Positions 1 through 64,000 of a stretch of 64,000 bases of DNA are shown here, piece by piece. The notes under the pieces were generated by a model that had not been told where the DNA came from, did no database searches, and worked only from the letters and a program-made list of their open reading frames with translations. The position numbers were made by a program, and so were the translations under genes. The DNA is from a virus (lineage: Duplodnaviria > Heunggongvirae > Uroviricota > Caudoviricetes): the IMG/VR virus record IMGVR_UViG_3300039008_000325, positions 49,372 to 113,371 of that record; one strand, written 5' to 3'. The stretch's first letter is position 1, and each line of letters starts with the position of its first letter.

Positions 1-103
1 AATAATTTACTTCATAGTTTTTATCTATATACACGGTTTCAATTTTACAAGCATCTTTAATTAACTTTTTAACCTCTTTAATATCTATATCTGTATAAGC
101 CAT
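1..103 (-). CDS. hypothetical protein, N-terminal part only (gene runs off window start)
   Basis: minus-strand ATG at 103-101 with AAAGGAGAA SD just upstream (rc of 104-118); frame open to position 1. Confidence 0.35.
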   Translation of the reverse strand, partial: MAYTDIDIKEVKKLIKDACKIETVYIDKNYEVNY

Positions 104-158
104 TTTGTTCTCCTTTTGTGATAAGAATATATTCTTATTCTAATATTTAAACTGAATA

Positions 159-845
159 TTATTTAATTTCAAAATCGACTATATTATCATCATTTAGATG
201 TATTATTGCAAAATCTTCAATATTAATATCTTGTATATGAGCAAAATGTAAAATATCTTCAATTAATTTTGATTTGATATATGTATGTTTCTTTTCTTTC
301 TTAATAGTTCTTATGAATGAAAACATAATTACAGATGTAAAATAACCCATTGCTTCTTTATTATAATATGAAAAATTCCCGATATATTTTATACATTGAA
401 ATACAGCTTCTAACACCATCTCATCTTTAAATGTGTAACAATAATAAGATGGTAGTTTAGATATTTCTTTTGCCATTTTTAAGAAACAATTACCAATATA
501 ATCATTTGGATTTTTAACTTCAAAATAATCTAGAGTAACTAAATTCTTATTAATATCTTTATAAATTTCTTTATAGAATTTTTCTTGAAGCTTATATTCT
601 CTTTCCTTCTTTAAACCACGTTTTCTAGAAGAGTTTTGATTTCTACTTCTACTTGATATTTTATTTAGTTCTTCTTTTAAATATTTTAAATATAATTTAA
701 CGTTCTTCTTTTTTGTATCACCTAATTTCATATCAGTATTCTTTTTTAAATATTTACCTAAAAATCTTCTATGAAATAATTTATAAGCGTGTTCTTTATT
801 GTATTCACAGACTGCTTCTGCAAACTTCACTTTATCAATATACAC
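159..845 (-). CDS. late-transcription sigma factor, T4 gp55-like
   Basis: C-terminal block ...NFSYYNKEAMGYFTSVIMFSFIRTIKKEKK matches the T4 gp55 pattern [31 protein letters not shown]. Starts with GTG after an AAGAAGGGGA SD. Consistent with abundant TATAAATA late promoters in the window. Confidence 0.55.
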   Translation of the reverse strand: MYIDKVKFAEAVCEYNKEHAYKLFHRRFLGKYLKKNTDMKLGDTKKKNVKLYLKYLKEELNKISSRSRNQNSSRKRGLKKEREYKLQEKFYKEIYKDINKNLVTLDYFEVKNPNDYIGNCFLKMAKEISKLPSYYCYTFKDEMVLEAVFQCIKYIGNFSYYNKEAMGYFTSVIMFSFIRTIKKEKKHTYIKSKLIEDILHFAHIQDINIEDFAIIHLNDDNIVDFEIK

Positions 846-856
846 AATTCCCCTTC

Positions 857-2356
857 TTATATATTAAAATTAATCTCTTCCCGTACAATTAATTTATCTC
901 TCTTGTAGTATCCTAACCTATCTTTATATTGACCAACGAAAATGTTTTTATATTTAAATTTATCTACAACATCATAAATGATACCGTATTTTTTCGATTT
1001 ATGTAATCTAAGTAATCTTCCTAAAGATTGAAATATTGTTTCATATTTTCTTAATGGTTGTGCAAATATTAATTTATGAATATTTTTAACACTCCAACCA
1101 GTTGATAATAAACTATATGTAGCAATAACGATATTATTTTCACTTGATTCTAATATACCTCTAATATTAGATCTTAATTCTTTCATCTCTTTAGAAGTAT
1201 CACCATTTATTAAATAAACATTTTTATTTGGATAAATAGCTTTAGCTTGTTCGTATAAATCGTTACCATAATTAGCTAAATCGTTACATAAATATAAAAC
1301 ATTTTTATCTTGATCTTTTGCAATCTGTAATAAAAACATATTTCTATTATAAGCATGTCTCTTTACAATATCTTTTTCTTGTTGATAAGTATAAGGCATT
1401 ATTGGTTTCACTAAATCATAGTTGAATATAATAGGTTGAATTCTAACATCAGCGACTTGTTCTCTTTCCATTAATTCTTCTAATGTAGTTACTATATAAG
1501 GGTCTCCAAATACACTCTTAACTTTATTTAGTTGAATTTTTTCACTAGGAACAGTTCCTGTAAATCCACATTTATACTTTGCATTAGTACATTTAACTAT
1601 AATCTTTTGTGATGAATTATTTGATGATTTATGTGATTCATCAAATATAACTAGTTCATAATCATCAAAAAATGATGCAGGTTTATCTTTAATACCTTGA
1701 TAATTCATGATATGAATCTTTTTAGAATAATCATTTTTATCACCTTTTTTAGTAACATATTCTAAAACTTCATTTTCAGCAATAAAATCAATATCATTTC
1801 TTGAATAATCTTTAAATTCTTGTCCAAGTTGTTTAATTAAATCACAATTAGGTACAACTAGTAAAATTTTACTAGGATTTAAATATTCTAAATATGTACG
1901 AATCATCAAATACATAATTAAACTCTTACCTGAAGATGTTGGAGATATTAACAAATTATAAGGTTTCTTAGTTGATTGCAACACTGCTCTATATTGATAA
2001 GAGTGTGGTGTAATTTGTTGATTTTTATCATTAAACACTTGAATATTTTTTAAATAATCTACAACCATATCTTGATCCATAACAGGACAAACATATTCTT
2101 TAATTCTATTATCTACTCTATATTCGATTCCATTTGATTGTAGTAAAGATATTAGTTCTTTTAATAAACCAATCTTTAATAATTTATTTGTTCTATTAAA
2201 TAATCTTACAGTTGCGATATTTTTATTTTTCTTATAAGCCCACGTGAAAATCATCTTCTTATCAAAGTAAGAAAAATGATTTTCAATAAGCGTTAAGTAA
2301 TCTGTATTATCTGTATTTATCTTTACATTATTATAATTGTAAAATATTATATCCAT
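857..2356 (-). CDS. SF2 DNA/RNA helicase (UvsW-like)
   Basis: Walker A LISPTSSGKSLIM, DExH box VIFDESHK, size about 500 aa like T4 UvsW. Confidence 0.65.
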   Translation of the reverse strand: MDIIFYNYNNVKINTDNTDYLTLIENHFSYFDKKMIFTWAYKKNKNIATVRLFNRTNKLLKIGLLKELISLLQSNGIEYRVDNRIKEYVCPVMDQDMVVDYLKNIQVFNDKNQQITPHSYQYRAVLQSTKKPYNLLISPTSSGKSLIMYLMIRTYLEYLNPSKILLVVPNCDLIKQLGQEFKDYSRNDIDFIAENEVLEYVTKKGDKNDYSKKIHIMNYQGIKDKPASFFDDYELVIFDESHKSSNNSSQKIIVKCTNAKYKCGFTGTVPSEKIQLNKVKSVFGDPYIVTTLEELMEREQVADVRIQPIIFNYDLVKPIMPYTYQQEKDIVKRHAYNRNMFLLQIAKDQDKNVLYLCNDLANYGNDLYEQAKAIYPNKNVYLINGDTSKEMKELRSNIRGILESSENNIVIATYSLLSTGWSVKNIHKLIFAQPLRKYETIFQSLGRLLRLHKSKKYGIIYDVVDKFKYKNIFVGQYKDRLGYYKRDKLIVREEINFNI

Positions 2357-2357
2357 T

Positions 2358-3608
2358 TTATAAAATATCTCCTGTTGATAATGGTTTTGTTAAATATAAA
2401 CCTTCAATTGATTTACATCTTGAAAGTGCAACATACATTTGACCTGAAGAAAACATTCCACGACCTTTATCGATAATAACTTCATCTAAAGTTTTACCTT
2501 GAGATTTATGAATAGTAATAGCCCAAGCTAACTTAATTGGAAATTGAGTGAATGAACCAATTTCAATTTTTTCAATTTTATCACCATTTACTTTATAATC
2601 ATAATTAACGAATTTTTTCATTTCCACTTTAATATCTTTTCCGTTAACATCAATCTTAACATAATCATCTTCTATTTCTGTAATAGTACCTGTTGTACCA
2701 TTTACATATCTTCCATGTATATCATTAGTAATTGTCATTACTAAAGCTCCAACTTTTAATACTAATTCTTTTTCAGTTGGATATTTTCCTTCTTCAAACT
2801 TACCTTCAATATCTGCATCAAAAGTATATGAAGTACCTTTAATCATTTCTAAACGTTCTTTATTAATTTCTAACTCTTGTTTTCTATAAGGTGTTAAAGT
2901 AACAATGTCTGTTCTATTAACATCAATATGTCTTTTATTTAATTGATCTACCGTGAAATCAAGGTTCTCTTTGTCTCTGACGTTATTTAATAACTTAATA
3001 AATGAATCATCACTTTGTCTGAACACTGTATCGAATTCAACAATACTCCAATTTTCTTTATCAATTAATTTTGAATCATAGAAATAAACACCATTATATT
3101 TATTAAAATAATGTTCTTCTTCTTGTTTTGAAACAATTGGAGGTAATTGTTCTAAATCACCAACAACGATAACTCTTTTACCACCAAATTCTTTATCTGG
3201 TCTACCACATTTTTGACATGTAACATTGATAGCATCAAATACATCAGCTCTAACCATTGATATTTCATCAATGATAATTATATCAGTATTTTCAAGTAAT
3301 TGTTTTACTTTTTTACTTGGCTTAATTTGTTTTAAATTAAACATTCCAACAGGTAACTTAAAGAATGAGTGAATCGTTGATCCACCAATATTGATTGCAG
3401 CTATACCTGTAGGTGCAACTAACACGATATTCTTCGATTTATATCTCTTTAACAGTTCATTAATGAAGAATGATTTACCAGAACCAGCTTTACCTGTGAT
3501 AAATAAATTCTTTTTATCTTCTTCAATAACATCAAATGCTTGTTTAGCACCTTCAGTCATTATGAAATCTGAACTTTTAGTTTTCTTTATATTATCAAAT
3601 GTTGACAT
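2358..3608 (-). CDS. SF1 DNA helicase (Dda/RecD-like)
   Basis: Walker A ITGKAGSGKSF, Walker B IIIIDEISMV, C-terminal SF1 motifs; stop of this gene abuts start of previous ORF. Confidence 0.7.
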   Translation of the reverse strand: MSTFDNIKKTKSSDFIMTEGAKQAFDVIEEDKKNLFITGKAGSGKSFFINELLKRYKSKNIVLVAPTGIAAINIGGSTIHSFFKLPVGMFNLKQIKPSKKVKQLLENTDIIIIDEISMVRADVFDAINVTCQKCGRPDKEFGGKRVIVVGDLEQLPPIVSKQEEEHYFNKYNGVYFYDSKLIDKENWSIVEFDTVFRQSDDSFIKLLNNVRDKENLDFTVDQLNKRHIDVNRTDIVTLTPYRKQELEINKERLEMIKGTSYTFDADIEGKFEEGKYPTEKELVLKVGALVMTITNDIHGRYVNGTTGTITEIEDDYVKIDVNGKDIKVEMKKFVNYDYKVNGDKIEKIEIGSFTQFPIKLAWAITIHKSQGKTLDEVIIDKGRGMFSSGQMYVALSRCKSIEGLYLTKPLSTGDIL

Positions 3609-3680
3609 CTCTCTTCCTTATTTTTCACTATTTTATAATCTTTTATATATTTAATCATTAATAGTTTATAAAGTGAAACA

Positions 3681-3702
3681 AATTATAAATACTTATAAAT
3701 GA
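3681..3702 (+). promoter_or_regulatory. late-promoter-like element with tandem TATAAATA/TATAAATG boxes
   Basis: AATTATAAATACTTATAAATGA; exact T4 late -10 consensus TATAAATA at 3684-3691. Confidence 0.4.
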
Positions 3703-4420
3703 TCAGGAAAATAAACTTTAGTAGAACTTGTTTATTAAGTTGATTATTATAATGAATAATATCCGGAACATTTTTATGTTCAAAGGTCGTCAGGGGAATA
3801 CTTTATTGTAAGATCCTATATTATTAATTTAATATGAACATTTTAAAGAATGATGGTTAGTTGGGTTTCATTACCAGTGAAATAAGGCTTCTAGAAATAT
3901 TAGCAACCATCAATAAAGAATACCAAAGAGAGATACATAATTTAATATTTTGCAGCCTTTAATTAGGAATAACTGATATATACATTCGAAAGTTTTAGAA
4001 GTAGGTGTATATAAATATTAAAGTGAACCGTAAGTAGTTATACTTGATTTAACCTTACGTAAGCGCAAGTATACAGAAGTAATATATGAGATAATATGAT
4101 AACATTAAAGGGAGTTATCACTAAAGCTATTATCTAGTAAAATGATTAATTTCATTTCGATGTATTATAGCTGAGATACTGGACCGCATTGGAATAAAGA
4201 TTTTAGGAAGGTAAGAATGCCGCCTCTCCATGTTAATGGATATATTAACGGATCTTAATCAAGGAAGACCTGAAAAATTAGAGTTCAATTAAGAACAATT
4301 TATAAGGAGTCTTTTTCCTATTATGATAGAAATGTCATAATATTTGTATAGGATTATACTGTTAATAATCCCGGGAAAAAGACCCTTTACAGTAATTGAT
4401 TATAAAATATAGAGCTATGT

Positions 4421-4447
4421 TTATGCTGGATTATGCTAATTTATGCT
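4421..4447. repeat. three phased direct repeats TTATGCT (iteron-like)
   Basis: TTATGCT at 4421, 4431, 4441 with exact 10-bp spacing inside a 1.1-kb ORF-free region. Confidence 0.5.
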
Positions 4448-4710
4448 TTTATTAAGAAACCTCTCACTTCGTGAGATTTAATTATCTCGTTTCACTCGCT
4501 AATTAAATACTATCATTTTTTATTTAAGATATAATTAAAGAAATAATTCATTTCAATAATTAAGAAAGAAATTCATTCTAATATTTGAGCAGGAATTAAG
4601 AAGAGTCTTATTTTCCTATTCTTTTAATCTTAATTTCGAGCAGGGTTTCCTGCGAGAATAATAATAAAATTCCCTTGTTCCCCTTACATACTTACACCCT
4701 GGATGACCAT

Positions 4711-4730
4711 AATTATAAATAATAATATAA
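4711..4730 (+). promoter_or_regulatory. late promoter variant upstream of portal gene
   Basis: AATTATAAATAATAATATAA, one mismatch to the 20-nt consensus; 16 nt upstream of ATG 4746. Confidence 0.6.
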
Positions 4731-4745
4731 GATAAGGAAAAAAAT

Positions 4746-6245
4746 ATGATTTATAATTATTACGGGGATTCTCAAAAACCAGTTGTATTAAAAGATCCAA
4801 TTGATATTAAAAATCAAGCTGTGGATGATCTAAACATTGGTGGTTTAATTGGAGGGTTTGAGAACTCATTTTCATTAGGTTTCGGTAGAGCTAATCAATT
4901 TGATAGAAAAAAACAAATAAAGATATATAGATCTTTAGCTCTTTATGATGAAGTAGATAACGCAATCAACCATATTGTTAATGATATGATATATGTTGAT
5001 GATGATAAAGAATTAATCAAATTAAATTTAGATAATATTGATTCTGAATTAGATGGAATTTCTAAAAATATTAAAGAAAAAATGAATGAATGTTTCGAAG
5101 ATGTTCTTTATTTACTTAATTTTAGAAAAGAATGTTATAATATTCTAAGACAATTTTATATTGATGGTGTAATGTATTATCAAGTAGTTGAAGGTTCAAA
5201 GGGAATACAAAAGATTATTAACCTAGATCCTTTAAAAGTTACTGTTGTTAATAACGTTAAATATAAAAGAGTAAAAGATGTTGATATCGTATCAAATGAA
5301 GATAAAGTATATAAATATGAAAAAAATGGAAACTCTAAACCTATATTAATTGATAAGAATAATATAGTTTATTGTGATAGTGGATACTATATTGATATTG
5401 ATTGGAAAAATTCAAGTATTAAAGTTCCAATTTCATATTTACAAAAAGCTATTAAGTTAATTAATTGTTTACACAATCTTGAAGATTCTATCGTTATGTA
5501 CAGAATTGTAAAAGGTGTTGAAAGACAAGTTCACTACGTTGATATTGGAAACAGATCACCTAATCAAGCTAAACAATATATGGCAGATTATATTGCTAAC
5601 TTAAACAATAAAGTGGAATATAATTCAAAAACTGGAGAAATTGTTAATAATAACAATCAAGTTCCAATGTTACAAAATATATATGTTCCAAGAACAGCTA
5701 CTTCAAATAGTGAAATTGATACTATTGGTGGTAATACACAATTCTTAAATGATTTAAGTGATATTGAACATATTAAGAAAAGAGCTTATAAAGCCTTAAA
5801 TGTACCTTATTCAAGATTAGAAGATGAAAATCAAGGTTTATTTGGTAGAGCTAGTGAAATATCTAGAGAAGAACTTAATCACTATCAATTTATTGTTAAA
5901 TTAAGAAATCAATTCAATACATTGTTATTATCATTACTTAAAAAACAATTGATTCGTAAGAAAATTATGACTGAAGATTTATTTAATTCAATTAAAGAAA
6001 AAATTGGATTTATCTACAGTGAAAGTAATTATATTACTCAATTAAAACAGTTAGAAATGATGAATAATAGATATGAAGTATTAAGAAATCTTGATGAATA
6101 TGAAGGTAAATATATCTCAAGAAACTTTATATATAAGAATGTATTCAATATGACTAAAGAAGAAAAAGAAGAAGAAATCAAACAAATGTTAGCTGAAAAA
6201 GCTGAAAAGAAAAAACTTGGTATTGATCAAGAAGAAGAATTTTAG
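4746..6245 (+). CDS. portal vertex protein (T4 gp20-like)
   Basis: YRSLALYDEVDNAINHIVNDMIYVDDDKELIKLNLD aligns with the T4 gp20 pattern [36 protein letters not shown]. The acidic C-terminus ends ...QEEEF, as gp20 ends ...QEDF. Confidence 0.9.
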   Translation: MIYNYYGDSQKPVVLKDPIDIKNQAVDDLNIGGLIGGFENSFSLGFGRANQFDRKKQIKIYRSLALYDEVDNAINHIVNDMIYVDDDKELIKLNLDNIDSELDGISKNIKEKMNECFEDVLYLLNFRKECYNILRQFYIDGVMYYQVVEGSKGIQKIINLDPLKVTVVNNVKYKRVKDVDIVSNEDKVYKYEKNGNSKPILIDKNNIVYCDSGYYIDIDWKNSSIKVPISYLQKAIKLINCLHNLEDSIVMYRIVKGVERQVHYVDIGNRSPNQAKQYMADYIANLNNKVEYNSKTGEIVNNNNQVPMLQNIYVPRTATSNSEIDTIGGNTQFLNDLSDIEHIKKRAYKALNVPYSRLEDENQGLFGRASEISREELNHYQFIVKLRNQFNTLLLSLLKKQLIRKKIMTEDLFNSIKEKIGFIYSESNYITQLKQLEMMNNRYEVLRNLDEYEGKYISRNFIYKNVFNMTKEEKEEEIKQMLAEKAEKKKLGIDQEEEF

Positions 6246-6249
6246 TTAA

Positions 6250-6702
6250 ATGAGAAAGAAAAGATCTAAATATAAACAAGGTAAATATAAACCTATTAAT
6301 CCTGATAAATATGTTGGTGATATTAATAATATTATATATAGATCGGGTTGGGAATTAAAATGGTGTAAATTATTTGATAATAGTCCTTCAATTATTGAAT
6401 GGGGAAGTGAACCTTTTTCCATTCAATATGTAGGAATTGATAATAAGAATCATAGATATTTTCCAGATTTTGCTATTAAGTATAAAAGTACTAATAACGA
6501 AGTTAAGAGAATGTTAATTGAAGTTAAACCTTTTGCACAAACTCAACCACCAAAAAGACAAAGTAAATTTTACGGGGATCACATTACCACTTATTTAACT
6601 AATCAACATAAGTGGAAAGAAGCTAAGAAGTATGCAAAACGTCATAATTCAGAATTCGTTGTATTAACTGAGCATTCCCTTAACAAATTCACCAAGAGAT
6701 AA
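6250..6702 (+). CDS. head completion protein gp4-like (PD-(D/E)xK nuclease fold)
   Basis: 150 aa, same as T4 gp4; motif YFPDFAIKY...IEVKP resembles a PD-(D/E)xK core; directly downstream of portal. Confidence 0.4.
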   Translation: MRKKRSKYKQGKYKPINPDKYVGDINNIIYRSGWELKWCKLFDNSPSIIEWGSEPFSIQYVGIDNKNHRYFPDFAIKYKSTNNEVKRMLIEVKPFAQTQPPKRQSKFYGDHITTYLTNQHKWKEAKKYAKRHNSEFVVLTEHSLNKFTKR

Positions 6703-6766
6703 TTTTGTTGTTGACTTTGAAAAAACATAATATAATATCCTTAACAAGAAGAGGAGAATTGTAAAG

Positions 6767-7342
6767 ATGTTTAAGAAAAAAATTCACAAATATATTATTG
6801 AACAACATATGAGTCATGAATATTTATTTAATAAAATCATATTTAATGGTGTAAATTTCTTTGAGAAATTCGATGGTTTTTTATATCAATTTGCTGAGAT
6901 AACAAGTGATGAATTATTTAGACCAATTATGTTTAATAAGAGTCATTTACTAAATCTAGTAACAACTGTTGATCTAGTTATTAGAAAAGGTAACTTTAAT
7001 ATTTCAAAAGATAAAGATATACATTATTATCATTATGATAAATATGATGAAGTTATATTAAATAATAATTACGTAAAGGAAGATTATCATTTAATTCGTT
7101 TTGATAGTGATGTACAAGTACCATTACACTCATCAAAAGAAATTAGAAAATGTTGTGAGGTTATGAACTTTGGTGAAAGTTTTGATTTTGAAATACCACG
7201 ACATGTGTGTGATAAAATTAATATGTTGTTAGAAGTTGAAAAGAAATTTAATGTATTACGAGTATCATTAGTTGAGAATGTAATGATATTAGAAAATGAT
7301 AAAAACTATTTTATCATTGAAGATTTTAAGGTATTGAAATGA
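6767..7342 (+). CDS. hypothetical protein
   Basis: 191-aa ORF with GGAGAA SD, in the late structural operon. Confidence 0.45.
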   Translation: MFKKKIHKYIIEQHMSHEYLFNKIIFNGVNFFEKFDGFLYQFAEITSDELFRPIMFNKSHLLNLVTTVDLVIRKGNFNISKDKDIHYYHYDKYDEVILNNNYVKEDYHLIRFDSDVQVPLHSSKEIRKCCEVMNFGESFDFEIPRHVCDKINMLLEVEKKFNVLRVSLVENVMILENDKNYFIIEDFKVLK

Positions 7343-7710
7343 AGAAAGATATAGATTTAACACTAAATAAGAATTATATTACTGATAATATAAATCAACT
7401 TACTGGTGCTAAAAAATATAATCAACAATTAAAAAATTTAATGTTATTAATGGAAAATGACTTTAAATATGATGCAGATATTTCATTAAACATATATAAT
7501 CAAATAGGTGAAAATTTTTCACCTGTTGTGATTAACTTAATGAAACAAAAAATCACAGAATTAATTGATATTTATATGTCAGAAATTGAACTTGTAGATG
7601 TTATAATTAAATTTAATTTTGAACAACAATTCTATAAAATTAATATTCAATATTCGATTGTAAATACGATTGATGTAATAGAATTAACTACAACAGTAAG
7701 GAAAATTTAA
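7339..7710 (+). CDS. hypothetical protein
   Basis: start overlaps upstream stop (ATGA), operon member. Confidence 0.45.
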   Translation: MKKDIDLTLNKNYITDNINQLTGAKKYNQQLKNLMLLMENDFKYDADISLNIYNQIGENFSPVVINLMKQKITELIDIYMSEIELVDVIIKFNFEQQFYKINIQYSIVNTIDVIELTTTVRKI

Positions 7711-8780
7711 TGTCTCAAAATAATGCAATTAAAATAAATCTAATAGATTGTATTAAAGATAGAGAAGTGTTTAATATTATTGATTTAGTTCAACATATTG
7801 ATATATATGAAGATATGTATAGTACATATTTAACGTGTAATTTATCAATAATGGATACTAATAACTTTATGAGAAATATAGTTGGTAATGAAACTATATC
7901 TATATCCTTAACTGATTCGAGACAAAGATCATTTAATTATGAATTTAGAATTTATAATATTGAAATTGGTAACGAAAAATCAAATAAACAATTATATACA
8001 TTAAACTTAATTAACCCTGATGCATTAACTGTAAACAGCACTAAAATATCTGATATATATGGAAATACATCAACTACAATTATTGATAAAATATTAACTA
8101 CTGATAAAAAGAAAAATTTTGATATCGATAACAAAAATATGAGTTTATTAATACCAAATTTAAATGTATTTTCAGCAATTAATTTTGTAGCTTCTTTAAC
8201 AGAAAATTATATTTTCTTTGAAAATAAAGAGGGGTATCAATACAGAGATATTCAAAAGATGGTTCAACAAGAATCAAGTTATGAATATGTATATTTAAAC
8301 TCTAAAACACCTTCAGAGGAACAATTCTATAATATATTAGAATTTGACACACCTTATGCATTGAATATATTAGATAATCTTAATAACAATATGTATTATA
8401 AAAAAATTATATTAAATAATTTAAAAACGGGTGCAACACAAGATATAATATATGATTATGGTAAAGAATTTATTAAAACTAATTCATTTGGTGATAAAGG
8501 TTTCGTTAATTTTCAAAACTATCAACTAAATAAAGATATTAGAATTGGTAATAGATCAGATCTGCACACTAGTCATACATTTAAACACGCATTATTACAA
8601 CAATTTCAAAATAATAAAAATAAGTTATTTTGTAATGGTAATTTTGAATTAACTACTGGAAAATGTCTTACAATTAACAGTGGTAATTCTTTAAACAGAT
8701 ATTTAATAACGAGTGTTCATCACTCAATCACAAAAACATCTTATAATTGTTACGTGGAGTTATCATCTAACTCAGCATAA
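7710..8780 (+). CDS. hypothetical virion structural protein
   Basis: 356 aa; start overlaps upstream stop (TAATG); inside the late module. Confidence 0.45.
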   Translation: MSQNNAIKINLIDCIKDREVFNIIDLVQHIDIYEDMYSTYLTCNLSIMDTNNFMRNIVGNETISISLTDSRQRSFNYEFRIYNIEIGNEKSNKQLYTLNLINPDALTVNSTKISDIYGNTSTTIIDKILTTDKKKNFDIDNKNMSLLIPNLNVFSAINFVASLTENYIFFENKEGYQYRDIQKMVQQESSYEYVYLNSKTPSEEQFYNILEFDTPYALNILDNLNNNMYYKKIILNNLKTGATQDIIYDYGKEFIKTNSFGDKGFVNFQNYQLNKDIRIGNRSDLHTSHTFKHALLQQFQNNKNKLFCNGNFELTTGKCLTINSGNSLNRYLITSVHHSITKTSYNCYVELSSNSA

Positions 8781-8800
8781 CATTCGTCAATGTTTATGAA

Positions 8801-8820
8801 ATTATAAATAATTATATAGT
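8801..8820 (+). promoter_or_regulatory. late promoter cassette
   Basis: AATTATAAATAATTATATAG, 27 nt upstream of ATG 8847. Confidence 0.6.
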
Positions 8821-8846
8821 ATAATATTTATAAGGATTAAACATCT

Positions 8847-9323
8847 ATGAGTAATTTTCATCAAAATAAGAATTTTTCGTTTACATTATCTATTGATAAT
8901 GTAGACTTCGGTAATGTTCAAAGATTTAATTTACCTGGAATAACTGTAGGTACAATAGAACAACCTACACGTTTTAAAAGTAATAATATTCCTGGTGATT
9001 CAATACTAGAAGATGATTTAAATATTACAATTCTTTTAGATGAAGATTTTATTAACTATGAACAAATTAGAAACTTAGTTCATAGAACAAATCTTTATAG
9101 TAGTGATGAACAAATCGATCCAGAAAAAAAGAGATTCGATATAGTTATTCAAATGTTTAATAATTCAAATAAAAATATAATTAATTTCAAATATACAAAT
9201 GTTATGTTAGAAAATATATCAGATATTGACATTGATTCAAATTTAGAAGATGATACAGATCCTCTTATTTTTAGTATAGTTGGAAATTTCCAGGAATTTC
9301 ACATTGAACGTAATAGTGAGTAA
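8847..9323 (+). CDS. tail-tube-like fold protein (gp19 paralogue class, e.g. tube initiator or tail completion)
   Basis: FSFTLSIDNVDFGNVQRFNLPGITVG...IPGDSILEDD follows the F.F...LPG...PGD pattern of the tube protein at 11962. Confidence 0.35.
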   Translation: MSNFHQNKNFSFTLSIDNVDFGNVQRFNLPGITVGTIEQPTRFKSNNIPGDSILEDDLNITILLDEDFINYEQIRNLVHRTNLYSSDEQIDPEKKRFDIVIQMFNNSNKNIINFKYTNVMLENISDIDIDSNLEDDTDPLIFSIVGNFQEFHIERNSE

Positions 9324-9326
9324 TAT

Positions 9327-10829
9327 ATGAATAAAAGATATGATAGAATAAATATAGATACGTTATTAGATAATTATATACCTAAAGTTGTTAATGAGCA
9401 ATATCCTTTACTTCGTGCACTATTCAAAAATTATTATGAATGGGCTTCACAAGAAGGTTTTCCTTACTATAACTCAGATAAATTATTAGATAATGCTTTT
9501 ATTGATACAACAATTGATAAATATTTAAGTTATATTTATGATGAACTAATGTCTCAATTCCCTGAAATTGAAAAAGATGAAAGATTTACATTAAAGAATA
9601 TTAGGGATTTATATACATCAAAAGGTATCACAGAATCATTTAAATATTTAAGTAAATTATTATTTAATGAATCATGTACAGTATTCTTACCTGCAGAATA
9701 TCTATTAAAATCATCAAATGGAATATATAAAAAATATTATATATTTAATACATTAGATGAAGTTGATAATTCTATTATAGGTAAAACAGTTTTATATGAA
9801 GGTAACGTTTATATAGTTAATAATATTGTAAATAAAATAAGTAATTTTAGTTATCACGAAATTGAATTAATATTAGATAATACAAAAACACCTCAACAAG
9901 AACTTACATATACTCCATTACAATGTGCAAATAATATTAATATCATTGATTCAGGTTATAATTATATTCCTGGAAATACAATATCATTAGTAGAAAATAA
10001 TACTTTCCTTGCATATATACATGAAGTAGGTAATGGTGAAGTTGATAATCTTACAATTACCAATGGTGGTATAAATTATGAGATTGGTGATGTAATCTTA
10101 TTAAAAAATAGTAATAATCTAGGTACAAGTGCTAAGTTTATAGTTGATGGAGTTGACGGTTCAGGTGCAATTACTTCAATCGAAAAAATATTTTCAGGTA
10201 GTGAATTTGATGAAGTACCTAGTATAGAGATTGTTACAGATAATGGAACATTAGCTACATTTGATATAACTCACAATATTAATCATATCAAAAGAGTTTC
10301 AATTATTAAAACAGGTGTTGATATTCAACCTACTGATACAATTCAAATTAATTCTATTGGAACAGGTGCAGTTTTAACATTTGATGTTGCAAACATTGGT
10401 TTTACAATAGTTTCTGAACAAAAATCAACAACATCTGGTGAATATAAAATACAAGATTCATTTAAGTGGCAAGATTTCTCTTATATATTACAAACAACAA
10501 AAGATTTATCTAAAGTTAATCTAGATAAATTATATAACTATAGAAAATATTTCACTGATATTGTTCACCCCGCTGGTCAAGCTATGTTCAATGAAATTAT
10601 TATTAAAGATAATATATCAATAGAAACAAGTAATAATTTATTATATTCATCAAAGTCAGGTATTTTATTAGAGATATTATTTATACATTCTAAATTAAGT
10701 GAGAATTTCACATTTGATCAAAACTTATATGAATATAAATTTACATTAATTGATGATATTAAAGATTACACATTTGAAGATTTAACAACAGTAGTAAATG
10801 GTTCTACAATACATATAGAGGATCAATAA
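9327..10829 (+). CDS. hypothetical virion structural protein
   Basis: 500 aa, repeated beta-rich segments (ITNGGINYEIGDVILL...); operon member. Confidence 0.45.
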   Translation: MNKRYDRINIDTLLDNYIPKVVNEQYPLLRALFKNYYEWASQEGFPYYNSDKLLDNAFIDTTIDKYLSYIYDELMSQFPEIEKDERFTLKNIRDLYTSKGITESFKYLSKLLFNESCTVFLPAEYLLKSSNGIYKKYYIFNTLDEVDNSIIGKTVLYEGNVYIVNNIVNKISNFSYHEIELILDNTKTPQQELTYTPLQCANNINIIDSGYNYIPGNTISLVENNTFLAYIHEVGNGEVDNLTITNGGINYEIGDVILLKNSNNLGTSAKFIVDGVDGSGAITSIEKIFSGSEFDEVPSIEIVTDNGTLATFDITHNINHIKRVSIIKTGVDIQPTDTIQINSIGTGAVLTFDVANIGFTIVSEQKSTTSGEYKIQDSFKWQDFSYILQTTKDLSKVNLDKLYNYRKYFTDIVHPAGQAMFNEIIIKDNISIETSNNLLYSSKSGILLEILFIHSKLSENFTFDQNLYEYKFTLIDDIKDYTFEDLTTVVNGSTIHIEDQ

Positions 10830-11476
10830 TGAATAATCAAATTAAAAAATATGAAAAATTAGTTGGTAAGGTTTTAAAATCTATAATTAAATTATCTAGA
10901 GATGATAAACCTGTGCAAATTAAATTTGAAAATATTTCAAAACAAGAATACTACATGCTAAAAAATCAAAATGTTGTATCAGAAAAATCAGATATAGCTG
11001 TTATTTCTAAACATTTTCCATTAGTAGCTTATAATCTAGTAGAAGTTAATTATGATACTGTTAGAGCTTTAGCTAAATCGAAAATATTAAGTAATGATAA
11101 TAAATATCAAAAAGATAAAGTTCCTGTAGAATTTATTTATGATATTAATATTGGTACAACATATAGAGAAGATTATGATCAGTTAATTCAACAATTAACA
11201 ATTTTATTTAATCCTTCAATTTTAGTTAATGTAATCATGGATGATGATATTAAAGAAAAAATAACTGTACCATTTGTATTGCAAAATATGACAAGTGAAG
11301 ATTTAATATCTAATGGTGATCTAACAGAATCAAAAGTAATCACTATTAATATGTCACTTAAAGTAAAAGGTTATTTATATCAAGACACAAATGTTCAAAA
11401 TGTTATCGATTGGGCTGAAATTGATTTTTATGCAGATGAAGAATTCGATAGAAGTATTTTAATAGGAGAGAAATAA
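10829..11476 (+). CDS. hypothetical protein
   Basis: TAATG overlap with upstream stop. Confidence 0.45.
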   Translation: MNNQIKKYEKLVGKVLKSIIKLSRDDKPVQIKFENISKQEYYMLKNQNVVSEKSDIAVISKHFPLVAYNLVEVNYDTVRALAKSKILSNDNKYQKDKVPVEFIYDINIGTTYREDYDQLIQQLTILFNPSILVNVIMDDDIKEKITVPFVLQNMTSEDLISNGDLTESKVITINMSLKVKGYLYQDTNVQNVIDWAEIDFYADEEFDRSILIGEK

Positions 11477-11907
11477 TGGATGAAAACATTCACGGAATAA
11501 AAATAGATGAAATTAATGATATAGATTTAACATCTTTACCTGCTGTTGATAAAGTATCAGATGTATTAAATGATATTGCAACATTTGAAGTGCAAGAAGA
11601 TGATGATCAATATATTAGATCATTTATTAATAACACTAATATTATGATGAATTTAGCTATTAAACTATTTAATAAACTAGAAATTTATGAATCTAATGCT
11701 GAATCACCAGAAGAAGTTATTAGACAACAACTATCACTAATAAATGTTATTAAAAATATTAATAATAATATTATTACAATTAAAAAATTATTAATTGAAT
11801 CTAAAAAAGAAAAGAAAGCAAAAGAAGGTAAAAAGATACAAGATACTCCTATCAAAACACAGGATGAAGTAGTATATTTACCACCAACAGAATTGCGTAA
11901 ATTATAG
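11476..11907 (+). CDS. hypothetical protein
   Basis: ATAATG overlap; lysine-rich C-terminus. Confidence 0.45.
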   Translation: MDENIHGIKIDEINDIDLTSLPAVDKVSDVLNDIATFEVQEDDDQYIRSFINNTNIMMNLAIKLFNKLEIYESNAESPEEVIRQQLSLINVIKNINNNIITIKKLLIESKKEKKAKEGKKIQDTPIKTQDEVVYLPPTELRKL

Positions 11908-11915
11908 ATATTGAG

Positions 11916-11935
11916 AATTATAAATAATTATATAA
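11916..11935 (+). promoter_or_regulatory. late promoter cassette
   Basis: exact AATTATAAATAATTATATAA, 27 nt before ATG 11962. Confidence 0.65.
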
Positions 11936-11961
11936 AAAGATAAAATTAAGGACATTTAAAA

Positions 11962-12477
11962 ATGACAAGATCAATAAATGAATATTATAACCAATTGAAT
12001 AGAGGGTTTTCTCCTACACAATATAATGTTGTTATTAATTTACCAGATTATATTGCTAATCGTGTAGAAGCAAATCAAAAGTTTGAATTTTTAGTTAAAA
12101 ATGCTCAAGATCCTGGTGCAACTATTGGTATTACTGAAGCTCACTTCAGAAATAAAACTTTACCTATTCCTGGTGATACAACTTTTGAACCATGGGAAGG
12201 AACTGCATTAGTAGATAGAGATATGGTTATTAGAGAAGCTTTATTAGAATGGATGAAAGCTGTTAATAATTTTGAAAAAACAGGTGGATTGAGTGATATT
12301 AATGATATAACAGCTCCTGTTGTTATTCAATTATTAGATAATAATGATAATATAATTAAAGAAACAACATTAGCTAACGCTTGGTGTTCAACTGTTGGTC
12401 CTATCGATTTAAGTTTTGAATCTAAAGATACATTAGCTGAATTCCCTTTCACAATTCAATATTCACACATAGAATAA
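11962..12477 (+). CDS. tail tube protein (T4 gp19-like)
   Basis: PTQYNVVINLP...KFEFLVKNAQDPGATIG...LPIPGDTTFEPWEGT matches the T4 gp19 pattern PNLFQVEISYLGQNFTFQCKATALPAG...GDRTFDDWTVT. 171 aa. Confidence 0.8.
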   Translation: MTRSINEYYNQLNRGFSPTQYNVVINLPDYIANRVEANQKFEFLVKNAQDPGATIGITEAHFRNKTLPIPGDTTFEPWEGTALVDRDMVIREALLEWMKAVNNFEKTGGLSDINDITAPVVIQLLDNNDNIIKETTLANAWCSTVGPIDLSFESKDTLAEFPFTIQYSHIE

Positions 12478-12486
12478 TATTTTTCA

Positions 12487-12524
12487 AGTAGGTAAAATAT
12501 TATTTATTTTACCTACTGATTTTA
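12487..12524 (+). terminator. intrinsic terminator hairpin
   Basis: AGTAGGTAAAAT-loop-ATTTTACCTACT then GATTTT. Confidence 0.5.
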
Positions 12525-12590
12525 CCTAGTTTTAATAAATAGTATTTTACCTCAATTACAACTGTAATTTGAGCACTTTCTATTCTCAAT

Positions 12591-12610
12591 AATTATAAAT
12601 AATTATATAA
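12591..12610 (+). promoter_or_regulatory. late promoter cassette
   Basis: exact 20-nt consensus, 28 nt before ATG 12638. Confidence 0.65.
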
Positions 12611-12637
12611 ATAAACAAATAATAAAGGAAAATAATT

Positions 12638-14656
12638 ATGCCAAAATATCAAAGTGCTGGAGTTTACGTAAGAGAGATAGACCAAAGTTCATTCGTTGAA
12701 ACAAGTGGTGGTTCTTATGTAGGTGGTGTTATTAAATCAGCTTGGGGACCGGTTGATGACATAGTATTGTTAGGTAGTATTAATGACTACGCAACAGTAT
12801 TTGGTACACCAGATCTATATGAAAGTAAATATTTTTACGCAAGTAAATCTATTTTAAGTGGAACAAATTTATACAACATCGTAAGAGTTGTTGATGAAAA
12901 TGCAAAAAATGCTACAACTAAACAAAATTATAGCTACACTGTAGATTTAACTACTGTAGTTGGTACGTTTGAAGTTGGTGAAACTGTATCAGGTGGAACG
13001 TCTGGGGCAACAGGTGTAATCGTAAGTATCGATGGTGATACATTATCATTACAAGAAGTTGTTGGTAGATTTGTTGATACAGAAACCGTAACAGGTGGTA
13101 CATCAGCAGCTACAGGTGACGTATCTGGTCAACCTTCATTCGATTATCAAATATTTATATCAAATATTGTTGGTGATTATGAAGTTGGTGAAACTGTAAC
13201 AGGTGGTACATCAGGATCAACTGGAGAATTAATTGAATTATTAAAAGAAGATGATAAAGATTACATGGTACTTAGAAGTGAAGGCATCTTCCAAGTAGGT
13301 GAAGTATTAACTGGTGGTACATCAGCAGCTACTTCTACATCTGATTCAGTAACACAAATTAACTTCTTTAATGCTGGTATCTTAATTAAAAATAATACAG
13401 ATTTTGAAAAACTTGCTTCAAAACCATTTAAATTTATTGCAGCTTATCCAGGTGAAATTGGAAATAATATTGGTTTATCAATATGTGATAAAGATTCATA
13501 CGCTAACTGGTCATATTCAGATTTATTTGATACTGCTCCAGACGAAGGTGAATTTCATATAGTTGTTATTGATACTGTTGGTAATTTTTATAATTCTCAA
13601 AAAGATAACGTTTTAGAAACGTTTGCATATGTAACTAAAACACCAGGTTCAATTGATGAACAAGGTCAAGTATCTTATTATAAAGAAGTATTAAATACAC
13701 AATCTGCTTATGTTTATGCAGGTGATATTGATTTTGAATCAACTGACTTTAATACATTAATCAATCTATTTAAAGGTTATAATGACAACTTAGCAATCGC
13801 AGATGGTACTATTGTTAATGGATATAGCTTATTAGCTGATGTTGATAGAGTTAGATTAGATTATGTTAGTATGATGGATTATAATACAACAATTACTAAT
13901 TCAGTAATCGCTAACGTTGCTGAAGTTAGAAAAGATTGTATAGTATTTGCTTCTCCTGAATTAAGTGATGTACAAGCTGCAGATCCTAAAACAGATGTTA
14001 AAACTTGGGGTGATTCAGTTACATATTCATCATATGTGTTCTTAACTTCAAACTGGTTATATGTATTAGATACATTTAATAATACAAATGTATGGGTACC
14101 TGATAATGGTGAAATTATTAGAGGTAGATGTGCTGTAGATACTAATCAAGAAGTTTGGTATTCACAAATGGGATACACAAAAGGTATTTTACAAAACGTA
14201 ATTCAAACTGCTTGGAATCCAGATAAAACCGCTAGAGATCTTTTAACACAAGCAAGTATTAACCCTGTATTTACAGAAATTGGAACAGGTACATTATTAC
14301 TTGGTGATAGAACTCACTTATCTAGAGCTAGTTATTTAAGACAACAAGGTGTTAGAAATATGTTTAATAGTATTGAAACATCTATTAGTCAATTTGCTAA
14401 ATCAATTATCGGTGAATTCAACAATGAAAGAACTAGATTAGAATTTACATTAAAAGTAACTAAGTTTATGAATGAACTATTATCTAGAGAAGCTTTTAGA
14501 GACTTTAGAGTAATTTGTGATTCATCTAATAATACTGAACAAGTAATTGCTGAACAAGGTTTTGTAGCCTTAGTTAAAGTGTTACCTAATTCAAGTGTTA
14601 ACTGGGTTGAACTTACTTTTACACCAGTTGCATTTTCTAGTCAACTAGATAGTTAA
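12638..14656 (+). CDS. tail sheath protein (T4 gp18-like)
   Basis: N-terminal SAGVYVREIDQSS matches the sheath hallmark PGVYVxExD. 672 aa against 659 aa for T4 gp18. Carries four GETVTGGTSGATG-type insertion repeats. Confidence 0.88.
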   Translation: MPKYQSAGVYVREIDQSSFVETSGGSYVGGVIKSAWGPVDDIVLLGSINDYATVFGTPDLYESKYFYASKSILSGTNLYNIVRVVDENAKNATTKQNYSYTVDLTTVVGTFEVGETVSGGTSGATGVIVSIDGDTLSLQEVVGRFVDTETVTGGTSAATGDVSGQPSFDYQIFISNIVGDYEVGETVTGGTSGSTGELIELLKEDDKDYMVLRSEGIFQVGEVLTGGTSAATSTSDSVTQINFFNAGILIKNNTDFEKLASKPFKFIAAYPGEIGNNIGLSICDKDSYANWSYSDLFDTAPDEGEFHIVVIDTVGNFYNSQKDNVLETFAYVTKTPGSIDEQGQVSYYKEVLNTQSAYVYAGDIDFESTDFNTLINLFKGYNDNLAIADGTIVNGYSLLADVDRVRLDYVSMMDYNTTITNSVIANVAEVRKDCIVFASPELSDVQAADPKTDVKTWGDSVTYSSYVFLTSNWLYVLDTFNNTNVWVPDNGEIIRGRCAVDTNQEVWYSQMGYTKGILQNVIQTAWNPDKTARDLLTQASINPVFTEIGTGTLLLGDRTHLSRASYLRQQGVRNMFNSIETSISQFAKSIIGEFNNERTRLEFTLKVTKFMNELLSREAFRDFRVICDSSNNTEQVIAEQGFVALVKVLPNSSVNWVELTFTPVAFSSQLDS

Positions 14657-14680
14657 TATATAAATTATATTAGTAATTTA

Positions 14681-14711
14681 AGAGCTATATAATTTTATAT
14701 AGCTCTTTTTA
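14681..14711 (+). terminator. intrinsic terminator
   Basis: AGAGCTATAT-AATTTT-ATATAGCTCT followed by TTTTTATTT. Confidence 0.7.
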
Positions 14712-14741
14712 TTTGATTTATTACTAAAAATAAGGTATAAT

Positions 14742-14761
14742 AATTATAAATAACTATATAA
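14742..14761 (+). promoter_or_regulatory. late promoter cassette (1 mismatch)
   Basis: AATTATAAATAACTATATAA. Confidence 0.55.
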
Positions 14762-14785
14762 TATAGTAACAAAAGGTTAGGAAAA

Positions 14786-15034
14786 ATGGATAAAATATTA
14801 GAGAAAAAAGCACCAACAAAAAATCATAGATATAAAGATCACTTAGTTAGTTATGATGGTGGATTATATTCAGTTTATAATTTAAGTCAAACACAAGTAA
14901 TATTAGAAACAGATAATTATGATAGAGTTATAAAATTTATTGATAAATTAGATAAAGATATTCAAAAGAAAAAGAAAAAATCTATGAAAGAAGATAATGA
15001 TATATTAGAAAGAATGAAATCATTTCTAAACTAA
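14786..15034 (+). CDS. hypothetical protein
   Basis: 82 aa, GGTTAGGAAAAATG SD. Confidence 0.4.
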   Translation: MDKILEKKAPTKNHRYKDHLVSYDGGLYSVYNLSQTQVILETDNYDRVIKFIDKLDKDIQKKKKKSMKEDNDILERMKSFLN

Positions 15035-15082
15035 TATTGAAAATAATAATTAAATAAATATATTAATGTTATTAAAAGATGA

Positions 15083-15159
15083 CGCGGGATAGAGCAGTCG
15101 GGTAGCTCAACAGGCTCATAACCTGTAGGTCGCTGGTTCAAATCCAGCTCCCGCAACCA
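15083..15159 (+). tRNA. tRNA-Met (CAU), initiator-like
   Basis: cloverleaf with anticodon loop CTCATAA and acceptor C1:A72 mismatch (bacterial initiator hallmark). Confidence 0.75.
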
Positions 15160-15214
15160 AAAGATAGTTGATTTCATTTTTAAAAGTTATATAATATAAT
15201 TATAGAGGAAATTA

Positions 15215-15267
15215 CTATTAACCTTTTATAAATAATTATACAGTAACTATTTATAAAAGGTTAATAG
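15215..15267 (+). promoter_or_regulatory. perfect 20-bp inverted repeat hairpin containing a late -10 box and sequestering the SD of the downstream HNH gene
   Basis: left arm CTATTAACCTTTTATAAATA (15215-15234), right arm TATTTATAAAAGGTTAATAG (15248-15267). TATAAATA at 15227-15234. AAGG SD lies in the right arm, ATG at 15268. Confidence 0.6.
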
Positions 15268-15942
15268 ATGAATTATAAAAGAATTTACAATGAAATCATA
15301 GAAAATAGAATAAATAATCCATTTAAAGGTTATACAGAAACACATCATATTTTACCTAGATCATTAGGTGGATCAGATGAAAAAGAAAATTTAGTTAAAT
15401 TGAGTGCTAGAGAACATTTCATATGTCACTTACTTTTAACTAAAATACATAAAGATGATACTATTGAACATTATAAGATGTTAAATGCATTTATTATGAT
15501 GAAAATGAATAGTAATACACAAGATAGATATTTTAATAGTTATTTATATGAAAAAATAAGAATAAAATACTCTAAAATGCAAAGTAAAAAACAATCTGGT
15601 AAAGGTAATAACCAGTATGGTAAAATGTGGATTACAAATGGAAAAGATAATAAATTAATTTATAGAGATAATTCAATACCGGTTGGTTGGAAAAAAGGTC
15701 GTAAATTAAAATCACCTAAAACAGATGCTCTAAATGAAAAATTTAGGAAAAGAAAACAAAAAACAGCATCTAAAAAATTACAAACAACTTTAATGTATGA
15801 AGAATATTATAAAATTTATTGTGAATATGGTTGGGAAAAATTTAAAGAAATAACCGATTATAAATTTTCTCAACAAAATTTAGTAATGCAGTTTAAACAT
15901 CGTGTTAAAGATTACACATCACAACGCGGTAGAAAAAGATAG
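15268..15942 (+). CDS. HNH homing endonuclease
   Basis: TETHHILPRSLGGSDEKENLVKLSAREHFICH His-Me finger; paralogue of 18388 (both begin MNYKR(I/L)YNEIIENR). Confidence 0.85.
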   Translation: MNYKRIYNEIIENRINNPFKGYTETHHILPRSLGGSDEKENLVKLSAREHFICHLLLTKIHKDDTIEHYKMLNAFIMMKMNSNTQDRYFNSYLYEKIRIKYSKMQSKKQSGKGNNQYGKMWITNGKDNKLIYRDNSIPVGWKKGRKLKSPKTDALNEKFRKRKQKTASKKLQTTLMYEEYYKIYCEYGWEKFKEITDYKFSQQNLVMQFKHRVKDYTSQRGRKR

Positions 15943-15943
15943 A

Positions 15944-16017
15944 GGGTTCATAATTCAATGGTAGAATAACCGACTTTTAATCGGTTTACCTAAGTTCGAT
16001 TCTTAGTGAACCCACCA
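15944..16017 (+). tRNA. tRNA-Lys (UUU)
   Basis: acceptor GGGTTCA/TGAACCC, anticodon stem ACCGA/TCGGT, loop CTTTTAA; starts 2 nt after the HNH stop. Confidence 0.75.
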
Positions 16018-16030
16018 AATATTTAATTGT

Positions 16031-16107
16031 ATACCTGTAGTTCAGATGGATAGAACAACAGATTTCTAATCTGTAGGTCATAGGTTCGAGTCCTATCAGG
16101 TATGCCA
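16031..16107 (+). tRNA. tRNA-Arg (UCU)
   Basis: acceptor ATACCTG/CAGGTAT, anticodon loop TTTCTAA, T-arm ATAGG-TTCGAGT-CCTAT. Confidence 0.8.
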
Positions 16108-16117
16108 GTTTTAAGAT

Positions 16118-16194
16118 GGTGTTTGTAGCTCAATTGGTAGAGTGTTTCCTTGTGATGGAAGATGTTGCGAGTTCGAGTCTCGTCAAACACCCCA
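16118..16194 (+). tRNA. tRNA-His (GUG)
   Basis: extra G-1, acceptor GTGTTTG/CAAACAC, discriminator C, loop TTGTGAT. Confidence 0.8.
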
Positions 16195-16205
16195 TTTTAA
16201 TTTGA

Positions 16206-16244
16206 GGACTTGTAGCTCAGGTGGTTAGAGCACTAGACTGATTT
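16206..16244 (+). pseudogene. 5' tRNA fragment (acceptor + D-arm + half anticodon arm, loop CTGATTT), truncated at promoter cassette
   Basis: GGACTTG-TA-GCTC-AGGTGGTTA-GAGC then breaks inside anticodon loop where AATTATAAATAATTATATAA begins. D-arm nearly identical to tRNA-Ile at 20688. Confidence 0.55.
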
Positions 16245-16247
16245 TAA

Positions 16248-16267
16248 AATTATAAATAATTATATAA
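16248..16267 (+). promoter_or_regulatory. late promoter cassette
   Basis: exact consensus; followed by AAGGAATATAATTATG leader shared with genes at 38941 and 53518. Confidence 0.65.
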
Positions 16268-16282
16268 TAAAGGAATATAATT

Positions 16283-16990
16283 ATGAATAATATAAAAATT
16301 GATGAATCTTGGAAACAAGAAAGTGGTAAATATAAATGCCCATATTGTGATAAGGAATATACTAAAAAAGGTATATGTACACATATATGGAGAAAACATA
16401 CAGAAGAAGGTTTAAATTTTACTAAATTACACGATCCAAATAAAGGTTTTAAAGATGGTACTAGAAAAGCTTGGAATAAAGGTTTAACTAAAGAAACTGA
16501 CACAAGGTTAGAAGAAAAAAGTATTAAGTTGCGAGAAAAATTTAATAGTGGTGAATTAGAGGGTTATTGGAAAAATAAAAAACATTCTAACTCTACAATA
16601 ATAAAGATGAAAAATAATAAAAATTGTGGAGGATATAGAAAAGGGTCAGGTAGAGGTAAATCTGGCTGGTATAAAAATTATTATTGTGATAGTAGTTGGG
16701 AATTAGCTTTTGTAATTTATAATTTAGAAAACAATATAAAATTTGAAAGAAATACTAAAAAATTTAGTTATATATTTAATAGAAAAAAACATGATTATAT
16801 GCCGGATTTTATTATCAATAACGAATATATAGAAATAAAAGGTTACATAACTGAACAATGGAAAGCTAAAAAAGAACAATTTCCACATAAGTTAAAAACA
16901 TTATATCAAAAAGATATACAAAAATATTTAGATTATGTGATTAATAAATATGGAAAAGATTTTATTAAATTATACGGCTCTCTAGCTTAG
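16283..16990 (+). CDS. putative homing endonuclease: N-terminal C2H2-like zinc finger, NUMOD3-like repeats, C-terminal PD-(D/E)xK-like domain
   Basis: CPYCDKEYTKKGICTHIWRKH; WNKGLTKETD and KHSNSTIIKM NUMOD3-like; C-terminal H.Y.PDF...IEIKG; last codons overlap tRNA-Phe. Confidence 0.5.
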   Translation: MNNIKIDESWKQESGKYKCPYCDKEYTKKGICTHIWRKHTEEGLNFTKLHDPNKGFKDGTRKAWNKGLTKETDTRLEEKSIKLREKFNSGELEGYWKNKKHSNSTIIKMKNNKNCGGYRKGSGRGKSGWYKNYYCDSSWELAFVIYNLENNIKFERNTKKFSYIFNRKKHDYMPDFIINNEYIEIKGYITEQWKAKKEQFPHKLKTLYQKDIQKYLDYVINKYGKDFIKLYGSLA

Positions 16991-17051
16991 TTGGTCTGAG
17001 CGCTCGATTGAAGCTCGAGAGGTTCTGGTTCGAATCCAGGGGGAGCCACCA
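16976..17051 (+). tRNA. tRNA-Phe (GAA)
   Basis: acceptor GGCTCTC/GGGAGCC, anticodon stem CTCGA/TCGAG, loop TTGAAGC. Confidence 0.75.
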
Positions 17052-17052
17052 A

Positions 17053-17355
17053 ATGAAAATAAAAAAATTAATACTAATATTATTCCTACTAATTAGTAAT
17101 ACGACATACGCAAGTAATTTCATATCAGATAAAGATAATAAAGTAGTAGGTGTTAAAACAGATACAATTAGGTTAGATAAAAGATTATTATATAGAGCAG
17201 AATACAACCATATGAAAGAACGTACACAAACGAGTGCTGCTTACGAGATTAATAAAAATAATTACATAATAATATACTTAATACATAGTAAAGAGAACAA
17301 TATGTTTGAAGAATTTGATGATACTATTAAGATTAGGTATAAATATAAATTTTAG
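17053..17355 (+). CDS. small secreted protein (signal peptide MKIKKLILILFLLISNTTYA)
   Basis: ORF-track call starts inside tRNA-Phe. The in-frame ATG at 17053 gives a canonical signal peptide and uses GGGGGAG of the tRNA 3' end as SD. Confidence 0.45.
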   Translation: MKIKKLILILFLLISNTTYASNFISDKDNKVVGVKTDTIRLDKRLLYRAEYNHMKERTQTSAAYEINKNNYIIIYLIHSKENNMFEEFDDTIKIRYKYKF

Positions 17356-17431
17356 GGGATGTAGCTCAGTTGATTAGAGCACTGCACTGTCACTGCAGAG
17401 GTCGCCGGTTTGAGCCCGGTCATTCCCGCCA
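17355..17431 (+). tRNA. tRNA-Asp (GUC)
   Basis: 77 nt, anticodon stem CTGCA/TGCAG, loop CTGTCAC. Confidence 0.8.
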
Positions 17432-17437
17432 GTTTAA

Positions 17438-17514
17438 GTAGGGGTAGTAGCAATTGGTTAAAACAGTTGACTCCAAATCTTCAGTTCTAGGTTCGAGTCC
17501 TAGCCCCTATGCCA
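17438..17514 (+). tRNA. tRNA-like gene with canonical acceptor and T-arm but non-canonical D/anticodon arms (identity unresolved)
   Basis: 77 nt; acceptor GTAGGGG/CCCCTAT, T-arm CTAGG-TTCGAGT-CCTAG, CCA encoded; no 5-bp anticodon stem could be drawn by hand. Confidence 0.4.
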
Positions 17515-17521
17515 AGATAAT

Positions 17522-17598
17522 GTATCTGTAGCTCAATTGGATAGAGCACTTGGCTACGAACTAAGAGGTTGTGGGTTCGAGTCCTACCAGGTATGCCA
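17522..17598 (+). tRNA. tRNA-Arg (ACG)
   Basis: anticodon stem CTTGG/CTAAG (2 GU), loop CTACGAA, T-arm GTGGG-TTCGAGT-CCTAC. Confidence 0.75.
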
Positions 17599-17630
17599 GT
17601 TAATATAAAACATTTGAAAAGGGAGATAAA

Positions 17631-17867
17631 ATGTTTTTTAAGAGTAGGAAAAGATTTAAAATAGGTACATATTACATTGATGAAAGAAGTAGATTAAGAA
17701 TACTTTGGTTAGATGAGATATGTGAGAAATCAATATTAAAGTTTAATTTTTGCAAATTTATGATGGATAATAAAATCATAACATCAAGTAGTGTAGTGTT
17801 ATTTGATAAGCAAACAAAATATACAGTAAAAGGTGATTGTATAGTAAATTATATACAATCAATATAA
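17631..17867 (+). CDS. hypothetical protein
   Basis: 78 aa, AAAGGGAGATAAAATG SD. Confidence 0.4.
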   Translation: MFFKSRKRFKIGTYYIDERSRLRILWLDEICEKSILKFNFCKFMMDNKIITSSSVVLFDKQTKYTVKGDCIVNYIQSI

Positions 17868-17872
17868 GTTGT

Positions 17873-17946
17873 TACCCCGTCGTCTAATGGTAAGACATGT
17901 GTTTTTGGTGCACATTATCGAGGTTCGAATCCTTGCGGGGTAACCA
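17873..17946 (+). tRNA. tRNA-Gln (UUG)
   Basis: acceptor TACCCCG/CGGGGTA, loop TTTTGGT. Confidence 0.75.
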
Positions 17947-17950
17947 ATTA

Positions 17951-18026
17951 GGGGCCTTAGCTCATCTGGGAGAGCGCTACATTTGCAATGTAGAGGTGGC
18001 GAGTTCGAGTCTCGCAGGCTCCACCA
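17951..18026 (+). tRNA. tRNA-Ala (UGC)
   Basis: acceptor GGGGCCT, anticodon stem CTACA/TGTAG, loop TTTGCAA. Confidence 0.8.
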
Positions 18027-18045
18027 AATTTGAAGGAGAGATAAT

Positions 18046-18291
18046 ATGGTACATCAAGCTCAATTAGTACCAAATATTAATAAAAAAGTTATTAAATTAT
18101 ATAGTCCAGATGGTGATGATGTAAATACAGTATTCTTAAGTTCAATACATGATGTAGTTGAACAACATTTAAAACATGTAGGTGATTTTTATTATGTTAA
18201 TTTTAAAAATAAAACACAAACAGAAGTAAATAAAGAATCATATGATTTAGTTAAAGAGTTATTATTTAAAGATTGTGAATACGTAAATTAA
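18046..18291 (+). CDS. hypothetical protein
   Basis: 81 aa, GAAGGAGAGATAATATG SD. Confidence 0.4.
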   Translation: MVHQAQLVPNINKKVIKLYSPDGDDVNTVFLSSIHDVVEQHLKHVGDFYYVNFKNKTQTEVNKESYDLVKELLFKDCEYVN

Positions 18292-18347
18292 GCAGGTGTA
18301 GTATAATGGCTATTATTACAGTCTTCCAAACTGAGGATAGGAGTTCG
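18292..18347 (+). pseudogene. 5' tRNA fragment (acceptor to mid T-loop, anticodon region CTTCCAAAC), truncated at promoter cassette
   Basis: GCAGGTG-TA-... AGGAGTTCG then CTAAAATTATAAATAATTATATAA; no matching 3' acceptor strand downstream. Confidence 0.45.
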
Positions 18348-18351
18348 CTAA

Positions 18352-18371
18352 AATTATAAATAATTATATAA
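18352..18371 (+). promoter_or_regulatory. late promoter cassette
   Basis: exact consensus 17 nt before ATG 18388. Confidence 0.65.
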
Positions 18372-18387
18372 TAGGAGTTATATAATT

Positions 18388-18957
18388 ATGAACTATAAAA
18401 GACTTTACAATGAAATAATAGAAAATAGAAAACAAAACCCAATTAAAGGCTATACTGAAAAACATCATATTATACCAAGAAGCCTAAATGGAACTGATGA
18501 GAAAGAAAACTTAGTTAATCTAACAGCTAGAGAACATTTCATTTGCCATTATTTACTAACTAAAATGTATGATAAAAGAACAAACAATCATTATAAATTA
18601 GTTTGTGCATTTAATATGATGAATATGAGTGGAGAATATCACACAAGGTATTTTAACAGTTATTTATATGAAGCAAATAAAATACAATTTTCTAAATTAC
18701 AAAGTAAAAACCAAAAAGGTCAAAAAAATTCTCAATTTGGTAAAATGTGGATTACTAATGGAAAAGATAATAAAAAAATTCGAAAAGATGAAATTATTCC
18801 TGAAGGTTTTAGAAAGGGTAGGGTCATACCTAAAGAAATAAAAGAAAAAATAAGAAAATCTATGAAAGGTGTTGGTGTTGGTCGTGTTCGAAGTGATAAA
18901 ACAAAAGCAAAAATAAGTCGAACATTGAAATTGAGACACAGATCAATAAATTTATAG
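18388..18957 (+). CDS. HNH homing endonuclease
   Basis: TEKHHIIPRSLNGTDEKENLVNLTAREHFICH; stop overlaps first nt of tRNA-Ser. Confidence 0.85.
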   Translation: MNYKRLYNEIIENRKQNPIKGYTEKHHIIPRSLNGTDEKENLVNLTAREHFICHYLLTKMYDKRTNNHYKLVCAFNMMNMSGEYHTRYFNSYLYEANKIQFSKLQSKNQKGQKNSQFGKMWITNGKDNKKIRKDEIIPEGFRKGRVIPKEIKEKIRKSMKGVGVGRVRSDKTKAKISRTLKLRHRSINL

Positions 18958-19044
18958 GAGCGATGTCTGAGTGGTTTAAGGTGCTTCCCTGCTAAGGAAG
19001 TGTAGTGAAAGCTACCGCAGGTTCGAATCCTGCTCGTTCCGCCA
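18957..19044 (+). tRNA. tRNA-Ser (GCU)
   Basis: type II tRNA, long variable arm, anticodon stem CTTCC/GGAAG, loop CTGCTAA. Confidence 0.75.
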
Positions 19045-19046
19045 TT

Positions 19047-19120
19047 GAGCTATTGTCCGAGTAGTTAGGTGATAGTCTGCAAAACTATTTACATTGGTGC
19101 AAATCCAATATAGCTCTCCA
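19047..19120 (+). tRNA. tRNA-Cys (GCA)
   Basis: acceptor GAGCTAT/ATAGCTC, stem ATAGT/ACTAT, loop CTGCAAA. Confidence 0.75.
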
Positions 19121-19137
19121 TAATTTAATACAGTTTA

Positions 19138-19225
19138 GCTGGGGTGGTGGAATTGGTATACACGCTAGTCTTAGGAACTAGTTTTCAGAAATGATTTATG
19201 GGTTCGAATCCCATCTCCAGCACCA
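19138..19225 (+). tRNA. tRNA-Leu (UAG)
   Basis: type II, anticodon stem CTAGT/ACTAG, loop CTTAGGA. Confidence 0.75.
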
Positions 19226-19277
19226 TAAACTATTGTTGAATTATGATAAAATTACATTTAAAATGTTAATACATTTA

Positions 19278-19362
19278 GGAAGAGAGGCGAGTGGTTAGCA
19301 AGTGCACTTGAAATGCATCAGAGGTCAAACTCCTGCAGGTTCGAATCCTGTCTCTTCCGCCA
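19278..19362 (+). tRNA. tRNA-Ser (UGA)
   Basis: type II, GGAAGAG... loop CTTGAAA, T-arm CAGG-TTCGAAT-CCTG. Confidence 0.75.
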
Positions 19363-19382
19363 TTATTTTAAGGAGAGTTAAA

Positions 19383-19757
19383 ATGAAAAAAAGATTAGGT
19401 TTCGTAAGTAATAGTTCAAGTAGTTCATTTGTAGTTTGGGGTATTCAATTAGATACTTGTGAAGATAAACTAAAAGAAAAATGTACTGAACAATTGTTCA
19501 AAAGATTATATGATGAACAAGAAGAATATATAAAAGAAGATTTAGTTGAAGAATTATATGATTGGACTGAAGATGATGGATTAGTTGCTAATGATGATGA
19601 ATCAGGCTATATCCAAATAGGTTTATATGCTGAAAAAATGAAAGATGATGAGACATTAAAACAATATAAAGAAAAAGTTCTTCAAAAATTAATAGAAAAA
19701 GGTATAAAAGCTAAATATGAAGATATCCATTGGATAGAAGAAGTTTCATATTGCTAA
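19383..19757 (+). CDS. small acidic protein, MKKRLGFVSNSSSSSF family member 1
   Basis: AAGGAGAGTTAAAATG SD immediately after tRNA-Ser. ORF-track N-terminal extension would overlap the tRNA. C-terminus rich in D/E. Confidence 0.6.
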   Translation: MKKRLGFVSNSSSSSFVVWGIQLDTCEDKLKEKCTEQLFKRLYDEQEEYIKEDLVEELYDWTEDDGLVANDDESGYIQIGLYAEKMKDDETLKQYKEKVLQKLIEKGIKAKYEDIHWIEEVSYC

Positions 19758-19759
19758 CA

Positions 19760-19836
19760 GGGGCATTAGCTCAGCTGGTTAGAGCGGTACGCTCATAACG
19801 TATAGGTCCCTGGTTCGAATCCAGGATGCCCCACCA
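19760..19836 (+). tRNA. tRNA with CAU anticodon (elongator Met or Ile2-lysidine type)
   Basis: acceptor GGGGCAT, loop CTCATAA. Confidence 0.7.
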
Positions 19837-19842
19837 AGTTAT

Positions 19843-19919
19843 GGTACTTTAGCTCAGTTGGTTAGAGCATTCGCTTCATACGTGAAAGGTCGTTGGTTCG
19901 AATCCAACAAGTACCACCA
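19843..19919 (+). tRNA. tRNA with CAU anticodon (second copy, Met/Ile2)
   Basis: acceptor GGTACTT/AAGTACC, loop TTCATAC. Confidence 0.7.
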
Positions 19920-19938
19920 TTTTAAAAGGAGAGTTAAA

Positions 19939-20364
19939 ATGAAAAAAAGATTAGGTTTTGTGAGCAATAGTAGCTCAAGTAGCTTTATTATAGGTATTGC
20001 TAAAGTTAAAGATAGAAAAAAATTAGAAGAAAAATATTCTGACATACTTAGTTGTTTAGATATTAGAACTATTCAATCTTTCGTTGATGAAAAATGGGGT
20101 GGTCTTTATGAACAAAGTGATAGATATATGCATGAATCATTTGACGGTACTGAAGTAACTATATCTAAAGATAATATTAATAAAGATGATCTTGTATTAG
20201 TGGTTGATGATTATGAAGATATTTACCCTGAAGATGATGATTGGGATATAGATTATGATAAAGATTATTATCATCCATATGAAGATAGAATTGATGAATT
20301 ATTATCAGATGATGAAGTAGTTGAACACGGTGAATTTGCTAAAGGTGCTGGTTACAACGGATAG
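19939..20364 (+). CDS. small acidic protein, MKKRLGFVSNSSSSSF family member 2
   Basis: identical SD-ATG context AAGGAGAGTTAAAATG; N-terminal 16 aa identical to member 1; C-terminus DDYEDIYPEDDDWDIDYDKDYYHPYEDRIDELLSDDE. Confidence 0.6.
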   Translation: MKKRLGFVSNSSSSSFIIGIAKVKDRKKLEEKYSDILSCLDIRTIQSFVDEKWGGLYEQSDRYMHESFDGTEVTISKDNINKDDLVLVVDDYEDIYPEDDDWDIDYDKDYYHPYEDRIDELLSDDEVVEHGEFAKGAGYNG

Positions 20365-20374
20365 GAGAGAAGTT

Positions 20375-20680
20375 ATGAAAAAAAGAAACGGTTTTGTAAG
20401 TAATAGTTCAAGTAGTAGTTTTATTTTATTTTTAGATAAAAATGAAAAGACTAAAAATAAACCACAATTCGATGGAGCACATCATTATATCTGGGAAAAA
20501 GATGATGATGGTAACTTTGAATGTGATAGTCAATACTATGTAGATATTAGAAATAAAATATCTAAAGCAAAAGAAGATAATAAACTTGTAATTGAATTTG
20601 AAACAGAAATGAATTCAGATTATGAAACAAGAGAATTATTAGACTTATTAGGTGTTGAATACATCTCATTAGATAATTAA
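20375..20680 (+). CDS. small acidic protein, MKKRLGFVSNSSSSSF family member 3
   Basis: MKKRNGFVSNSSSSSF, GGAGAGAAGTTATG SD, 4 nt after member 2 stop region. Confidence 0.55.
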   Translation: MKKRNGFVSNSSSSSFILFLDKNEKTKNKPQFDGAHHYIWEKDDDGNFECDSQYYVDIRNKISKAKEDNKLVIEFETEMNSDYETRELLDLLGVEYISLDN

Positions 20681-20687
20681 AGTTAAA

Positions 20688-20763
20688 GTCTATTAGCTCA
20701 GTTGGTTAGAGCGTACGTCTGATACACGTGAGGTCCCAAGTTCGAATCTTGGATAGACTACCA
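20688..20763 (+). tRNA. tRNA-Ile (GAU)
   Basis: acceptor GTCTATT/GGATAGAC, loop CTGATAC. Confidence 0.75.
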
Positions 20764-20770
20764 AAAATAT

Positions 20771-20857
20771 GCGTCGGTGGCTGAGCGGTCAAAGGCACCG
20801 GACTGTAAATCCGGCGGGATTATCCCTACCTAGGTTCGAATCCTAGCTGGCGCACCA
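20771..20857 (+). tRNA. tRNA-Tyr (GUA)
   Basis: type II, anticodon stem CCGGA/TCCGG, loop CTGTAAA. Confidence 0.75.
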
Positions 20858-20876
20858 AAATATCATAGAGGAGAGA

Positions 20877-21416
20877 TTGATGACTATTTTACTTAAACCG
20901 CAAGAAACATGGTTAGATTATCCAGATAATGAAAGTCTAGCTATAATAGTTTTCATGGTTGGTTGTGATAATAGATGTGTAAATTGTCAATCTCCTTTTA
21001 TGGCTGATGAAAGTAAATTAGATCTAGATAAAAAATGGCTAGATAGTAAAGAAGATTCGTTCGAATCAATTACCAATAAAATAAAAATAATATTAAATAG
21101 ATATCAAACCAATAAACTTGTTTTATCTGGTGGTGATCCTTTGTTCAAAGGAAATATCGAATTTACAAAGAAGTTATGTAAATATCTATCATTAGAAGGG
21201 ATAGATATTTGCATCTATACAGGTCACAGTATTGATTATGTAAAGAGAAATAAAGTAAAAGATTTTAAATTTGTTAAATGTGGTAAATATACACCTAGTT
21301 TAAAACAAGAATCTTTTAAAAGTGATGAAATAATGCAACTAGCTTCTTCTAATCAAAATTTTTATGATAGTGAATATAATATTATTTCAGATAAAGGATT
21401 TATAAGGTTTAAATAA
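20877..21416 (+). CDS. nrdG: anaerobic ribonucleotide reductase activating protein (radical SAM)
   Basis: CDNRCVNCQSP CxxxCxxC cluster near N-terminus, 179 aa, upstream of nrdD. Confidence 0.75.
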   Translation: MMTILLKPQETWLDYPDNESLAIIVFMVGCDNRCVNCQSPFMADESKLDLDKKWLDSKEDSFESITNKIKIILNRYQTNKLVLSGGDPLFKGNIEFTKKLCKYLSLEGIDICIYTGHSIDYVKRNKVKDFKFVKCGKYTPSLKQESFKSDEIMQLASSNQNFYDSEYNIISDKGFIRFK

Positions 21417-22102
21417 TGAAGATAACAGAAATTATTTTAAATTATATGCAATATTTAGAAAGTTATGAATATGCAAAAATTAACTATAGTGATGATATTG
21501 ATATAGTTAAGTTAGATAATGAAGGAAACACTTCAACAGTTAAAATTGATCATGTAAAAAATAGAGTTTATTTTAATGATGATTTTATATTATGGAGAAA
21601 AGAAGATTTAAATATATTTAAACATTATATAAGAAAAATGGATATATGCACTAACTATTTATGTTTCTTAGAAGATTATTTAGATCAAAAAGGTAAATTA
21701 TATATTGACACATTCACATTCAAACTAAGATACGTAATTGCATATGCTAGTGATGAAATGGATTATAATATAGTTGGTATTACTTCTGATAATAAAAGAT
21801 ATTTCGATTGTTTAGGTATTGAGATGGCTGAAATTAAAGATGAAAATATAATTAGAGCTTTTAAAGAACGTGTAGCTCGTAATGAAATATTTGACAATCA
21901 CGAAGAATATTCTGATATAGCAGAAAGAATTGAAAAAGAAAAAAATCCAATGATATTGGAAAATGAAATTATAGAAAATACATCAAAATATTTTAATAAA
22001 GCTATTCGTAGAAAAATATTAAAATTAGTTGATGATGAAACAATAACGCTTTTTAAGCACATACAACAAACTAAAATAGAAGGAAATAGTAATGAACACT
22101 AA
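21416..22102 (+). CDS. hypothetical protein inserted between nrdG and nrdD
   Basis: ATGA overlap with nrdG stop and 11-nt overlap with nrdD start; no recognised motif. Confidence 0.45.
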   Translation: MKITEIILNYMQYLESYEYAKINYSDDIDIVKLDNEGNTSTVKIDHVKNRVYFNDDFILWRKEDLNIFKHYIRKMDICTNYLCFLEDYLDQKGKLYIDTFTFKLRYVIAYASDEMDYNIVGITSDNKRYFDCLGIEMAEIKDENIIRAFKERVARNEIFDNHEEYSDIAERIEKEKNPMILENEIIENTSKYFNKAIRRKILKLVDDETITLFKHIQQTKIEGNSNEH

Positions 22103-24239
22103 ACCGATTAATGTTAATTATCCTGTGAATAGTGAAGTAAATGAACTATCAGAGGATATGATTAAAGATATAGAATCATTATCAAATGATATGTTTACAG
22201 ATGCTAGTACAGCTAGATCTATTAAAAATATCAAAAAAACTTTAGCAACATCTGTTAAGAAATATAATAAAGATTGGTCTAAAGAAGATATTAAAACAAG
22301 AGTTGATGAAATTCTTAAAATTCATGGTTTATCAGAATCTAATTTTGATTTCATGAAATCATTTGAAAAATTTACTAGTGAAAAATTGAACGATACATCT
22401 ATTGATGATAATTCTAATAAAAATGAAACAACAGTAGGTTCATTATTAGCTGAAACTACAAAATCAGTAAATAAAGTTTTAGGTTATGATTACTTATATA
22501 GAACAATGAAAGAACTGTATGGTAAGAAAGAAGCTAAAAGATTATCTGGTGAGATGTATGACTTTAGTTTAGGTCTATCTGATTCAAGTAATATTTTAAT
22601 ACCTTATTGCTGGGCAGGTGACTTCTCTAAGTTAGTTACTTCAGGTAGAGAATTTGGTGTATTACATTCTAAACCAGCTAAAAGAGTTAATTCATATGTA
22701 TCAATGTTAAATGAAACAATACATCAAATGTCACACCATTTAGCAGGTGCAATTGCTGTAGGTACATTCTTCTTAGATATAGCTCATTTATCAATTTATA
22801 AAGAAAGAATATCTTTAGAAGATTTAAAACATAATAAAGAAACAAGAAAATATTTTGAAAATAGTTTCCAACATTTTATTCACTCTGTTAATCATTTAAC
22901 TAGATCAGGTGGATCAGAATCTCCATTTACAAATGTTTCTGTATTTGATAGAGATAAATTAGTAGGTTTAGTTAGTGAAGATAATTATGGTTGGTACTTC
23001 CCTAAAAGACAAGGTGTATTTAATGACAATTGTAAAGATATTTTAAATGCAGATGAAAATTATACTAAAGAAAATCATCAAGAATTTATTTTAGATTATA
23101 TTGAAGAATTACAAAAAATATTTATTAATTTCTTTGATAAAGGTGATCCAACAAAAAATGGAATGAATTATAGATTCCCAGTTGTTACTGTTAACCTATC
23201 TAAATATGCTGATGAAGAAGGTAAATTAAATGTTAGAGATGATAATGAATTACTTAAATTTATCGTAACAAAAGATATTTCTAAATATAATATATTTAAT
23301 AGTGAAGGTACTAAAGTTTCATCTTGTTGTAGAATGATTAACTCAGAAGAAATGATGGATATGGCTAGTTCAGTTAATTCATTTGGTGGTTCATCAATTT
23401 CAATGGGATCACATAGAGTTGTTACAACAAACTTTGCTAGGTTATCATTATTATCAGATAATAAAGAAGAATATTTTAAGTTATTAGAACAAAGAGTTTC
23501 AGATTCAGCTAAAATATTAAAAGCTCATAAAATATTACTTTATAAATTAACTGGTATGAAATTAAATAGTTTTATTGATAACGGTTTCATTAATTTAAAT
23601 AGAATGTTTTCTACATTTGGTGTTATTGGAGTTGTTGAAGCAGATGAAATAGCTAAACAAAAGGGATTTGTTTCTAATGATGAAGATTTCCAAGGTGAAA
23701 TATTAATTAGATTTGAAGAATTAACTAAAAAATATTCTAGAGAATTTGAAATTATTTCTAACATTGAACAAATACCAGCTGAATCATTTGCAGTTAGATT
23801 AGTTAATACAGATAGATTAATATTTGGAGATACTAATTTACCTTATAAATTATATGCTAATCAATTTGTACCTCTTTGGAAAGATGCTTCAATATTTGAA
23901 AAACTAGAAGCTGATGGTAAATATAATCAATTATTATCAGGTGGTGGTATTGTTCATATTCAATGTAATGAAAACTTAACATCAAAACAAGCCACTAAAT
24001 TAATTAATAAAGCTTGTAGTGTAGGTTGTGAACATTTTGCAATTAATTGTGTTTACTCTCATTGTAAAAGTTGTGGTTATGTTGAAAAATCTAGGAATGA
24101 AAAATGTTCTAAATGTGAAGGACAAAATGAATTCTTAACAAGAGTGGTTGGTTTCTTTACACCAATTGATAGTTGGAATAAGACTAGAAGAGATTGGGAA
24201 TTTGAAAATAGAAACTTTACAACATTAAAAGATGTGTAA
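22092..24239 (+). CDS. nrdD: anaerobic (class III) ribonucleoside-triphosphate reductase
   Basis: C-terminal zinc ribbon CKSCGYVEKSRNEKCSKCEG followed by glycyl-radical region TRVVGFFTPIDSWNKTRRDWEFENRNF. Confidence 0.8.
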   Translation: MNTKPINVNYPVNSEVNELSEDMIKDIESLSNDMFTDASTARSIKNIKKTLATSVKKYNKDWSKEDIKTRVDEILKIHGLSESNFDFMKSFEKFTSEKLNDTSIDDNSNKNETTVGSLLAETTKSVNKVLGYDYLYRTMKELYGKKEAKRLSGEMYDFSLGLSDSSNILIPYCWAGDFSKLVTSGREFGVLHSKPAKRVNSYVSMLNETIHQMSHHLAGAIAVGTFFLDIAHLSIYKERISLEDLKHNKETRKYFENSFQHFIHSVNHLTRSGGSESPFTNVSVFDRDKLVGLVSEDNYGWYFPKRQGVFNDNCKDILNADENYTKENHQEFILDYIEELQKIFINFFDKGDPTKNGMNYRFPVVTVNLSKYADEEGKLNVRDDNELLKFIVTKDISKYNIFNSEGTKVSSCCRMINSEEMMDMASSVNSFGGSSISMGSHRVVTTNFARLSLLSDNKEEYFKLLEQRVSDSAKILKAHKILLYKLTGMKLNSFIDNGFINLNRMFSTFGVIGVVEADEIAKQKGFVSNDEDFQGEILIRFEELTKKYSREFEIISNIEQIPAESFAVRLVNTDRLIFGDTNLPYKLYANQFVPLWKDASIFEKLEADGKYNQLLSGGGIVHIQCNENLTSKQATKLINKACSVGCEHFAINCVYSHCKSCGYVEKSRNEKCSKCEGQNEFLTRVVGFFTPIDSWNKTRRDWEFENRNFTTLKDV

Positions 24240-24255
24240 AAATAATAATTTTTTA

Positions 24256-24285
24256 AAAGCATTAACTTAATTGTTAATGCTTTTT
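24256..24285. terminator. bidirectional intrinsic terminator
   Basis: AAAGCATTAAC-TTAATT-GTTAATGCTTT flanked by T/A runs on both strands. Confidence 0.65.
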
Positions 24286-24401
24286 ACCATTTGTAATTCT
24301 ATATTTGTTGCTTTTTTATAACCTTGTACAAAACCTAAAGCTTCAGCTTTATTACTAGTTTTATAGATTGGTGAGTTTTCTTTAAATACTATATATTTCA
24401 T
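24267..24401 (-). CDS. small hypothetical protein (44 aa)
   Basis: minus-strand ATG at 24401 with AAGGAGAATATAAAATG SD (rc); MKYIVFKENSPIYKTSNKAEALGFVQGYKKATNIELQMVKSINN. Confidence 0.3.
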   Translation of the reverse strand: MKYIVFKENSPIYKTSNKAEALGFVQGYKKATNIELQMVKSINN

Positions 24402-24481
24402 TTTATATTCTCCTTATTGTTTCTTTTAATATAATTATATTATAATATAATTATATTCTTAAATCAACTAAAAAAGTTAAA

Positions 24482-24501
24482 AATTATAAATAATTATATA
24501 A
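24482..24501 (+). promoter_or_regulatory. late promoter cassette
   Basis: exact consensus 26 nt before ATG 24527. Confidence 0.65.
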
Positions 24502-24526
24502 TTAAAGATAAAATAAGGAATTTATA

Positions 24527-25804
24527 ATGGGTACTACATTAGCTACATATAGAATTAATTCAGCTAAAAATTTTAATAAATCGTTTGATGCAACTTCAAA
24601 TGATAAAACATATGCATTCTTTGGTAAAACATTACCATTTGATAATGAAACTGATATACCTGTATATAGTGATAATAACATTTTTAGTAATGAAACTTGG
24701 AGAACAATGATTTCTTTTAAAAAGATTATTTCATCTGATGCTATTTTAGGTATACGTAATGTTTTATGGACTAATAATACAATATATGAACAATATGATG
24801 ATGCTGATTCAAATTTATCAACAAAAGATTTTTATGTTATGACATCAGCTTATAATGTTTACAAGTGTTTAAATAATAATGATAGATCACCATCTACAAT
24901 AACTCCTACTAGTACAACAACTGATAGAGTTACATTAGCAGATGGTTATACGTGGAAATATATGTATACATTAGATGCTGTTTTAGTTACAAAATTCTTA
25001 AATGATGATTTAATTCCAGTTAAGTTTTTAGAAATGGATGATGGTTCAAATCAATGGGATGTTCAAATCAATGCAATACCAGGTACATTAGATAGAGTAG
25101 ATATCGAAAAGAATGAAGGTACATTTACAAGTACTCCCGTTGTTAATATTACTGGAGATGGTACTGGTGCTACAGCAGTTGCACAATTAAATGGTAACGT
25201 ATTAGAAAAAATCGTTGTTACATCATTAGGTTCTGGTTATAGTTACATTAATGTAGTTATACCTGGTAGAGAAGATGATATTGAATTAAGAGGTATATTA
25301 TCACCAGCAAATGGACATGGAAGTAATGCTTCAGAAGAATTATTTGGATTTAATAGTATTATTAACTTTGATTTCGAAGGAGATGAAGGTGGTACTATTA
25401 TGACAGGTAATGATTATCGTAGTATTGGAATATTAAGAAATCCTTTTGCTTATGGAACTACTAATGTTATTGATGTTGATAGTGGTAATCAAACAACTAA
25501 ATTAACATGTACAACACCAGCTGTATTTGATTTAGATGAAACAGTTGTAGGTGGTACATCAGGAGCTAAAGGTGTTGTTGTATGGCAAGATGGTAATGAT
25601 GTTAATGTAAATAATTTAGAAGGTGAATTTACACCAGGTGAAACAATTACCGGTCAAGATAGTATTTTAAACAACACTATTAATACAATTACAGATGCTG
25701 AATTAGAAAGATTCACAGGTGAATTTCTTTATTCAGGATTTAGAGTACCGGTTGAACACGATAATACATCAACAGAAATTTATAAATTAAATATATTTAT
25801 GTAA
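24527..25804 (+). CDS. virion structural protein (baseplate/tail candidate) carrying GGTSGAKG repeat module
   Basis: late promoter; DETVVGGTSGAKGVVV...GEFTPGETITG resembles sheath insertion repeats. Confidence 0.5.
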   Translation: MGTTLATYRINSAKNFNKSFDATSNDKTYAFFGKTLPFDNETDIPVYSDNNIFSNETWRTMISFKKIISSDAILGIRNVLWTNNTIYEQYDDADSNLSTKDFYVMTSAYNVYKCLNNNDRSPSTITPTSTTTDRVTLADGYTWKYMYTLDAVLVTKFLNDDLIPVKFLEMDDGSNQWDVQINAIPGTLDRVDIEKNEGTFTSTPVVNITGDGTGATAVAQLNGNVLEKIVVTSLGSGYSYINVVIPGREDDIELRGILSPANGHGSNASEELFGFNSIINFDFEGDEGGTIMTGNDYRSIGILRNPFAYGTTNVIDVDSGNQTTKLTCTTPAVFDLDETVVGGTSGAKGVVVWQDGNDVNVNNLEGEFTPGETITGQDSILNNTINTITDAELERFTGEFLYSGFRVPVEHDNTSTEIYKLNIFM

Positions 25805-25813
25805 GGATTTACA

Positions 25814-26962
25814 ATGGTTAAAGATTTAGGATCAGCAAAATCTATTGAAGATGCTGCAGAAAAAATTAAAAAATGGTTAGATTCATTAGATAACACTAAT
25901 GATTCAAAAACTAAAAATGAAGATACGGTTGCAGCGGATGTTGCAGGTTATACAGCACCACTTCAATTAAAAAAGAAAAAAATTAAAGAGGAATTCGAAA
26001 TGGAAGAATTAAAAGCATATACACTTGCAACAAGTATTGGAAGTGAAACAATCATTAATGTTGATGGTCAAATCGCATTTATTGATTATAAAAATAGAGT
26101 GTTATTTTCATATGATTGTATTAATAGTAATTACGAAGTATTAGATTTAGAAACTGAAGAGTTAGTTTCTATTGATGGTTGGGAATTAAGAAATATGATG
26201 TTATATGGTAACGAAGAAAAGAGACCTGAAGCTAGTGATGGTAGTAGAGATTACGTTTCAGTAGATTCACCTTCAGATATATACAGACAATCAATCAAAT
26301 CATTAGATGGTTATAAAATCGTTAAAACATGTACAGAAAAATATGTGGATTTACTTAATCAACTATTTAGTGGTGAAGCTGAATTTGATTTAATTAATCC
26401 AAAAACAGTAGATAACTTTAAAAACTTTTTAGATACTACATATAATGTTACATTATCTAAAAATGATGCCGTAAATTATAGATTAAAAGAAAAAGATCTA
26501 ATGATTTTAAATGGTAAAAAATATATTGATTTCAAAAACATGATGGTTGTTGATTCTAGTGATGATAACAATAAAATGTCTGTTGCTGAATTTGCAGAAC
26601 AAAACTTATGGTCAAATCCTGAAGTTATTATCAATATTGTTAAAGCTAATAGTGAAACATTAAACGAACAAATGTATGGTGGTAATAGAGATGAAGAACA
26701 AATGAAAAAAGCTGCTAAAGTAATTGATAAAGAAACTGATGGAAGTGGTAAACCTTTATCAGATGATACTAATGAAATGAATGAAGCTAAATCAGGTATT
26801 GAAAAAGTGCATGATGAAATTATGAAAGCTACTGAACAAATCGAAATGAAAATGACTAAATTAGCTAAATATGCGACAGGTAATAAATCTAAAAAAGCTT
26901 TAGAAAAAGTTAAAGCTGAATTAGAAAAAGCTGTTACTGCAATGAAAAGTGATTTACAATAA
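25814..26962 (+). CDS. hypothetical protein with C-terminal coiled coil
   Basis: 382 aa; acidic; K/E-rich C-terminal heptads. Confidence 0.45.
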   Translation: MVKDLGSAKSIEDAAEKIKKWLDSLDNTNDSKTKNEDTVAADVAGYTAPLQLKKKKIKEEFEMEELKAYTLATSIGSETIINVDGQIAFIDYKNRVLFSYDCINSNYEVLDLETEELVSIDGWELRNMMLYGNEEKRPEASDGSRDYVSVDSPSDIYRQSIKSLDGYKIVKTCTEKYVDLLNQLFSGEAEFDLINPKTVDNFKNFLDTTYNVTLSKNDAVNYRLKEKDLMILNGKKYIDFKNMMVVDSSDDNNKMSVAEFAEQNLWSNPEVIINIVKANSETLNEQMYGGNRDEEQMKKAAKVIDKETDGSGKPLSDDTNEMNEAKSGIEKVHDEIMKATEQIEMKMTKLAKYATGNKSKKALEKVKAELEKAVTAMKSDLQ

Positions 26963-26977
26963 TAAGGAACAATAAAA

Positions 26978-27460
26978 ATGACACCACAAGAATTAAAAAC
27001 AAAAATCAATTCTGGTTTTTATGCAGATAATATTTTACAATTCAATATCGACTTACCTGAAGCATTTAATCTAGAATATAACACAAGAGCAGATGATGCT
27101 GTTAACTTAGCTTATGATGAAGCTAAAGTATCTGTAGCTTCTAATTTAATTAACGTATTTGACTATTTTGAAAAACATTCAGAATTATTACAAGCATCAG
27201 AAATGTATACAGCTAGTGTAAATGATGTTGATAATACATTAATAGTAACAGGAGTAACTGATATATTACCAGTTGGAACAGAAGTAGTATTCTCAGGTAC
27301 ATTACCTCCAGAATTAAATGAAAACTGTACTTACTTTATTAGACAAAGCGCTGGTGTTGAATATGCTATATTTACATCACTAGAAGATGCTCAAGGTAAT
27401 ACAAATCAAATTACATTTGCTACATTTGCTGGTAACTTCAATATGGAAGCTATGATTTAA
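26978..27460 (+). CDS. hypothetical protein
   Basis: 160 aa, AAGGAACAATAAAAATG SD. Confidence 0.45.
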   Translation: MTPQELKTKINSGFYADNILQFNIDLPEAFNLEYNTRADDAVNLAYDEAKVSVASNLINVFDYFEKHSELLQASEMYTASVNDVDNTLIVTGVTDILPVGTEVVFSGTLPPELNENCTYFIRQSAGVEYAIFTSLEDAQGNTNQITFATFAGNFNMEAMI

Positions 27461-27542
27461 AATAATCATTGATTTAAATTTGAGATAATATATAATACTC
27501 TTATATTAATTTATAGGGGTATTTTTTTTATAGGAGGAAAAT

Positions 27543-27968
27543 ATGTTATCAAGAAAAAATCAAATTGGTGATTCTTTAATCGAAATGTTAGGTGTTCTAG
27601 GTATTATGTCTGTAATTACAGTTTTAAGTATTACAGCTTATGAAAAAGCTAGACAAAAACTTGGTAAATCTGAATCTTATCAATTAGAACGAACTACGTC
27701 TACAAAATGTGATGAGGTTAGTTATTCAATTGTAGATGCTAATTGTAAAATATCAGAATATAATATTACTAAAGAACAAATAGATAATTGTATTAAAAAT
27801 GAATTACAAAAAGATTTATTTCAAGGTTTAGAATATGAGACTATAAGATGTGTTGATAAAATTGCTTTAAAAATTGAACAAGAAAAATTGAAAAAAGAAT
27901 ATGGTGTAGAAGATAAAGTAATTGAAACAGAAAGTAGTGTAGATGTTAACACTGATTATAATTGGTAA
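27543..27968 (+). CDS. prepilin-like protein (class III signal-peptide-like N-terminus)
   Basis: MLSRKNQIG/DSLIEMLGVLGIMSVITVLSI has G at -1, E at +5 and a 20-aa hydrophobic helix; TAGGAGGAAAATATG SD. Confidence 0.4.
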   Translation: MLSRKNQIGDSLIEMLGVLGIMSVITVLSITAYEKARQKLGKSESYQLERTTSTKCDEVSYSIVDANCKISEYNITKEQIDNCIKNELQKDLFQGLEYETIRCVDKIALKIEQEKLKKEYGVEDKVIETESSVDVNTDYNW

Positions 27969-27983
27969 TATAAAGGAAATTAA

Positions 27984-28400
27984 ATGAAAGATAATATATT
28001 AGATAAGTTAGTTAATTGTAAAAAAGATAAGAAAGTTGTTAAAGGTTTTGGTAAACAAAAATATATTTGGTTACCAACTAAAGAAAAATGTTACAAGTTT
28101 ACAGAAAAATTAATTAATAAAATGAATATGTATGAACATAATATTACCAATGTTCACTTTTGTGGATCATATAGTGGTGGTATCGGTATTACTATCAAAA
28201 ACAATAACCTTAAAATTTGTATAGAAGTAGAAGAAAAAGAAACAGAGTTAATTGCTAAATTAATAGATTCTATTAAATTAGCTCACTTGCGTTGTGATAC
28301 TTTTTATAAAAATATAGATAGTATTATTAATATAATGATTCAAAATAAAATTCTTCTACCTAAAACTAAAGGTGGAAAAAATGTCAAAAGAACTAAATAA
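27984..28400 (+). CDS. hypothetical protein
   Basis: 138 aa. Confidence 0.4.
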   Translation: MKDNILDKLVNCKKDKKVVKGFGKQKYIWLPTKEKCYKFTEKLINKMNMYEHNITNVHFCGSYSGGIGITIKNNNLKICIEVEEKETELIAKLIDSIKLAHLRCDTFYKNIDSIINIMIQNKILLPKTKGGKNVKRTK

Positions 28401-28599
28401 ACATATTGCTCAAAAAATTGATGCATATGAACATTCAAGTAATTGGAAAGATAATCAAAAAAGAGATTATAAAACTATGTTAAAGTTCATGTGTGGTGGG
28501 AATATCCGAAAAGATAGCTTATTATATAAGATAACTGAATGTAGAAATATTAACGAATATATAGAAAAATATAATTTTAATGAAAATATAGTTGATTAG
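28372..28599 (+). CDS. hypothetical protein
   Basis: 75 aa, overlaps upstream gene end. Confidence 0.35.
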   Translation: MEKMSKELNKHIAQKIDAYEHSSNWKDNQKRDYKTMLKFMCGGNIRKDSLLYKITECRNINEYIEKYNFNENIVD

Positions 28600-28658
28600 T
28601 GTTTAAAAAGTTATTATAATATAGATATTAAAAGAGGATATTTAAAAGGAGAGTCAAA

Positions 28659-28772
28659 ATGTTTTCAATAGAACAAGAAAATCTTATAGAAGAACCTGTA
28701 GCTAAAGGTAGTAATTTAGCTTATGTAGTAGCACTTTCACCACTATTTATACTTATGTTAATGATATTCTAA
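28659..28772 (+). CDS. small membrane protein (37 aa)
   Basis: AAAGGAGAGTCAAAATG SD; C-terminal TM LAYVVALSPLFILMLMIF; below ORF-track size cut-off. Confidence 0.35.
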   Translation: MFSIEQENLIEEPVAKGSNLAYVVALSPLFILMLMIF

Positions 28773-28811
28773 AACGAAATAGACTATTTTTAAACTTAAT
28801 AATTTTTAATT

Positions 28812-29012
28812 ATGAATAATAAAGGAAAATTCACTACACCTGTATACATGTATTATGTACCAACATTAGAAAATGTCAAAGTAATTGAAATTGACGATAA
28901 CGAAGATTATAAAATTGAATTAACTAATGGTGAAATACTTGAAGGTATTGATGATGAGCTATTATGTTTATCTTTAGAAGAAGCTAAAGATATGCAGCAA
29001 TTAAGAGCTTAA
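28812..29012 (+). CDS. hypothetical protein
   Basis: 66 aa. Confidence 0.35.
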   Translation: MNNKGKFTTPVYMYYVPTLENVKVIEIDDNEDYKIELTNGEILEGIDDELLCLSLEEAKDMQQLRA

Positions 29013-29074
29013 TTTTTTTAGTGGTATGTAGAAATATGTATCACTCGATGAGTTAAGGAAAATAGGAGAGAACA

Positions 29075-30355
29075 ATGTTACAATTTTTCACAGAAATGAG
29101 AAATGAATTAACTAATACTAATTCAAGAAAAGAAAAAGAAGAAATTCTAAAAAAATATTATGAAAAAGATTCTAAATTGTATACTATAGGTTTTTCTTAT
29201 ATGTATAATTATGATCAAATTTATGGTGTTACATTTGATAAATGTCAAGAAAGATCTGATTTAATAACGCTACCTGCTAGTGATGATTATAAGATCACAG
29301 ATTTATTAGATAGTTTAAATAGTAGACATATTACTGGTCATAATGCAATTGCAGAGGTGAACACATTTGTATTATGTCATGAAAAATATAAAGAGATTAT
29401 TAGTTGTTTTATTGATAAAGATTTAAAATGTGGTGTTGGTATTCCTTCAATTAATAGACATAGAAAGGTTGTTAAAACATTTGATGTAGCTTTAGCTAAT
29501 AAATTTGATGAAAAACATCTTAAGAAACATGAAAAATGGTTAATATCTAGAAAATTAGATGGTGTTAGGTGTATAGCTATTATTAAAGATAATGATGTTA
29601 AATTCTATTCTAGACAAGGTAAAGAATTCTTTACATTAGGTGTGTTAAGAGAAGAATTACTAAAAAGTGATATTAAAGAAGGTGTATTAGATGGTGAACT
29701 TTGTTTAACTGATGAAAATGGTAATGAAGATTTTATTGGTATTATTAAACAAATGAGAAAAAAAGATCACACAATTGAAAACCCTCAATATAAAGTATTT
29801 GATTTCTTAACAATTGAAGAATTTGAATCTAAAAAAAGTGACAGAGATCTTTACTTAAGATTAGGTACTTTACATGCACGTAATATATTTAAGCTTGATC
29901 ATGTAGAAATATTGCAACAATATGAATATAATGATGATAATTTAGCAGATATGACAACTAAAGCTGAAGAAAATAATTGGGAAGGTTTAATGCTTAGAGC
30001 TAATACTGGTTATGAAGGTAAAAGATCTAATAATCTTCTTAAAGTTAAGAAAATGCAAGATGAAGAATTTAAAATTGTAGATGTTATATATGGTAAGAAA
30101 CCTATGTTATGTGGTGATAATGTAATGCATGAACAAGATACATTAGCAGCTGTTGTAATTGACTTAGGAGATGGTAATAAGGTTCAAGTTGGTAGTGGAT
30201 TTAGTGATTATGATAGATTAGCATATTATAACAAACCTGAACTATTAGTCGGGAAAATGATAACAGTTCAATTCTTTGAAAAGACTGTTGATAAAAATGG
30301 TAAACCAAGTTTAAGGTTCCCAGTATTTAAATGTATTAGAGAAAATGGAGAATAA
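29075..30355 (+). CDS. ATP-dependent DNA ligase
   Basis: nucleotidyltransferase motif I KLDGVRC (KxDGxR), motif-V-like LLKVKK, 426 aa. Confidence 0.7.
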   Translation: MLQFFTEMRNELTNTNSRKEKEEILKKYYEKDSKLYTIGFSYMYNYDQIYGVTFDKCQERSDLITLPASDDYKITDLLDSLNSRHITGHNAIAEVNTFVLCHEKYKEIISCFIDKDLKCGVGIPSINRHRKVVKTFDVALANKFDEKHLKKHEKWLISRKLDGVRCIAIIKDNDVKFYSRQGKEFFTLGVLREELLKSDIKEGVLDGELCLTDENGNEDFIGIIKQMRKKDHTIENPQYKVFDFLTIEEFESKKSDRDLYLRLGTLHARNIFKLDHVEILQQYEYNDDNLADMTTKAEENNWEGLMLRANTGYEGKRSNNLLKVKKMQDEEFKIVDVIYGKKPMLCGDNVMHEQDTLAAVVIDLGDGNKVQVGSGFSDYDRLAYYNKPELLVGKMITVQFFEKTVDKNGKPSLRFPVFKCIRENGE

Positions 30356-30356
30356 A

Positions 30357-30611
30357 ATGAAAAGAATATTAATAGCATTATTGTTAGTTAGTAATATATC
30401 GGTAGCTAGTGAAATTCAATGTAATAAATTTATTAAATTAGATTGTGATGAATCTATCACATATATAAATCCTTGTCATATTCAAGAGATTAAAACATCT
30501 AATGGATATATCGATCAAATAGATAATGGTATATATTTAGATGATGAATGTTTAAACAGTTTAATCGAACAACTAAATGTAGTTGAAGCAAAAAAAGTAG
30601 GTGAAGAATAA
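30357..30611 (+). CDS. small secreted protein
   Basis: signal peptide MKRILIALLLVSNISVA-SE; start chosen at ATG with GGAG SD. Confidence 0.4.
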   Translation: MKRILIALLLVSNISVASEIQCNKFIKLDCDESITYINPCHIQEIKTSNGYIDQIDNGIYLDDECLNSLIEQLNVVEAKKVGEE

Positions 30612-31147
30612 TGATAATAGGAATTTGTGGAAAGAAAATGTCAGGTAAAACGTTTACTTCAAATGCTTTAGTTGATATTTTAGATGCAAAACGTTTAGCT
30701 CTAGGAGATGGAGTTAAAGAAGCAGCAATGCTAATATATGGTTTAACATATGATGAATGTTATGATCAAAATCTCAAAGAAAAAGTTCTGGATAGATATC
30801 CGTTCATATCACCTAGAGAAATCTTACAAAGATTAGGTACAGATGGGTGTAGAGATATTGAACCAGCAACTTGGGTAGAATATTTAAAGCGTAATAACAA
30901 AACAGATGGTAAAGATGTTCATATTATTGAAGATATCAGATTTCCAAATGAATTACCTTTATGTGATTTAGTATTCTATATTAAAAGTGATACTGTAGAA
31001 GATATCGATACACATGAATCAGAAAACAGTATTAATGAATCACATGCAGATTATGTTATGTTAAATGATATGAAAACATATGTACATGTAGAAAAGATTC
31101 AAAGAATTATTAAAGATAAACAAAAGGAGATGGAAAATGGTAGCTAG
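30611..31147 (+). CDS. deoxynucleoside monophosphate kinase (T4 gp1-like)
   Basis: P-loop GICGKKMSGKT. ILQRLGTDGCRDIEPATWVEY matches the T4 gp1 pattern LMQALGTDLIVNNFDRMYWVKL. GVKEAAMLIYGL matches PIKDALAYAWGV. Confidence 0.7.
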   Translation: MIIGICGKKMSGKTFTSNALVDILDAKRLALGDGVKEAAMLIYGLTYDECYDQNLKEKVLDRYPFISPREILQRLGTDGCRDIEPATWVEYLKRNNKTDGKDVHIIEDIRFPNELPLCDLVFYIKSDTVEDIDTHESENSINESHADYVMLNDMKTYVHVEKIQRIIKDKQKEMENGS

Positions 31148-31352
31148 TACTTTATTTACATTAATTTTGATTATAAGTTTATTTTCTTGGTTATGGAAGA
31201 AATTCTCAGAAGAAGATAAAACGGTTGTTGATAATAAAATCGATAAGATTAATAATATCACAAAAGAATATGATAAAATAGTTAACTTTGAAAAGAATAA
31301 TAAAGATTATGAAAACAAAGTTAACAAAGTAAATACATTTAAACAAAAATAA
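31137..31352 (+). CDS. small membrane protein
   Basis: N-terminal TM LFTLILIISLFSWLW. Confidence 0.35.
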   Translation: MVASTLFTLILIISLFSWLWKKFSEEDKTVVDNKIDKINNITKEYDKIVNFEKNNKDYENKVNKVNTFKQK

Positions 31353-31373
31353 TAAACAAAAAGGAGAACAATC

Positions 31374-32648
31374 ATGTATAATGATAATTACAATACAAAC
31401 GCTCAATCAAGTTCAGATGCTCTTGGTTGGTTACAATCACTAACACCAAAGAAAATTAAACTTCTTGTAGTTGGAGTAATAGCATTTATAGCTCTATGTT
31501 GGACAGCACCAAATCTATTTGAAACAAATGAATTTGGTAACTATCAAATCAAACAAGCAGCTGTAACAGGTGAAATTTCAGTTAGAAATAAACCAGGTCT
31601 ATATGGACAAAACTTTGGAACAATTCACACTTATAAAATTTCAGATGAAAATTACTTCTCAGATTCTGCTATCGAAGGTGGTAATGATGAAATGGAACAA
31701 CCTATTAAAGTTCTATTTAGTGATGGATCAACAGTAACAATTAAAGGTATGATTAAATTTAGATTATCTCAAAATGAAGAAATGCAAAAGAAACTTCATA
31801 AAGATTTTAAATCATATGAAAATGTTAAAAGAGGTCTTATTAGACAAGTAGTTGTTGAATCTTTAATGCAAACTGCAACATTAATGACAGCTGAAGAACT
31901 TTATTCTTCTAGAAGAGCTGAATTTACAGCAGTAACTGAAGATCAAATCAGAAATGGTATATACACTACAGTAACAACTGAAGTTCAAGATATAGATACT
32001 GATGGTACTAAATTTAGAAGAAAAGTAACAAGCTTAAAAACAGATAAAGATGGTAACTTTATTATTAGAAAAGAATCACCATTCAAAAAATATGGTATTG
32101 AAATTCTACAATTTGTTATTAAGAAACCTAAATTTGATAACACTATTACAGCTCTAATTGCTAAGAAAAAAGAAGCAGAACAAAAGAAAGTAGTTGCTAA
32201 AGCAGATGCAGAAAAAGCAAAACAAGATGCTATTACAGTTAGAGAACAAGGTAAAGCTAAAGTTGCTAAAGCAGAAGCAGAAGCGTTAATTGAAAAGAAA
32301 AAAGCTGTAATTGAAGCTCAAAAGAATAGAGAAGTTGCTGAAGAAAATGCTAAGAAAGCACTTGCAGAAGCAAAAGCTATTAGAGCAAAAGGTGAAGCTG
32401 AAGCACATGCTGCTAAATTAAAAGTTAAAGCTGGTCTTACACCTCTTGAAAAAGCTACAATTGAAAAAGAAACTAGAATTGGTATAGCTGAAGCGAATGC
32501 AAAATTCCAACCAGCACCTAATGCAAAAGTTGTATATGTTAATTCAGGTGGAGCTAAAGGTACTAATCAAGGATCAGGAAATGTATTAATGGATACATTA
32601 AGCATTTCAATGATGAAAAACTTGATTGATACTAATAATAACAAATAA
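31374..32648 (+). CDS. SPFH/band-7-like membrane protein
   Basis: N-terminal TM LLVVGVIAFIALCW, central SPFH-like beta/alpha region, A/K/E-rich coiled coil C-terminus. Confidence 0.45.
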   Translation: MYNDNYNTNAQSSSDALGWLQSLTPKKIKLLVVGVIAFIALCWTAPNLFETNEFGNYQIKQAAVTGEISVRNKPGLYGQNFGTIHTYKISDENYFSDSAIEGGNDEMEQPIKVLFSDGSTVTIKGMIKFRLSQNEEMQKKLHKDFKSYENVKRGLIRQVVVESLMQTATLMTAEELYSSRRAEFTAVTEDQIRNGIYTTVTTEVQDIDTDGTKFRRKVTSLKTDKDGNFIIRKESPFKKYGIEILQFVIKKPKFDNTITALIAKKKEAEQKKVVAKADAEKAKQDAITVREQGKAKVAKAEAEALIEKKKAVIEAQKNREVAEENAKKALAEAKAIRAKGEAEAHAAKLKVKAGLTPLEKATIEKETRIGIAEANAKFQPAPNAKVVYVNSGGAKGTNQGSGNVLMDTLSISMMKNLIDTNNNK

Positions 32649-32660
32649 TTATTGAAATAA

Positions 32661-32692
32661 ATTGAGTGGTATTTTAAATAATATCACTCAAT
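32661..32692 (+). terminator. RNA hairpin (weak terminator)
   Basis: ATTGAGTGGTAT-loop-ATATCACTCAAT, no strong T tract. Confidence 0.3.
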
Positions 32693-32711
32693 TAACTTAG
32701 GGAGAGTTAAA

Positions 32712-33179
32712 ATGCTTTGGATAGTAGGAATTACAATTTGCTTATTCATTTTTGTACTTTTATTAGCAATATATTTTGATACGCGAGATGAAGATACAAT
32801 ACCAGGAATACTTTTTTCAGGACTTATAGCGATTGGATTATTTTTCAGTTTACATGGTGAAAATAAAGATCTTTATTACTTAGTAATGCGACAACCCATT
32901 ACTGAATGTTTTGATAAAATAAATTATAATGGTCAAGAACACAATTTAGAGTTAGTTGAAACACTTCGTGATATTGAAATTGATGGTGTTAGATTTGAAA
33001 TGACTATGTATGAATATAATAGAATAAAATCTAGAGTTGATAGATCTTGTAATAAAGTTGATAATATATTTAAAGAATTAGGTGCTCGTAGACTAATTGA
33101 TGAAAGTATTCAAACAGAGCTTGATAAAGAAGAAAATGAAGCTAATATAGAAGTCAATACAGAATATGATAACTGGTAG
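32712..33179 (+). CDS. membrane protein
   Basis: two N-terminal TM segments. Confidence 0.4.
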   Translation: MLWIVGITICLFIFVLLLAIYFDTRDEDTIPGILFSGLIAIGLFFSLHGENKDLYYLVMRQPITECFDKINYNGQEHNLELVETLRDIEIDGVRFEMTMYEYNRIKSRVDRSCNKVDNIFKELGARRLIDESIQTELDKEENEANIEVNTEYDNW

Positions 33180-33188
33180 GAGAATAAA

Positions 33189-33482
33189 ATGAAATATAAA
33201 TTATTATCAGCTAAATTTTCTCAATTAGAAAAAATGGTGAATTCATATATTGAAGATGGTTGGACTCCACTAGGTGGGTTAACTACTGATGGACCTGAAT
33301 TAGTTCAAGCAATGATAAAATATGATGTTGAAGATTATTTAGGAAAACCTAATTTATCTGATATAAAAGAAACTGAAGAATCTAAATTGAAAGAAATGAT
33401 GAAAGATCCTAGATATTGGAAAGAAAAAGATCCTAAATTTAGAGAACAAGTAGAAGAAGGATTTAAAAGATTATATAGTTAA
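33189..33482 (+). CDS. hypothetical protein
   Basis: 97 aa. Confidence 0.4.
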   Translation: MKYKLLSAKFSQLEKMVNSYIEDGWTPLGGLTTDGPELVQAMIKYDVEDYLGKPNLSDIKETEESKLKEMMKDPRYWKEKDPKFREQVEEGFKRLYS

Positions 33483-33502
33483 TCATAATAGAGGAGAGAG
33501 TT

Positions 33503-33925
33503 ATGAGTATCAAACAAAACATCAAAGAGAAGATGTTATCTAATATACCAGAAAAGCAAGCTTATAAAAATATCTATGCAATATTAGAACGTATTGAAAA
33601 AGATAATATGAAAGAGCTTACTGATGCTGAAGTTATTAAAATATTTGAAAAACAAGTAAAGAAACAAGAAGTTACTTATAAATTATATGTTGATAATAAT
33701 AGAAGTGAACTTGCAGAAAAAGAAAAGGTAGAAATTGATATAATGACTCCTTTTATTCCTCAAAAAATGTCTGAAGATGAAGTTAAACAACATATTAATG
33801 AATATTTAGAAGAATGTAAATCTAATTCAGAAGAACCTAATATGAGAGGTGTTATGAATTTCTTTAACAAATATTCAGATGTTGATAGAAAACTATTATC
33901 AGAACTATTCAGACAATCAATTTGA
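33503..33925 (+). CDS. GatB/YqeY-domain protein
   Basis: KELTDAEVIKIFEKQVKKQEV...AEKEKVEIDIMTPFIPQKMSEDEVKQHINEYL matches YqeY signature ELTDEEV...AEKEK.EI..L..YLP...SEEE. Confidence 0.65.
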   Translation: MSIKQNIKEKMLSNIPEKQAYKNIYAILERIEKDNMKELTDAEVIKIFEKQVKKQEVTYKLYVDNNRSELAEKEKVEIDIMTPFIPQKMSEDEVKQHINEYLEECKSNSEEPNMRGVMNFFNKYSDVDRKLLSELFRQSI

Positions 33926-33936
33926 GGAGATTAGAA

Positions 33937-34154
33937 TGTTATTTATACAAATTTATTCATTACTATTATTAGGTATAATAATGTCATTTATGCTTGACTT
34001 TGAAGATTATATGAAGATGATAGATGAACATCTTAGAGATAACCCTGATTTAAATATTTATTCATTTATATTTTTATCTACACTATTTTCACCAATTTCA
34101 TTTATATATGCACTAATTGTGTGTGTAGCAGATTATTTTAAAGGAGAGAAATAA
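33937..34154 (+). CDS. small membrane protein
   Basis: start trimmed to ATG after GGAGATTAGA; two TM helices. Confidence 0.35.
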
Positions 34155-34525
34155 TGAGAAAAACAGAAGATTTATTTTATATAATAATTGCAATTGCATT
34201 CATATTATCAATACCATTTATGATTGGATGGTCTTATAAAACATTTGGTAAAACTTATCCAGCAGAAATATGTGTAAAATCAAAAGATATTCATATTATG
34301 AATTCTCAAAATGGAACTAAAAGAGAGAAGGTTGTTTTTGCTAAAGATGATGTATATAGTGTTAATGACTCAATGTGGGTTGGTCACTATAATTCATATA
34401 CAACTTATAATAAATTAGAACCTGGACATTGTTATGCAATTTTATATAATGGTCAAAGAATTGGTTCTATGAATATGAAAAGAAATATTATATCTGTTGT
34501 TAAAGAATTAGATGGAGAAGAATAA
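34154..34525 (+). CDS. membrane-anchored protein
   Basis: N-terminal TM FYIIIAIAFILSIPFMIGW. Confidence 0.4.
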   Translation: MRKTEDLFYIIIAIAFILSIPFMIGWSYKTFGKTYPAEICVKSKDIHIMNSQNGTKREKVVFAKDDVYSVNDSMWVGHYNSYTTYNKLEPGHCYAILYNGQRIGSMNMKRNIISVVKELDGEE

Positions 34526-34887
34526 TGTTTAAAGTGCCAGTTGATATTCAATTAACAGAAGATGTTAAAATAAAAGCTGATGTAAAAGTCGAAACTGTTA
34601 TTGAAAATATATTAAATAAATATAATTCTGATATAATTCTACGTGATTTAGATAATGAAGATATTTTTAATTGGGCTTGTGAAGCATCATACGGTTATCA
34701 ATATGATACAATGTGGGAATGGTTTCCAGAAGAAAAACAAGAAGAACTTGCTGCAACATTCTTTAATGTAGAAGATTTAGAACATAAATCTAAAACATTA
34801 GATAGATTGTGTAAAGCTATAGAAGAAAAAGATCAACATTTAATTGATTTATTAGTACATGAAGTTAATTTAACGAAAAAGGACTAG
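34525..34887 (+). CDS. hypothetical protein
   Basis: 120 aa. Confidence 0.4.
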   Translation: MFKVPVDIQLTEDVKIKADVKVETVIENILNKYNSDIILRDLDNEDIFNWACEASYGYQYDTMWEWFPEEKQEELAATFFNVEDLEHKSKTLDRLCKAIEEKDQHLIDLLVHEVNLTKKD

Positions 34888-34889
34888 TT

Positions 34890-36053
34890 ATGAAAGTAAT
34901 AAGCACAGAAAAAAAGCCAATAAAAACATGGTGTAATGAACCAGAAGAAGGTGCAATTGAACAAGCTAAAAATTTAGCTAATTTACCGTTCATCTTCAAA
35001 CACGTTGCTCTAATGCCAGATACACATCAAGGTTATGGAATGCCAATTGGTGGTGTTATAGCTACTGAAGGTGTGATAATTCCTAATGCTGTTGGTGTTG
35101 ATATTGGTTGTGGAATGTGTGCAGTTAAAACGAATCTTAAAGTATTTGATTTAGGTGATGATTTAGGTAATATTATGAGAGATATTAGACAAGCAATTCC
35201 ATTAGGAATGAATCATCATAAAGAAGATCAAGAATGGGAAGGTTTTATTAATTACCCAGATATAGATATATTATGTTCCAACATGAATAAAGCTAAAAGA
35301 TCGTTAGGTACATTAGGTGGCGGAAATCATTTCATTGAAATACAAAAAGATACTGATAATAATGTTTGGATAATGTTACATAGTGGTAGTAGAAACTTAG
35401 GTAAACAAATAGCAGATCATTATAATAAAAAAGCTTTGACATTATGTAAAATGTGGCATTCTAATGTTTATCCATTAGAAGGAAATGATGTATTACCATT
35501 CTTACCATTAGCTACTCAAGAAGGTAAAGAATATTTAGAAGCAATGAACTTTGCATTAGATTTTGCATTAGCTAACAGAATGCAAATGATTAATAAGTGC
35601 AAAGAAGCTTTCCAAAAATATATTGATTGTGAATTTGGTGAAGTTATTAATATACATCATAACTATGCAGCTATGGAAAATCATTTTGGTAAGAATGTTA
35701 TGGTTCATAGAAAAGGTGCAACCTCAGCTAGAAAAGGGCAATATGGAATTATACCAGGTAGTCAAGGAACATCTTCTTATATAGTTGAAGGATTAGGTAA
35801 TCCAGATAGTTTTATGAGTTGTTCACATGGTGCTGGTAGAAAAATGAGTAGAAAAGCTGCTAGAGAAAATCTATCAGTTGAAGAAGAAGTTAAATTACTT
35901 AATGATCAAGGTATTAAACACGCTATCAGAAATGTTAGTGATTTAGATGAAGCTCCTTCTGCTTATAAAGATATTAAAACTGTAATGGAAGAACAAGAGG
36001 ATCTTGTTAAAATATTAGTAGAACTTAAGCCATTAGGTGTTATTAAAGGGTAA
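34890..36053 (+). CDS. rtcB: RNA-splicing ligase RtcB
   Basis: RtcB metal/GTP motifs GGGNHFIEIQ, HNYAAMENHFG, MVHRKGAT, cysteine CGMCA. Confidence 0.85.
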   Translation: MKVISTEKKPIKTWCNEPEEGAIEQAKNLANLPFIFKHVALMPDTHQGYGMPIGGVIATEGVIIPNAVGVDIGCGMCAVKTNLKVFDLGDDLGNIMRDIRQAIPLGMNHHKEDQEWEGFINYPDIDILCSNMNKAKRSLGTLGGGNHFIEIQKDTDNNVWIMLHSGSRNLGKQIADHYNKKALTLCKMWHSNVYPLEGNDVLPFLPLATQEGKEYLEAMNFALDFALANRMQMINKCKEAFQKYIDCEFGEVINIHHNYAAMENHFGKNVMVHRKGATSARKGQYGIIPGSQGTSSYIVEGLGNPDSFMSCSHGAGRKMSRKAARENLSVEEEVKLLNDQGIKHAIRNVSDLDEAPSAYKDIKTVMEEQEDLVKILVELKPLGVIKG

Positions 36054-36057
36054 TATT

Positions 36058-36408
36058 ATGACAAAACAAGTAATTGTACAACTAATAGAAGATGAGCTAA
36101 ACAAAATCAAAGGTATAGATAGTAAATCTATTGAATCTTTTAAACGTATTAAAAATATGTGTGATACAGTTTTAAACGTATATGAAGAACTTAATCAATA
36201 TTTTGAAAAGTTAAAGGAACAACAAGAACCTATGTTAGGTATTGGTTTAACTAAACCACCATATAGTTTTGCAACAACTGAAGCTTGTCCTCACTGCGGT
36301 GAATTAAGTTGTACTCAAAGAACACATTGTCCAAAATGTGGTAAAATTAAAATAAGTTTCGAAGTTGGAGATACATTAGATGATAGAAAAGACCCTTATA
36401 TTACTTAA
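36058..36408 (+). CDS. zinc-ribbon protein
   Basis: CPHCGELSCTQRTHCPKCGK; start trimmed to internal ATG. Confidence 0.4.
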   Translation: MTKQVIVQLIEDELNKIKGIDSKSIESFKRIKNMCDTVLNVYEELNQYFEKLKEQQEPMLGIGLTKPPYSFATTEACPHCGELSCTQRTHCPKCGKIKISFEVGDTLDDRKDPYIT

Positions 36409-36820
36409 ACCAGATGCAATTGGAAGAAAATTAATAGGTAAAATTATTAATATTCTAGAAGAAGCTGATTTATTAATTAAAGAAATAAAGACAGTTGAAC
36501 CAGAAATAGATCAACTAAAAAGACACTATAATCATTTACCAGAAGATATATTGAGAAATGTTATTCTATATATGACAAGTGATTTAATAGCTATGTCAGT
36601 TGAAGGTGAAAATGCTATATCTAAAGTTAGAAAATTGGTGGGTGATACTCAACCACTTGAAGCTGATATTGCAAGTATTCGTGGAAGATTTTCTAGTGAT
36701 AGTTATGCACAATCAAATAATGAAGGTAGAGCTATATTTAATCTAATACATGCTTCAGATAGTGTTGAAAATGCTAAAAGAGAATATGATATTTGGTTTA
36801 AATATGATAATACATTCTAA
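36380..36820 (+). CDS. ndk: nucleoside diphosphate kinase
   Basis: LILLKPDAIGRKLIGKII, IRGRFS, NLIHASDSVENAKREYDIWF match NDK signature incl. catalytic His. Confidence 0.85.
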   Translation: MIEKTLILLKPDAIGRKLIGKIINILEEADLLIKEIKTVEPEIDQLKRHYNHLPEDILRNVILYMTSDLIAMSVEGENAISKVRKLVGDTQPLEADIASIRGRFSSDSYAQSNNEGRAIFNLIHASDSVENAKREYDIWFKYDNTF

Positions 36821-36874
36821 TAGTTGATTCCCTTGTAAAAATATACTATAATAATATAAACGAAGGAGAATAAT

Positions 36875-37072
36875 ATGAATTTAGAAACTGTAATAAAAAC
36901 TGATGAAGATCTAACAAGAGCTAAAGAATGTTTACTTTATTTATCTAATGGTATAGATAAATTCCAAAATATTGTTAATTCAATTACTACTAAAGAGCAA
37001 ATAGTTAAATTATCTAGTAAATTTAGTATAAAATTACATCACAGAGTTGTGAGAGCTGTTTTAGAAAAGTAA
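36875..37072 (+). CDS. hypothetical protein
   Basis: 65 aa, AAGGAGAATAATATG SD. Confidence 0.35.
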   Translation: MNLETVIKTDEDLTRAKECLLYLSNGIDKFQNIVNSITTKEQIVKLSSKFSIKLHHRVVRAVLEK

Positions 37073-37073
37073 T

Positions 37074-37093
37074 AATTATAAATAATTATATAA
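37074..37093 (+). promoter_or_regulatory. late promoter cassette
   Basis: exact consensus 16 nt before ATG 37110. Confidence 0.6.
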
Positions 37094-37109
37094 CAATAAA
37101 GGAAGAGAA

Positions 37110-37436
37110 ATGAAACCAAATAACTATTTAAAAAGAGTTGGAGCTAAAATCAATGAAAAAGGTTGGGTAGATCCTAAAACTGGTCATATTTTAGTTGTTA
37201 ATAGAAGTCTTTTAGCAAAAGCTAAAGAAGATGAAACATTAAAGAAATATATCTTAGATGCTGAAATAGAAGAAACAACACCTGTAACTGAAGTAGAGGA
37301 AACAATCTCTGAAGAAGAAGCAAAAGTGAAAGCTGAAGTTGTTGCAGAAATTACTGAATCTGAAGATAAAGAAAATAAAAAAGAAACAAGTAAAGCTAAA
37401 AAGATCTTAGAAAATCTTTTTAAAGGAAGTAAATAA
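37110..37436 (+). CDS. acidic hypothetical protein
   Basis: E/K-rich 108 aa. Confidence 0.4.
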   Translation: MKPNNYLKRVGAKINEKGWVDPKTGHILVVNRSLLAKAKEDETLKKYILDAEIEETTPVTEVEETISEEEAKVKAEVVAEITESEDKENKKETSKAKKILENLFKGSK

Positions 37437-37630
37437 TGCAAGGTATTACAGAACAAATTATATCACATTTAGAAGCTAAAAAAGCAGATGATAAAGCTTA
37501 TCAAGCTTATTTTGCTAAAATGTTAAAGAAATACAAAGTAGAATCACCTGAAGATTTATCTGACGAAGATAGAAAGAAATTCTTTGCAGATGTTGATAAA
37601 GGTTGGAATTCAGATCACGAACAAGATTAG
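37436..37630 (+). CDS. hypothetical protein
   Basis: 64 aa, ATAATG overlap. Confidence 0.35.
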   Translation: MQGITEQIISHLEAKKADDKAYQAYFAKMLKKYKVESPEDLSDEDRKKFFADVDKGWNSDHEQD

Positions 37631-37631
37631 A

Positions 37632-37651
37632 AATTATAAATAATTATATAA
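37632..37651 (+). promoter_or_regulatory. late promoter cassette
   Basis: exact consensus before GIY-YIG gene. Confidence 0.65.
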
Positions 37652-37675
37652 TAAACGAAAATATAAGGATTTATA

Positions 37676-38461
37676 ATGTATTATATAATTTACAAAATTA
37701 CTAACAGTTTAAATGATAAATTTTATATAGGTCAACATAGAACAAATAATTTAGAAGATGGTTATATGGGAAGTGGTTTATATATTAAAAATGCAAAGAA
37801 TAAATATAAAGAAGAATTTATTAAAATATTCAAAAAAGAAATATTAGAATATTGTGATAATTTTGATGATATGCAAATAAAAGAGGAATATTATATTAAA
37901 AATGAATATGATAATCCTCTTTGCACTAATATAAGATATGGTGGAAGTCAATCAATACATAGTGAAAAAACTAAAGAAAAGTTAAGTGAGTCACATAAGG
38001 GTAAAAAACTATCTAATGAACACAAAAATAAAATTCGTCAAGCTAATTTAGGTAAAGTTTTATCTCAAGAAACAAAAGATAAAATATCAAATTCTAAAAA
38101 ATTAAACATGACAGATGATATTAGAAAAAAGATATCAAAAGCAAGTAAAAATAGAAAAGTTTCACAAGAAACAAAAGATAAAATATCAAAAGCTAATAAA
38201 GGTAGAATTTTAGGTTCTCCATCTGAAAATACTAGGAAAAAGATATCAGATGCAACAAAAGGAAAACTTGTAAGTCAAGCCACTAAAGAAAAAATCAGTA
38301 TAGCTAGAAAAGGTTTAAAAAGATTAGATAGCACTAAATTAAAAATTTCAGAAAAACTTAAAAATAAATCAATTGAAATACATAAATGTCCTCATTGTGG
38401 TAAAGAAGGTAAAGGTCCAATTATGTTTAGATTTCATTTCCATAATTGTAAGAAGAAATAA
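37676..38461 (+). CDS. GIY-YIG homing endonuclease with NUMOD3 repeats
   Basis: YIIYKITNSLNDKFYIGQ...GYMGSG; five S..TK.KIS NUMOD3-like repeats; C-terminal CPHCG...HNC zinc finger. Confidence 0.8.
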   Translation: MYYIIYKITNSLNDKFYIGQHRTNNLEDGYMGSGLYIKNAKNKYKEEFIKIFKKEILEYCDNFDDMQIKEEYYIKNEYDNPLCTNIRYGGSQSIHSEKTKEKLSESHKGKKLSNEHKNKIRQANLGKVLSQETKDKISNSKKLNMTDDIRKKISKASKNRKVSQETKDKISKANKGRILGSPSENTRKKISDATKGKLVSQATKEKISIARKGLKRLDSTKLKISEKLKNKSIEIHKCPHCGKEGKGPIMFRFHFHNCKKK

Positions 38462-38463
38462 TA

Positions 38464-38757
38464 ATGATTAAAAATAAACAACAATTATACAAATTTTTAA
38501 AAGATCACAATTATACTATTGAAATGGTTAATGATTTCAATAGTAAAGTGTTAGCATCTATAGAATTTGCTAAGAATAAATCTATTAATATATCATTAGA
38601 TAAGAAAACTAATAAAGTTACGTTTTCTACTTCTGGTAAAAAGATTAAAGCAGATGATATGAAAGAATTTGAAAAAGAATTTAATAATCAATTAAAGAAT
38701 TATAAAGTAAAAGAGTCTAATATTATAGAAAGAATGAAAGATTTTTTAAAAGATTAA
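38464..38757 (+). CDS. hypothetical protein
   Basis: 97 aa. Confidence 0.4.
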   Translation: MIKNKQQLYKFLKDHNYTIEMVNDFNSKVLASIEFAKNKSINISLDKKTNKVTFSTSGKKIKADDMKEFEKEFNNQLKNYKVKESNIIERMKDFLKD

Positions 38758-38835
38758 CGAAATTATTGTACATTTAAACGTAAGACATTACTCATCTTGA
38801 AATTTAAAGTTTAGTTTAAAGTTAATTGTCGAAGA

Positions 38836-38866
38836 AAAGAGGTATCAAATTAATGATACCTCTTTT
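38836..38866 (+). terminator. intrinsic terminator
   Basis: AAAGAGGTATCA-AATTAA-TGATACCTCTTT + TTTG. Confidence 0.75.
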
Positions 38867-38870
38867 TGAT

Positions 38871-38890
38871 TATTATAAATAATTATATAA
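38871..38890 (+). promoter_or_regulatory. late promoter cassette (plus second TATAAATA at 38909)
   Basis: TATTATAAATAATTATATAA then CTTATAAATAAA; AAGGAATATAATTATG leader. Confidence 0.6.
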
Positions 38891-38940
38891 TAAGAACACA
38901 AAAGTTCTTATAAATAAAACATGAAATAAGGAATATAATT

Positions 38941-39483
38941 ATGGCAGTTAAAGCAGTAAGATGGTGGTTAAGAAAAGCTGATAGTGAAATTAACTACAAA
39001 GGATGGATCAATAGAAAAAGAGGATTCATTTTAAACGTAAGAAGAACACTTCTTTCAACAATTAAAGCAGATGCATTTACAGATGATACTTGGGATGCAC
39101 ATTTTCAATATTGTAGATTTGCAGCATCAGAATTAGGTACAGATCTAGTTGTTGATGGTGATTTTGCACAACCAACAGGATGGACATTAGGTGGAGACGC
39201 TGCAGTTGCATCAGATGTATTAACTTTAGACACAGGAACAGCTTCTCAAGATATCGCTCTTGAAGAAAATTCATTATATCAATTAACTTTTGATATTAAT
39301 AAAGTTACAGATCCATTTGAATTAGCTATTTCATTAGATGGTGTTGATATTACTCGTAAATTCCGTAATGGTGTTATGTCAGCTACATTTAAGAATACAA
39401 CAGCAACAACAGCTACATTACTTATCGAAGGTACTGGTGCTGGATTAGAATTAGAAGAAATTAAATTACAAAAAGTTTCATAA
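38941..39483 (+). CDS. late-expressed hypothetical protein of atypical (higher GC) composition; possible capsid-associated protein
   Basis: own promoter and terminator; Gly/Thr/Ala-rich beta-type sequence; positioned just upstream of prohead protease. Confidence 0.45.
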   Translation: MAVKAVRWWLRKADSEINYKGWINRKRGFILNVRRTLLSTIKADAFTDDTWDAHFQYCRFAASELGTDLVVDGDFAQPTGWTLGGDAAVASDVLTLDTGTASQDIALEENSLYQLTFDINKVTDPFELAISLDGVDITRKFRNGVMSATFKNTTATTATLLIEGTGAGLELEEIKLQKVS

Positions 39484-39595
39484 TTTCTAAAACATATATG
39501 GATAAAAAAGTTTTAAGTATATATAATATGTTTATATTAATACATTTAAAACTTTTTTCATTTCCTCCATATATAATAAATATAAATGGTCATTA

Positions 39596-39629
39596 AGAGC
39601 TGTTGATTAGTCATCAACAGCTCTTTTTT
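39596..39629 (+). terminator. intrinsic terminator
   Basis: AGAGCTGTTGAT-TAGTC-ATCAACAGCTCT + TTTTT. Confidence 0.8.
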
Positions 39630-39643
39630 CGTGTGTTTCCTAA

Positions 39644-39663
39644 AATTATAAATAATTATATAA
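39644..39663 (+). promoter_or_regulatory. late promoter cassette
   Basis: exact consensus before prohead protease gene. Confidence 0.65.
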
Positions 39664-39685
39664 ATAAATAATAAAGGGAATAATT

Positions 39686-40321
39686 ATGATTAATTTAATT
39701 GAAAATAATTTTAGTGATGGTATCCAAATAAATGAAGCTAAAGATAAATCATTACATATTCAAGGTCCTTTCATTCAAGTAAATGAAAAGAATCAAAATG
39801 GTAGAATTTATCCAGGTGATATGATGGAATCAGCTGTTGCTTTATATACTGAAAAATATATTATACCTGGTAGAGCTTTAGGTGAATTAAATCACCCTGA
39901 ATCTAGAATGGATGTAGATCCTGAAAGAGCTTGTATCTTAATTAAAGAATTTAACAAAGAAGGAAACTATTATATTGGTAAAGCTAAGGTTTTATCACAC
40001 GTACCTATGGGTAAATTAGTTGAAGGTCTATTAAAAGATGGTGTTAAATTAGGTGTATCTACTAGAGGAACAGGTAAATTAGTTGAAGGTAACAAAGTTG
40101 CTAATTTCAGTTTAAAAACAGTTGATGTTGTACATGATCCATCTGCTCAAACAGCATTTGTTGATAGTTTAATGGAACAAGTAAATAACAATATGCAACA
40201 CTTATATGAAATTAAATCATTAAAAGAAGAAGTTGATAATCTTAAAGAATCATTAAAGACTGGTTCATATAAATCAGATGAAAGCTTCTTAGATGTAATT
40301 AAAAACTTAAAAATACAATAA
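39686..40321 (+). CDS. prohead core protease (T4 gp21-like)
   Basis: 211 aa against 212 aa for T4 gp21; RALGELNHPES and STRGTG blocks; followed by scaffold and capsid genes as in T4. Confidence 0.8.
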   Translation: MINLIENNFSDGIQINEAKDKSLHIQGPFIQVNEKNQNGRIYPGDMMESAVALYTEKYIIPGRALGELNHPESRMDVDPERACILIKEFNKEGNYYIGKAKVLSHVPMGKLVEGLLKDGVKLGVSTRGTGKLVEGNKVANFSLKTVDVVHDPSAQTAFVDSLMEQVNNNMQHLYEIKSLKEEVDNLKESLKTGSYKSDESFLDVIKNLKIQ

Positions 40322-40339
40322 TTTTTAAGGAGATTTAAC

Positions 40340-41137
40340 ATGGTATCATTAACGGAGAGAGTTAATACAGCTTTTAATAAAGGTGTAGCTGCAGTAGAGA
40401 ATGTTATTGATTTGGCTATTAATGCTGAATTTAAATCAGTATCTACAGGTACATTTTATTCATTATTAACTAATGGTTTACAAAAAGGTTGTAATTATAG
40501 TGTAACAATAAGATATCCAGATATGATTACTGATCGTTATAGTAAAAGTATTGATAAATATAATATATTTTGTGAAGAAATTGACGCTCCATCAAATAGT
40601 TTATTAACACATATACATAGAGTAAACGGTAAATCAAGACGTGTTCCTTATGCAAGAGAACAAGCTGATGTTAATATGACATTTATGAATGATGGTAGAT
40701 TAAGAATGAATGAAATATTTGTTTATTGGATGAATCACATGATTGATCAACAAACAAATAAGACTATGAATTTTGAACAAGATTATGTGTGTGATATTAT
40801 CATTGCAGTTTTAGATAACACTGATCAAGTTATAATGAAATATACATTAAAAAACGCTAAACCAATTAATTTAGCTCCTGTTAATTATAATTATGGTTTA
40901 AAAAATGAATATACGAAATCACAAGTAACATTTACATATGATTATGTTGTTGATGAGTTCTTATTAAGTGAAAAAGTAGAAAAAATATTAGAAAATGTAA
41001 CAGTGTTTGGTAAATCTGCTTCAGACTTTATTCCATTCATTGATGATGTTGATAATCTTTATAATAATGTTATTAACACTAAAGATTCACTTACCAATAA
41101 TTTAAGAAGTGCTAGTAATTCTATACTTGACTTCTAA
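40340..41137 (+). CDS. hypothetical head-module protein
   Basis: 265 aa between protease and scaffold genes. Confidence 0.45.
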   Translation: MVSLTERVNTAFNKGVAAVENVIDLAINAEFKSVSTGTFYSLLTNGLQKGCNYSVTIRYPDMITDRYSKSIDKYNIFCEEIDAPSNSLLTHIHRVNGKSRRVPYAREQADVNMTFMNDGRLRMNEIFVYWMNHMIDQQTNKTMNFEQDYVCDIIIAVLDNTDQVIMKYTLKNAKPINLAPVNYNYGLKNEYTKSQVTFTYDYVVDEFLLSEKVEKILENVTVFGKSASDFIPFIDDVDNLYNNVINTKDSLTNNLRSASNSILDF

Positions 41138-41157
41138 GGGAAAAAGTAAGTATCGAA

Positions 41158-41177
41158 AATTATAAATAATTATATAA
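41158..41177 (+). promoter_or_regulatory. late promoter cassette (followed by degenerate second copy 41195-41217)
   Basis: exact consensus. Confidence 0.6.
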
Positions 41178-41237
41178 TAAGGTTTTTAATAAAAATAATT
41201 ATAAATAAATATATAACAACCAAAAAGAGAAGAAAAT

Positions 41238-41624
41238 ATGTTGCAAGAAAAATTAAGTAATTTATTAACTGATAAATTAAAATCTTTAGAGCTTCAAGAA
41301 AGAAAAGCAGCCTTTGTTGATATGTCAGAAATCAATGAAGAATTAGACAATGATAAAAGAGCTGTTATTATCGAAGAAGATGTAGAAGAAATCGAAGAAG
41401 AAATTACAGAAGCTAAAAAAGATGTAAAAATTAACAGCAAGGTATCAGTTAACGTTGAATCATTAGATGATAAGATTCAAAAGAAAGTTCAAAAACTTAT
41501 GAAGAAAACTAATGACAAGAAACTATTAGTTATTTCTTTAGATGGTGATAATGTAGAGCTTGGTGCAAATAGAACAGATGTTTCAAATACAGTTCTTGTA
41601 CCATTAAAGAGCGTAGGAGAATAA
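41238..41624 (+). CDS. acidic prohead-core-like protein
   Basis: 128 aa, E/D-rich (EEDVEEIEEEITEAKKD). Confidence 0.4.
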   Translation: MLQEKLSNLLTDKLKSLELQERKAAFVDMSEINEELDNDKRAVIIEEDVEEIEEEITEAKKDVKINSKVSVNVESLDDKIQKKVQKLMKKTNDKKLLVISLDGDNVELGANRTDVSNTVLVPLKSVGE

Positions 41625-41625
41625 A

Positions 41626-41988
41626 ATGTCATTTATGGGTAAATTAGAAAAAACATCTAAAATGGATTTTAGCGAATTGGTGCAAAAAGTATTACAAGAA
41701 AAATACGAAGCTTCTCTAAAAGAAATGGATAAAAATGAAGAAGAATTACCTCTAGAAGAAAGAGTAATTAAGAAATTAGTTATCAGAGGTGGTAAAAAAG
41801 TACGTAAAAAAACTTCAACAAGAGATAAAGCTAAAATCGTAGGTGGTAAAGAAGTTCTTATGAAATCATCTGAAAGATTAGCTAGAAAGAAAGCTGCTAA
41901 ACGTAGAGCTATTAAATTAAGAAGCAAACAATCTGTGATTAGTAGAAAACAAAAAAAATCAATGAAAAAGAGAAAATTTATTAAATAA
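41626..41988 (+). CDS. highly basic small protein (internal/DNA-binding head protein candidate)
   Basis: K/R-rich C-terminal half KKVRKKTSTRDKAK...RKKAAKRRAIKLRSKQSVISRKQKKSMKKRKFIK. Confidence 0.4.
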   Translation: MSFMGKLEKTSKMDFSELVQKVLQEKYEASLKEMDKNEEELPLEERVIKKLVIRGGKKVRKKTSTRDKAKIVGGKEVLMKSSERLARKKAAKRRAIKLRSKQSVISRKQKKSMKKRKFIK

Positions 41989-42003
41989 CAAAAGGAGTTT
42001 AAT

Positions 42004-42789
42004 ATGTCAATTAAATTAGATAAATATAATTTAACAGAAGCAGACGCTAATGAAATCCTTGATGCTATTAAAGAAAAAGTTATTTCTGAAAAAGCTGAAT
42101 TAGAAGCTCAAAAAGCTGAATTAGAAGCTAAATTAGAAGAATCAAAAACTTTAATTAAAGAGGGTGTAGAAGCTCTTGAAGAAGCTAAAGCAGAAAAATC
42201 TGATGATGAAAAGATTGCTGAAGCTGTTAATGCACAAGTTAAGTTATATAAAGAAGCTAAAGATAAAGAAATTGAAAGTTTCTTAGAAGCAGAAGTTGAA
42301 AAATTCGTTGAATCAAACAAAACAAACATCGTTAATAACATGAAGCTAAATTTTGCTGAAAATCTTATCGAAGATGTTTATGAAGTATTTGAAAAATACA
42401 ACATTACGTTTGATGCTGAAAAAGTAGATGCTTTAGAAGAAGCTTATGCTGAAATCGAAGTTAAAGATGCAAATAATGTTGAATTAACTGCTAAATTAGA
42501 AGAAGCAAACAATAAAATTGCTGAAGCTGAAGAAAAAATGAAATTAGAAGAAAAAATTGCTGATTTAGATGAAGTATCAAAAGAAAAAGCAATTGCTCTT
42601 TACAATGAATCAAAATCATTAGATTCTATAGACGTAATCATAGAAGCAGCTAAAAAACCATCAAAAGATGATGAAACAGATGTTGATGACGTTGATTTAG
42701 AAGATGATGACAAAAAGAAAAAAGATATCAAAGAGAAAGAAAAAAATATGAAAGAATCTAAAGCTCTTGATATTACAGTTAATATTTAA
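42004..42789 (+). CDS. prohead core scaffold protein (T4 gp22-like)
   Basis: 261 aa acidic coiled-coil (EAE/KAELEA repeats) immediately upstream of the major capsid gene. Confidence 0.7.
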   Translation: MSIKLDKYNLTEADANEILDAIKEKVISEKAELEAQKAELEAKLEESKTLIKEGVEALEEAKAEKSDDEKIAEAVNAQVKLYKEAKDKEIESFLEAEVEKFVESNKTNIVNNMKLNFAENLIEDVYEVFEKYNITFDAEKVDALEEAYAEIEVKDANNVELTAKLEEANNKIAEAEEKMKLEEKIADLDEVSKEKAIALYNESKSLDSIDVIIEAAKKPSKDDETDVDDVDLEDDDKKKKDIKEKEKNMKESKALDITVNI

Positions 42790-42814
42790 TTAATTAAATA
42801 AAGGAAAACAAAAA

Positions 42815-44170
42815 ATGAAAACACTATCATTAAAAGAAAGAAAAGCGATTTTAGATTATGCTTCTAAAGTAGTTGTTTCTGAAAATAAAAAAATGGATGA
42901 AGGTAGTTTAAAAGAAAGAGTGTTCGCTCAATTAGTTAGCAACCAAAAAGATGCTAAACATGAAGGACGTTCTGGTGAATTCTTTGAAAAAACATTCCAA
43001 GATGTTAATGCTGAAATCTTAGATGCTAAAGAAGAAGATATCAAAGAATCTAAAGAAAACTTAAAAGAAGCTACTTTATCTGGTAATATCGCTGGTTATA
43101 CTCCAGTAATGATCCAAATGTTAAGAAGAACAGTTGTTGATTCAATTTCATTCGAAATTATTGGTGTTCAACCAATGGCTCAACCAACTGGATATATCTT
43201 CTCATATGTTCCTAGATATGGATCTGGTGCTCAAGATGGTCATGAAGCGTTCAAAACTGAACCAAATTCAGCTTTCACAGGTACTGGTACTCAAACAGGT
43301 ACTAACCCTTCAGTATTAAATGATGCTGTTCCTGGACCTTATACAGCTGGTGACGGAATGTCAACTGCAGCTTTAGAAGCTTTAGAAACTGGTGTTAATG
43401 ACTGGGCTGAAATGAAATTCACTATCGAAAGAGCATCTGTTGAAGCTAAAGGTAGAGGTGTAAGAGCTGAATATTCTGAAGAAATGATCACAGATCTTAA
43501 AAACTTACACGGATTAGACGCTGGTATGTTATTAGCTGACTTACTTTCTCAAGAAGTTGTTGTAGAACAAAACAGAGAAATCGTAAGAAAAATTTATATC
43601 TCAGCTTTACCTGGTGCACAAGAAGGTACTACAACAGCTGGTATTTGGAACTTAGATAACGATTCTAAAGGTAGATGGGTAGATGAAAATGTTAAATCAT
43701 TTGTTACTCAAATCAACAGAGAATCAAGCTCAATCTTCCAATCAATCAGAATGGGTAGAGGTAACTTTGGTATTACTACATTAGATTTATCTGATGCATT
43801 AGCAATCTTACCACAATTCAGACCAACTTCAGTTACAGCTGACGGTACTGCTTCATTAACTGGTATGTTAGGTGATAAAAAGATCATAGTTGATCCATAT
43901 TTATCAGACATCGCTGACGGTGTATTCTTATCAGGATACAAAGGTTCTAACGAACTTAAAGCTGGTATGTTCTTCACTCCTTACGTTGGAATGCAATATT
44001 ATGATGCAGTTCACTCTGAATCTTTCCAACCTACTAAAGGTGTTAAGTCTAGATATGGTTTAATTGCTAATCCATTCGCAACAGCTACAGCTACAACTCA
44101 AGGTGACGGTACAATTGCTGCTAACACTAACCAATTCTTCAGAAGATTGAAAGTAGAAGCTGTATTTTAA
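42815..44170 (+). CDS. major capsid protein (T4 gp23-like)
   Basis: ISFEIIGVQPMAQPTGYIF matches the T4 gp23 pattern IAFDICGVQPMNSPTGQVF. The C-terminus FFTPYVGMQYY...FQPTKGVKSRYGLIANPFA...FFRRLKV matches gp23 YYAPYVAL...FQPVMGFKTRYGIGINPFA...YFRRVYV. Confidence 0.93.
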   Translation: MKTLSLKERKAILDYASKVVVSENKKMDEGSLKERVFAQLVSNQKDAKHEGRSGEFFEKTFQDVNAEILDAKEEDIKESKENLKEATLSGNIAGYTPVMIQMLRRTVVDSISFEIIGVQPMAQPTGYIFSYVPRYGSGAQDGHEAFKTEPNSAFTGTGTQTGTNPSVLNDAVPGPYTAGDGMSTAALEALETGVNDWAEMKFTIERASVEAKGRGVRAEYSEEMITDLKNLHGLDAGMLLADLLSQEVVVEQNREIVRKIYISALPGAQEGTTTAGIWNLDNDSKGRWVDENVKSFVTQINRESSSIFQSIRMGRGNFGITTLDLSDALAILPQFRPTSVTADGTASLTGMLGDKKIIVDPYLSDIADGVFLSGYKGSNELKAGMFFTPYVGMQYYDAVHSESFQPTKGVKSRYGLIANPFATATATTQGDGTIAANTNQFFRRLKVEAVF

Positions 44171-44211
44171 TTGATAGTAATCGTTAGATTACAAAGATTA
44201 AAAGAAAAATA

Positions 44212-44243
44212 AAAAGAGTTAACTTAATTGTTAACTCTTTTTT
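44212..44243. terminator. bidirectional intrinsic terminator (between capsid gene and convergent minus-strand gene)
   Basis: AAAAGAGTTAAC-TTAATT-GTTAACTCTTTT; A-run upstream and T-run downstream. Confidence 0.8.
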
Positions 44244-44244
44244 A

Positions 44245-45267
44245 TTAGTAATCACATAACATATCAAATTTAGATATCATTTTATCTACATCACATTGAG
44301 GTATTACTTTCCCATAACGATACTCATTCATCTCTTTCTGTTCTTTTAATCCAACTAATCTAAATAAGTATTTTATATTTCTATCATCTCTCTTAAAGAT
44401 TCTACGTTCTTTACGTGATACATTAACTTCATCAATTATAATATCATAGCCTTCTCGACAATATCTATTATAATCTTTTAATAGTTCTTTATCTATTTGT
44501 TTTTGTTGTTCATTACTTAATGAATTCCATCTATCAACATATGTTTCACCAGTACCGTGTTTCATTACATATTCATCTCTACTAATAACAACAGTATCAG
44601 GATTTTCTTTTAATATTTCTTTACATAAAGATGATTTACCAGAAGCTGGTAACCCTATTAAAATAGTAGTTGTAGGTTTACCCTCATCATATTCAACTTC
44701 TTGACTAATTAATCTTGGTGGAAAGAATCCATCTCCTGATGAAATTCTACCTTGACTATCATATATAGTAAAGTTATGTAATAGATCTAACTCTTCTTGA
44801 GTCATATTCTTTTCTACTAATCTTAAAGTCTTTTCATCTTTTACCAATAATTGATGAAAATTAATTACTTTAATAATTGGTAACATATCAGATTCTTTAA
44901 TATAACCTAATTTAACTAATTCTAATAGTAAATCAATAGCATACATAGAAGACACCTTTTCATGATTCTTAAAGAAGACTCTTGTTCTTTTACCACTATC
45001 ATCAACATCTCTAGTATACACCTTACCAATATCATGTAATAAAGCAATAACTCTTTCTACATTAGTCTTACATAATTTATAAACCATCATAGTATGAACC
45101 CAAACAGAACCTTCTTCATGATAAGGGTTACTGTAATAAACACCTTGACCACTAGATATTACTCTATAATCATCACTTACATAACCGTGATCACAATTTG
45201 ACATTTTAATATAAAGGTCGAAATGAAAATTTCTAAACCATTCAATTAAATTCATTTTTTCTTCCAT
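44245..45267 (-). CDS. HD-domain phosphohydrolase fused to T4-Pnk-like polynucleotide 5'-kinase
   Basis: N-terminal ALLHDIGK HD motif. C-terminal TTTILIGLPASGKSSLCKEILKENPDTVVISRDEY matches the T4 Pnk kinase pattern ILTIGCPGSGKSTWAREF...INRDDY. Confidence 0.65.
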   Translation of the reverse strand: MEEKMNLIEWFRNFHFDLYIKMSNCDHGYVSDDYRVISSGQGVYYSNPYHEEGSVWVHTMMVYKLCKTNVERVIALLHDIGKVYTRDVDDSGKRTRVFFKNHEKVSSMYAIDLLLELVKLGYIKESDMLPIIKVINFHQLLVKDEKTLRLVEKNMTQEELDLLHNFTIYDSQGRISSGDGFFPPRLISQEVEYDEGKPTTTILIGLPASGKSSLCKEILKENPDTVVISRDEYVMKHGTGETYVDRWNSLSNEQQKQIDKELLKDYNRYCREGYDIIIDEVNVSRKERRIFKRDDRNIKYLFRLVGLKEQKEMNEYRYGKVIPQCDVDKMISKFDMLCDY

Positions 45268-45325
45268 AATTTTTCTCCTCTTTGTGTATTATATATTATT
45301 TCCAAGTATAAATCAAATAAACATT

Positions 45326-45355
45326 AAAAAAGACTTATACTATTGCATAAGTCTT
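45326..45355 (-). terminator. intrinsic terminator for minus-strand HNH gene
   Basis: rc reads AAGACTTAT-GCAATAGT-ATAAGTCTT + TTTTT. Confidence 0.7.
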
Positions 45356-45405
45356 AATGTTACAACTAAGGAGAGAAAGAAGTAACATCTATATAATTAT
45401 TAATC

Positions 45406-46149
45406 TTAACCTTCATATCTATTACCTTTAATGAGATTTTCTTCAGCCCATAAAGGTTGTAAATTATTTAATGACCAGCACTCTTTTAGTTCTTCTTCAT
45501 TCTCACAACTAAACCAACTTTTAGGTTTAATATGATCAATATGCCAATCTCCATAATTGTTCCAAGACATACCAGGTCGAAATTGTTTTTCTAAATGTTG
45601 TTTTAAATCATCTATTGTATATCCAAACAATTTGAGATATTTAGATGTGGTTTTTGTTTTATTAATCGTTCGATTAAGTGTGGTTGAGATAATATGATTT
45701 AATTTATAATTAATATTTTCATTATATCTTTTATTTTGATATATCTTATTATAATTTTTTAATTTTTCCTTATTTTTCAATTTATATTGCTTTTGATATT
45801 CTCGAATCTTATTTCTTTTTAATTCTTTATATTCTTTAGAGTTTAATAGTTTCTGTTTTTCTAACTTTGCTAATAACTTTACTTCATCTTTAGCTTGTTG
45901 TTTTATAATTTTAAGTTGTTGTTTTTGATTTCTCGCTACTTCAGTTTTTAATAGGTATTTTTGCTGATATTTATTACGATTCTTTAAATAGTAATTTTTA
46001 GCTCGCTCTTTGTTATTTGTGTAGTAATTACTCTCACACAATTTACAACTATACTGATAACCATCTCCACTCGTTTTATTTTTATGAAACTCGTTTATAT
46101 TTTTTACTTCTTTACATTTAGTACATTTTTTATAAATAATTATAGACAT
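45406..46149 (-). CDS. HNH endonuclease with N-terminal zinc finger
   Basis: CTKC...CKLC N-terminus; GDWHIDHIKPKS...NLQPLWAEENLIKGN His-Me finger; paralogue of 54731 (both begin MSIIIYKK). Confidence 0.8.
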   Translation of the reverse strand: MSIIIYKKCTKCKEVKNINEFHKNKTSGDGYQYSCKLCESNYYTNNKERAKNYYLKNRNKYQQKYLLKTEVARNQKQQLKIIKQQAKDEVKLLAKLEKQKLLNSKEYKELKRNKIREYQKQYKLKNKEKLKNYNKIYQNKRYNENINYKLNHIISTTLNRTINKTKTTSKYLKLFGYTIDDLKQHLEKQFRPGMSWNNYGDWHIDHIKPKSWFSCENEEELKECWSLNNLQPLWAEENLIKGNRYEG

Positions 46150-46216
46150 TGATTAACTCCTTACGTTAATTTTTGTTTAGAATGGTATAAGTGTTGGTGC
46201 ATTTATACCTTTCGCT

Positions 46217-46236
46217 TTATATAATTATTTATAATT
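46217..46236 (-). promoter_or_regulatory. late promoter cassette on minus strand (drives HNH gene 45406-46149)
   Basis: TTATATAATTATTTATAATT is exact reverse complement of the consensus. Confidence 0.6.
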
Positions 46237-46247
46237 TCCAAGAACAT

Positions 46248-46267
46248 AATTATAAATAATTATATAA
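46248..46267 (+). promoter_or_regulatory. late promoter cassette (drives terminase gene); divergent with 46217-46236
   Basis: exact consensus 10 nt before TAAGGAG SD. Confidence 0.65.
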
Positions 46268-46277
46268 GGAGATTAAA

Positions 46278-47858
46278 ATGAGTATGAAAGATAATAGAGA
46301 TATCAACGGTAAAGAGTTATATTATAATAGGATAGAAGGTCTACGTAATAATAATGTAATAACACCTACATCTCTACAACAAGTTGAAGAAATTAAAAAA
46401 TGTCAAAATAGTTTTGAATATTTCTGTCGTAATTACTTTACAATTGTAACATTAGATAAAGGTGAGTGTTTATTTGAACCTTATGATTATCAAATAGAGT
46501 TCGCTGATTTAATTGAAGAAAATAGATTCGTTGTTGGTATGATGGCTAGACAGTTAGGTAAAGGTACAATTGTAACAGCTATATTAACATGGTATATGTT
46601 ATTTAAAAAAGATTATTCAGTTACTTATCTAGCACATGATCATAAAACAGCAATAGAAATGTTAAAGAGAATAAAATTAGCTTATTCATTACTACCAATG
46701 TGGTTACAAGTTGGTGTAACTAAATGGAATGAAAAATCAATTGAATTTGAAAATGGTTGTAGATTAGATGCTGCTGCTTGTACAGAAACCGCTGCTCGTG
46801 GTAGTTCTAGAAACATGATTGTATTAGACGAGTTCGCTTTCGTTAGATCAACTATTTCATCTGAATTCTTATCATCAGTTATACCTGCATTATCATCAGG
46901 TAGAAATACAAAATTAGTTATATTCTCTACACCAAATGGATTTAATGCATTTAGTAAGATATTTATCGATGCACAAAATGGTAAAAACGACTTTAAATGG
47001 ATTAAAAAAGATTGGAGAGCAATTCCAACAAGAGATGATAAATGGGCTAAGACTCAAAGAGATATCATGGGTGATGAGAAGTTTAATCAAGAGCACGAAT
47101 TAGAAATTTTAGGATCATCAGCAACACTATTAGATGCAGAATCATTAAATAAATTAAATAAAATAACACCTGTTTATGAAAATTCAGAACTAAGTGTTTA
47201 TGAACATCCTCAAGAAAAACATAGATATATAATCGGTGTCGATGTTGCTAGAGGTTTAGGTAAAGATTATACAGTTTGTCAAGTAGTAGATTATACAGAA
47301 TATCCATATAAGCAAGTTGCTATATTTAGATGTAATAAAACATCATATTTATTTATGCCAAAAATTATAAGTGATTTAGGTGTACATTATAATAATGCAA
47401 AGGTAATAGTAGAAGGTAATGATTTAGGTCAATCTGTAAGTGACTCATTATTTTATGGTACTGATGAAATGTCAGAATATGAAAATTTATTAGGTACAGG
47501 TAAAGATCCACATTCGGGTCAAATCATATTAAATGGAGTTAAAGATTTTAGAACATGTTTAATTACTACTAATAGAACAAAACTTTTAGGTTGTCGAAAA
47601 CTAAGAGAATTGATTAAATATGATAAACTTAAAATATATGATAAGTCAACAATTGAAGAATTCTACACATTTGTAGAAACAAACAGTGGTTATGCTGCTG
47701 AAGATCCAAATCATGATGACACTATTATGGGACTAGCTCTTATTGCTTGGTGTTTCTCACAAAAACAATTTATTGATGAAATTGAAAGCGACGTTTATGG
47801 TGATATCGCTGTGGAAAATGATGTTTGTTTAGCATTCAAAGATGCTAACACATTCTAA
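46278..47858 (+). CDS. terminase large subunit (T4 gp17-like)
   Basis: [20 protein letters not shown] matches the T4 gp17 pattern [38 protein letters not shown] matches AVRGNSFAMIYIDECAFI. C-terminal nuclease block [14 protein letters not shown] matches YHDDLVMSLVIFGW. Confidence 0.93.
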   Translation: [526 protein letters not shown]

Positions 47859-47859
47859 T

Positions 47860-47879
47860 AATTATAAATAATTATATAA
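47860..47879 (+). promoter_or_regulatory. late promoter cassette
   Basis: exact consensus 18 nt before ATG 47898. Confidence 0.65.
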
Positions 47880-47897
47880 GAAAATAAGGAAATAAAA

Positions 47898-48422
47898 ATG
47901 AATATACAAGAAAAAATGTTAAATTTCTTAGAAGCTAATAGTGTAGAAGAATTATTAGAAGCTAAAGATGAAATGTTAGCTGCATTAAATGATATTGCAA
48001 AGATTACAAAATCAGGTAGAACAGCAGTAAGTAAATTAGAAAAACAAGTTGCTAAGAATCCTTTAGCTGATGCTAACTATAATATTGGTAAACAATTAGA
48101 TAGTATCGATTTATCTTTTAGTAATGCGCAAATGTATTGTGAAGAATTAAAAACAGAATATAAGAAATTAGTAGATGAAAAAAGAAAAGCAGATGATAAG
48201 ATTATTAAAAATATTAACAATCTTAAAGTTGTTGATAATACAGCTACCAACAACACTATTAAATCAAACCTTAAAAATGCAATTAAAAAGGGTGCTACAA
48301 TATCAGATGTAAATAATACATCAGTTACGTTTGAAGATGAAAAGAGTTTAGCTATTGGTAAAAAAGAATTAAGTAGTGGATTCAAATATCAATCATCTAA
48401 AGGAAACACTATTAAATTCTAA
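47898..48422 (+). CDS. hypothetical protein
   Basis: 174 aa, coiled-coil N-terminus. Confidence 0.45.
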   Translation: MNIQEKMLNFLEANSVEELLEAKDEMLAALNDIAKITKSGRTAVSKLEKQVAKNPLADANYNIGKQLDSIDLSFSNAQMYCEELKTEYKKLVDEKRKADDKIIKNINNLKVVDNTATNNTIKSNLKNAIKKGATISDVNNTSVTFEDEKSLAIGKKELSSGFKYQSSKGNTIKF

Positions 48423-48450
48423 TTATAGGAGTTTATTATAGGAGTTTATT

Positions 48451-48978
48451 ATGGGTAAACAATTAACAAAACATTTTTCATTAGAAGAGGTTTGTAACTC
48501 TTCATCAGCAACAAGATTAGGTATTAATAATTATATTGATCCACAAAATAATAAACAAATCTATGATTGTGTATTAGATACATTAAAATATGTTTGTGAA
48601 CCGATTAGAGAATATTATGGAATACCATATAGCTTCAATAGTTTTTATAGAAGCTCTGCATTAAATACAGCTATTGGAGGATCAAAAACTTCAGATCACT
48701 GTAAAGGTAAAGCAGCAGATATTGAAATTCCATCTATTCATAATATCGATTTAGGTATCTGGTGTTATTACAATTTAGAATTTAAACAATTAATTTTTGA
48801 ATTTGTAGATGTAGATAGTCCAAGAGCAGGATGGATACATATATCATATGATAAAAATAATAACAAAGGTCAAGTTTTATTTGCAAAGAAAAACTCTTTA
48901 GGTAAAACATATTACGAAAGTAAATCTTATGAAGAGATGACTGACTTTATTCAAAAATGGAATAATAACGAATTTTAA
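48451..48978 (+). CDS. peptidase M15 family cell-wall hydrolase (endolysin candidate)
   Basis: SFYRSSALNTAIGGSKTSDHCKGKAADIEI matches M15 zinc-ligand motif (S.H..G.A.D). Confidence 0.65.
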   Translation: MGKQLTKHFSLEEVCNSSSATRLGINNYIDPQNNKQIYDCVLDTLKYVCEPIREYYGIPYSFNSFYRSSALNTAIGGSKTSDHCKGKAADIEIPSIHNIDLGIWCYYNLEFKQLIFEFVDVDSPRAGWIHISYDKNNNKGQVLFAKKNSLGKTYYESKSYEEMTDFIQKWNNNEF

Positions 48979-48988
48979 GGAACATAAA

Positions 48989-49264
48989 ATGGATACTCTT
49001 GAAAAAATGAAAGCGTTTTTAGAAAAATCAATCACTGATGTTAAGGTTAAACCTGGTAAGATGCATAAAGCTTTAGGTATTGAACAAGGTAAAGATATAT
49101 CAGATGTATATGATTCAGGTGAAAAGCTAGCTAAAGCGTTACTCAATAAAGTGGGGAGAAAAGAAGCTGCTGGCATGATAAATTATGCTGCAAATATATC
49201 TAAAAAGAAAAATATATTTGATGCAGCTCAAAAATATTTAAGTGATACAAGCGAAGAGGATTAA
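48989..49264 (+). CDS. hypothetical protein
   Basis: 91 aa. Confidence 0.4.
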   Translation: MDTLEKMKAFLEKSITDVKVKPGKMHKALGIEQGKDISDVYDSGEKLAKALLNKVGRKEAAGMINYAANISKKKNIFDAAQKYLSDTSEED

Positions 49265-49266
49265 TC

Positions 49267-49515
49267 ATGAAAAAAATATTAGAAAACATTAAAGCATTTT
49301 TTAAAACATTAACATTTAAAAAGATCAAAGATGAGTCTAAAGAACTTGTTGTAAGATCAATAAATGATATATCAGAAAATTTAATCGTAGCAGCTAAAGG
49401 TGTATATGCATTGTTAAAGCTTGCTAGAGATATTATACTTTTAAGTGGATTTTCTTATATCGTATACAAAATTTTAACGTTACTATATACAGTAATTTTA
49501 TTAATCATTCAATAA
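49267..49515 (+). CDS. small membrane protein (holin candidate)
   Basis: 82 aa with C-terminal hydrophobic helices LLSGFSYIVYKILTLLYTVILLII, located in the lysis cassette. Confidence 0.35.
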   Translation: MKKILENIKAFFKTLTFKKIKDESKELVVRSINDISENLIVAAKGVYALLKLARDIILLSGFSYIVYKILTLLYTVILLIIQ

Positions 49516-49538
49516 TATTTAAACTATAGGAGAAATGA

Positions 49539-49793
49539 ATGAGCAACCTTAAATTGTTAAAAATTATATCTACAATTATACTAGCAGTATTTTTACTGAC
49601 ACTTAGTGGTTGCTCTTCTCCAAACGTTGGTGGTACAAAAGTACAATTAACACCTTTAACATACCCAGAGGATGTTAATCCAGAAGCCCCTGAAGTTAAT
49701 ATAAACAGAATGGCTTATGGTTTGCTTCATGATTTAAAAATTCAAAGAGAAGCAGTAAAATTACATAATCAAGCAATTGATAAAAGTAATTAA
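49539..49793 (+). CDS. outer-membrane lipoprotein spanin (o-spanin-like)
   Basis: lipobox LTLSGC after signal peptide; 84 aa. Confidence 0.5.
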   Translation: MSNLKLLKIISTIILAVFLLTLSGCSSPNVGGTKVQLTPLTYPEDVNPEAPEVNINRMAYGLLHDLKIQREAVKLHNQAIDKSN

Positions 49794-49824
49794 ACATTTC
49801 CTAGGTAAAATAACGAGGAAGATA

Positions 49825-50124
49825 ATGAAGACTAAATTATATTTTGGTTTATTTATTCTTTGGACTTGTTTGGTATCATATTTAACATATGACTATTCAA
49901 ATGCAAAGTCCTTAGCTAAAGAGAATAAAAAGCTAAACGAAAAAATAGTGACATTGGAAGACAACGAAGAAAAGTTAAATAAGTTTATACAAAAGCAAAA
50001 CAAAGAATATCAAATAAACCTTTCAAAAGCTTCAAAAGCAAAATGTGGAAATACAGAAGCATTGCAAACAGAAGCAGAAAAGATTAGAAGTTTAGTAATA
50101 CAATTAATAGAAGAAGATCAATAA
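49825..50124 (+). CDS. inner-membrane spanin (i-spanin-like)
   Basis: N-terminal TM LYFGLFILWTCLVSYL followed by coiled coil; start trimmed to ATG after GAGGAAGATA. Confidence 0.45.
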   Translation: MKTKLYFGLFILWTCLVSYLTYDYSNAKSLAKENKKLNEKIVTLEDNEEKLNKFIQKQNKEYQINLSKASKAKCGNTEALQTEAEKIRSLVIQLIEEDQ

Positions 50125-50732
50125 TGACAACCAACCAATTTTTCAACACAACGGGATACACACCGACGCAAGATTTAATTGATTCTTTAAAAATAGAAGC
50201 AATTCAAATGTATGGTCAAGATATGTACTATATTGTTAGAACTGAAAATGATGTAGATACTCTTTACGGAGAAGATACATTAAATATTTTTAAAATAAAA
50301 TATCAAATAGAGATGTATGTTGAAACTATTGAAAATTTCGATGGTGAAAATGAATTTATGAGTAAATTTGGATTTGAGTTAAATGATAAATCTGAATTTT
50401 TAGTAAATGCAACTAGATTCACAGAAGAAACTGGTAAAGAAAAACCAGATGAAGGTGATTTAGTATACTGGCCTTTAGCTAATAAATTGTTTCAAATTAC
50501 TAAAGTAGATCATGATGATGATTTTTATGAATTAGGTAAAAATTATAATCATAAATTATCATTAGAACTATTTACTTATAATCAAGAAGAACTAGATACA
50601 GATATTGTAGCAATTGATAGTTTAGAAGAAATAAATTTTGAAGATGTTTCATCAGAAGAATCATCTTATAGTGATAATAAAGTATTAGAAGATAGTCTAA
50701 ATGAAAATGATTTAGAAATAAATGATAACTAG
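50124..50732 (+). CDS. hypothetical acidic structural protein
   Basis: 202 aa, ATAATG overlap. Confidence 0.45.
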   Translation: MTTNQFFNTTGYTPTQDLIDSLKIEAIQMYGQDMYYIVRTENDVDTLYGEDTLNIFKIKYQIEMYVETIENFDGENEFMSKFGFELNDKSEFLVNATRFTEETGKEKPDEGDLVYWPLANKLFQITKVDHDDDFYELGKNYNHKLSLELFTYNQEELDTDIVAIDSLEEINFEDVSSEESSYSDNKVLEDSLNENDLEINDN

Positions 50733-50740
50733 GAAATAAA

Positions 50741-52345
50741 ATGAGAACTTTAGAAGAAATTAGAACAAGTTTAAGAGATTATATGAAATCACAACCAGAA
50801 TTTTCTGAATATGATTTTGATACAATTACAGGTGGTATGAATGTAATTAATGAAATGAATAGTAAATCTGCCTATGATGTTGATGTATCTAATACATTAT
50901 CAGGTAATGAATTTTGGTTAGCTACATTAGAAACATCAACAGCTTTATTTAGAAAGGCAGTTGAAATACAATACCCTATTACTAATAGAGTGTCATCTCG
51001 TATTAGTATTCAAATTACTGGTGATAGTAGTGTAAATGTTACTATACCTAAATTTACTAAATTTGCTTCAGCTGATGGAACTATACAATTTCTTACAACT
51101 GAAGATGTAATATTAGTTTCTCAAGACGGTAAAGTATCTGGTGAATTATATCTTATTCAAGGTATTGTTTATAACTATGTAAAGACTATAGAAGAAGTTA
51201 ACGAGATAATAAGAATACCTAATATAAACATTGATTCTACCACATTTAATGTAACAGTAACACAAGATGTTATTAATAAAACATTAGTAGAAAAGAATAA
51301 CGTCTTATTTGATAACAGCTATTTTGTTAAACAAATCGTAGATGGTGGTTATATTGAGTTATATTGTGATGATAATTATCTTAATATAAATGATATATTT
51401 AATGTTGATTATTTGGTAAGTGAAGGTGCTGCTGGTAATGATATTAATAATATTACTTTACTTGATGATTTAAATATGACTAATATTACAATTACTCCAT
51501 TAGGTTCAAGTTTCGGTGGTAAAGATCAAGTTGATATTGTTAAAGAAACAATTAATATGAAACAATGGACTAATGCACAAAATAGAGCTGTAACAGCTGA
51601 AGATTATAGAGTATTAGTATCTGCACATTTCCCAGAATTCAAAGATGTATATGTATTTGGTGGTGAAGATGCATCACCTCCACAATATAATAAAGTATTT
51701 ATCAATGTTGATATCGAAGACGGGTTTTTATCTGATAGATTAGAAGATAATATTATTAATACAATTAGACGTTACAATTACTTAAATGGTCAGGTTGATG
51801 TTGAACAAGCACAAAAATTATGGTTTAATATCAATGGTACAATTTATACAGGTAATAATATTGTAAGTATTGAAGATATGAGTGCTCAAGCACAAACAAC
51901 AGTAGAAAATTATTTTGATAATATTAGTAATCTATTTAGTGTATCACAATTACAAAGTCAATTAAATGAAGGTGAATATGTTGATACAAGTTATGTTGAT
52001 TTCAGTTGTTTTAAGAAAATTAACCCACAAGGTTCTACTTCAATTGTTATAGATTATGGTAATCAAATTATAACATTTAAAACTAGTAACTTTGTTTATA
52101 AAAATGAAAATCATTATATTGAATATGTAAATGGTTCATTAAACTTATATAAAGCCACAGGTGGTGGAATATTAGTAAAACCAAATGTTGGAGATGTTAG
52201 TTCAAGTGGTATAGTTACAATATTTAATGTAGAAATAAATGAAGAAATTACATGTACAGTTAATTTCGTAAATCAAGATATTAAAAAAATTAGAAACAAT
52301 ACATTCTATTTAAGTGAAGTAAATATAGAAGGTAGAAGACTTTAA
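50741..52345 (+). CDS. hypothetical virion structural protein (baseplate candidate)
   Basis: 534 aa beta-rich. Confidence 0.45.
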   Translation: MRTLEEIRTSLRDYMKSQPEFSEYDFDTITGGMNVINEMNSKSAYDVDVSNTLSGNEFWLATLETSTALFRKAVEIQYPITNRVSSRISIQITGDSSVNVTIPKFTKFASADGTIQFLTTEDVILVSQDGKVSGELYLIQGIVYNYVKTIEEVNEIIRIPNINIDSTTFNVTVTQDVINKTLVEKNNVLFDNSYFVKQIVDGGYIELYCDDNYLNINDIFNVDYLVSEGAAGNDINNITLLDDLNMTNITITPLGSSFGGKDQVDIVKETINMKQWTNAQNRAVTAEDYRVLVSAHFPEFKDVYVFGGEDASPPQYNKVFINVDIEDGFLSDRLEDNIINTIRRYNYLNGQVDVEQAQKLWFNINGTIYTGNNIVSIEDMSAQAQTTVENYFDNISNLFSVSQLQSQLNEGEYVDTSYVDFSCFKKINPQGSTSIVIDYGNQIITFKTSNFVYKNENHYIEYVNGSLNLYKATGGGILVKPNVGDVSSSGIVTIFNVEINEEITCTVNFVNQDIKKIRNNTFYLSEVNIEGRRL

Positions 52346-52367
52346 ACAAAATTATAAGGAGAAATAA

Positions 52368-52745
52368 ATGAGAGATTTTGATAAGTTCACAGAAGCAAAT
52401 TATAAAGCATTTTTAGATGTGTTTTATTATAAATATGAAAGTGTTAATTTAAGTAAAACAGATATTGGTAGATTTAAAGCTAGATTTAAATCAGATGAAA
52501 AATGTGATGTAACTATATACAGTTTTCATAAAGATTATAGAATAATATTACAATCTATTGAAAAACTTTATGATGCAATCATCAAAGGTACAAACACTTT
52601 ACAACATATTAATAATGTATCATATATGATAACATCTTTAGCTGATAAAAAACTTAAAAAAGAATTATATAATCATGTTATTAATAAAAAATATAACAAA
52701 CATAAAAAAGCATATTTAAAGTTAACTGAAAATGAAAATAAATAA
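52368..52745 (+). CDS. hypothetical protein
   Basis: 125 aa. Confidence 0.4.
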   Translation: MRDFDKFTEANYKAFLDVFYYKYESVNLSKTDIGRFKARFKSDEKCDVTIYSFHKDYRIILQSIEKLYDAIIKGTNTLQHINNVSYMITSLADKKLKKELYNHVINKKYNKHKKAYLKLTENENK

Positions 52746-52894
52746 ACTACATATAGAATATATTCTTAAAAGTCAACTTTCTTTAGATCAATTTAAAGAG
52801 ACTGAAGAAAGAGAAGACTATGAAACTTCTGTACGTTTTTTACAACGTGGTTTAGAAGGTATTCTAGAAGATTTTAAAAAAGAATTGAAGAATA

Positions 52895-53479
52895 ATGGCA
52901 GATAAAACACAAGATGTATTTAGCGATATACAATCGTTTGCAACCTTAAGAGGTTTTACTAGTGATAAAACTAAAAAATCTATTAAGTGGTATCAAGATC
53001 AAGTATCTCAATTTCAAAATATTAAACGTTTTGATATATTAGCAAGTAATAAGAAAAATCAAAGAGCAACTATTAAACCTGGAACAATGGCATTTTATTT
53101 CTATTCTCCAAAGATGAAAAAAGAGTTACCTTATTATGATACATTTCCATTAATAATTTATGTTGAACCCGCAGATGGTGGTTGGTATGGTCTTAATATG
53201 CACTATTTACCACCTGCACTCAGAGCTAAATTATATACTAAACTATTAAAATATAATTCGGAAAATAAATTTGATTTATCATATCAATTATTAAAATCAC
53301 TTGGTAATATATGGAAACCTGCTTTCAAAAGATACCTTAAGAAACAAGTTAAATCAAATTTTGTAATTGTTCCTGAAGAAAGTATGACAGCTAGTATATT
53401 TTTACCGGTTGCTAGTTGGAAAGGTGCAACACAGTCTCAAATATGGAAAGATAGTAGGAAGCAACTGGTAAAAACATAA
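52895..53479 (+). CDS. hypothetical protein
   Basis: 194 aa. Confidence 0.4.
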   Translation: MADKTQDVFSDIQSFATLRGFTSDKTKKSIKWYQDQVSQFQNIKRFDILASNKKNQRATIKPGTMAFYFYSPKMKKELPYYDTFPLIIYVEPADGGWYGLNMHYLPPALRAKLYTKLLKYNSENKFDLSYQLLKSLGNIWKPAFKRYLKKQVKSNFVIVPEESMTASIFLPVASWKGATQSQIWKDSRKQLVKT

Positions 53480-53498
53480 ATTATAAATAATTATATAA
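53479..53498 (+). promoter_or_regulatory. late promoter cassette (overlaps stop of upstream gene)
   Basis: exact consensus + AAGGAATATAATTATG leader. Confidence 0.65.
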
Positions 53499-53517
53499 CT
53501 TAAAAAGGAATATAATT

Positions 53518-54195
53518 ATGAAAAGACAATATAAATATTTTTATATATATAAAATAACAAATCTAATAACAAATAAAATATACATAGGTCAAAAAAGATC
53601 TTTTAAACACCCTTCTTGTGACGGGTATATGGGAAGTGGTAAATGTTTAAAAAATTCTATAAATAAACATGGTATTGAACATTTTAAAAAAGATATTTTA
53701 GAAGAATTCGATAATGAATCACTTTTAAATGAAAGAGAAATATATTGGATTGATAAACTAGATGCTACTGATATTAATATAGGTTATAATATATCTAGAG
53801 GTGGTATAGGTGGAACTGGACACAAAGGTTGTAAACATTCTAAAGAATCCAGAGATAAAATGTCTAAAAAATTAAAAGGTAGAACTGCATGGAATAAAGG
53901 TAAAAAATTACCACCTATGTCTGATGAACAAAAAGAAAAAAGAAGAATAAAAGCTCAAGGTAAAAAACATTATCATAATCCATTAACATTAGAGCAAAAA
54001 TGTTTAATACCAGGAACACAACCAATTGGTTGGATTTTAGGTATGAATCCAAAATCAGTTGAAAAGAGAAGACAAACAGTATTACAAGAAAAAACATATA
54101 AGGGAAATAAACACCCTATGTATGGTAAAAAACACACTGAGCAATCTAAGAAAAAAATGTCTCTTTCTTCAAGAAAAATGGCTACAGGGAAGTAA
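53518..54195 (+). CDS. GIY-YIG homing endonuclease
   Basis: YFYIYKITNLITNKIYIGQ...GYMGSG; NUMOD3-like HSKESRDKMS. Confidence 0.8.
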   Translation: MKRQYKYFYIYKITNLITNKIYIGQKRSFKHPSCDGYMGSGKCLKNSINKHGIEHFKKDILEEFDNESLLNEREIYWIDKLDATDINIGYNISRGGIGGTGHKGCKHSKESRDKMSKKLKGRTAWNKGKKLPPMSDEQKEKRRIKAQGKKHYHNPLTLEQKCLIPGTQPIGWILGMNPKSVEKRRQTVLQEKTYKGNKHPMYGKKHTEQSKKKMSLSSRKMATGK

Positions 54196-54583
54196 GTATG
54201 ATCTTTTCTAGATCATCTACTTCCTTTCTGTCTATAATTATATTATTAGGTTTACCTTTGACAGTATACTTAACAAGTATTTCATCTTGACCGTGTGCAA
54301 TTAACGATTCAATTACAACACCTTCAGCTTTTTCTTTTATTTTTTGTTGAGCTTTTTGTTCTTCAATTCTTTTCTTAATAAATTTACTACAACAACTATA
54401 ACATTCTGATTCAAAAACATCATTAAATGTTCTAAATTTTTTAATACACATTGAAAGTGTAGGTGTTCCTTTACCTTTAATCTTTTGATAAATTGCATTA
54501 TCATAATTATCAATTTCTAATACAACAAAATTAACTGTATTATCATATAAATCTTTTGCAATAGCATAATATTTTTTACTCAT
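54182..54583 (-). CDS. hypothetical protein
   Basis: 133 aa minus strand, 14-nt tail overlap with GIY-YIG gene. Confidence 0.4.
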   Translation of the reverse strand: MSKKYYAIAKDLYDNTVNFVVLEIDNYDNAIYQKIKGKGTPTLSMCIKKFRTFNDVFESECYSCCSKFIKKRIEEQKAQQKIKEKAEGVVIESLIAHGQDEILVKYTVKGKPNNIIIDRKEVDDLEKIILTSL

Positions 54584-54643
54584 AACTTATCCTTCTAATC
54601 TTTCTTATATTATAGTATATTTTTCAACTATCATCAACTAAAA

Positions 54644-54663
54644 AATTATAAATAATTATATAA
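54644..54663 (+). promoter_or_regulatory. late promoter cassette followed by hairpin 54670-54697
   Basis: exact consensus; downstream AGATATAAATG-CGCTAA-CATTTATATCT stem-loop then AAGAAGGA SD. Confidence 0.6.
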
Positions 54664-54730
54664 AGCGAAAGATATAAATGCGCTAACATTTATATCTCTC
54701 TAACATCAATTAATAAGAAGGATTAATCGA

Positions 54731-55312
54731 ATGTCTATAATTATTTATAAAAAAGTGTGTACTAAATGCTCACTCGAAAAGAATATTAATGAATTTTATA
54801 AGGATAGTAGTAAATATGATGGCTATGCTTGTGCTTGTAAAGAATGTTGTATTAAACATCGTAATAAATACCGTAAAGAAAATAAATCTAAAATTAAAGA
54901 ATATTATCAAAATTATTACAAATCTAATAACTATAGTAAAGAATATTATAGGTTAAATAAAGATAAAATCAAGCAATATTATAAACATAAATATCACAAT
55001 AATATCAATAAGAGATTACATCATATTATTTCCGTAACATTAAATAATATGATAAACAAGAAATATGACACATCCAAATATTTAAAATTATTTGGATATA
55101 CGATAGAAGAGTTAAAGACTCATTTAGAAAAGAAATTTAAAGAGAATATGTCATGGGACAATTATGGAGAATGGCATATTGACCACATTAAACCTAAGAG
55201 TTGGTTTAGTGTTGACAGTGAACAAGAATTAAAAAAGTGTTGGAGTTTAGATAACTTACAACCTCTATGGGCTGATGAAAATTGGTCAAAAGGAAATAGA
55301 TATAAAGGATAA
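54731..55312 (+). CDS. HNH endonuclease with N-terminal zinc finger
   Basis: CTKCSLEK...CACKECC; GEWHIDHIKPKS...NLQPLWADENWSKGN. Confidence 0.8.
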   Translation: MSIIIYKKVCTKCSLEKNINEFYKDSSKYDGYACACKECCIKHRNKYRKENKSKIKEYYQNYYKSNNYSKEYYRLNKDKIKQYYKHKYHNNINKRLHHIISVTLNNMINKKYDTSKYLKLFGYTIEELKTHLEKKFKENMSWDNYGEWHIDHIKPKSWFSVDSEQELKKCWSLDNLQPLWADENWSKGNRYKG

Positions 55313-55318
55313 TATTTT

Positions 55319-58300
55319 ATGACTTATGAAAATAAATTCAATAAACCTCCATATTACGATGATTTCAATAAAGAAAAAAATTACGTAAAAATTCTTATAA
55401 AACCTGAAGTTTCTCTTCAAACAAGAGAACTTAATCAAATTCAAACAAACACTCAATGGCAAAATTCACAAATATATGATTATATTTTACCTAATACTAC
55501 GTTTGTTACAAATGGTGAATTAGATACATTTAGATGTGATTACGTTAAAATTGAACAAGTTGAATTTGATCATACTAATTATGAAGGTAATTATTTTGTA
55601 GATGTAGATGGATTAGTATCTAAATACATTACTGGTGCAAACAGTGATGGTGCAGATGTTACAAATACATTATATATTAACTATACAAATACTACTTCAA
55701 CTTCAACAAAATATACACAAAACACTGATATTACAAAATGTGCTGTATTAGATGTTATTAATATTTCAGGTGAATATGTAATTGGTGATGTTATTACAGG
55801 AAGTATTTCAGGTGCTCAAGCTACAGTTTACGCTACAGATTTTGTTAATAATCAAATACATATAACATATGTAGATGCTAGTAGATTTACTTTTAATGAA
55901 TCATTAATTGGTGCAAGTACAGGTTCATCAACGTTTGTAGAAGAAGTTGAAGAAGAAGAAACATTACATATTTATGATTCAGTAACAGTTGCAAATCCAA
56001 TAGGTTATGGAAGACTAGCTTCTTTAAGTTCAGGTGTTTACTATTATAATGGTTATTTTATTAATATACCTAGACAAATATCAGTTATTGAACATTATAA
56101 CTATATTAATGGCTATAAAATTGGTTTAACAATGGAAGAAAAAGTAATTACATCAAGTGATGATAGTACTTTACTTGATAATGCAGCTGGTTTTAGTAAT
56201 GAAAATGCTCCAGGTGCTGATAGATATCAAATTAGTGGTATATTAAGTAGTGTTGGTTTATTTGCTGAAACACCAGAAAATTTCTTCACATTAGTTAAAA
56301 TTAATAACAATGAACTAATTAAAGATATTAATCAAGAGCAAACAAGTCTTGATAGAAGATTAGCTGATAGAACATATGAAGAAAGTGGTAACTATATCTT
56401 AAATGAACCAAAATATAACATATTTGATTTCGGCGATGTATATACTCCAGATGATTATAAGTTTACAACACAAGCTCAAGCATTAAATTTTGCAAATGAA
56501 AAATTTGGTATTGATGGTGCATTCTCATCAGGTGGTTTCTGGTATCCATGTAACACACAAAATGAATTAGATGAAAATGTTGAATCTCACTATATCATTC
56601 AATTTGAACCTAATATTGCTTATATTAAAGGTTATAGATATGAATATGAAACATTACAAGAAATAATTTGTGATAAAACTAGAGATTCTAGAACAAATAA
56701 CAATATTACATCTATTAAAGAAACATCTCCATATGTAAAGGTATCACCTATTACAAACTTACCAGATATCTCAAACTTAGAAGAGTTAGATATATTAGAT
56801 GGTACTGATACTGTTATCGGAAAGATGAGAGTTGTTAATTTTGATAAAGAATCAACTTATTATAGAGTTTACTTTATTGAACATTCACTTAATCCAGGTA
56901 AAGAATTTGCCGTAGATGCTAAAAAATTAAGCGGAACAAATTTTGAAGGTACATTATTAATAGAAAACGATGTAGCTGTTCTTTATAACACAAACACAAA
57001 TCTATTAATAGAAACACAATTTAACTCAGTTAGATCAATTTCTGATTTATCAATTAATGTTAAAAAATATGTTACTGGTACAACAGATGGTTCTGGTACA
57101 ATATCATTTAATGCTGAAGCAAATGAAGCATTCTTACCATATAATGATGTATATTATACATTAACAGATCAAAGTGGTAATGTAGTTGATATTTCAGGTT
57201 CATTCAATTTAGCAAACCCTACTTTAACTTTAACATTAGGTGGTGCTTATGCTAATCAAGATATTGAATTTATCTATACTGTATTAGTTACAAATCCAAT
57301 ACAAAGAAATAAAACGTTAGTTGCTGATTATAATCAAGCTGTTGCTTCACCAGCAAATGAGATTGATTTAGATCATATCGATATATTTAGAATTAAAGGT
57401 ATCTATGATTCAGGTGATACTGGTACTCCAGCAACAATAAGTGATACAAATGTTACTAATAACTATATACTAAACACTGGTCAAAGAGACTTATTCTATG
57501 ATTTTGGATCAATTACATTAAAAGATGGTTATAATGAACCTACAGGTCAATTATTAATTGTTTATGATCACTTTACACACAGTAATGGAGATTATTTCTC
57601 AATATCTAGTTATAGTGTTGATTATGTTGATATTCCAACTTATACAGGTACTGAAAAAACATATGATTTAACAGATTGTTTAGATTTTAGACAAATTAAA
57701 ACAGGTTCAGGTTTTGATGTTGCAGGTAAATCAGCAAACATATTGAATAATACAATTACACAATATGATGTTGAATATTATTTACCTAGAAAAGATCACA
57801 TTATAATTAACTCATTAGGTGATTTAAATATTAAATATGGATATCCAAATGAAACATCTAAATACCCAATTATAAATAACAATAATATACTAATATTTAA
57901 GTTAGATTTACAACCATATGTAAAAACAATTAAAGATGTAAATGTAATTCCAGTATTCAAAAGAAGATATACAATGGAACAAATTGGTGAATTAGAATCA
58001 AGAATTAGATTCTTAGAAGATTATATCAAAAATATTTCATCAAATACATCTTCTGATGATGCAAATATCAATAGTATCTTTACAGATGATTTCACTAAAT
58101 TATCTGGAGATATTGAAAACAAAGATTATAAAGCATCTGTTGATTTATATAATAACATATTAAGAGCTTATTCAGATACATATAGTTGTTCTTCTGAAGT
58201 AGAAAGTCAAAACAATGTAGTTGTAAATAATAATATCGTAAGTTTACCATTTACAGAAGCTACATACGTTACAACAGATACTCCAAATACATCTCTTAAA

Positions 58301-58477
58301 ATATTAGTAAGTGATAAAGATAAAAATAACATCTATTTTCATATTGATACAGATACAATCACTAATTTTGATTTAGATAAACAATTTAAAGATAACACAA
58401 ATAACACAGATATAAGTGATAATAACTTTATATATAACAGTCCATTAAATAACTGGATAGGAAACGAAGATGAATAA
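55319..58477 (+). CDS. large virion structural protein (baseplate wedge or fibre component)
   Basis: 1052 aa; contains VIGDVITGSISGAQATV module related to sheath insertion repeat. Confidence 0.55.
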   Translation: MTYENKFNKPPYYDDFNKEKNYVKILIKPEVSLQTRELNQIQTNTQWQNSQIYDYILPNTTFVTNGELDTFRCDYVKIEQVEFDHTNYEGNYFVDVDGLVSKYITGANSDGADVTNTLYINYTNTTSTSTKYTQNTDITKCAVLDVINISGEYVIGDVITGSISGAQATVYATDFVNNQIHITYVDASRFTFNESLIGASTGSSTFVEEVEEEETLHIYDSVTVANPIGYGRLASLSSGVYYYNGYFINIPRQISVIEHYNYINGYKIGLTMEEKVITSSDDSTLLDNAAGFSNENAPGADRYQISGILSSVGLFAETPENFFTLVKINNNELIKDINQEQTSLDRRLADRTYEESGNYILNEPKYNIFDFGDVYTPDDYKFTTQAQALNFANEKFGIDGAFSSGGFWYPCNTQNELDENVESHYIIQFEPNIAYIKGYRYEYETLQEIICDKTRDSRTNNNITSIKETSPYVKVSPITNLPDISNLEELDILDGTDTVIGKMRVVNFDKESTYYRVYFIEHSLNPGKEFAVDAKKLSGTNFEGTLLIENDVAVLYNTNTNLLIETQFNSVRSISDLSINVKKYVTGTTDGSGTISFNAEANEAFLPYNDVYYTLTDQSGNVVDISGSFNLANPTLTLTLGGAYANQDIEFIYTVLVTNPIQRNKTLVADYNQAVASPANEIDLDHIDIFRIKGIYDSGDTGTPATISDTNVTNNYILNTGQRDLFYDFGSITLKDGYNEPTGQLLIVYDHFTHSNGDYFSISSYSVDYVDIPTYTGTEKTYDLTDCLDFRQIKTGSGFDVAGKSANILNNTITQYDVEYYLPRKDHIIINSLGDLNIKYGYPNETSKYPIINNNNILIFKLDLQPYVKTIKDVNVIPVFKRRYTMEQIGELESRIRFLEDYIKNISSNTSSDDANINSIFTDDFTKLSGDIENKDYKASVDLYNNILRAYSDTYSCSSEVESQNNVVVNNNIVSLPFTEATYVTTDTPNTSLKILVSDKDKNNIYFHIDTDTITNFDLDKQFKDNTNNTDISDNNFIYNSPLNNWIGNEDE

Positions 58478-60146
58478 AAAGATTGATAACAATTATAAAC
58501 CATATAGCTCACCAATTTCAACGGCAGTGAGTGTTAGTAATTTGAAACCTAATAAAGTTTATTATGTTTATATAGATAATAATCTGCTACAAGGTCAAGA
58601 TTTTGTAGCAGATGCTGAAGGTAAGTTCAGTGGTACATTCCATACTGATGCACTTTTAGCAGGTATACATACATTGATGATTGCTGATAGTGATATATTA
58701 GTAAATATTGATTGGAAAATGGAATCAAAAATTAATGTTTCTAATGATCCATCAACTAATGCTTCACAATTAGTGTTAAAAGCTAATAATGTTTCTAATG
58801 AAACACAAGGTATATTTCAATCATTCTTTATAAACAATAACTCAGGTATATTTATTAATAAAATAGGTTTATTCTTTAAAAATAAACCAAATAAAGGTGT
58901 TAGAGTTGACATTAGATTAATTGAAAATGGTGAAGTTACAGGTTACATCGTACCTTCTACAATTAAAAATATTGACGTTGTTGATATTAATGTTGAAACA
59001 GAAACAGTGGTTGAATTTGATTACCCTATTCAATTAAGTGGTAACACTGAATATTGTTTACATGTTTTAACAGAAGACAGTAATTGTGAATTACTTGCAC
59101 AAGATTACGGTATTATTGAAACATCAGAAACTATTTCTTCTAATTTAAAGAAAGAAAAACCTCAAGCAATTGGTTCATTATATTATTTTAATAAAAAATG
59201 GGAAAAAATATCAACTCAATCAATTTCATTTAAGATTTATCAATGTGTATTTAATACATCAGTTAACGGTGAAGTTAATTTAAATATCATAAATGATAAT
59301 ATTAAAACATTAAAATATAACCCATTATATAGTACTAATGGTTCAAATGTACTAACAGTATATGACGTATCTAATTTCAACGTAAATGACACTATTTATA
59401 TTCAAGGTACAGGTGTTACAGAGATTGATGCTGAACACATCGTTACAGCTGTAGGTGATGGTTATATTGAAACTGATAACTATATAGATGGTACTCAACA
59501 ACCTTTACCAAACTTCACAAAAACAGAATTCTTTGGTGGTACAAATGTTACTACAAATAATAACCTATCATTTGACAGATGTATTTTAAATATGAATGAT
59601 ATGGAGTTAGATAATACAGATGTTAAATATACAATTAACACAACTCCAATCGATAGAGTTATTAATACAAATTATGAATCAGTTTATAATAAAAAATTAA
59701 ACGAATTTGAAAACAAAAAAATTATATTAGATGATTATAATAAAGGTTCAAATGAATACTTTAAAGTTAAATATGACATATCTTCAAATGATACTAATAT
59801 TTCACCTTTATTAGATCTTAATAATATCAATGTATTTTTAATTAATGATAGTACAAATTCAAGTAGTTATCTATCAAAACCTATTACGTCAAGTGTTGCA
59901 GTTAATAGAGTTCAAGTTATATTTGAAACAATTAGAACACTTGATGCAGACTTCAGTGTATTTTTAATTTTAGATGGTGTTGAATATGAAATAACATCAA
60001 ATAAATACTCATTATCTAATGAATGGATTAATTTTAATTATACATATCAAGGTGTTAGTTTTAGTGAATGTCAATTAAAAATTACATTTGATACAGCTAA
60101 ATCAGCACAAATAAGAAATTTAAGAATTAAACTATTAAACAGTTAA
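58470..60146 (+). CDS. virion structural protein (tail fibre/baseplate)
   Basis: 558 aa, 8-nt overlap with upstream gene (translational coupling). Confidence 0.5.
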   Translation: MNKKIDNNYKPYSSPISTAVSVSNLKPNKVYYVYIDNNLLQGQDFVADAEGKFSGTFHTDALLAGIHTLMIADSDILVNIDWKMESKINVSNDPSTNASQLVLKANNVSNETQGIFQSFFINNNSGIFINKIGLFFKNKPNKGVRVDIRLIENGEVTGYIVPSTIKNIDVVDINVETETVVEFDYPIQLSGNTEYCLHVLTEDSNCELLAQDYGIIETSETISSNLKKEKPQAIGSLYYFNKKWEKISTQSISFKIYQCVFNTSVNGEVNLNIINDNIKTLKYNPLYSTNGSNVLTVYDVSNFNVNDTIYIQGTGVTEIDAEHIVTAVGDGYIETDNYIDGTQQPLPNFTKTEFFGGTNVTTNNNLSFDRCILNMNDMELDNTDVKYTINTTPIDRVINTNYESVYNKKLNEFENKKIILDDYNKGSNEYFKVKYDISSNDTNISPLLDLNNINVFLINDSTNSSSYLSKPITSSVAVNRVQVIFETIRTLDADFSVFLILDGVEYEITSNKYSLSNEWINFNYTYQGVSFSECQLKITFDTAKSAQIRNLRIKLLNS

Positions 60147-60156
60147 GGAAATAACA

Positions 60157-63100
60157 ATGACATTAAATTTAAATGAAGTTCAATTAACAGATCAAGTTAA
60201 TGTATTAAGAAATCGTGTAAATGATTTAATTATTAACTTGAACAACGGTTATAATTCTATAGCTGTTATAGCTTCAGAAGCATCGCTACCATTAGTAGCA
60301 GAAAGAGAAAGTGATTTCTATTTAATTAGAGAACATACAGTAACTAAACAACCTGCAGTTGCGTACGTTGTTGATACTGCATGGTTCTTTGACACAATAG
60401 AAAAATATCCATATTTAACAGCTCAATATAAACCTGTAGATGCATCTCTTATTGGTTCTGGAGTAATAACAAATAAAGTAGTATTTAAATCAGCAACAAC
60501 AGGTAAATGGGAACTTGCTAGTGGAACAGTAGATGATAAAAACCCAATGGCAATAGTAGGTATTGATAATAACTTAGTATTTTCTGGAATGTATTATAGT
60601 TCATCATTAAGTTTAACACCAGGTTCAAGATACTACTGTGATAATGTTGGTCAATTAACAACTACAGCAAATAATTATTATGTTGGTACAGCTGTTGATA
60701 CTAAAAACATTTTACTAGATGGTTTTGGCTATAAATATGAAAAAGTAAACGCTTTAGAAACAGAATTAGATAATCACGTTCAAAACTTATCTAACCCTCA
60801 CGCAACTAAAGCTGAAAATCTTTTATCAGATTCAACTAATGTAAATTACGTTTTAAAACCAAATGGTATTGGTGGATGTCAATGGCAACCAGTTAATTCA
60901 AGTGAATCAATGATAGGTGGTTTATTACCAAAATGGTATAATGCTTCATTACAATCATATACACCTGGTAATATATTTAGTGTAATTAGTCAAGACACGT
61001 TATCATTAAGTTCATTAAAAACAGGATTAGAACTATCATATACAGATAATATTACAATGCAATTATCTAATGGTTCAGCTATATTCTTAAATAATCAATT
61101 AATTAATGCACAAACAATTACTACAGAAGATTTTACACTATTTGGTAATGGTAAATTATTATTAAAACCTACATGTGTAGATTTATATGAAGGAATTACT
61201 TGGACAGATAATACAGAAGGTGATTGGACTGTTTCTTCTAGTGATAGAGCTGATGATATTTATGAAGTTATGAACGGTACTAACCTTAGTACGTCTATTA
61301 CTGCACCTTCAAAAAATTATTGGATACAAGGACAAACAACAGGTTCTGCAGTTACATTATGTAAATATGCAATTAGAGCTGATAGTAATAGTGGTGTTGA
61401 ACATCCAATTGATTGGACATTTGAAGGAAGTAGTAATGGTATTGATTGGACAGTTTTAGATTCTAGAGTAAATGAAGACTTTACTTCTGGTCAAGAAAGA
61501 GAATATGAATTTGAACCTCAAGGTGCATTTACTTATTGGAGATTAAATGTTTCTAATACAGTAATTGCTAGTAATACTGCTGAACTTAGAAAATTAACTA
61601 TTTACGATTTAAAAGGTTCTTTAACTAGTACTTCTATAGATGCTTTTATAGTTTATGATGATACAGATCCTTCAGTTTATAATTATTTATTAACTAATGA
61701 TCCAGAATGGGCTATTGTTCAAACTGAATTAAACGGTTATACAGATTATTTTAAATTGAATTCAGAAGCAATTACAACAGATGTTAATGGTGATTTAGAA
61801 GTATTTACAACTAAAAATATGCCAGATGATTGGTCTAAAGAAAATGAAATGTATATAAATGGACCAACTAAAGGTGGAACATTATTCTGGGGTGATTATG
61901 ACTATTTAAATGCTATTGATTCAAGACAAACTAAAGAAAAATATTATGATAATGGTATATATACTACAGATACTTCAGATGTAGATGATTACCCTGGTTA
62001 TCACGTATTTGATAACACACCAAGTACAAAATGGATATCAATGCAAAATATTTTATTATTACAACACACTTCACGTTTTAGTACACCTACGTATAGAGTA
62101 GATACTAACTCTATCGACTATGATGGAACTGATGATTTATCAGCATTTGAACTTTATAATAATGATTTATCTACAGCAGATGATTTTAGATATCATATAA
62201 GAATTAATTTCGATGCATTAAATAGAAATGCTGGATTCTCTTCTAACGGTAGTGATGGTGTAGAATGTTTACAATTATGGATGATGTCTGATAATAGATT
62301 AAAAATACACTTATCATCAAATGGTACATCATGGGATATTGCAGAGATAGAAGGTACTAAAAATGATTGGGTTACTGGAGTAGATTATGATTTTAGAATT
62401 TGGAAAGATACACCTAATGATAAATGGATTGTAGATTGGTCAGATGATGGTAAAGATATTGATGATATTACTAAAATATGGACAGTAGAATTTGATATTA
62501 CTAATTCAAACAATTTATTTAACCCTACAACTGATAGATTCTTCACTCTTGGTGGTGACTTATATGGTGCAAATTATCATTTAAATGGTAAAGTTAGATT
62601 AAATAATACAGGAATGTATGCTAATGGTGCTTGGATATTACAACCTGTTCCAGATGCTGACATTAAACCAACTGCTTATATTGGTAGAAAAAATAGTGAT
62701 AAAGAAGTTAATAGTGTTAAAATGATATCAGCTAATGATACCAGCACTAGAGACCCTATTTCATTTGAAGTTTTATCTACATCAGATGAAGTATTAAAAC
62801 AAACTAAGAAAGGTTTATATAATTTTAATATTGATGAAGAGGGTAATGTTGATAGATGTTGGAGTACACCAAATGAAATTTTAAATCCTTCTACACCTTA
62901 TTTTGTTACAAAATTATTTAATGAAACAAATAAAAGTGCTGATGACTGTTTCTTTGGTTCAACATTAGATTTAGATGACAATCCATTCTTTGTTGGTAGA
63001 GAAAATAAAACTGGTCAATCAATTAAATTCTTAGAATTGTGGAGTAGAAATAGTTCAATTACAGCTACACCAGCAGATTGGGAAGTGGTATATACTACAG

Positions 63101-64000
63101 ATAATATTGCAGATACAGAAGAAATTGCTAATAATATTACTTATTATAATTCAGAAGCTAATTTTATTGATAATGTAAAGGGTGAATATTATTATGATAC
63201 AAGTACTAATTTTAGTGATACTTCATATAATTATTTATCTCAAAATCTATTTAATAAGATTATGGCACATGCTGGAGATGCTTGGGAATCTTCATTATAT
63301 CCAAGTGGATTACCATTAGTAAATCCTGTTCATGTTGGTAGAAAGAATAATACAAATTATGAATTGAATGCAGTTACTATTACAACATCTTCTGCTACTA
63401 ATTATCATTGTCCAACTAAATTTGATATTGTTTATACTTTAGATAATATTGGATTCCAAGAAAATGATACTCCTAAATTAAGTGAATGTTGGTCAACAGG
63501 TGATCTTAACACAACTTATTCTAAAGATAAAGCTTTTGCTTTAAGAAATATTAATCTAAATGAAGGTTGGTTAGCTCCTAATAAAACTGAAGTTCATTTA
63601 GTTGGTAGAGTTAATACATCTGGTGCTGCAATTGAAATGATTCAATTAGAAACTAGAAATGATGGAACTAATGTTACATATCCTACTGATATTGATATTG
63701 TTTATACAACAGATCCAATTGCAGATGGTGCAACTGGTAATGATATTAGAAATCTTAACTTTACAACTGTTTGGACAGGAACTACAAGTTTTACCGGTTC
63801 TAAACAATTAGAAGATTTCACTCTTACTACACCAATTCCAGCTGGAGCAAAATATTTCTTAAGAATTAATGCAACAGGTGGTTCTACCTCTAATACAGGT
63901 ATTGGTGTTATGAGACCTATTCCAAGATTAGATAATAAATCTATGGTTACAGCTTATACAACTGAAGCTTCAGGATTTACAGGTAGTTCTCAAGAAAGAA
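60157..64000 (+). CDS. giant tail-fibre/receptor-binding-like protein, partial (open to window end)
   Basis: ATG 60157 after AAGGAAATAACA. No stop in 1281 codons. C-terminal tandem repeats with (F/Y)(I/V)GR(K/E)N ... (I/V)VYTTD signatures. Confidence 0.55.
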   Translation, partial: MTLNLNEVQLTDQVNVLRNRVNDLIINLNNGYNSIAVIASEASLPLVAERESDFYLIREHTVTKQPAVAYVVDTAWFFDTIEKYPYLTAQYKPVDASLIGSGVITNKVVFKSATTGKWELASGTVDDKNPMAIVGIDNNLVFSGMYYSSSLSLTPGSRYYCDNVGQLTTTANNYYVGTAVDTKNILLDGFGYKYEKVNALETELDNHVQNLSNPHATKAENLLSDSTNVNYVLKPNGIGGCQWQPVNSSESMIGGLLPKWYNASLQSYTPGNIFSVISQDTLSLSSLKTGLELSYTDNITMQLSNGSAIFLNNQLINAQTITTEDFTLFGNGKLLLKPTCVDLYEGITWTDNTEGDWTVSSSDRADDIYEVMNGTNLSTSITAPSKNYWIQGQTTGSAVTLCKYAIRADSNSGVEHPIDWTFEGSSNGIDWTVLDSRVNEDFTSGQEREYEFEPQGAFTYWRLNVSNTVIASNTAELRKLTIYDLKGSLTSTSIDAFIVYDDTDPSVYNYLLTNDPEWAIVQTELNGYTDYFKLNSEAITTDVNGDLEVFTTKNMPDDWSKENEMYINGPTKGGTLFWGDYDYLNAIDSRQTKEKYYDNGIYTTDTSDVDDYPGYHVFDNTPSTKWISMQNILLLQHTSRFSTPTYRVDTNSIDYDGTDDLSAFELYNNDLSTADDFRYHIRINFDALNRNAGFSSNGSDGVECLQLWMMSDNRLKIHLSSNGTSWDIAEIEGTKNDWVTGVDYDFRIWKDTPNDKWIVDWSDDGKDIDDITKIWTVEFDITNSNNLFNPTTDRFFTLGGDLYGANYHLNGKVRLNNTGMYANGAWILQPVPDADIKPTAYIGRKNSDKEVNSVKMISANDTSTRDPISFEVLSTSDEVLKQTKKGLYNFNIDEEGNVDRCWSTPNEILNPSTPYFVTKLFNETNKSADDCFFGSTLDLDDNPFFVGRENKTGQSIKFLELWSRNSSITATPADWEVVYTTDNIADTEEIANNITYYNSEANFIDNVKGEYYYDTSTNFSDTSYNYLSQNLFNKIMAHAGDAWESSLYPSGLPLVNPVHVGRKNNTNYELNAVTITTSSATNYHCPTKFDIVYTLDNIGFQENDTPKLSECWSTGDLNTTYSKDKAFALRNINLNEGWLAPNKTEVHLVGRVNTSGAAIEMIQLETRNDGTNVTYPTDIDIVYTTDPIADGATGNDIRNLNFTTVWTGTTSFTGSKQLEDFTLTTPIPAGAKYFLRINATGGSTSNTGIGVMRPIPRLDNKSMVTAYTTEASGFTGSSQER

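What the first reader, a model, noticed from the sequence alone, without database searches (positions are those of the whole stretch)
3655..4745. 1.1-kb ORF-free, locally GC-rich region with phased iterons between the replication and structural modules
No ORF of 60 aa or more exists on either strand for 1.1 kb in an otherwise tightly packed genome. The segment contains GC-rich islands that are unusual for this 23% GC genome. It also carries a UUCG-type hairpin at 4462-4476 and a GCAGG/CCTGC stem at 4641-4656. Three TTATGCT direct repeats lie at exact 10-bp phasing (4421-4447). TATAAATA boxes sit at both ends (3684, 4713). The segment lies between divergently oriented helicase genes (minus strand) and the late structural operon (plus strand). 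Candidates are a replication origin or packaging region with iterons, a long structured ncRNA, or a 5' leader transcribed from the 3684 late box. No annotated feature type explains it.
Basis: seen in the sequence. Interest (0 to 1): 0.7.

Follow-up and report, generated by a model that had tools for sequence, protein, structure and literature searches.

The report
Orphan 1.1-kb non-coding spacer in phage
A T4-like phage from a metagenome carries one 1.1-kb stretch with no gene between its helicase genes and its portal gene; the stretch is real and is not a dead gene, but it matches nothing known and has no relatives, so its function (most likely an untranslated RNA made late in infection) is unproven.

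Summary
The gap is real. Window 3609-4745 (1137 bp) lies between a Dda-like helicase gene (minus strand) and a T4 gp20-type portal gene (plus strand). It is the only long non-coding stretch in the 64 kb.

It is not coding:
- No stop-codon reassignment opens a frame.
- No Pfam remnant appears in any of the six frames.
- There is no codon bias and no period-3 signal.

Its core (3700-4480) has 28% GC with G>C on the plus strand. Other spacers have 20% GC, third codon positions 12% and four-fold sites 4%. The sequence is therefore either constrained or young.

The window is 26.6% GC, not 23%. The 3684 TATAAATA box is a degenerate late promoter (11 bits against 24-30 bits for 19 strong sites, including the portal's at 4714). 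The hairpin at 4462-4476 is weak.

Rfam, phage, plasmid, viral-contig, metagenome and genome searches found no homolog. The nearest relative (portal 44% identical) has a 111-bp spacer at the same junction. Two contigs that carry the region are identical, so covariation cannot be tested.

Fold energy is not distinctive, and there is no standout DNA unwinding element.

Best guess, at about 0.35: a lineage-specific untranslated plus-strand late transcript. Origin and junk readings remain open.

The parts
3609..4745 (.). Whole ORF-free spacer (1137 bp) between the Dda-like helicase gene and the portal gene
   Evidence: define the gap. No recoding opens a frame. No Pfam hit in six frames. No codon bias. 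No period-3 signal. No plausible small ORF with a Shine-Dalgarno sequence.
3681..3700 (+). Degenerate late-promoter-like site (core TATAAATA 3684-3691), followed by an SD-like AGGAAAA at 3705-3711 with no start codon
   Evidence: PWM score 11.4 bits, rank 23 of about 128,000 positions; the mean maximum in shuffled sequence is 12.5. It matches the consensus at 17 of 18 bases over 3680-3697.
3700..4480 (+). Core of the region: 28.2% GC, G>C and A>T on the plus strand, non-coding; candidate untranslated transcript
   Evidence: Composition. MFE -168.4 kcal/mol, z -3.2 on plus and -2.5 to -2.9 on minus, but not distinctive against 17 control windows.
3785..3809 (+). 5' arm of a possible long-range helix that includes G-U pairs, so it works only on the plus strand
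   Evidence: Pairs with 4661-4708: -23.5 kcal/mol, 6 of 500 shuffles as good; not significant on the minus strand. It was chosen post hoc, and the second-best tile pair is nearly as stable.
4661..4708 (+). 3' arm of the possible long-range helix; C-rich segment just upstream of the portal promoter
   Evidence: Local GC 36% with C>G.
4304..4387 (.). Y-shaped nested inverted repeat. P1 is 4304-4319 with 4373-4387, P2 is 4320-4328 with 4333-4341, P3 is 4351-4357 with 4365-4371. It is the only strongly structured element in the region.
   Evidence: -30.4 kcal/mol on both strands, z -5.0 (plus) and -6.0 (minus), 0 of 200 shuffles as good. Sliding-window z scores.
4421..4447 (+). Three exact TTATGCT copies with a 10-bp period (micro-tandem repeat, 'iterons')
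   Evidence: TRF reports period 10, 2.8 copies. It is the only such array in 64 kb.
4462..4476 (.). Short hairpin with a U/T-rich tail on both strands; weak terminator-like site
   Evidence: The phage's clear terminators have 12-13-bp stems (12487-12517 and 14680-14707).
4531..4583 (+). 25-bp tandem repeat, 2.1 copies, inside the AT-rich segment (about 19% GC)
   Evidence: score 69; family D1.
4635..4658 (.). GCAGG/CCTGC hairpin (4640-4653) with 3 extra flanking pairs
   Evidence: -11.1 kcal/mol, z -3.5.
4711..4745 (+). Portal gene's own strong late promoter (core 4714-4721) and Shine-Dalgarno sequence AAGGAA (4734-4739)
   Evidence: PWM score 24.3 bits, rank 18. ATG at 4746.
2358..3608 (-). 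Flank: Dda-like (PIF1/RecD-type) helicase gene
   Evidence: Pfam PIF1 2e-37; phrog_325 5e-84.
4746..6245 (+). Flank: T4 gp20-type portal gene
   Evidence: Pfam Portal_T4 2.5e-104.

Best explanation
The spacer is a lineage-specific, genuinely non-coding locus of a novel T4-like phage. Its 0.8-1.0-kb core is most likely transcribed on the plus strand as an untranslated RNA.

In this model, transcription starts at the weak gp55-type late promoter at 3684. It then either stops inefficiently at the 4462-4476 hairpin, giving an RNA of about 0.78 kb, or runs on into the portal gene as a long leader. In the leader form, the 5' end (3785-3809) could pair with the 3' end (4661-4708).

The portal gene does not depend on this transcript, because it has its own strong late promoter at 4714. 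The 4400-4700 part, with its short tandem repeats and AT-rich tract, is treated as spacer or regulatory DNA.

**Shown:** the region is non-coding; its composition differs from neutral-like sites; the strands are asymmetric; the promoter-like and hairpin elements exist.

**Inferred:** that the region is transcribed, from which promoter, where the RNA ends, and any function of the RNA.
For: - **Non-coding by four independent tests**. No plausible small ORF with a Shine-Dalgarno sequence exists.
- **Composition.** The core has 28.2% GC. Other intergenic DNA has 19.7%, third codon positions 11.9% and four-fold sites 4.3%. The complete absence of period-3 signal (0.62, against 0.70 in shuffles and a coding median of 2.18) argues against a recently dead gene. 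It favours constraint, or recent arrival, of a non-coding sequence.
- **Strand asymmetry.** G>C and A>T on the plus strand, as in the sense strand of plus-strand genes.
- **Promoter context.** A gp55-like late sigma factor gene lies in the window at 159-845. The late-promoter core plus the upstream AAT sit at 3681-3691.
- **Folding.** The plus strand folds 27 kcal/mol better than the minus strand. End-to-end pairing with G-U pairs is significant only on the plus strand (18 of 500 and 6 of 500 shuffles, against 206 of 500 on minus).
- **Local structure.** A strongly structured Y-shaped element at 4304-4387 (z -5 to -6).
- **Not an assembly artefact.** The proteins flanking the region were read on 9 contigs, and two retrieved contigs from different samples are identical across it.
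Against: - The 3684 promoter scores only 11.4 bits, no better than the best hit in shuffled sequence.
- The hairpin at 4462-4476 is much weaker than the phage's clear terminators.
- The global fold z-score (-3.2) falls within the range of ordinary coding windows.
- The most GC-rich part (4160-4262) folds no better than shuffles (z +0.4).
- GC-rich k-mers are not enriched for reverse-complement partners.
- The end-to-end helix was found post hoc, and another tile pair is nearly as stable.
- No Rfam match exists, and no homolog anywhere, so there is no covariation evidence.
- The nearest relative lacks the region.
Confidence: 0.35

Rival explanations
1. Cis-acting DNA: a replication origin or regulatory hub at the junction of the divergent replication and structural modules. 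The phased TTATGCT repeats would act as protein-binding iterons next to an AT-rich tract. Alternatively, it is an R-loop origin in which the G-rich plus-strand transcript serves as primer.
For: - The region sits exactly at the strand switch and at the minimum of cumulative GC skew.
[quoted passage not shown] Dda and UvsW act at origins (review PMC3016281).
- Three exact repeats with a 10-bp period, unique in the window.
- Further short tandem repeats and a 19% GC tract lie at 4480-4600.
- Dda-like and UvsW-like genes are adjacent.
Against: - There are only three repeats with a 7-bp core, much shorter than known iterons.
- There is no standout DNA unwinding element. The least stable 150 bp in the region (3612-3761) ranks about 11th in the window, and 4480-4600 is unremarkable.
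- No DnaA-box cluster.
- No initiator-like gene is adjacent.
- An origin does not explain 0.8 kb of 28% GC core sequence.
- The skew switch is equally explained by gene orientation.
- The relative with the same divergent junction has only 111 bp there.
- The T4 review itself notes that the oriE iterons have no demonstrated role.
Confidence: 0.2
2. Non-functional DNA: a young remnant left by the rearrangement that placed dda next to uvsW, or by a decayed mobile insertion or late gene whose promoter and Shine-Dalgarno sequence are still faintly visible at 3681-3711. It would simply not yet have been deleted or driven to AT-richness.
For: - The region is absent from the nearest relative. There, UvsW and portal are 111 bp apart, and dda lies in a packed early-gene cluster elsewhere.
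- It is a total orphan in every database searched.
- The 5' end looks like a late-gene start that has lost its consensus and its ATG.
- Stop codons occur at about the random density (26-41 per frame, against about 33 estimated from base composition).
- There is no distinctive folding.
- GC-rich islands are not mutually complementary.
- Slippage-type micro-repeats are present.
- A NUMOD3-type homing-endonuclease-like gene lies about 4 kb away.
Against: - A gene decayed far enough to lose all period-3 signal and all homology should also have lost G+C under this genome's extreme AT pressure (four-fold sites 4.3% GC). Yet the core is at coding-level GC.
- T4-like genomes are compact, about 95% coding here, and 1.1 kb of junk should be short-lived.
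- The strand asymmetry is preserved.
- A strongly structured nested inverted repeat is present.
Confidence: 0.3
3. A long minus-strand 5' leader of the dda-uvsW-gene 55 operon. An early promoter near 4700 would read leftwards through two terminator-like structures (4476-4462 and the Y element 4387-4304). This would delay expression of the helicases and the late sigma factor, as in read-through (delayed-early) control.
For: - The minus-strand operon needs a promoter somewhere in the spacer, and no strong late promoter faces left in the spacer.
- Both the 4462-4476 hairpin and the Y element fold equally well on the minus strand and are followed there by U-rich tails.
Against: - Base skews are those of a plus-sense sequence.
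- Sigma-70-like matches are no more frequent than in shuffles.
- The host promoter type is unknown.
- The minus-strand fold is weaker than the plus-strand fold.
- The relative manages with 111 bp.
Confidence: 0.1

Closest known systems
Large phage-associated ncRNAs of unknown function (GOLLD, ROOL; Rfam families)
   Same: Comparable size (0.6-0.8 kb). Carried by a phage that also carries a tRNA array. Non-coding.
   Different: There is no covariance-model match, even at E<=10. Only about 28% GC. No significant excess of predicted structure over background. No homologs, so no conserved or covarying helices can be shown. The statements about GOLLD and ROOL size and phage association come from my own knowledge and were not tested here.
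Bacteriophage T4 replication origins (oriE with 12-nt iterons; oriF/oriG R-loop origins)
   Same: Located at a switch of transcription strand and of nucleotide skew. Evenly spaced short direct repeats. Next to dda and uvsW homologues, whose T4 products act at origins (PMC3016281).
   Different: T4 origins are short and lie within or between genes; none is a 1.1-kb ORF-free block. The repeats here number 3, with a 7-bp core and a 10-bp period. No MotA-type middle promoter could be tested, no distinctive unwinding element was found, and there is no sequence similarity.
T4-type late transcription unit (gp55-dependent TATAAATA promoter)
   Same: TATAAATA cores at 3684 and 4714. A gp55-like gene lies in the window. 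The 4714 site fits the phage's 20-nt extended consensus.
   Different: The 3684 site departs from the extended consensus downstream of the core (CTTATAAAT instead of ATTATATAA). It is followed by no start codon or ORF.
ColE1-type RNA II pre-primer
   Same: A several-hundred-nucleotide untranslated, purine-skewed transcript upstream of an AT-rich stretch. This is an analogy of mechanism only.
   Different: There is no sequence or structure similarity (no Rfam hit). The host is a phage, not a plasmid. The only recognisable promoter is of the late type, whereas origin firing in T4 is early.

Membership tests
Any Rfam 15 RNA family (including GOLLD, ROOL, group I/II introns, ribozymes, riboswitches, tmRNA, 6S) | Covariance-model score at or above the family's gathering threshold | tested here: not met
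   No hit in 3609-4745 at gathering thresholds. At E<=10 there were only 4 spurious hits of 13-18 bits, against thresholds of 52-200 bits.
tRNA / tmRNA | ARAGORN or Rfam detection | tested here: not met
   All 18 tRNA genes lie at 15083-20857; none lies in the region.
T4-type late promoter | TATAAATA core | tested here: met
   Exact cores at 3684 and 4714 on the plus strand.
T4-type late promoter | Fit to this phage's extended consensus aatTATAAATAattatataa, with a gene start 27-44 nt downstream | tested here: inconclusive
   4714 scores 24.3 bits with the ATG 32 nt downstream, so it is met. 3684 scores 11.4 bits (shuffled maxima average 12.5) with no start codon, so it is doubtful. 4010 scores -9 bits and is not met.
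Iteron-type origin (plasmid, lambda or T4 oriE style) | Array of at least 3-4 evenly spaced direct repeats of about 12-22 bp | tested here: inconclusive
   Three copies with a 10-bp period and a 7-bp identical core. This is shorter and has fewer copies than known iterons.
Iteron-type origin | Adjacent, exceptionally easily melted AT-rich unwinding element | tested here: not met
   In the nearest-neighbour stability scan, the region's weakest 150 bp ranks about 11th in the window and lies at 3612-3761, not next to the repeats.
Iteron-type origin | Cognate initiator gene next to the repeats | tested here: not met
   The neighbours are the Dda-like helicase and the portal. No ORF lies inside the region.
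Iteron-type origin | Repeats conserved at the syntenic place in relatives | tested here: not met
   The relative L002/L003 has a 111-bp spacer without TTATGCT repeats. That relative is very distant.
T4 oriF/oriG-type R-loop origin | Middle-mode (MotA-dependent) promoter followed by an unwinding element; persistent RNA-DNA hybrid | not testable with these tools
   I did not look for MotA/AsiA homologues and found no middle-promoter consensus for this phage. Hybrid formation needs an experiment.
Pseudogene / decayed protein-coding gene | Residual protein homology, codon bias or 3-base periodicity | tested here: not met
   No Pfam hit at E<=0.01 in six frames, and only two at E<=1, both far below their cut-offs. 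Codon log-odds is about -1 in all frames. Period-3 power equals that of shuffles.
Gene hidden by an alternative genetic code | A long frame that opens when one stop codon is reassigned | tested here: not met
   The longest frame after reassigning TGA or TAG is 64 aa. Only ignoring TAA opens up to 170 aa, and there is no coding signal.
Intrinsic terminator | GC-rich stem followed by a U tract | tested here: inconclusive
   4462-4476 passes the simple scan on both strands. It has only a 6-bp stem (-6.1 kcal/mol), against 12-13 bp in this phage's clear terminators.
Repeated or mobile element (MITE-like, CRISPR, ToxI-like array) | Further copies elsewhere in the genome, or a regular repeat-spacer array | tested here: not met
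   Only the two late-promoter segments of the region match the rest of the window. Tandem arrays have no more than 2.8 copies.

The most novel reading that the evidence does not exclude
The core is the single known representative of a new class of large (0.8-1.0 kb), AT-rich, phage-encoded late non-coding RNA. It would be closed by a long-range 5'-3' helix (3785-3809 with 4661-4708) and contain a three-way-junction domain (4304-4387). It would be expressed by the gp55 late machinery of a deep-branching T4-like lineage.
Probability: 0.2. Interest if true: 0.65.

Novelty: new variant of a known kind. Interest (0 to 1): 0.38.

Why it matters
Long non-coding blocks are rare in T4-like phages, and their origins of replication and non-coding RNAs are poorly known outside T4 itself. 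If this block is a late-expressed RNA, it would add a new large phage RNA with no known relatives. If it is an origin, it would be a sequence-defined origin in an uncultured T4-like lineage, sitting at the same kind of strand-switch position as T4 oriE, oriF and oriG. With one clonal sequence and no relatives, neither reading can be tested computationally. Its present value is as a well-delimited target for transcriptome or marker-frequency data from the source samples.

Tried and rejected
- **Stop-codon reassignment.** No frame opens.
- **Hidden protein remnant.** Six-frame translations with stops masked, run against Pfam at E<=1, gave only two hits far below their cut-offs.
- **Residual coding signal.** Codon log-odds and period-3 power show none.
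- **Small ORFs with a Shine-Dalgarno sequence.** Only one 13-codon ORF.
- **Rfam.** Nothing at gathering thresholds or at E<=10.
- **blastn against GenBank phages** found nothing. Against plasmids there was one 64-nt AT-rich chance match.
- **Motif scans of IMG/VR.** Three motifs from GC-rich islands, no hits.
- **Metagenome 20-mer scan.** Two hits in contigs of 51-53% GC with no flank similarity, so chance.
- **GTDB genome scan with a gapped 23-base pattern.** One chance hit in a Hyphomonas MAG.
- **Relatives through the portal protein.**
  - The best relative is 44% identical, with a 111-bp spacer.
  - IMG/VR holds none, using either the single protein or an alignment.
  - More distant T4-like phages have the canonical gp19-gp20 order with no gap.
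- **Relatives through Dda.** The best is 49% identical and lies in a packed early-gene cluster.
- **Population variation.** Two contigs from two samples are 100% identical over 16 kb.
- **Paralogous copies in the window.** Only late-promoter matches.
- **Fold-energy z-score as evidence for structure.** Rejected, because coding control windows score as well.
- **GC-run enrichment.** Rejected as independent evidence, because coding DNA with 12% GC3 cannot contain such runs.
- **Complementarity among GC-rich k-mers.** No excess over reverse, complement or direct controls.
- **DnaA boxes.** No cluster.
- **DNA unwinding element.** Not distinctive.
- **The 34-nt similarity between 3681-3714 and 4711-4744 as a target-site duplication.** Rejected: the same similarity exists between unrelated late promoters.
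- **Literature search** for comparable T4-like non-coding blocks found nothing specific.
Full report
**Setting.** The window comes from a 141-kb JGI metagenome contig (sample 3300045488) of a T4-like myophage.
- On the minus strand at the left lie a gp55-like late sigma factor gene (159-845), a UvsW-like helicase gene (857-2356) and a Dda-like helicase gene (2358-3608).
- From 4746 rightwards almost every gene is on the plus strand. The first is a gp20-type portal gene (Pfam Portal_T4, 2.5e-104), followed by head-completion, baseplate and tail genes.
- The phage is only distantly related to cultured phages; the best portal identity is 34%, to cyanomyophages.
- It also stands alone among about 5.8 billion metagenomic proteins, where the best portal relative is 44% identical.

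- The true intergenic gap is 3609-4745 (1137 bp).
- It is the only long gene-free stretch in the 64 kb. The other gaps are tRNA clusters or spacers of 290 bp or less. One apparent 475-bp gap contains small genes with good ribosome-binding sites. The 3.8 kb at the window end is a single ORF of at least 1287 aa.
- The three TTATGCT copies at exact 10-bp spacing, both small hairpins and the two TATAAATA boxes exist.
- The window is 26.6% GC, not 23%. The region's overall GC (26.4-26.8%) equals the coding average of 27.0%.

**It is non-coding, and it is not a recently dead gene.**
- Reassigning TGA or TAG opens no frame.
- Six-frame translations give no Pfam hit near significance.
- A codon-usage log-odds trained on the window's genes is about -1 bit per codon in all six frames across 3600-4700. 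Neighbouring genes score +0.4 to +0.6 in the true frame.
- Phase-independent period-3 power is 0.62. Shuffles give 0.70 and coding windows a median of 2.18.
- The only ORF with a Shine-Dalgarno sequence is 13 codons long.

**Composition.**
- This genome is under extreme AT pressure at weakly constrained sites. Third codon positions are 11.9% GC and four-fold degenerate sites 4.3%. Other intergenic DNA is 19.7% GC.
- The core of the region (3700-4480) is 28.2% GC, with G>C and A>T on the plus strand. This base composition nearly matches the sense strand of plus-strand genes.
- Downstream of the core come a 19% GC tract (about 4480-4600) and a C-rich 36% GC segment (4600-4710).
- A sequence that has lost every trace of codon structure yet keeps coding-level G+C is either constrained or young.
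- Two caveats apply. Short spacers are dominated by the all-AT late-promoter consensus. Synonymous sites may also be shaped by codon selection. The neutral baseline is therefore uncertain.
- Runs of four or more G/C are nine times denser than elsewhere. This mainly reflects the fact that coding DNA with 12% GC3 cannot contain such runs, so I do not count it as independent evidence.

**Promoters and terminators.**
- The phage has a very sharp extended late-promoter consensus, aatTATAAATAattatataa. Nineteen sites score 24-30 bits, almost all 27-44 nt upstream of a plus-strand start codon.
- The portal gene has one of these sites (4714, 24.3 bits).
- The 3684 box keeps the core and the upstream AAT but departs from the consensus downstream. 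It scores 11.4 bits, rank 23, comparable to the best hit in shuffled sequence.
- The 3684 box is followed by an SD-like AGGAAAA but no start codon. It could be a weak late promoter or a fossil of one.
- The box at 4010 is chance.
- The hairpin at 4462-4476 passes a simple terminator scan on both strands. It has only 6 bp, against 12-13 bp in the phage's clear terminators.

**RNA structure.**
- The candidate transcript 3697-4480 folds at -168 kcal/mol (z -3.2) on the plus strand and -142 kcal/mol (z -2.5 to -2.9) on the minus strand.
- Seventeen equally long control windows from the same genome give z from -0.06 to -5.6. Thermodynamics therefore does not single out the region.
- Only one local element stands out: a nested inverted repeat at 4304-4387 that folds as a three-way junction (-30.4 kcal/mol, z -5 to -6). 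It folds equally well on both strands.
- The most GC-rich segment (4160-4262) folds no better than shuffles.
- GC-rich k-mers have no excess of reverse-complement partners.
- One plus-strand-specific feature exists. Positions 3785-3809 can pair with 4661-4708 through three helices that include G-U pairs (-23.5 kcal/mol; 6 of 500 shuffles as good). The wider end-to-end duplex is matched by 18 of 500 shuffles on plus and by 206 of 500 on minus.
- That pairing was found post hoc, and a second pair of tiles is nearly as stable, so it is only suggestive.

**Origin features.**
- The region lies at the strand switch and at the minimum of cumulative GC skew.
- In T4, oriE, oriF and oriG lie at such switches. 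oriE has evenly spaced 12-nt repeats. Dda and UvsW act at origins (PMC3016281).
- Against an origin:
  - There are only three 10-bp repeats.
  - No exceptional unwinding element is present.
  - There is no DnaA-box cluster.
  - No initiator gene is adjacent.
  - The 0.8-kb core is left unexplained.

**Comparative evidence.** None could be obtained.
- There is no Rfam family match.
- blastn against GenBank phages and plasmids found nothing.
- Exact-motif scans of IMG/VR, JGI metagenomes and GTDB genomes found nothing; the three hits are chance matches in contigs of 51-57% GC.
- The closest relative shares the unusual divergent UvsW-portal junction but has a 111-bp spacer with a late promoter. 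It keeps its dda gene in a packed early-gene cluster elsewhere.
- More distant T4-like phages have the canonical gp19-gp20 order.
- The spacer is therefore lineage-specific and linked to a rearrangement.
- The proteins flanking the region (portal, UvsW-like helicase) were each read on nine contigs. The two contigs retrieved, from different samples, carry the region and are identical over 16 kb. The region is thus not an assembly artefact, but there is no variation to analyse.

**Verdict.**
- The finding is a real, well-delimited, orphan non-coding block.
- I rank a plus-strand untranslated late transcript first (about 0.35). Its support is the composition, the strand asymmetry, the promoter remnant and the plus-specific end pairing.
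- A young non-functional remnant of the rearrangement comes second (about 0.30).
- A cis-acting origin or regulatory region comes third (about 0.20).
- A minus-strand leader of the dda-uvsW-55 operon comes fourth (about 0.10).
- The region is not a member of any known RNA family and fails most defining features of iteron origins.
- It is moderately interesting as a target for transcriptome or read-mapping work. With one clonal sequence, it cannot currently support a stronger claim.

Noticed in passing
window, 19 sites (e.g. 8803, 11919, 16251, 24485, 41161, 47863; one on the minus strand at 46233): The late promoter is a 20-nt, all-A/T, near-palindromic consensus aatTATAAATAattatataa, much longer than T4's TATAAATA. 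There is a clean score gap between the 19 strong sites (24-30 bits) and everything else (16 bits or less).
   Followed up: partly
window 15083-20857: 18 tRNA genes, including three tRNA-Met(CAT), are spread over 6 kb and interleaved with small ORFs, some preceded by late promoters.
   Followed up: no
window, all genes: Synonymous AT bias is extreme: GC3 is 11.9% and four-fold degenerate sites are 4.3% GC, while GC1 is 38.6%.
   Followed up: partly
window 60147-64000: A single ORF of at least 1287 codons runs off the right end of the window. It follows genes of 1052 and 558 aa and is probably a giant tail-fibre or structural protein.
   Followed up: no
L011 12254-20818 (left of the window, same strand as dda): The replication and recombination block continues with several genes. 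These are a UvsY-like gene (weak Pfam hit), a 205-aa gene with a faint NUMOD3 (homing-endonuclease-type) hit, a 532-aa Cpn60/GroEL-family chaperonin gene, Mre11-like metallophosphatase genes and a PD-(D/E)XK nuclease gene.
   Followed up: no
window 4746 onward; L002/L003; L008-L010: The portal gene opens the structural block and is divergent from uvsW, instead of following gp19 as in canonical T4-like phages. The 44%-identical relative shares this junction, so it is a trait of this deep-branching lineage.
   Followed up: partly
P0014, P0017 (portal homologues): Two 845-aa portal homologues carry HNH_3 and intein-splicing domains, which indicates intein-containing gp20 genes in other uncultured T4-like phages.
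   Followed up: no
window 4306-4322 and 4602-4620; 3705-3714; 4373-4382: CU-rich UCUU(A)UUUUCCUAUU segments and AGGAAAA-type SD-like segments recur in the spacer and are mutually complementary. The CU-rich segments are also nearly complementary to the portal gene's ribosome-binding site (AUAAGGAAAAA, 4731-4741). This may be chance in low-complexity sequence.
   Followed up: no
L011 and L012 (JGI samples 3300045488 and 3300045498): The phage is identical over 16 kb in two samples. The two flanking proteins looked up (portal and UvsW-like helicase) are each read with an identical sequence on 9 contigs, which points to a clonal population or closely related samples.
   Followed up: yes

What the first reader, a model, noticed from the sequence alone, without database searches (positions are those of the whole stretch)
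8801..54663. A 20-nt late promoter repeated about 19 times as a portable promoter-leader cassette, also driving every homing endonuclease
AATTATAAATAATTATATAA, containing the T4 gp55-type -10 box TATAAATA, occurs exactly or with one mismatch at 4711, 8801, 11916, 12591, 14742, 16248, 18352, 24482, 37074, 37632, 38871, 39644, 41158, 46248, 47860, 53479 and 54644. It occurs on the minus strand at 46217, and as a half-site in the hairpin at 15227. It is always 16-30 nt upstream of an ATG. Three unrelated genes (16283, 38941, 53518) share the identical leader AAGGAATATAATTATG. The element precedes structural genes (tube, sheath, protease, capsid module, terminase). It also precedes all five HNH and both GIY-YIG endonuclease genes. 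It is far longer than the 8-bp T4 late box, which implies extra recognition. A gp55-like sigma factor gene lies at 159-845. Divergent copies at 46217/46248 form a bidirectional late promoter.
Basis: partly seen in the sequence, partly recalled or inferred. Interest (0 to 1): 0.6.

Follow-up and report, generated by a model that had tools for sequence, protein, structure and literature searches.

The report
Long invariant T4-type late promoter
An uncultured, very AT-rich T4-like phage marks its virion genes and its selfish endonuclease genes with an almost invariant 20-base version of the 8-base T4 late promoter; this is a known kind of switch in an unusually long and rigid form.

Summary
AATTATAAATAATTATATAA occurs 19 times in the window with at most one mismatch (14 exact, 5 one-mismatch), against 0.13 expected. 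Every copy is intergenic and points at the gene behind it. The downstream genes are virion, packaging and lysis genes plus six of seven homing-endonuclease genes. DNA-metabolism genes lack the motif and instead carry a TTGATT-N16-17-TATAAT promoter.

A gp55-family late sigma is encoded at 159-845(-). The best reading is a gp55-type late promoter spanning about -16 to +4.

New here: in five endonuclease genes the leader is complementary to the promoter itself. Read-through RNA would bury the ribosome-binding site, while RNA started inside the motif would not. This is the known T4 e / I-TevI / segB / mobE design, and it explains the "shared leader".

The promoter is the left end of the mobile endonuclease cassettes. 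Nothing shows portability at structural genes.

What is unusual is the length and invariance: about 25 bits against about 13 needed, whereas T4 sites share only about 3 bits outside the 8-mer. The promoter stays identical between paralogs that are only 32-47% identical. A relative conserves just the first ~14 nt. Extra recognition is plausible but unproven. New variant of a known kind; moderate interest.

The parts
4711..4730 (+). 20-mer copy (1 mismatch), upstream of portal gene 4746-6245
8800..8819 (+). 20-mer copy (1 mismatch), upstream of tube-like gene 8847-9323
11916..11935 (+). exact copy, upstream of tail tube gene 11962-12477
12591..12610 (+). exact copy, upstream of tail sheath gene 12638-14656; its 3' end plus ATA forms a second overlapping TATAAATA at 12606
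14742..14761 (+). copy (1 mismatch) upstream of 82-aa ORF 14786-15034; directly preceded by an early-type TTGATT-N17-TATAAT promoter at 14713-14741
15224..15243 (+). degenerate copy (perfect 15-nt core TTATAAATAATTATA, 4 mismatches to the 20-mer) for HNH gene 15268-15942
15207..15266 (+). perfect ~20-bp hairpin: the 5' arm ends with the TATAAATA box, the 3' arm covers the Shine-Dalgarno and abuts the ATG of HNH 15268; an early-type promoter lies upstream at 15168-15195
16248..16267 (+). exact copy, left end of the zinc-finger endonuclease cassette (gene 16283-16990); abuts a truncated tRNA 5' half (~16206-16241)
16249..16291 (+). predicted read-through hairpin pairing the motif 3' half with leader ATATAATT and covering SD/AUG of 16283
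   Evidence: leader-shuffle fraction 0.065
18352..18371 (+). exact copy upstream of HNH gene 18388-18957
18360..18389 (+). 13-bp hairpin (motif 3' half against TTATATAATT) with the SD in a 4-nt loop and the AUG in the stem
   Evidence: shuffle fraction 0.025
24482..24501 (+). exact copy upstream of baseplate wedge gene 24527-25804
37074..37093 (+). exact copy upstream of 108-aa ORF 37110-37436
37632..37651 (+). exact copy upstream of GIY-YIG gene 37676-38461
37633..37677 (+). predicted read-through hairpin pairing the box and 3' half with the leader, covering SD/AUG of 37676
   Evidence: shuffle fraction 0.005
38871..38890 (+). copy (1 mismatch) just after terminator 38834-38867; 50 nt upstream of 180-aa ORF 38941-39483; a second TATAAATA lies at 38909
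39644..39663 (+). exact copy just after terminator 39595-39625; upstream of prohead protease gene 39686-40321
41158..41177 (+). exact copy, distal member of a tandem pair before the head module (41238 -> scaffold 42004 -> major capsid 42815)
46217..46236 (-). exact copy, left end of the endoVII-like HNH cassette (gene 45406-46149, minus strand) with a 67-nt leader
46248..46267 (+). exact copy upstream of large terminase 46278-47858; the SD starts at motif position 21, so the transcript start cannot lie beyond about position 20
47860..47879 (+). exact copy upstream of 174-aa ORF 47898, followed by endolysin 48451 and neck/baseplate genes
53479..53498 (+). exact copy overlapping the stop codon of gp2-like gene 52895-53479; upstream of GIY-YIG gene 53518-54195
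53487..53519 (+). predicted read-through hairpin (motif 3' half against leader ATATAATT) covering SD/AUG of 53518
   Evidence: shuffle fraction 0.010
54644..54663 (+). exact copy, left end of the second endoVII-like HNH cassette (54731-55312), followed without a gap by large structural-type ORFs 55319, 58470 and 60157->
159..845 (-). gp55-family late sigma factor gene (228 aa, ~75 residues longer than T4 gp55)
3681..3714 (+). degenerate promoter+leader duplicate (3 mismatches in the 20-mer; 82% identical over 34 nt to 4711-4744)

Best explanation
The 20-mer is this phage's late-class promoter. Host core RNA polymerase carrying the phage gp55-family sigma (159-845) would melt it at the embedded TATAAATA box (motif positions 4-11, equivalent to -13..-6). 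It would start transcription at about motif position 17, so the conserved block spans roughly -16 to +4. This gives short 14-31-nt leaders for virion, packaging and lysis operons. The same element is the 5' end of the free-standing homing-endonuclease cassettes. In five of those genes the leader, or sequence around the box, is complementary to the promoter. RNA reading through from upstream then folds a hairpin over the Shine-Dalgarno and AUG and is translationally silent. RNA initiated inside the motif lacks the 5' arm and is translated, so endonuclease is made late only. Shown here: the sequence family, its placement and orientation, the gene classes, the sigma homology, the complementarity and the cassette boundaries. 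Inferred: the start site, late timing, sigma dependence and translational repression. The unusual length is inferred to reflect selection for specificity in a 25%-GC genome where the 8-mer occurs by chance. About 14 nt are under long-term constraint and the 3' ATATAA is lineage-specific.
For: (1) 19 copies against 0.13 expected, with a discrete mismatch distribution. (2) All copies are intergenic and co-oriented with the gene behind them. (3) Downstream genes are portal, tube, sheath, baseplate wedge, prohead protease, the head module with scaffold and major capsid, TerL and the endolysin operon. (4) No copy precedes nrdG/nrdD, ligase, dNMP kinase, RtcB, the helicases, or the UvsY/primase/exonuclease module in 10 kb left of the window. 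Those gaps carry a different TTGATT-N16-17-TATAAT promoter. (5) The exact T4 box is embedded, and T4 places it at -13..-6 (PMC1524935, PMC2988020). (6) The 159-845 product hits phrog_234 'late sigma' (E 8e-24), T4 gp55 7D7C chain F as best PDB match (E 2.6e-5) and annotated gp55 genes in 557 phage records. Pocket residues F86, Y97 and T99 of T4 gp55 (PMC7892883) are identical in the alignment. (7) No conservation exists upstream of the block, so there is no -35 element, as in T4. (8) The start site is bracketed by sequence alone. The TerL SD begins at position 21, so the start is at or before ~20. The hairpin 5' arms occupy positions ~9-20, so the start must be at or after ~13 to free the ribosome-binding site. 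(9) Promoter-leader complementarity exceeds leader shuffles at four endonuclease genes (fractions 0.065, 0.025, 0.005, 0.010). 15268 has a perfect 20-bp hairpin with an early-type promoter upstream. None of 12 non-endonuclease genes reaches 0.1; 5 of 7 against 0 of 12 gives Fisher p ~0.002, with a post-hoc threshold. HNH paralogs 15268 and 18388 reach the same fold with unrelated leaders. (10) Paralogous endonuclease genes have diverged to 32-63% amino-acid identity, yet their promoters remain 20/20 or 15/20 identical, which argues for selection rather than recent copying. (11) Relative L027 (portal 44%, sigma 42% identical) has A(A/T)TTATAAATAATT before both portal and tube.
Against: There are no transcript data: start site, timing and sigma dependence are all inferred. 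gp33 and gp45 homologues were not found in the ~80 kb visible. The genome contig is 141 kb, so they may lie elsewhere. AU-only sequences pair easily, so the hairpin statistics are modest and the threshold was chosen after seeing the data. The two endoVII-like HNH genes and several structural genes show no start-site-dependent change in accessibility. Information content is about twice what site frequency requires, which the promoter function alone does not obviously explain. Only two promoters are available from the nearest relative.
Confidence: 0.8

Rival explanations
1. The invariance of all 20 positions reflects copy-and-paste spread or ongoing gene conversion among copies, for example carried by mobile endonuclease cassettes, rather than base-specific recognition. 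The functional promoter would then be only the ~8-14-nt core.
For: Six copies belong to mobile endonuclease cassettes whose homology starts at the motif. The relative conserves only the first ~14 nt. Other AT-rich T4-like contigs share only T-TATAAATA-AT. T4 needs only 8 bp (PMC2988020).
Against: Flanks of the copies are unrelated right up to positions 1 and 20, and conversion tracts would not stop so precisely without flanking homology. Promoters stay identical while the attached paralogous ORFs have diverged to 32-47% identity. The few variants cluster at positions 1, 13, 14 and 20, with none at 2-12 or 15-19, which looks like graded constraint.
Confidence: 0.2
2. The repeats act primarily as recombination or homing junctions, a late-promoter analogue of PeSL cassettes. 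They would be short identical sequences at which modules and endonuclease genes are swapped, or targets of the resident endonucleases.
For: Endonuclease cassettes begin exactly at the motif. Gene order around portal and tube differs from the relative, with a motif at the junctions. A 34-nt promoter+leader duplication brackets a 1-kb insert at 3681/4711. PeSLs are a precedent in T4-like phages (PMC4122927).
Against: The strict orientation toward downstream genes, the fixed spacing to start codons and the restriction to late-type genes are promoter properties, not junction properties. The element has no stem-loop component. 20 bp is short for homologous exchange. No cleavage data exist.
Confidence: 0.07
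3. The element works at the RNA level within polycistronic transcripts, as an AU-rich processing site or a translational enhancer upstream of the Shine-Dalgarno, and not as a promoter.
For: It lies 10-27 nt upstream of most start codons and would be transcribed in any read-through RNA. It is pure A/U.
Against: Exact invariance of A versus T at 20 positions is not expected for such elements. It contains the exact T4 late box next to a gp55 gene. Copies directly follow intrinsic terminators at 38871 and 39644. The divergent pair at 46217/46248 cannot both be in one RNA. The hairpin logic only makes sense if transcripts start inside the element.
Confidence: 0.04
4. The 20-mer is read by a different polymerase or factor, such as a phage-encoded RNA polymerase with a T7-like long promoter, and the embedded TATAAATA is coincidental.
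For: The length, sharp edges, span (~-16 to +4) and excess information resemble single-subunit RNAP promoters. 61 kb of the 141-kb genome was not visible.
Against: No RNAP gene appears in 80 kb. The core module is T4-like and includes a gp55 homologue with conserved box-reading residues. The relative keeps the TATAAATA-containing part, not the rest.
Confidence: 0.03

Closest known systems
Bacteriophage T4 late promoters (TATAAATA at -13..-6; gp55 sigma, gp33 co-activator, gp45 sliding clamp)
   Same: Identical 8-bp core, no -35 element, an AT-rich melted segment downstream of the box, position in front of virion/packaging/lysis genes on either strand, and a gp55 homologue encoded nearby (PMC2988020, PMC1524935).
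   Different: Here 20 positions are fixed, not 8. In 50 kb of the T4 late region no 12-mer recurs more than 3 times and the 17 TATAAATA sites share ~3 bits of flanking information, against ~25 bits for the whole block here. The sigma is ~75 residues longer. gp33 and gp45 partners were not seen.
Late promoter inside an RBS-sequestering hairpin: T4 e, soc, 49, I-TevI/II/III, segB; Aeromonas phage Aeh1 mobE
   Same: The SD/AUG is paired in RNAs coming from upstream. The late box lies in the 5' strand of the structure, so late transcripts lack it. The design is used for homing endonucleases, including one in the tRNA cluster, as with T4 segB (PMC3014915, PMC2988022).
   Different: In four genes the 5' arm is the invariant promoter itself (positions ~9-20), so unrelated genes converge on the same leader, ATATAATT-ATG. 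Six of seven endonuclease genes carry a perfect late promoter, whereas in T4 seven are promoter-less and only two endonuclease-specific promoters are late (PMC2988022).
PeSL (promoter-early stem-loop) mobile regulatory cassettes of T4-type phages
   Same: A short conserved regulatory sequence repeated at gene boundaries and found at the edges of variable or mobile genes (PMC4122927, PMC2839356).
   Different: PeSLs combine a terminator stem-loop with an early promoter and lie in hyperplastic regions. This element is a late promoter without a stem-loop and mostly precedes conserved core genes.
Long promoters of single-subunit phage RNA polymerases (T7/T3/SP6 class; own knowledge)
   Same: A ~20-23-bp, sharply bounded, near-invariant block running through the start site, with more information than site frequency requires.
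   Different: No such polymerase is in evidence. The block contains the T4 late box, and the genome is T4-like with a gp55 sigma.

Membership tests
gp55-dependent (T4-type) late promoter | TATAAATA (or near variant) -10-like box | tested here: met
   The exact box is at positions 4-11 of all 19 copies and of the 4 degenerate copies.
gp55-dependent (T4-type) late promoter | No conserved -35 element | tested here: met
   Information content is ~0 from -25 to -2 relative to the block.
gp55-dependent (T4-type) late promoter | Located 5' of, and co-oriented with, orthologues of T4 late genes; absent before early/middle genes | tested here: met
   Non-late genes carry TTGATT-N16-17-TATAAT instead.
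gp55-dependent (T4-type) late promoter | A gp55-family sigma encoded by the phage | tested here: met
   phrog_234 E 8e-24; T4 gp55 7D7C_F E 2.6e-5 with F86/Y97/T99 identical (PMC7892883); 557 annotated gp55 records. There is no Pfam hit.
gp55-dependent (T4-type) late promoter | Transcription starts ~6 nt downstream of the box, late in infection | not testable with these tools
   Only bracketed indirectly to motif positions ~13-20 by the TerL SD and the hairpin arms.
gp55-dependent (T4-type) late promoter | Activation through gp33 co-activator and gp45 sliding clamp | tested here: inconclusive
   No gp33 or gp45 homologue was recognised among the genes scanned in ~80 kb.
Late-promoter-in-hairpin translational control (T4 e / I-TevI / segB / mobE type) | RNA helix covering SD and/or AUG in upstream-initiated transcripts | tested here: met
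   15268 has a perfect 20-bp stem. At 16283, 18388, 37676 and 53518 the unpaired fraction of SD..AUG is 0.19-0.42 in read-through RNA, beyond leader shuffles. Not met for the two endoVII-like HNH genes.
Late-promoter-in-hairpin translational control (T4 e / I-TevI / segB / mobE type) | Late promoter placed so that late transcripts lack the 5' strand of the helix | tested here: met
   The box or motif 3' half forms the 5' arm. RNA from position 17 raises the unpaired fraction to 0.45-0.88. This depends on the inferred start site.
Late-promoter-in-hairpin translational control (T4 e / I-TevI / segB / mobE type) | An upstream earlier-class promoter that supplies the silent read-through RNA | tested here: inconclusive
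   A TTGATT-N16-TATAAT match lies at 15168 upstream of the 15268 hairpin. For the other four genes read-through would come from upstream operons and was not shown.
PeSL mobile regulatory cassette | Composite of terminator stem-loop plus early promoter | tested here: not met
   The repeated unit has no stem-loop and no sigma-70-type hexamers, and its flanks are unconserved.
Free-standing homing-endonuclease cassette | HNH or GIY-YIG nuclease ORF inserted between conserved genes as a self-contained unit | tested here: met
   HNH/GIY-YIG/NUMOD3 domains. Paralog homology is bounded by motif position 1 and the stop codon. The 16283 cassette replaces the 3' half of a tRNA gene. Nuclease activity and homing were not testable.

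The most novel reading that the evidence does not exclude
The gp55-family sigma of this lineage, with its ~75 extra and largely basic residues, reads about 14-20 nucleotides: an upstream AAT, the box, the -5..-3 ATT and the start-site ATATAA. T4 gp55 reads 8. This would be an evolved answer to the problem that TATAAATA occurs by chance about every 2 kb in a 25%-GC genome. It would be the first gp55-type system with discriminator or start-site sequence recognition, and the fixed 3' half would double as a universal 5' arm for translational gating of selfish endonuclease genes.
Probability: 0.3. Interest if true: 0.55.

Novelty: new variant of a known kind. Interest (0 to 1): 0.4.

Why it matters
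T4 late transcription is a textbook oddity: an 8-bp promoter, a minimal sigma and a sliding clamp as activator. This phage shows the same system in a genome where 8 AT base pairs cannot be specific, with a promoter 2.5 times longer and a longer sigma. That makes one question directly testable: how does a gp55-type holoenzyme gain specificity, through extra protein-DNA contacts or through start-site and bubble sequence? The element also gives an unusually clean natural example of selfish endonuclease genes carrying a host-regulon promoter as their own left end, and using that promoter's sequence as half of a translational lock. On the practical side, the 20-mer is a ready annotation tool for late genes in this uncultured lineage.

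Tried and rejected
**Searches that gave nothing useful**
- The exact 20-mer in IMG/VR gave 24 single chance hits on AT-rich or giant-virus contigs and no multi-copy relative.
The one two-copy contig (L055, 19.7% GC) is an unrelated duplicated block. That scan was largely wasted.
- Megablast and tblastn against deposited phages found no close relative; the sheath is <38% identical.
- A portal-based locus search in IMG/VR found nothing.
- The homolog search with the sigma returned only itself.
- A literature search for the extended sequence found no phage paper.

**Analyses that failed or were uninformative**
- The single-sequence AlphaFold model of the sigma had pLDDT 37.5 and is unusable. No fold search was attempted.
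- Independent assemblies of the phage are 100% identical to the window, so there is no polymorphism test of constraint.
- The sigma-70 consensus scan is not enriched overall in this AT-rich DNA. Only the specific TTGATT-N16-17-TATAAT subset in gaps looked meaningful.
- The 1-kb insert at 3609-4745 has no Rfam hit and no endonuclease remnant.
- CP220 was not a useful comparison for late promoters. It has only 4 TATAAATA sites in 50 kb.

**Readings I rejected or downgraded**
- A group I intron or split tRNA around 16283: no intron hit and no 3' tRNA half.
- My reading of 18291-18349 as a truncated tRNA-Gly was not supported statistically (score 19 against a null of 17±2) and is downgraded.
- A start site driven by the second half-box TTATATAA: it would begin inside or after the TerL Shine-Dalgarno.

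Full report
**Observation**

AATTATAAATAATTATATAA occurs 19 times in the window at up to two mismatches, against 0.13 expected from dinucleotide-preserving shuffles. Fourteen copies are exact and five have one mismatch. None has two mismatches and a single site has three, so this is a discrete family rather than the tail of an AT-rich background. The bare T4 box TATAAATA is barely enriched (45 against 31.4 expected). Nineteen of those 45 lie in the copies, four in degenerate copies and two are formed by a copy's 3' end plus ATA. The remaining ~20 are at or below chance.

All copies lie in the ~8.5% of the window that is intergenic and face the downstream gene. Information content is ~1.3 bits at each of the 20 positions and about zero on both sides. 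The total is ~25 bits against the ~12.7 bits needed to specify 19 sites in 128 kb of two-strand sequence. The sum is inflated by how the sites were chosen, but the sharp edges are not.

**Context**

The window is 25% GC. It comes from an uncultured T4-like myovirus: JGI contig Ga0495723_43156, 141 kb, also present in Logan assemblies. There is no close relative among deposited phages or in IMG/VR.

PHROG and Pfam scans give this map:
- **Genes behind the motif:** portal, two tube-family genes, sheath, a baseplate wedge gene, prohead protease, the head module (scaffold, major capsid), large terminase, and an operon with endolysin, neck and baseplate genes. Also six endonuclease genes: zinc-finger endonuclease 16283, HNH 18388, GIY-YIG 37676 and 53518, and endoVII-like HNH 45406(-) and 54731. 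Four small ORFs of unknown function complete the list.
- **Genes without the motif:** nrdG/nrdD, DNA ligase, dNMP kinase, RtcB, the two helicases and the sigma gene. The same holds for 10 kb left of the window that encode UvsY, primase, a chaperonin, an exonuclease and RusA.

Gaps without the 20-mer instead carry a recurrent TTGATT-N16-17-TATAAT sequence at 27469, 28592, 36824, 45316(-) and 24467(-). The same sequence stands in tandem upstream of the late copies at 14742 and 15224. One more one-mismatch copy lies 1.3 kb beyond the right edge.

**The sigma factor**

The 159-845(-) product matches PHROG 234 'late sigma transcription factor' (E 8e-24). Its best solved-structure match is T4 gp55 (7D7C chain F, E 2.6e-5), and it hits annotated gp55 genes in 557 phage records at 33-38% identity.

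In the gp55 alignment, F86, Y97 and T99 are identical and R114 aligns to K. These residues form the pockets for the flipped non-template bases at -12, -9 and -8 (PMC7892883). The protein is ~75 residues longer than T4 gp55. No database gp55 covers its first ~80 residues, but the extra length is conserved in the one relative (42% identity over the full length). A single-sequence structure model failed (pLDDT 37.5).

**Mechanism**

With T4 geometry (box at -13..-6; PMC1524935, PMC2988020) the start site is motif position 17 and the block spans -16 to +4. Two features of the sequence bracket the start independently:
- The terminase Shine-Dalgarno begins at position 21, so the start cannot lie beyond about position 20.
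- The hairpins described next only make sense if the start is at or after about position 13.

The 'half-site' at 15227 sits in the 5' arm of a perfect 20-bp hairpin (15207-15266). Its 3' arm contains the Shine-Dalgarno and abuts the ATG of HNH gene 15268, and an early-type promoter lies at 15168.

At 16283, 18388, 37676 and 53518 the leader is complementary to the promoter itself, for example motif AATTATATAA against leader TTATATAATT. In RNA reading through from upstream, the SD..AUG segment is 19-42% unpaired. In RNA started at position 17 it is 45-88% unpaired. Leader shuffles reach the observed occlusion in 6.5%, 2.5%, 0.5% and 1% of trials. None of twelve non-endonuclease genes shows this. 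The comparison 5 of 7 against 0 of 12 gives Fisher p ~0.002, though the threshold was chosen after seeing the data.

This is the design documented for T4 e, soc, 49, I-TevI/II/III and segB and for Aeh1 mobE (PMC3014915, PMC2988022). It explains why unrelated genes share the leader AAGGAATATAATTATG. The HNH paralogs 15268 and 18388 reach the same fold with unrelated leader sequences, which points to selection on the structure.

**Portability**

The two endoVII-like HNH cassettes are homologous from exactly motif position 1 to the stop codon, with unrelated flanks. The 16248 copy abuts the 5' half of a tRNA gene (alignment score 40 against a shuffled maximum of 24), so there the promoter arrived with the cassette. 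A similar reading for 18352 was not statistically supported.

At structural genes nothing beyond the 20-mer is shared. So 'portable cassette' applies to the endonucleases only.

**Why 20 nt**

In 50 kb of the T4 late region no 12-mer recurs more than three times, and 17 TATAAATA sites share ~3 bits of flanking information. T4 promoters are described as 8 bp plus an AT-rich melted segment (PMC2988020).

Here the promoter stays 20/20 identical between paralogous endonuclease genes that are only 32% (GIY-YIG) and 47% (endoVII-like) identical in protein. The few variants fall only at positions 1, 13, 14 and 20. That argues for constraint rather than recent copying.

The nearest relative (portal 44% identical) has A(A/T)TTATAAATAATT before portal and tube and diverges after position 14. 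Other AT-rich T4-like contigs share only T-TATAAATA-AT. My inference is that ~14 nt are under long-term selection, most likely for specificity in a genome where the 8-mer is common by chance. The start-site hexamer ATATAA is then a lineage-specific fixation of unknown cause. Extended recognition by the enlarged sigma is plausible but untested. Independent assemblies are identical, so no polymorphism test was possible.

**Verdict**

This is a real and well-delimited late-promoter regulon, with a known style of endonuclease gating. It is notable for the length and rigidity of the promoter and for its uniform capture by selfish genes. It is a new variant of a known kind, of moderate interest.

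Noticed in passing
window 3609-4745: A 1.1-kb ORF-free gap lies between the divergent helicase and portal genes. It is bracketed by a 34-nt direct repeat of promoter+leader (3681-3714 against 4711-4744, 82% identical). The relative has only 111 nt here. There is no Rfam hit and no endonuclease remnant, yet both strands fold better than shuffles (z -3.6 and -5.7). It could be a structured RNA gene, a decayed mobile element or an origin.
   Followed up: partly
window 46128-46147 (+) and 54733-54752 (-): The perfect 15-nt promoter core TTATAAATAATTATA lies antisense across the first codons (MSIIIYK) of both endoVII-like HNH paralogs. It points outward, toward TerL in one case and toward the minus-strand ORF 54182-54583 in the other. 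On that strand the conserved leader hairpin plus a T-rich run scores as terminator-like (46184-46209; 54700-54667). This may be an embedded outward promoter, as described for some T4 seg/mob genes, or a short cis-antisense RNA over the endonuclease ribosome-binding site. Both readings are speculative.
   Followed up: partly
window 46150-46216 (-) and 54664-54730 (+): The 67-nt leaders of the two endoVII-like HNH genes are more conserved than the ORFs. They contain two hairpins kept by compensatory changes (G-C to A-U in the first; C-G to U-A in the small one that holds the Shine-Dalgarno). Their accessibility does not depend on the start site, so this is a different and unexplained form of control.
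   Followed up: partly
window 15083-20857: A cluster of 18 tRNA genes is interleaved with three endonuclease genes (15268, 16283, 18388) and several small ORFs. A tRNA 5' half (~16206-16241) is cut in the anticodon loop exactly at the promoter edge. The 16283 ORF overlaps the start of tRNA-Phe, and the 18388 ORF ends where tRNA-Ser begins. This recalls T4 segB in its tRNA cluster.
   Followed up: partly
window 14713, 15168, 27469, 28592, 36824 (+); 24467, 45316, 54972 (-): A second recurrent promoter-like sequence, TTGATT-N16-17-TATAAT, appears mostly in intergenic gaps that lack the 20-mer and before non-late genes. It is probably the early, host-sigma class. At 14713 its -10 hexamer directly abuts the late 20-mer.
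   Followed up: partly
window 159-845 (-); L027 944-1633 (-): The gp55-like sigma is ~75 residues longer than T4 gp55. The extra part is lysine- and arginine-rich, is conserved in the only relative, and is covered by none of 557 database gp55 genes.
   Followed up: partly
window 12606-12613 and 39659-39666: At the sheath and prohead-protease genes the last five bases of the 20-mer plus ATA create a second, overlapping TATAAATA box 12 nt downstream of the first. The 20-mer is also an imperfect tandem of two 10-mers (AATTATAAAT / AATTATATAA, 8 of 10 identical).
   Followed up: no
window 33503-36053 and 44245-45267 (-): An RNA-repair set is present: RtcB ligase (34890), a tRNA-amidotransferase-like protein (33503) and a polynucleotide-kinase-like ATPase (44245, minus strand). 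Together with the large tRNA cluster this suggests a counter-defence against host anticodon nucleases.
   Followed up: no
window 20877-24239; L025 13861-15459: Anaerobic ribonucleotide reductase genes nrdG and nrdD (with a DUF7338-like ORF between them) point to an anaerobic, AT-rich host. A Cpn60/GroEL-family chaperonin gene lies just left of the window.
   Followed up: no
window 60157 to beyond the right edge (L150 11688-16619): A 1,643-aa ORF follows the 1,052-aa and 558-aa ORFs, all without an intervening promoter after the 54644 copy. This would be a >10-kb late operon that begins with a homing-endonuclease gene.
   Followed up: no
window 24273-24404 (-): A small 44-codon minus-strand ORF with its own early-type promoter (24467) and a terminator is nested between nrdD and the baseplate late promoter.
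   Followed up: no

What the first reader, a model, noticed from the sequence alone, without database searches (positions are those of the whole stretch)
15215..15270. Late promoter embedded in a perfect hairpin that sequesters the ribosome-binding site of an HNH gene
A perfect 20-bp inverted repeat (CTATTAACCTTTTATAAATA / TATTTATAAAAGGTTAATAG, 13-nt loop) ends exactly at the ATG of the HNH gene at 15268. The 3' arm contains the only plausible SD (AAGG). The 5' arm ends with the T4-type late -10 box TATAAATA (15227-15234). A read-through transcript would fold and block translation. A late transcript starting about 6 nt downstream of the box would begin in the loop, lack the 5' arm, and be translatable. 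This is the mechanism described for T4 I-TevI/I-TevII late translational activation.
Basis: partly seen in the sequence, partly recalled or inferred. Interest (0 to 1): 0.7.

Follow-up and report, generated by a model that had tools for sequence, protein, structure and literature searches.

The report
Late-promoter hairpin gating a homing nuclease
A selfish nuclease gene in an uncultured T4-like phage is preceded by an RNA hairpin that hides its ribosome-binding site, with a late promoter inside the hairpin so that only late transcripts should be translated; this control is already known from phage T4, and here one hairpin arm appears to derive from a tRNA anticodon loop.

Summary
A perfect 20-bp inverted repeat (15215-15234 / 15248-15267, 13-nt loop) ends at the ATG (15268) of a 224-aa Mob-type HNH gene. 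It folds at -22.7 kcal/mol (z -6.7). None of 200 simulated windows contained a perfect stem of 20 bp or more.

The window comes from a distant T4-like myovirus that encodes a gp55-like late sigma factor (159-845, minus strand). The box at 15227 is an exact copy of a 14-mer, TATAAATAATTATA. This 14-mer occurs 19 times (0.09 expected), before late structural genes and before all seven nuclease-like ORFs. The predicted start (15240) lies in the loop. Opening the ribosome-binding site costs 16.9 kcal/mol in read-through RNA, the highest of 62 ORFs, against 3.7 in the late RNA.

Fifteen homologous cassettes keep the same stem with compensatory changes and a late box inside it. The mechanism is documented for T4 e, soc, 49, I-TevI/II/III, segB and Aeh1 mobE, so this is a new member of a known kind.

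One result was unexpected. In relatives the arm core is the exact anticodon loop of the tRNA gene that follows the nuclease gene (13 of 36 adjacent tRNAs, 0 of 248 others). No transcript 5' end or translation effect has been measured.

The parts
15215..15234 (+). 5' arm of the hairpin (anti-SD strand). Its core ACTATTAACC is homologous to the tRNA-Asn anticodon-loop copy ACTGTTAAYY found in relatives.
15227..15240 (+). Late-type promoter: TATAAATA (15227-15234) extended to the phage's 14-mer TATAAATAATTATA.
   Evidence: There are 19 exact copies against 0.09 expected, placed before late genes.
15240..15240 (+). Predicted late transcription start (+1), inside the hairpin loop. Inferred from the T4 spacing, not measured.
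   Evidence: PMC1524935: box at -13 to -6
15235..15247 (+). Hairpin loop (13 nt; four extra internal pairs are predicted).
15248..15267 (+). 3' arm of the hairpin. It contains the Shine-Dalgarno AAAGG (15256-15260) and ends at the base before the ATG.
   Evidence: (AAGGA-type SD is the norm in this phage)
15268..15942 (+). Free-standing Mob-type HNH homing-endonuclease gene (224 aa).
   Evidence: phrog_655, E 3e-44; T-even mobB-type hits
15083..15159 (+). tRNA-Met upstream, co-oriented. Read-through from here or further upstream would carry the full hairpin.
   Evidence: no terminator-like site between 14707 and 15215
15944..16017 (+). tRNA-Lys(UUU), starting 2 nt after the HNH stop codon. The same tight ORF-tRNA junction is seen in relatives and in T4 segB.
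15168..15195 (+). Sigma-70-like TTGATT-16-TATAAT, a candidate source of hairpin-containing transcripts. Not above chance in this AT-rich DNA.
   Evidence: 16 sites found against 14.1 expected
159..845 (-). gp55-like late sigma factor gene, the factor expected to read the TATAAATA promoters.
   Evidence: phrog_234, E 7.8e-24; T4-like neighbours

Best explanation
The hairpin acts as a temporal translational gate on a free-standing HNH homing-endonuclease gene inserted in the phage's tRNA array.

Transcripts that start upstream (tRNA precursors, the 14745 late promoter, possibly a sigma-70-type promoter at 15168-15195) contain both arms. The 20-bp helix (24 bp with the inner pairs) buries the Shine-Dalgarno AAAGG and abuts the AUG, so ribosomes cannot load.

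RNA polymerase carrying the phage's gp55-like late sigma factor recognises TATAAATA(ATTATA) at 15227-15240 and starts at about 15240, in the loop. That RNA has only the 3' arm, an essentially unstructured 28-nt leader, and is translatable. The nuclease would therefore be made only late.

What is shown: the structure, its statistical significance, the motif's identity with the phage's late-gene promoters, the presence of gp55, the energy difference between the two RNAs, and covariation in homologues. What is inferred: the position of +1, the existence of read-through RNA, and the effect on translation.

The 5' arm probably began as the anticodon-loop end of a tRNA gene fragment at the cassette's insertion junction. 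It was kept because it pairs with the cassette's own leader.
For: Structure: -22.7 kcal/mol, z -6.7. The long RNA 15160-15300 folds at -32.3 (z -6.1); the short RNA from 15240 folds at -3.0 (z +0.4). Opening -15..+4 costs 16.9 kcal/mol in the long RNA and 3.7 in the short. This is the highest of 25 promoter-gene pairs and of 62 ORFs of 100 aa or more (median 4.1).

Promoter: the exact 14-mer occurs 19 times against 0.09 expected. It sits 27-45 nt before the ATG of tail tube, sheath, baseplate, prohead protease, scaffold/capsid operon and terminase genes, and of the nuclease ORFs. It is absent from the early-type block at 25.8-36.8 kb.

Late machinery: gp55 homologue, E 7.8e-24. T4 box position -13..-6.

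Comparative: 15 homologous cassettes (about 45-50% protein identity) keep the stem. 87% of cells are paired, against 22-54% in slid registers. The covariation score is 0.278 against 0.172 when shuffled (0 of 500 shuffles as high). The window carries G-C to A-U at one pair. Two pairs show UA/CG/UG with at most one unpaired cell. There are 12 sense-strand G.U pairs against 4 A.C. Arm separation varies by tens of nt.

A late box (TATAAATA, or the Aeh1-type CTAAATA) lies inside the hairpin in nearly all of them. The motif pair occurs in about 0.9 Mb of loci almost only at HNH start codons.

Across the family, ribosome-binding sites are more occluded than in 188 control ORFs: 33% against 14% need 10 kcal/mol or more (p 0.0012).

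Precedents with experiments: PMC2988022, PMC3014915, PMC2330249.
Against: There are no transcript or translation data for this uncultured phage. The positions flanking the 14-mer differ from the consensus: TTT instead of AAT upstream, CAG instead of TAA downstream. Upstream sigma-70-like promoters are not above chance, so early read-through is assumed rather than shown. Late read-through from 14745 would also be silent. A cruder test based on pairing in the minimum-energy fold discriminates poorly in this AT-rich DNA: 29 of 42 nuclease genes meet it, against 6 of 17 controls, and many window late genes pass. The covariation set is small and phylogenetically related, and I anchored the alignment on the conserved cores.
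Confidence: 0.75

Rival explanations
1. The hairpin is a constitutive silencer. It keeps a potentially toxic nuclease untranslated at all times, and the embedded TATAAATA is not used as a promoter. This was first proposed for T4 segB, where no nearby promoter had been mapped.
For: The segB hairpin (-20.2 kcal) was described with no mapped promoter nearby (PMC2330249). The flanks of the window's 14-mer deviate from the consensus.
Against: The match is exact to a 14-mer that marks late genes 19 times against 0.09 expected. A late box is kept inside the hairpin in nearly all 15 clade members, although the intervening sequence is otherwise unrelated.
Confidence: 0.1
2. The inverted repeat works mainly at the DNA level. 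The two arms are binding sites (operators or homing-site mimics) for the nuclease itself, which represses its own late promoter, as I-TevI does. The RNA hairpin is a by-product or a second layer.
For: In relatives the arm core is the exact anticodon loop of the adjacent tRNA gene, a plausible homing target: 13 of 36 adjacent tRNAs against 0 of 248 others. The seven core positions are invariant or nearly so, while the proteins are only about 45-50% identical. The I-TevI operator overlaps its late promoter and resembles its homing site (PMC2988022).
Against: The window and L177 carry CTATTAA in both arms, a compensatory change away from the tRNA loop, although L177's own tRNA-Asn keeps CTGTTAA. 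G.U pairs are tolerated on the sense strand three times as often as A.C. In the Thr-linked group the 3' arm is the coding sequence of codons 2-4. The target of this nuclease is unknown.
Confidence: 0.1
3. The hairpin is an RNA processing or termination signal for the tRNA array, for example an RNase III site separating the tRNA-Met precursor from downstream RNA, or an intrinsic terminator.
For: A 20-24-bp perfect duplex is long enough for RNase III. It lies between tRNA genes.
Against: There is no U tract after the stem, and the terminator scan does not call it. The stem has only 2 G-C pairs in 20. The position is fixed relative to the start codon, not to the tRNA, in all relatives. No Rfam family matches. 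Cleavage could coexist with the main model.
Confidence: 0.04
4. The repeat is a chance palindrome in 26% G+C DNA.
For: AT-rich sequence gives many weak inverted repeats.
Against: None of 200 simulated windows reached 20 bp, the fold z-score is -6.7, and homologues show covariation.
Confidence: 0.01

Closest known systems
Aeromonas phage Aeh1 mobE (free-standing HNH homing endonuclease; Gibb & Edgell 2007 and 2009, cited via PMC2988022 and PMC3014915)
   Same: A free-standing Mob-type HNH gene in a T4-like phage. [quoted passage not shown]
   Different: mobE is embedded in a ribonucleotide reductase gene; this gene sits in a tRNA array. The sequences are unrelated at the hairpin. Here the hairpin arm is related to a tRNA anticodon loop. 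The original papers were not held in the library, so details rest on the reviews.
T4 segB (GIY-YIG homing endonuclease in the T4 tRNA gene cluster; PMC2330249)
   Same: A nuclease gene inside a phage tRNA cluster. A stable hairpin (-20.2 kcal) lies over the SD and start codon. The stop codon abuts the next tRNA, so tRNA processing cuts at the ORF end. The enzyme targets tRNA genes (T-loop motif).
   Different: The nuclease family differs (GIY-YIG against HNH). No promoter was mapped next to segB in that paper, whereas here a consensus late promoter lies inside the hairpin.
[quoted passage not shown]
   Same: A late (or middle) promoter lies within or just upstream of the 5' strand of a helix that occludes the ribosome-binding site. 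Long early transcripts are silent and short late ones are translated.
   Different: Those genes are intron-encoded or ordinary late genes. I-TevI additionally autorepresses through an operator that overlaps the promoter; that is untested here.

Membership tests
T4-type late-promoter / RBS-sequestering-hairpin translational control | A stable RNA helix includes the Shine-Dalgarno sequence and/or the start codon. | tested here: met
   A 20-bp perfect stem covers AAAGG and ends at the AUG. Fold -22.7 kcal/mol, z -6.7. Opening cost 16.9 kcal/mol.
T4-type late-promoter / RBS-sequestering-hairpin translational control | A late promoter (TATAAATA at -13..-6) is placed so that the late transcript lacks the 5' strand of the helix. 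| tested here: met
   The box is at 15227-15234, so +1 is predicted at 15240, in the loop. The motif is identical to 18 other copies placed before late genes. The start site is inferred, not mapped.
T4-type late-promoter / RBS-sequestering-hairpin translational control | The phage has the gp55-type late transcription machinery. | tested here: met
   ORF 159-845 (minus strand) matches phrog_234 'late sigma transcription factor', E 7.8e-24. T4-like gene order. gp33 and gp45 were not looked for.
T4-type late-promoter / RBS-sequestering-hairpin translational control | The gene lies on longer transcripts from upstream promoters that include the 5' strand. | tested here: inconclusive
   Co-oriented tRNA-Met and a late promoter at 14745 lie upstream, with no terminator-like site after 14707. 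Sigma-70-like sites are not above chance.
T4-type late-promoter / RBS-sequestering-hairpin translational control | Long RNA is translationally silent and short RNA is active (experimental). | not testable with these tools
   Needs 5' end mapping and reporter or toeprint assays.
Mob-type free-standing HNH homing endonuclease | HNH catalytic motif and family-level homology. | tested here: met
   phrog_655 'homing endonuclease', E 3e-44. Invariant H26 H27 N41 H50 H54 in 37 homologues. tblastn hits to T-even mobB-type genes. Pfam HNH scores 20.6 bits, just under the 21.4 cut-off.
Mob-type free-standing HNH homing endonuclease | Free-standing insertion between conserved genes. | tested here: met
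   The gene lies between tRNA-Met and tRNA-Lys, 2 nt from the latter. Two sister cassettes in the same array are preceded by truncated tRNA genes.
Mob-type free-standing HNH homing endonuclease | Site-specific cleavage and preferential inheritance (homing). | not testable with these tools
   No close relative lacking the gene was found. The target is unknown.
Intrinsic terminator | G+C-rich stem followed by a U tract. | tested here: not met
   Not called by the scan. The stem has 2 G-C pairs in 20 and is followed by AUGAAUUAUAAAAG.
I-TevI-type autorepressor operator | A sequence overlapping the promoter resembles the enzyme's homing site and is bound by the enzyme. | not testable with these tools
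   The homing site is unknown. In relatives the arms equal the adjacent tRNA's anticodon loop, which is suggestive only. The window's arms have drifted from it.

The most novel reading that the evidence does not exclude
The hairpin may be one instance of an undescribed design shared by a large family of tRNA-associated HNH cassettes in T4-like phages.

In this design the cassette (late promoter, leader, nuclease ORF) sits immediately 5' of a tRNA gene. It is preceded by a copy of that tRNA's 7-nt anticodon loop. In fresh cases the copy is the end of a truncated tRNA 5' half, broken about 2 nt after the loop. The cassette's own translation-initiation region is the exact complement of that loop. 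The element would therefore build its translational gate out of its conserved insertion target.

The loop copies might also act as operator or decoy sites for the nuclease. The window's element would be a drifted Asn-type member (CTGTTAA changed to CTATTAA in both arms) that now sits next to tRNA-Lys.
Probability: 0.35. Interest if true: 0.6.

Novelty: new member of a known kind. Interest (0 to 1): 0.4.

Why it matters
In itself this is a clean new example of a well-documented T4 strategy for restricting a selfish nuclease to late infection. It shows that the strategy, the TATAAATA late promoter and gp55 are kept in a very distant, 26% G+C, uncultured T4-like lineage.

The comparative work adds two things. 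First, independent lineages of the same nuclease family reach the same occluding hairpin with different stem sequences. This is evolutionary evidence that occlusion itself is selected.

Second, the arms are tied to the anticodon loop of the neighbouring tRNA gene. That points to tRNA genes as the homing targets of this family. It also suggests that a mobile element can use its conserved target sequence as part of its own regulation. I found no description of this link in the literature searches.

Two cultured phages, Rhizobium phage LG08 and Vibrio phage VB_VaC_SRILMA, carry the arrangement, so it can be tested experimentally.

Tried and rejected
No close relatives of the phage were found:
- Megablast of 12-20 kb against cultured phages hit only tRNA fragments.
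- An exact-pattern scan for the hairpin in IMG/VR gave nothing.
- A sheath-protein search in IMG/VR gave nothing.
As a result, no empty-site comparison was possible.

The pattern TTAAYAGTATGAAYTAYAA in IMG/VR returned five loci. None was confirmed as an HNH cassette, and three near-identical ones looked like chance matches inside another ORF. This was a dead end.

The sigma-70 promoter scan gave 16 sites against 14.1 expected, so the TTGATT-16-TATAAT at 15168 cannot be claimed as an early promoter.

The criterion 'at least 8 of 17 RBS nucleotides paired with pre-TSS partners in the minimum-energy fold' discriminated poorly (29 of 42 nuclease genes against 6 of 17 controls, and many window late genes pass). 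I rely on opening energies instead.

My first count of structure pairs on the 15-sequence alignment used the wrong register. It gave 22.6% pairing and serves only as an accidental negative control. One search is the correct run.

The original mobE papers (PMC2655525, PMC1913452) are not held.

No pseudo-tRNA was detectable at 15160-15226. Similarity of the window arm to the adjacent tRNA-Lys loop (CTTTTAA) is only at one-mismatch level and is not claimed.

The hairpin is not a pair of divergent promoters, unlike the palindrome at 46217. The minus-strand copy has only the 8-mer, and there is no minus-strand gene to serve.

Full report
**1. Observation**

The sequence is as described. The arms are at 15215-15234 and 15248-15267 (20 bp, perfect), the loop is 13 nt, and the ATG is at 15268. 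TATAAATA is at 15227-15234 and AAAGG at 15256-15260.

As RNA, 15195-15290 folds at -22.7 kcal/mol, against -8.1 +/- 2.2 for shuffles (z -6.7, 0 of 200 as good). In 200 Markov simulations of the window, no perfect hairpin reached 20 bp and the longest was 16 bp. The real window has two of 20 bp. The other one (46217-46267) is simply two divergent copies of the promoter consensus placed back to back.

**2. Context**

The window has 23-32% G+C and comes from a 141-kb metagenomic contig, JGI 3300045488 Ga0495723_43156. It encodes:
- a T4-type portal, sheath, tube, baseplate wedge proteins, prohead protease, scaffold, gp23-like capsid protein and terminase;
- Dda- and UvsW-like helicases, NrdD/NrdG, a DNA ligase and RtcB.

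The capsid protein is about 40% identical to those of T4-like cyanophages. No close relative exists in the phage or IMG/VR collections.

ORF 159-845 (minus strand) is a gp55-type late sigma factor (phrog_234, E 7.8e-24). Its neighbours are UvsY- and gp46/47-like genes.

Eighteen tRNA genes lie at 15083-20857. The ORF at 15268 is a Mob-type HNH homing endonuclease (phrog_655, E 3e-44) with hits to T-even mobB-type genes and invariant catalytic residues. It lies between tRNA-Met and tRNA-Lys, and tRNA-Lys starts 2 nt after the stop codon.

**3. The promoter**

TATAAATA alone is only modestly enriched: 45 copies against 31 expected, 33 of them on the plus strand. The real motif is longer, with consensus aAAT-TATAAATA-ATTATATAA.

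The exact 14-mer TATAAATAATTATA occurs 19 times against 0.09 expected. It lies 27-45 nt before the start codons of:
- tail tube (8847, 11962), sheath (12638), baseplate (24527), prohead protease (39686), the scaffold/capsid operon (41238) and terminase (46278);
- portal (4746), with one mismatch;
- all seven nuclease-like ORFs (15268, 16283, 18388, 37676, 53518, 54731, and 46149 on the minus strand).

It is absent from the early-type block at 25.8-36.8 kb. Together with gp55, this identifies it as the phage's late promoter.

In T4 the box occupies -13 to -6 (PMC1524935). That puts +1 at 15240, in the hairpin loop. The window copy matches the 14-mer exactly but differs in the flanks (TTT...CAG instead of AAT...TAA).

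**4. Consequence for the RNA**

The long RNA (15160-15300) folds at -32.3 kcal/mol (z -6.1) and contains the hairpin. RNA starting at 15240 folds at -3.0 (z +0.4).

Making -15..+4 single-stranded costs 16.9 kcal/mol in the long RNA and 3.7 in the short. This is the largest value among 25 promoter-gene pairs and among 62 window ORFs of 100 aa or more (median 4.1).

The other nuclease genes show the same logic with weaker, all-A-U stems. In those, the promoter's downstream half pairs with the SD-AUG spacer.

**5. Comparative evidence**

Homologues are about 50% identical at best. I collected 133 distinct upstream regions from viral and metagenomic contigs.

Many show a hairpin whose 3' arm ends at the start codon, with a late box (TATAAATA, or the Aeh1-type CTAAATA) in the 5' arm or loop. 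The stems have unrelated sequences in different clades. Examples are L018 CTCTTAAGT/ACTTAAGAG, L048 ACTTTGATTCC/GGAATCAAAGT, L078 TAGGTACAC/GTGTACCTA and L083 CTGTAGTATAATAG/CTATTATACTACAG.

As a family, their ribosome-binding sites are more occluded than those of 188 control ORFs from the same loci (33% against 14% need 10 kcal/mol or more; p 0.0012).

The window belongs to a clade of 15 sequences with arms CTRTTAAYY / RRTTAAYAG. Results for this clade:
- 87% of cells are paired, against 22-54% in slid registers.
- The covariation score is 0.278, against 0.172 when shuffled (0 of 500 shuffles as high).
- The window and L177 carry a compensatory G-C to A-U change.
- Two pairs show UA/CG/UG with at most one unpaired cell.
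- Sense-strand G.U pairs outnumber A.C pairs 12 to 4.
- The distance between the arms varies by tens of nt.

This fits an RNA helix better than a fixed-geometry DNA operator. In about 0.9 Mb of loci the motif pair occurs almost only at HNH start codons.

Caveats: the set is small and its members are related, and I anchored the arms on their conserved cores.

**6. Comparison with known systems**

[quoted passage not shown] Experimental proof exists for e, I-TevI and mobE.

T4 segB (PMC2330249) is the closest in context. It is a nuclease gene inside the tRNA cluster. It has a -20.2 kcal hairpin over its SD and AUG. Its stop codon sits at the processing site of the next tRNA, and the enzyme recognises tRNA genes.

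No Rfam family covers the hairpin, and it is not terminator-like. It remains untested experimentally.

**7. An unexpected layer: the tRNA anticodon loop**

In the window's clade, the nuclease gene is followed within about 20 nt by tRNA-Asn(GUU) in 8 of 14 loci. The conserved arm core, ACTGTTAAT, is that tRNA's anticodon loop with its closing pair.

This generalises. Thirty-six nuclease genes have a same-strand tRNA starting within -30..+60 nt of their stop codon. Of these, 13 carry both:
- the exact 7-nt anticodon loop of that tRNA upstream, and
- its exact reverse complement at the translation-initiation region.

None of the 248 other tRNAs in the same loci does (Fisher p 2.4e-13). The 13 cases cover five tRNA identities: Asn, Thr, Lys-CUU, Ser-UGA and CUA. 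In the Thr group the complement is codons 2-4 (GATTACAAA, from MDYK).

Some loci keep more of the tRNA upstream:
- L119 keeps a whole tRNA-Asn 5' half, broken 2 nt after the loop.
- Vibrio phage VB_VaC_SRILMA keeps a tRNA-Thr 5' half, broken at the same place and fused to TATAAATA.
- L005 and L014 keep the anticodon arm.

Rhizobium phage LG08, which is cultured, has the Asn-type hairpin (-32.6 kcal/mol, z -6.5) and an overlapping tRNA-Asn.

In the window itself, the two sister cassettes are preceded by truncated tRNA genes:
- 18292-18348: tRNA model positions 1-56, E 3e-4, cut in the T loop.
- 16206-16250: positions 1-45, E 0.13, which is weak.

My reading, which is inference, runs as follows. 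These cassettes insert in or next to tRNA genes. The displaced tRNA fragment decays except for the loop-proximal end, which serves as the 5' arm. The cassette leader is selected to pair with that end.

The window's arms (ACTATTAACCTT; 11 of 12 identical to L129) are a drifted Asn-type version. There is no tRNA-Asn among the window's 18 tRNAs, and no pseudo-tRNA is detectable at 15160-15226.

An alternative is that the loop copies are operator or decoy sites for the nuclease, as for I-TevI. That cannot be tested here.

I found no description of this tRNA-loop link in the literature searches.

**8. Verdict**

- Observation: confirmed.
- Interpretation: supported (confidence 0.75 that it works as proposed).
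- Novelty: new member of a known kind.
- Interest: moderate-low for the hairpin itself. The anticodon-loop connection raises it somewhat and is worth separate follow-up.

Noticed in passing
relatives L005, L009, L010, L014, L018, L056, L095, L099, L100, L110, L117, L119, L131; cultured phages L180 (PP083314.1) and L182 (PP429226.1): The hairpin arms, or the start of the coding region, of tRNA-adjacent HNH genes carry the exact 7-nt anticodon loop of the tRNA gene that follows the nuclease gene, together with its reverse complement. This holds for 13 of 36 adjacent tRNAs and 0 of 248 other tRNAs in the same loci (Fisher p 2.4e-13), across five tRNA identities. Some loci keep a whole truncated tRNA 5' half, broken about 2 nt after the loop.
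   Followed up: partly
window 18292-18348 and 16206-16250: Truncated tRNA genes lie immediately 5' of the late promoters of the two other nuclease cassettes in the tRNA array. The first is Gly-UCC-like and cut in the T loop (Rfam tRNA positions 1-56, 26.3 bits, E 3e-4). The second is a weaker 5' fragment cut in the anticodon loop (positions 1-45, E 0.13).
   Followed up: partly
window 15940-15944, 18957, 16976-16990: Nuclease ORFs end at or inside the next tRNA gene. The HNH stop is at 15942 and tRNA-Lys starts at 15944. The second HNH stop at 18957 is also the first base of tRNA-Ser. ORF 16283-16990 overlaps tRNA-Phe by 15 nt. As proposed for T4 segB, tRNA processing would cut these mRNAs at or before their stop codons.
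   Followed up: no
window 46131-46233 and 54647-54749: Two inverted copies of a module of about 100 bp are each bounded by convergent late-type promoters. One promoter gives an 84-nt structured leader to an endonuclease-VII-like gene (45406-46149 on the minus strand; 54731-55312 on the plus strand). The opposing promoter sits at the gene start and would make an antisense RNA to that leader.
   Followed up: no
window, 19 sites (e.g. 8803, 11919, 12594, 24485, 39647, 46251): The late promoter of this phage is a motif of about 20 nt (aAAT-TATAAATA-ATTATATAA), much longer than T4's 8-mer. Tandem doubled boxes occur at 12594/12606 and 39647/39659. The downstream half is complementary to the common SD-AUG spacer ATATAATTATG.
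   Followed up: partly
relatives, e.g. L023, L024, L027, L028, L031, L040, L043, L116, L128: In 44 of 133 homologues the late box lies 12-14 nt before the ATG (39 at exactly 13), and several of those inspected show no obvious Shine-Dalgarno sequence. With T4 spacing the late transcript would start at the A of the ATG, giving a leaderless mRNA. In several, a sigma-70-like promoter and a terminator lie just upstream.
   Followed up: no
relatives L005, L009, L100, L110, L119, L177, L179: The tRNA-Asn genes next to these nuclease genes are often 85-91 nt long with a long variable arm, which is unusual for tRNA-Asn. The extra arm begins just 3' of the anticodon stem, next to the apparent insertion junction.
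   Followed up: no
window 46217-46267: This is the only other perfect 20-bp palindrome in the window. It consists of back-to-back divergent late promoters serving terminase (plus strand) and an endonuclease-VII-like gene (minus strand). In read-through RNA it would also occlude the terminase ribosome-binding site (opening cost 10.5-11.9 kcal/mol).
   Followed up: partly
window 15248-15255 (minus strand): The palindrome creates a mirror TATAAATA on the minus strand, pointing at tRNA-Met. It lacks the ATTATA extension and has no gene to serve, so it is probably a by-product.
   Followed up: no
L001 and L002 (IMG/VR): Two homologous HNH genes directly follow ORFs whose ends look intein/Hint-like, resembling the 'fractured gene' arrangement of PMC2677866. 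L001 also has TATAAATA in the loop of a 10-bp hairpin that covers its SD.
   Followed up: no
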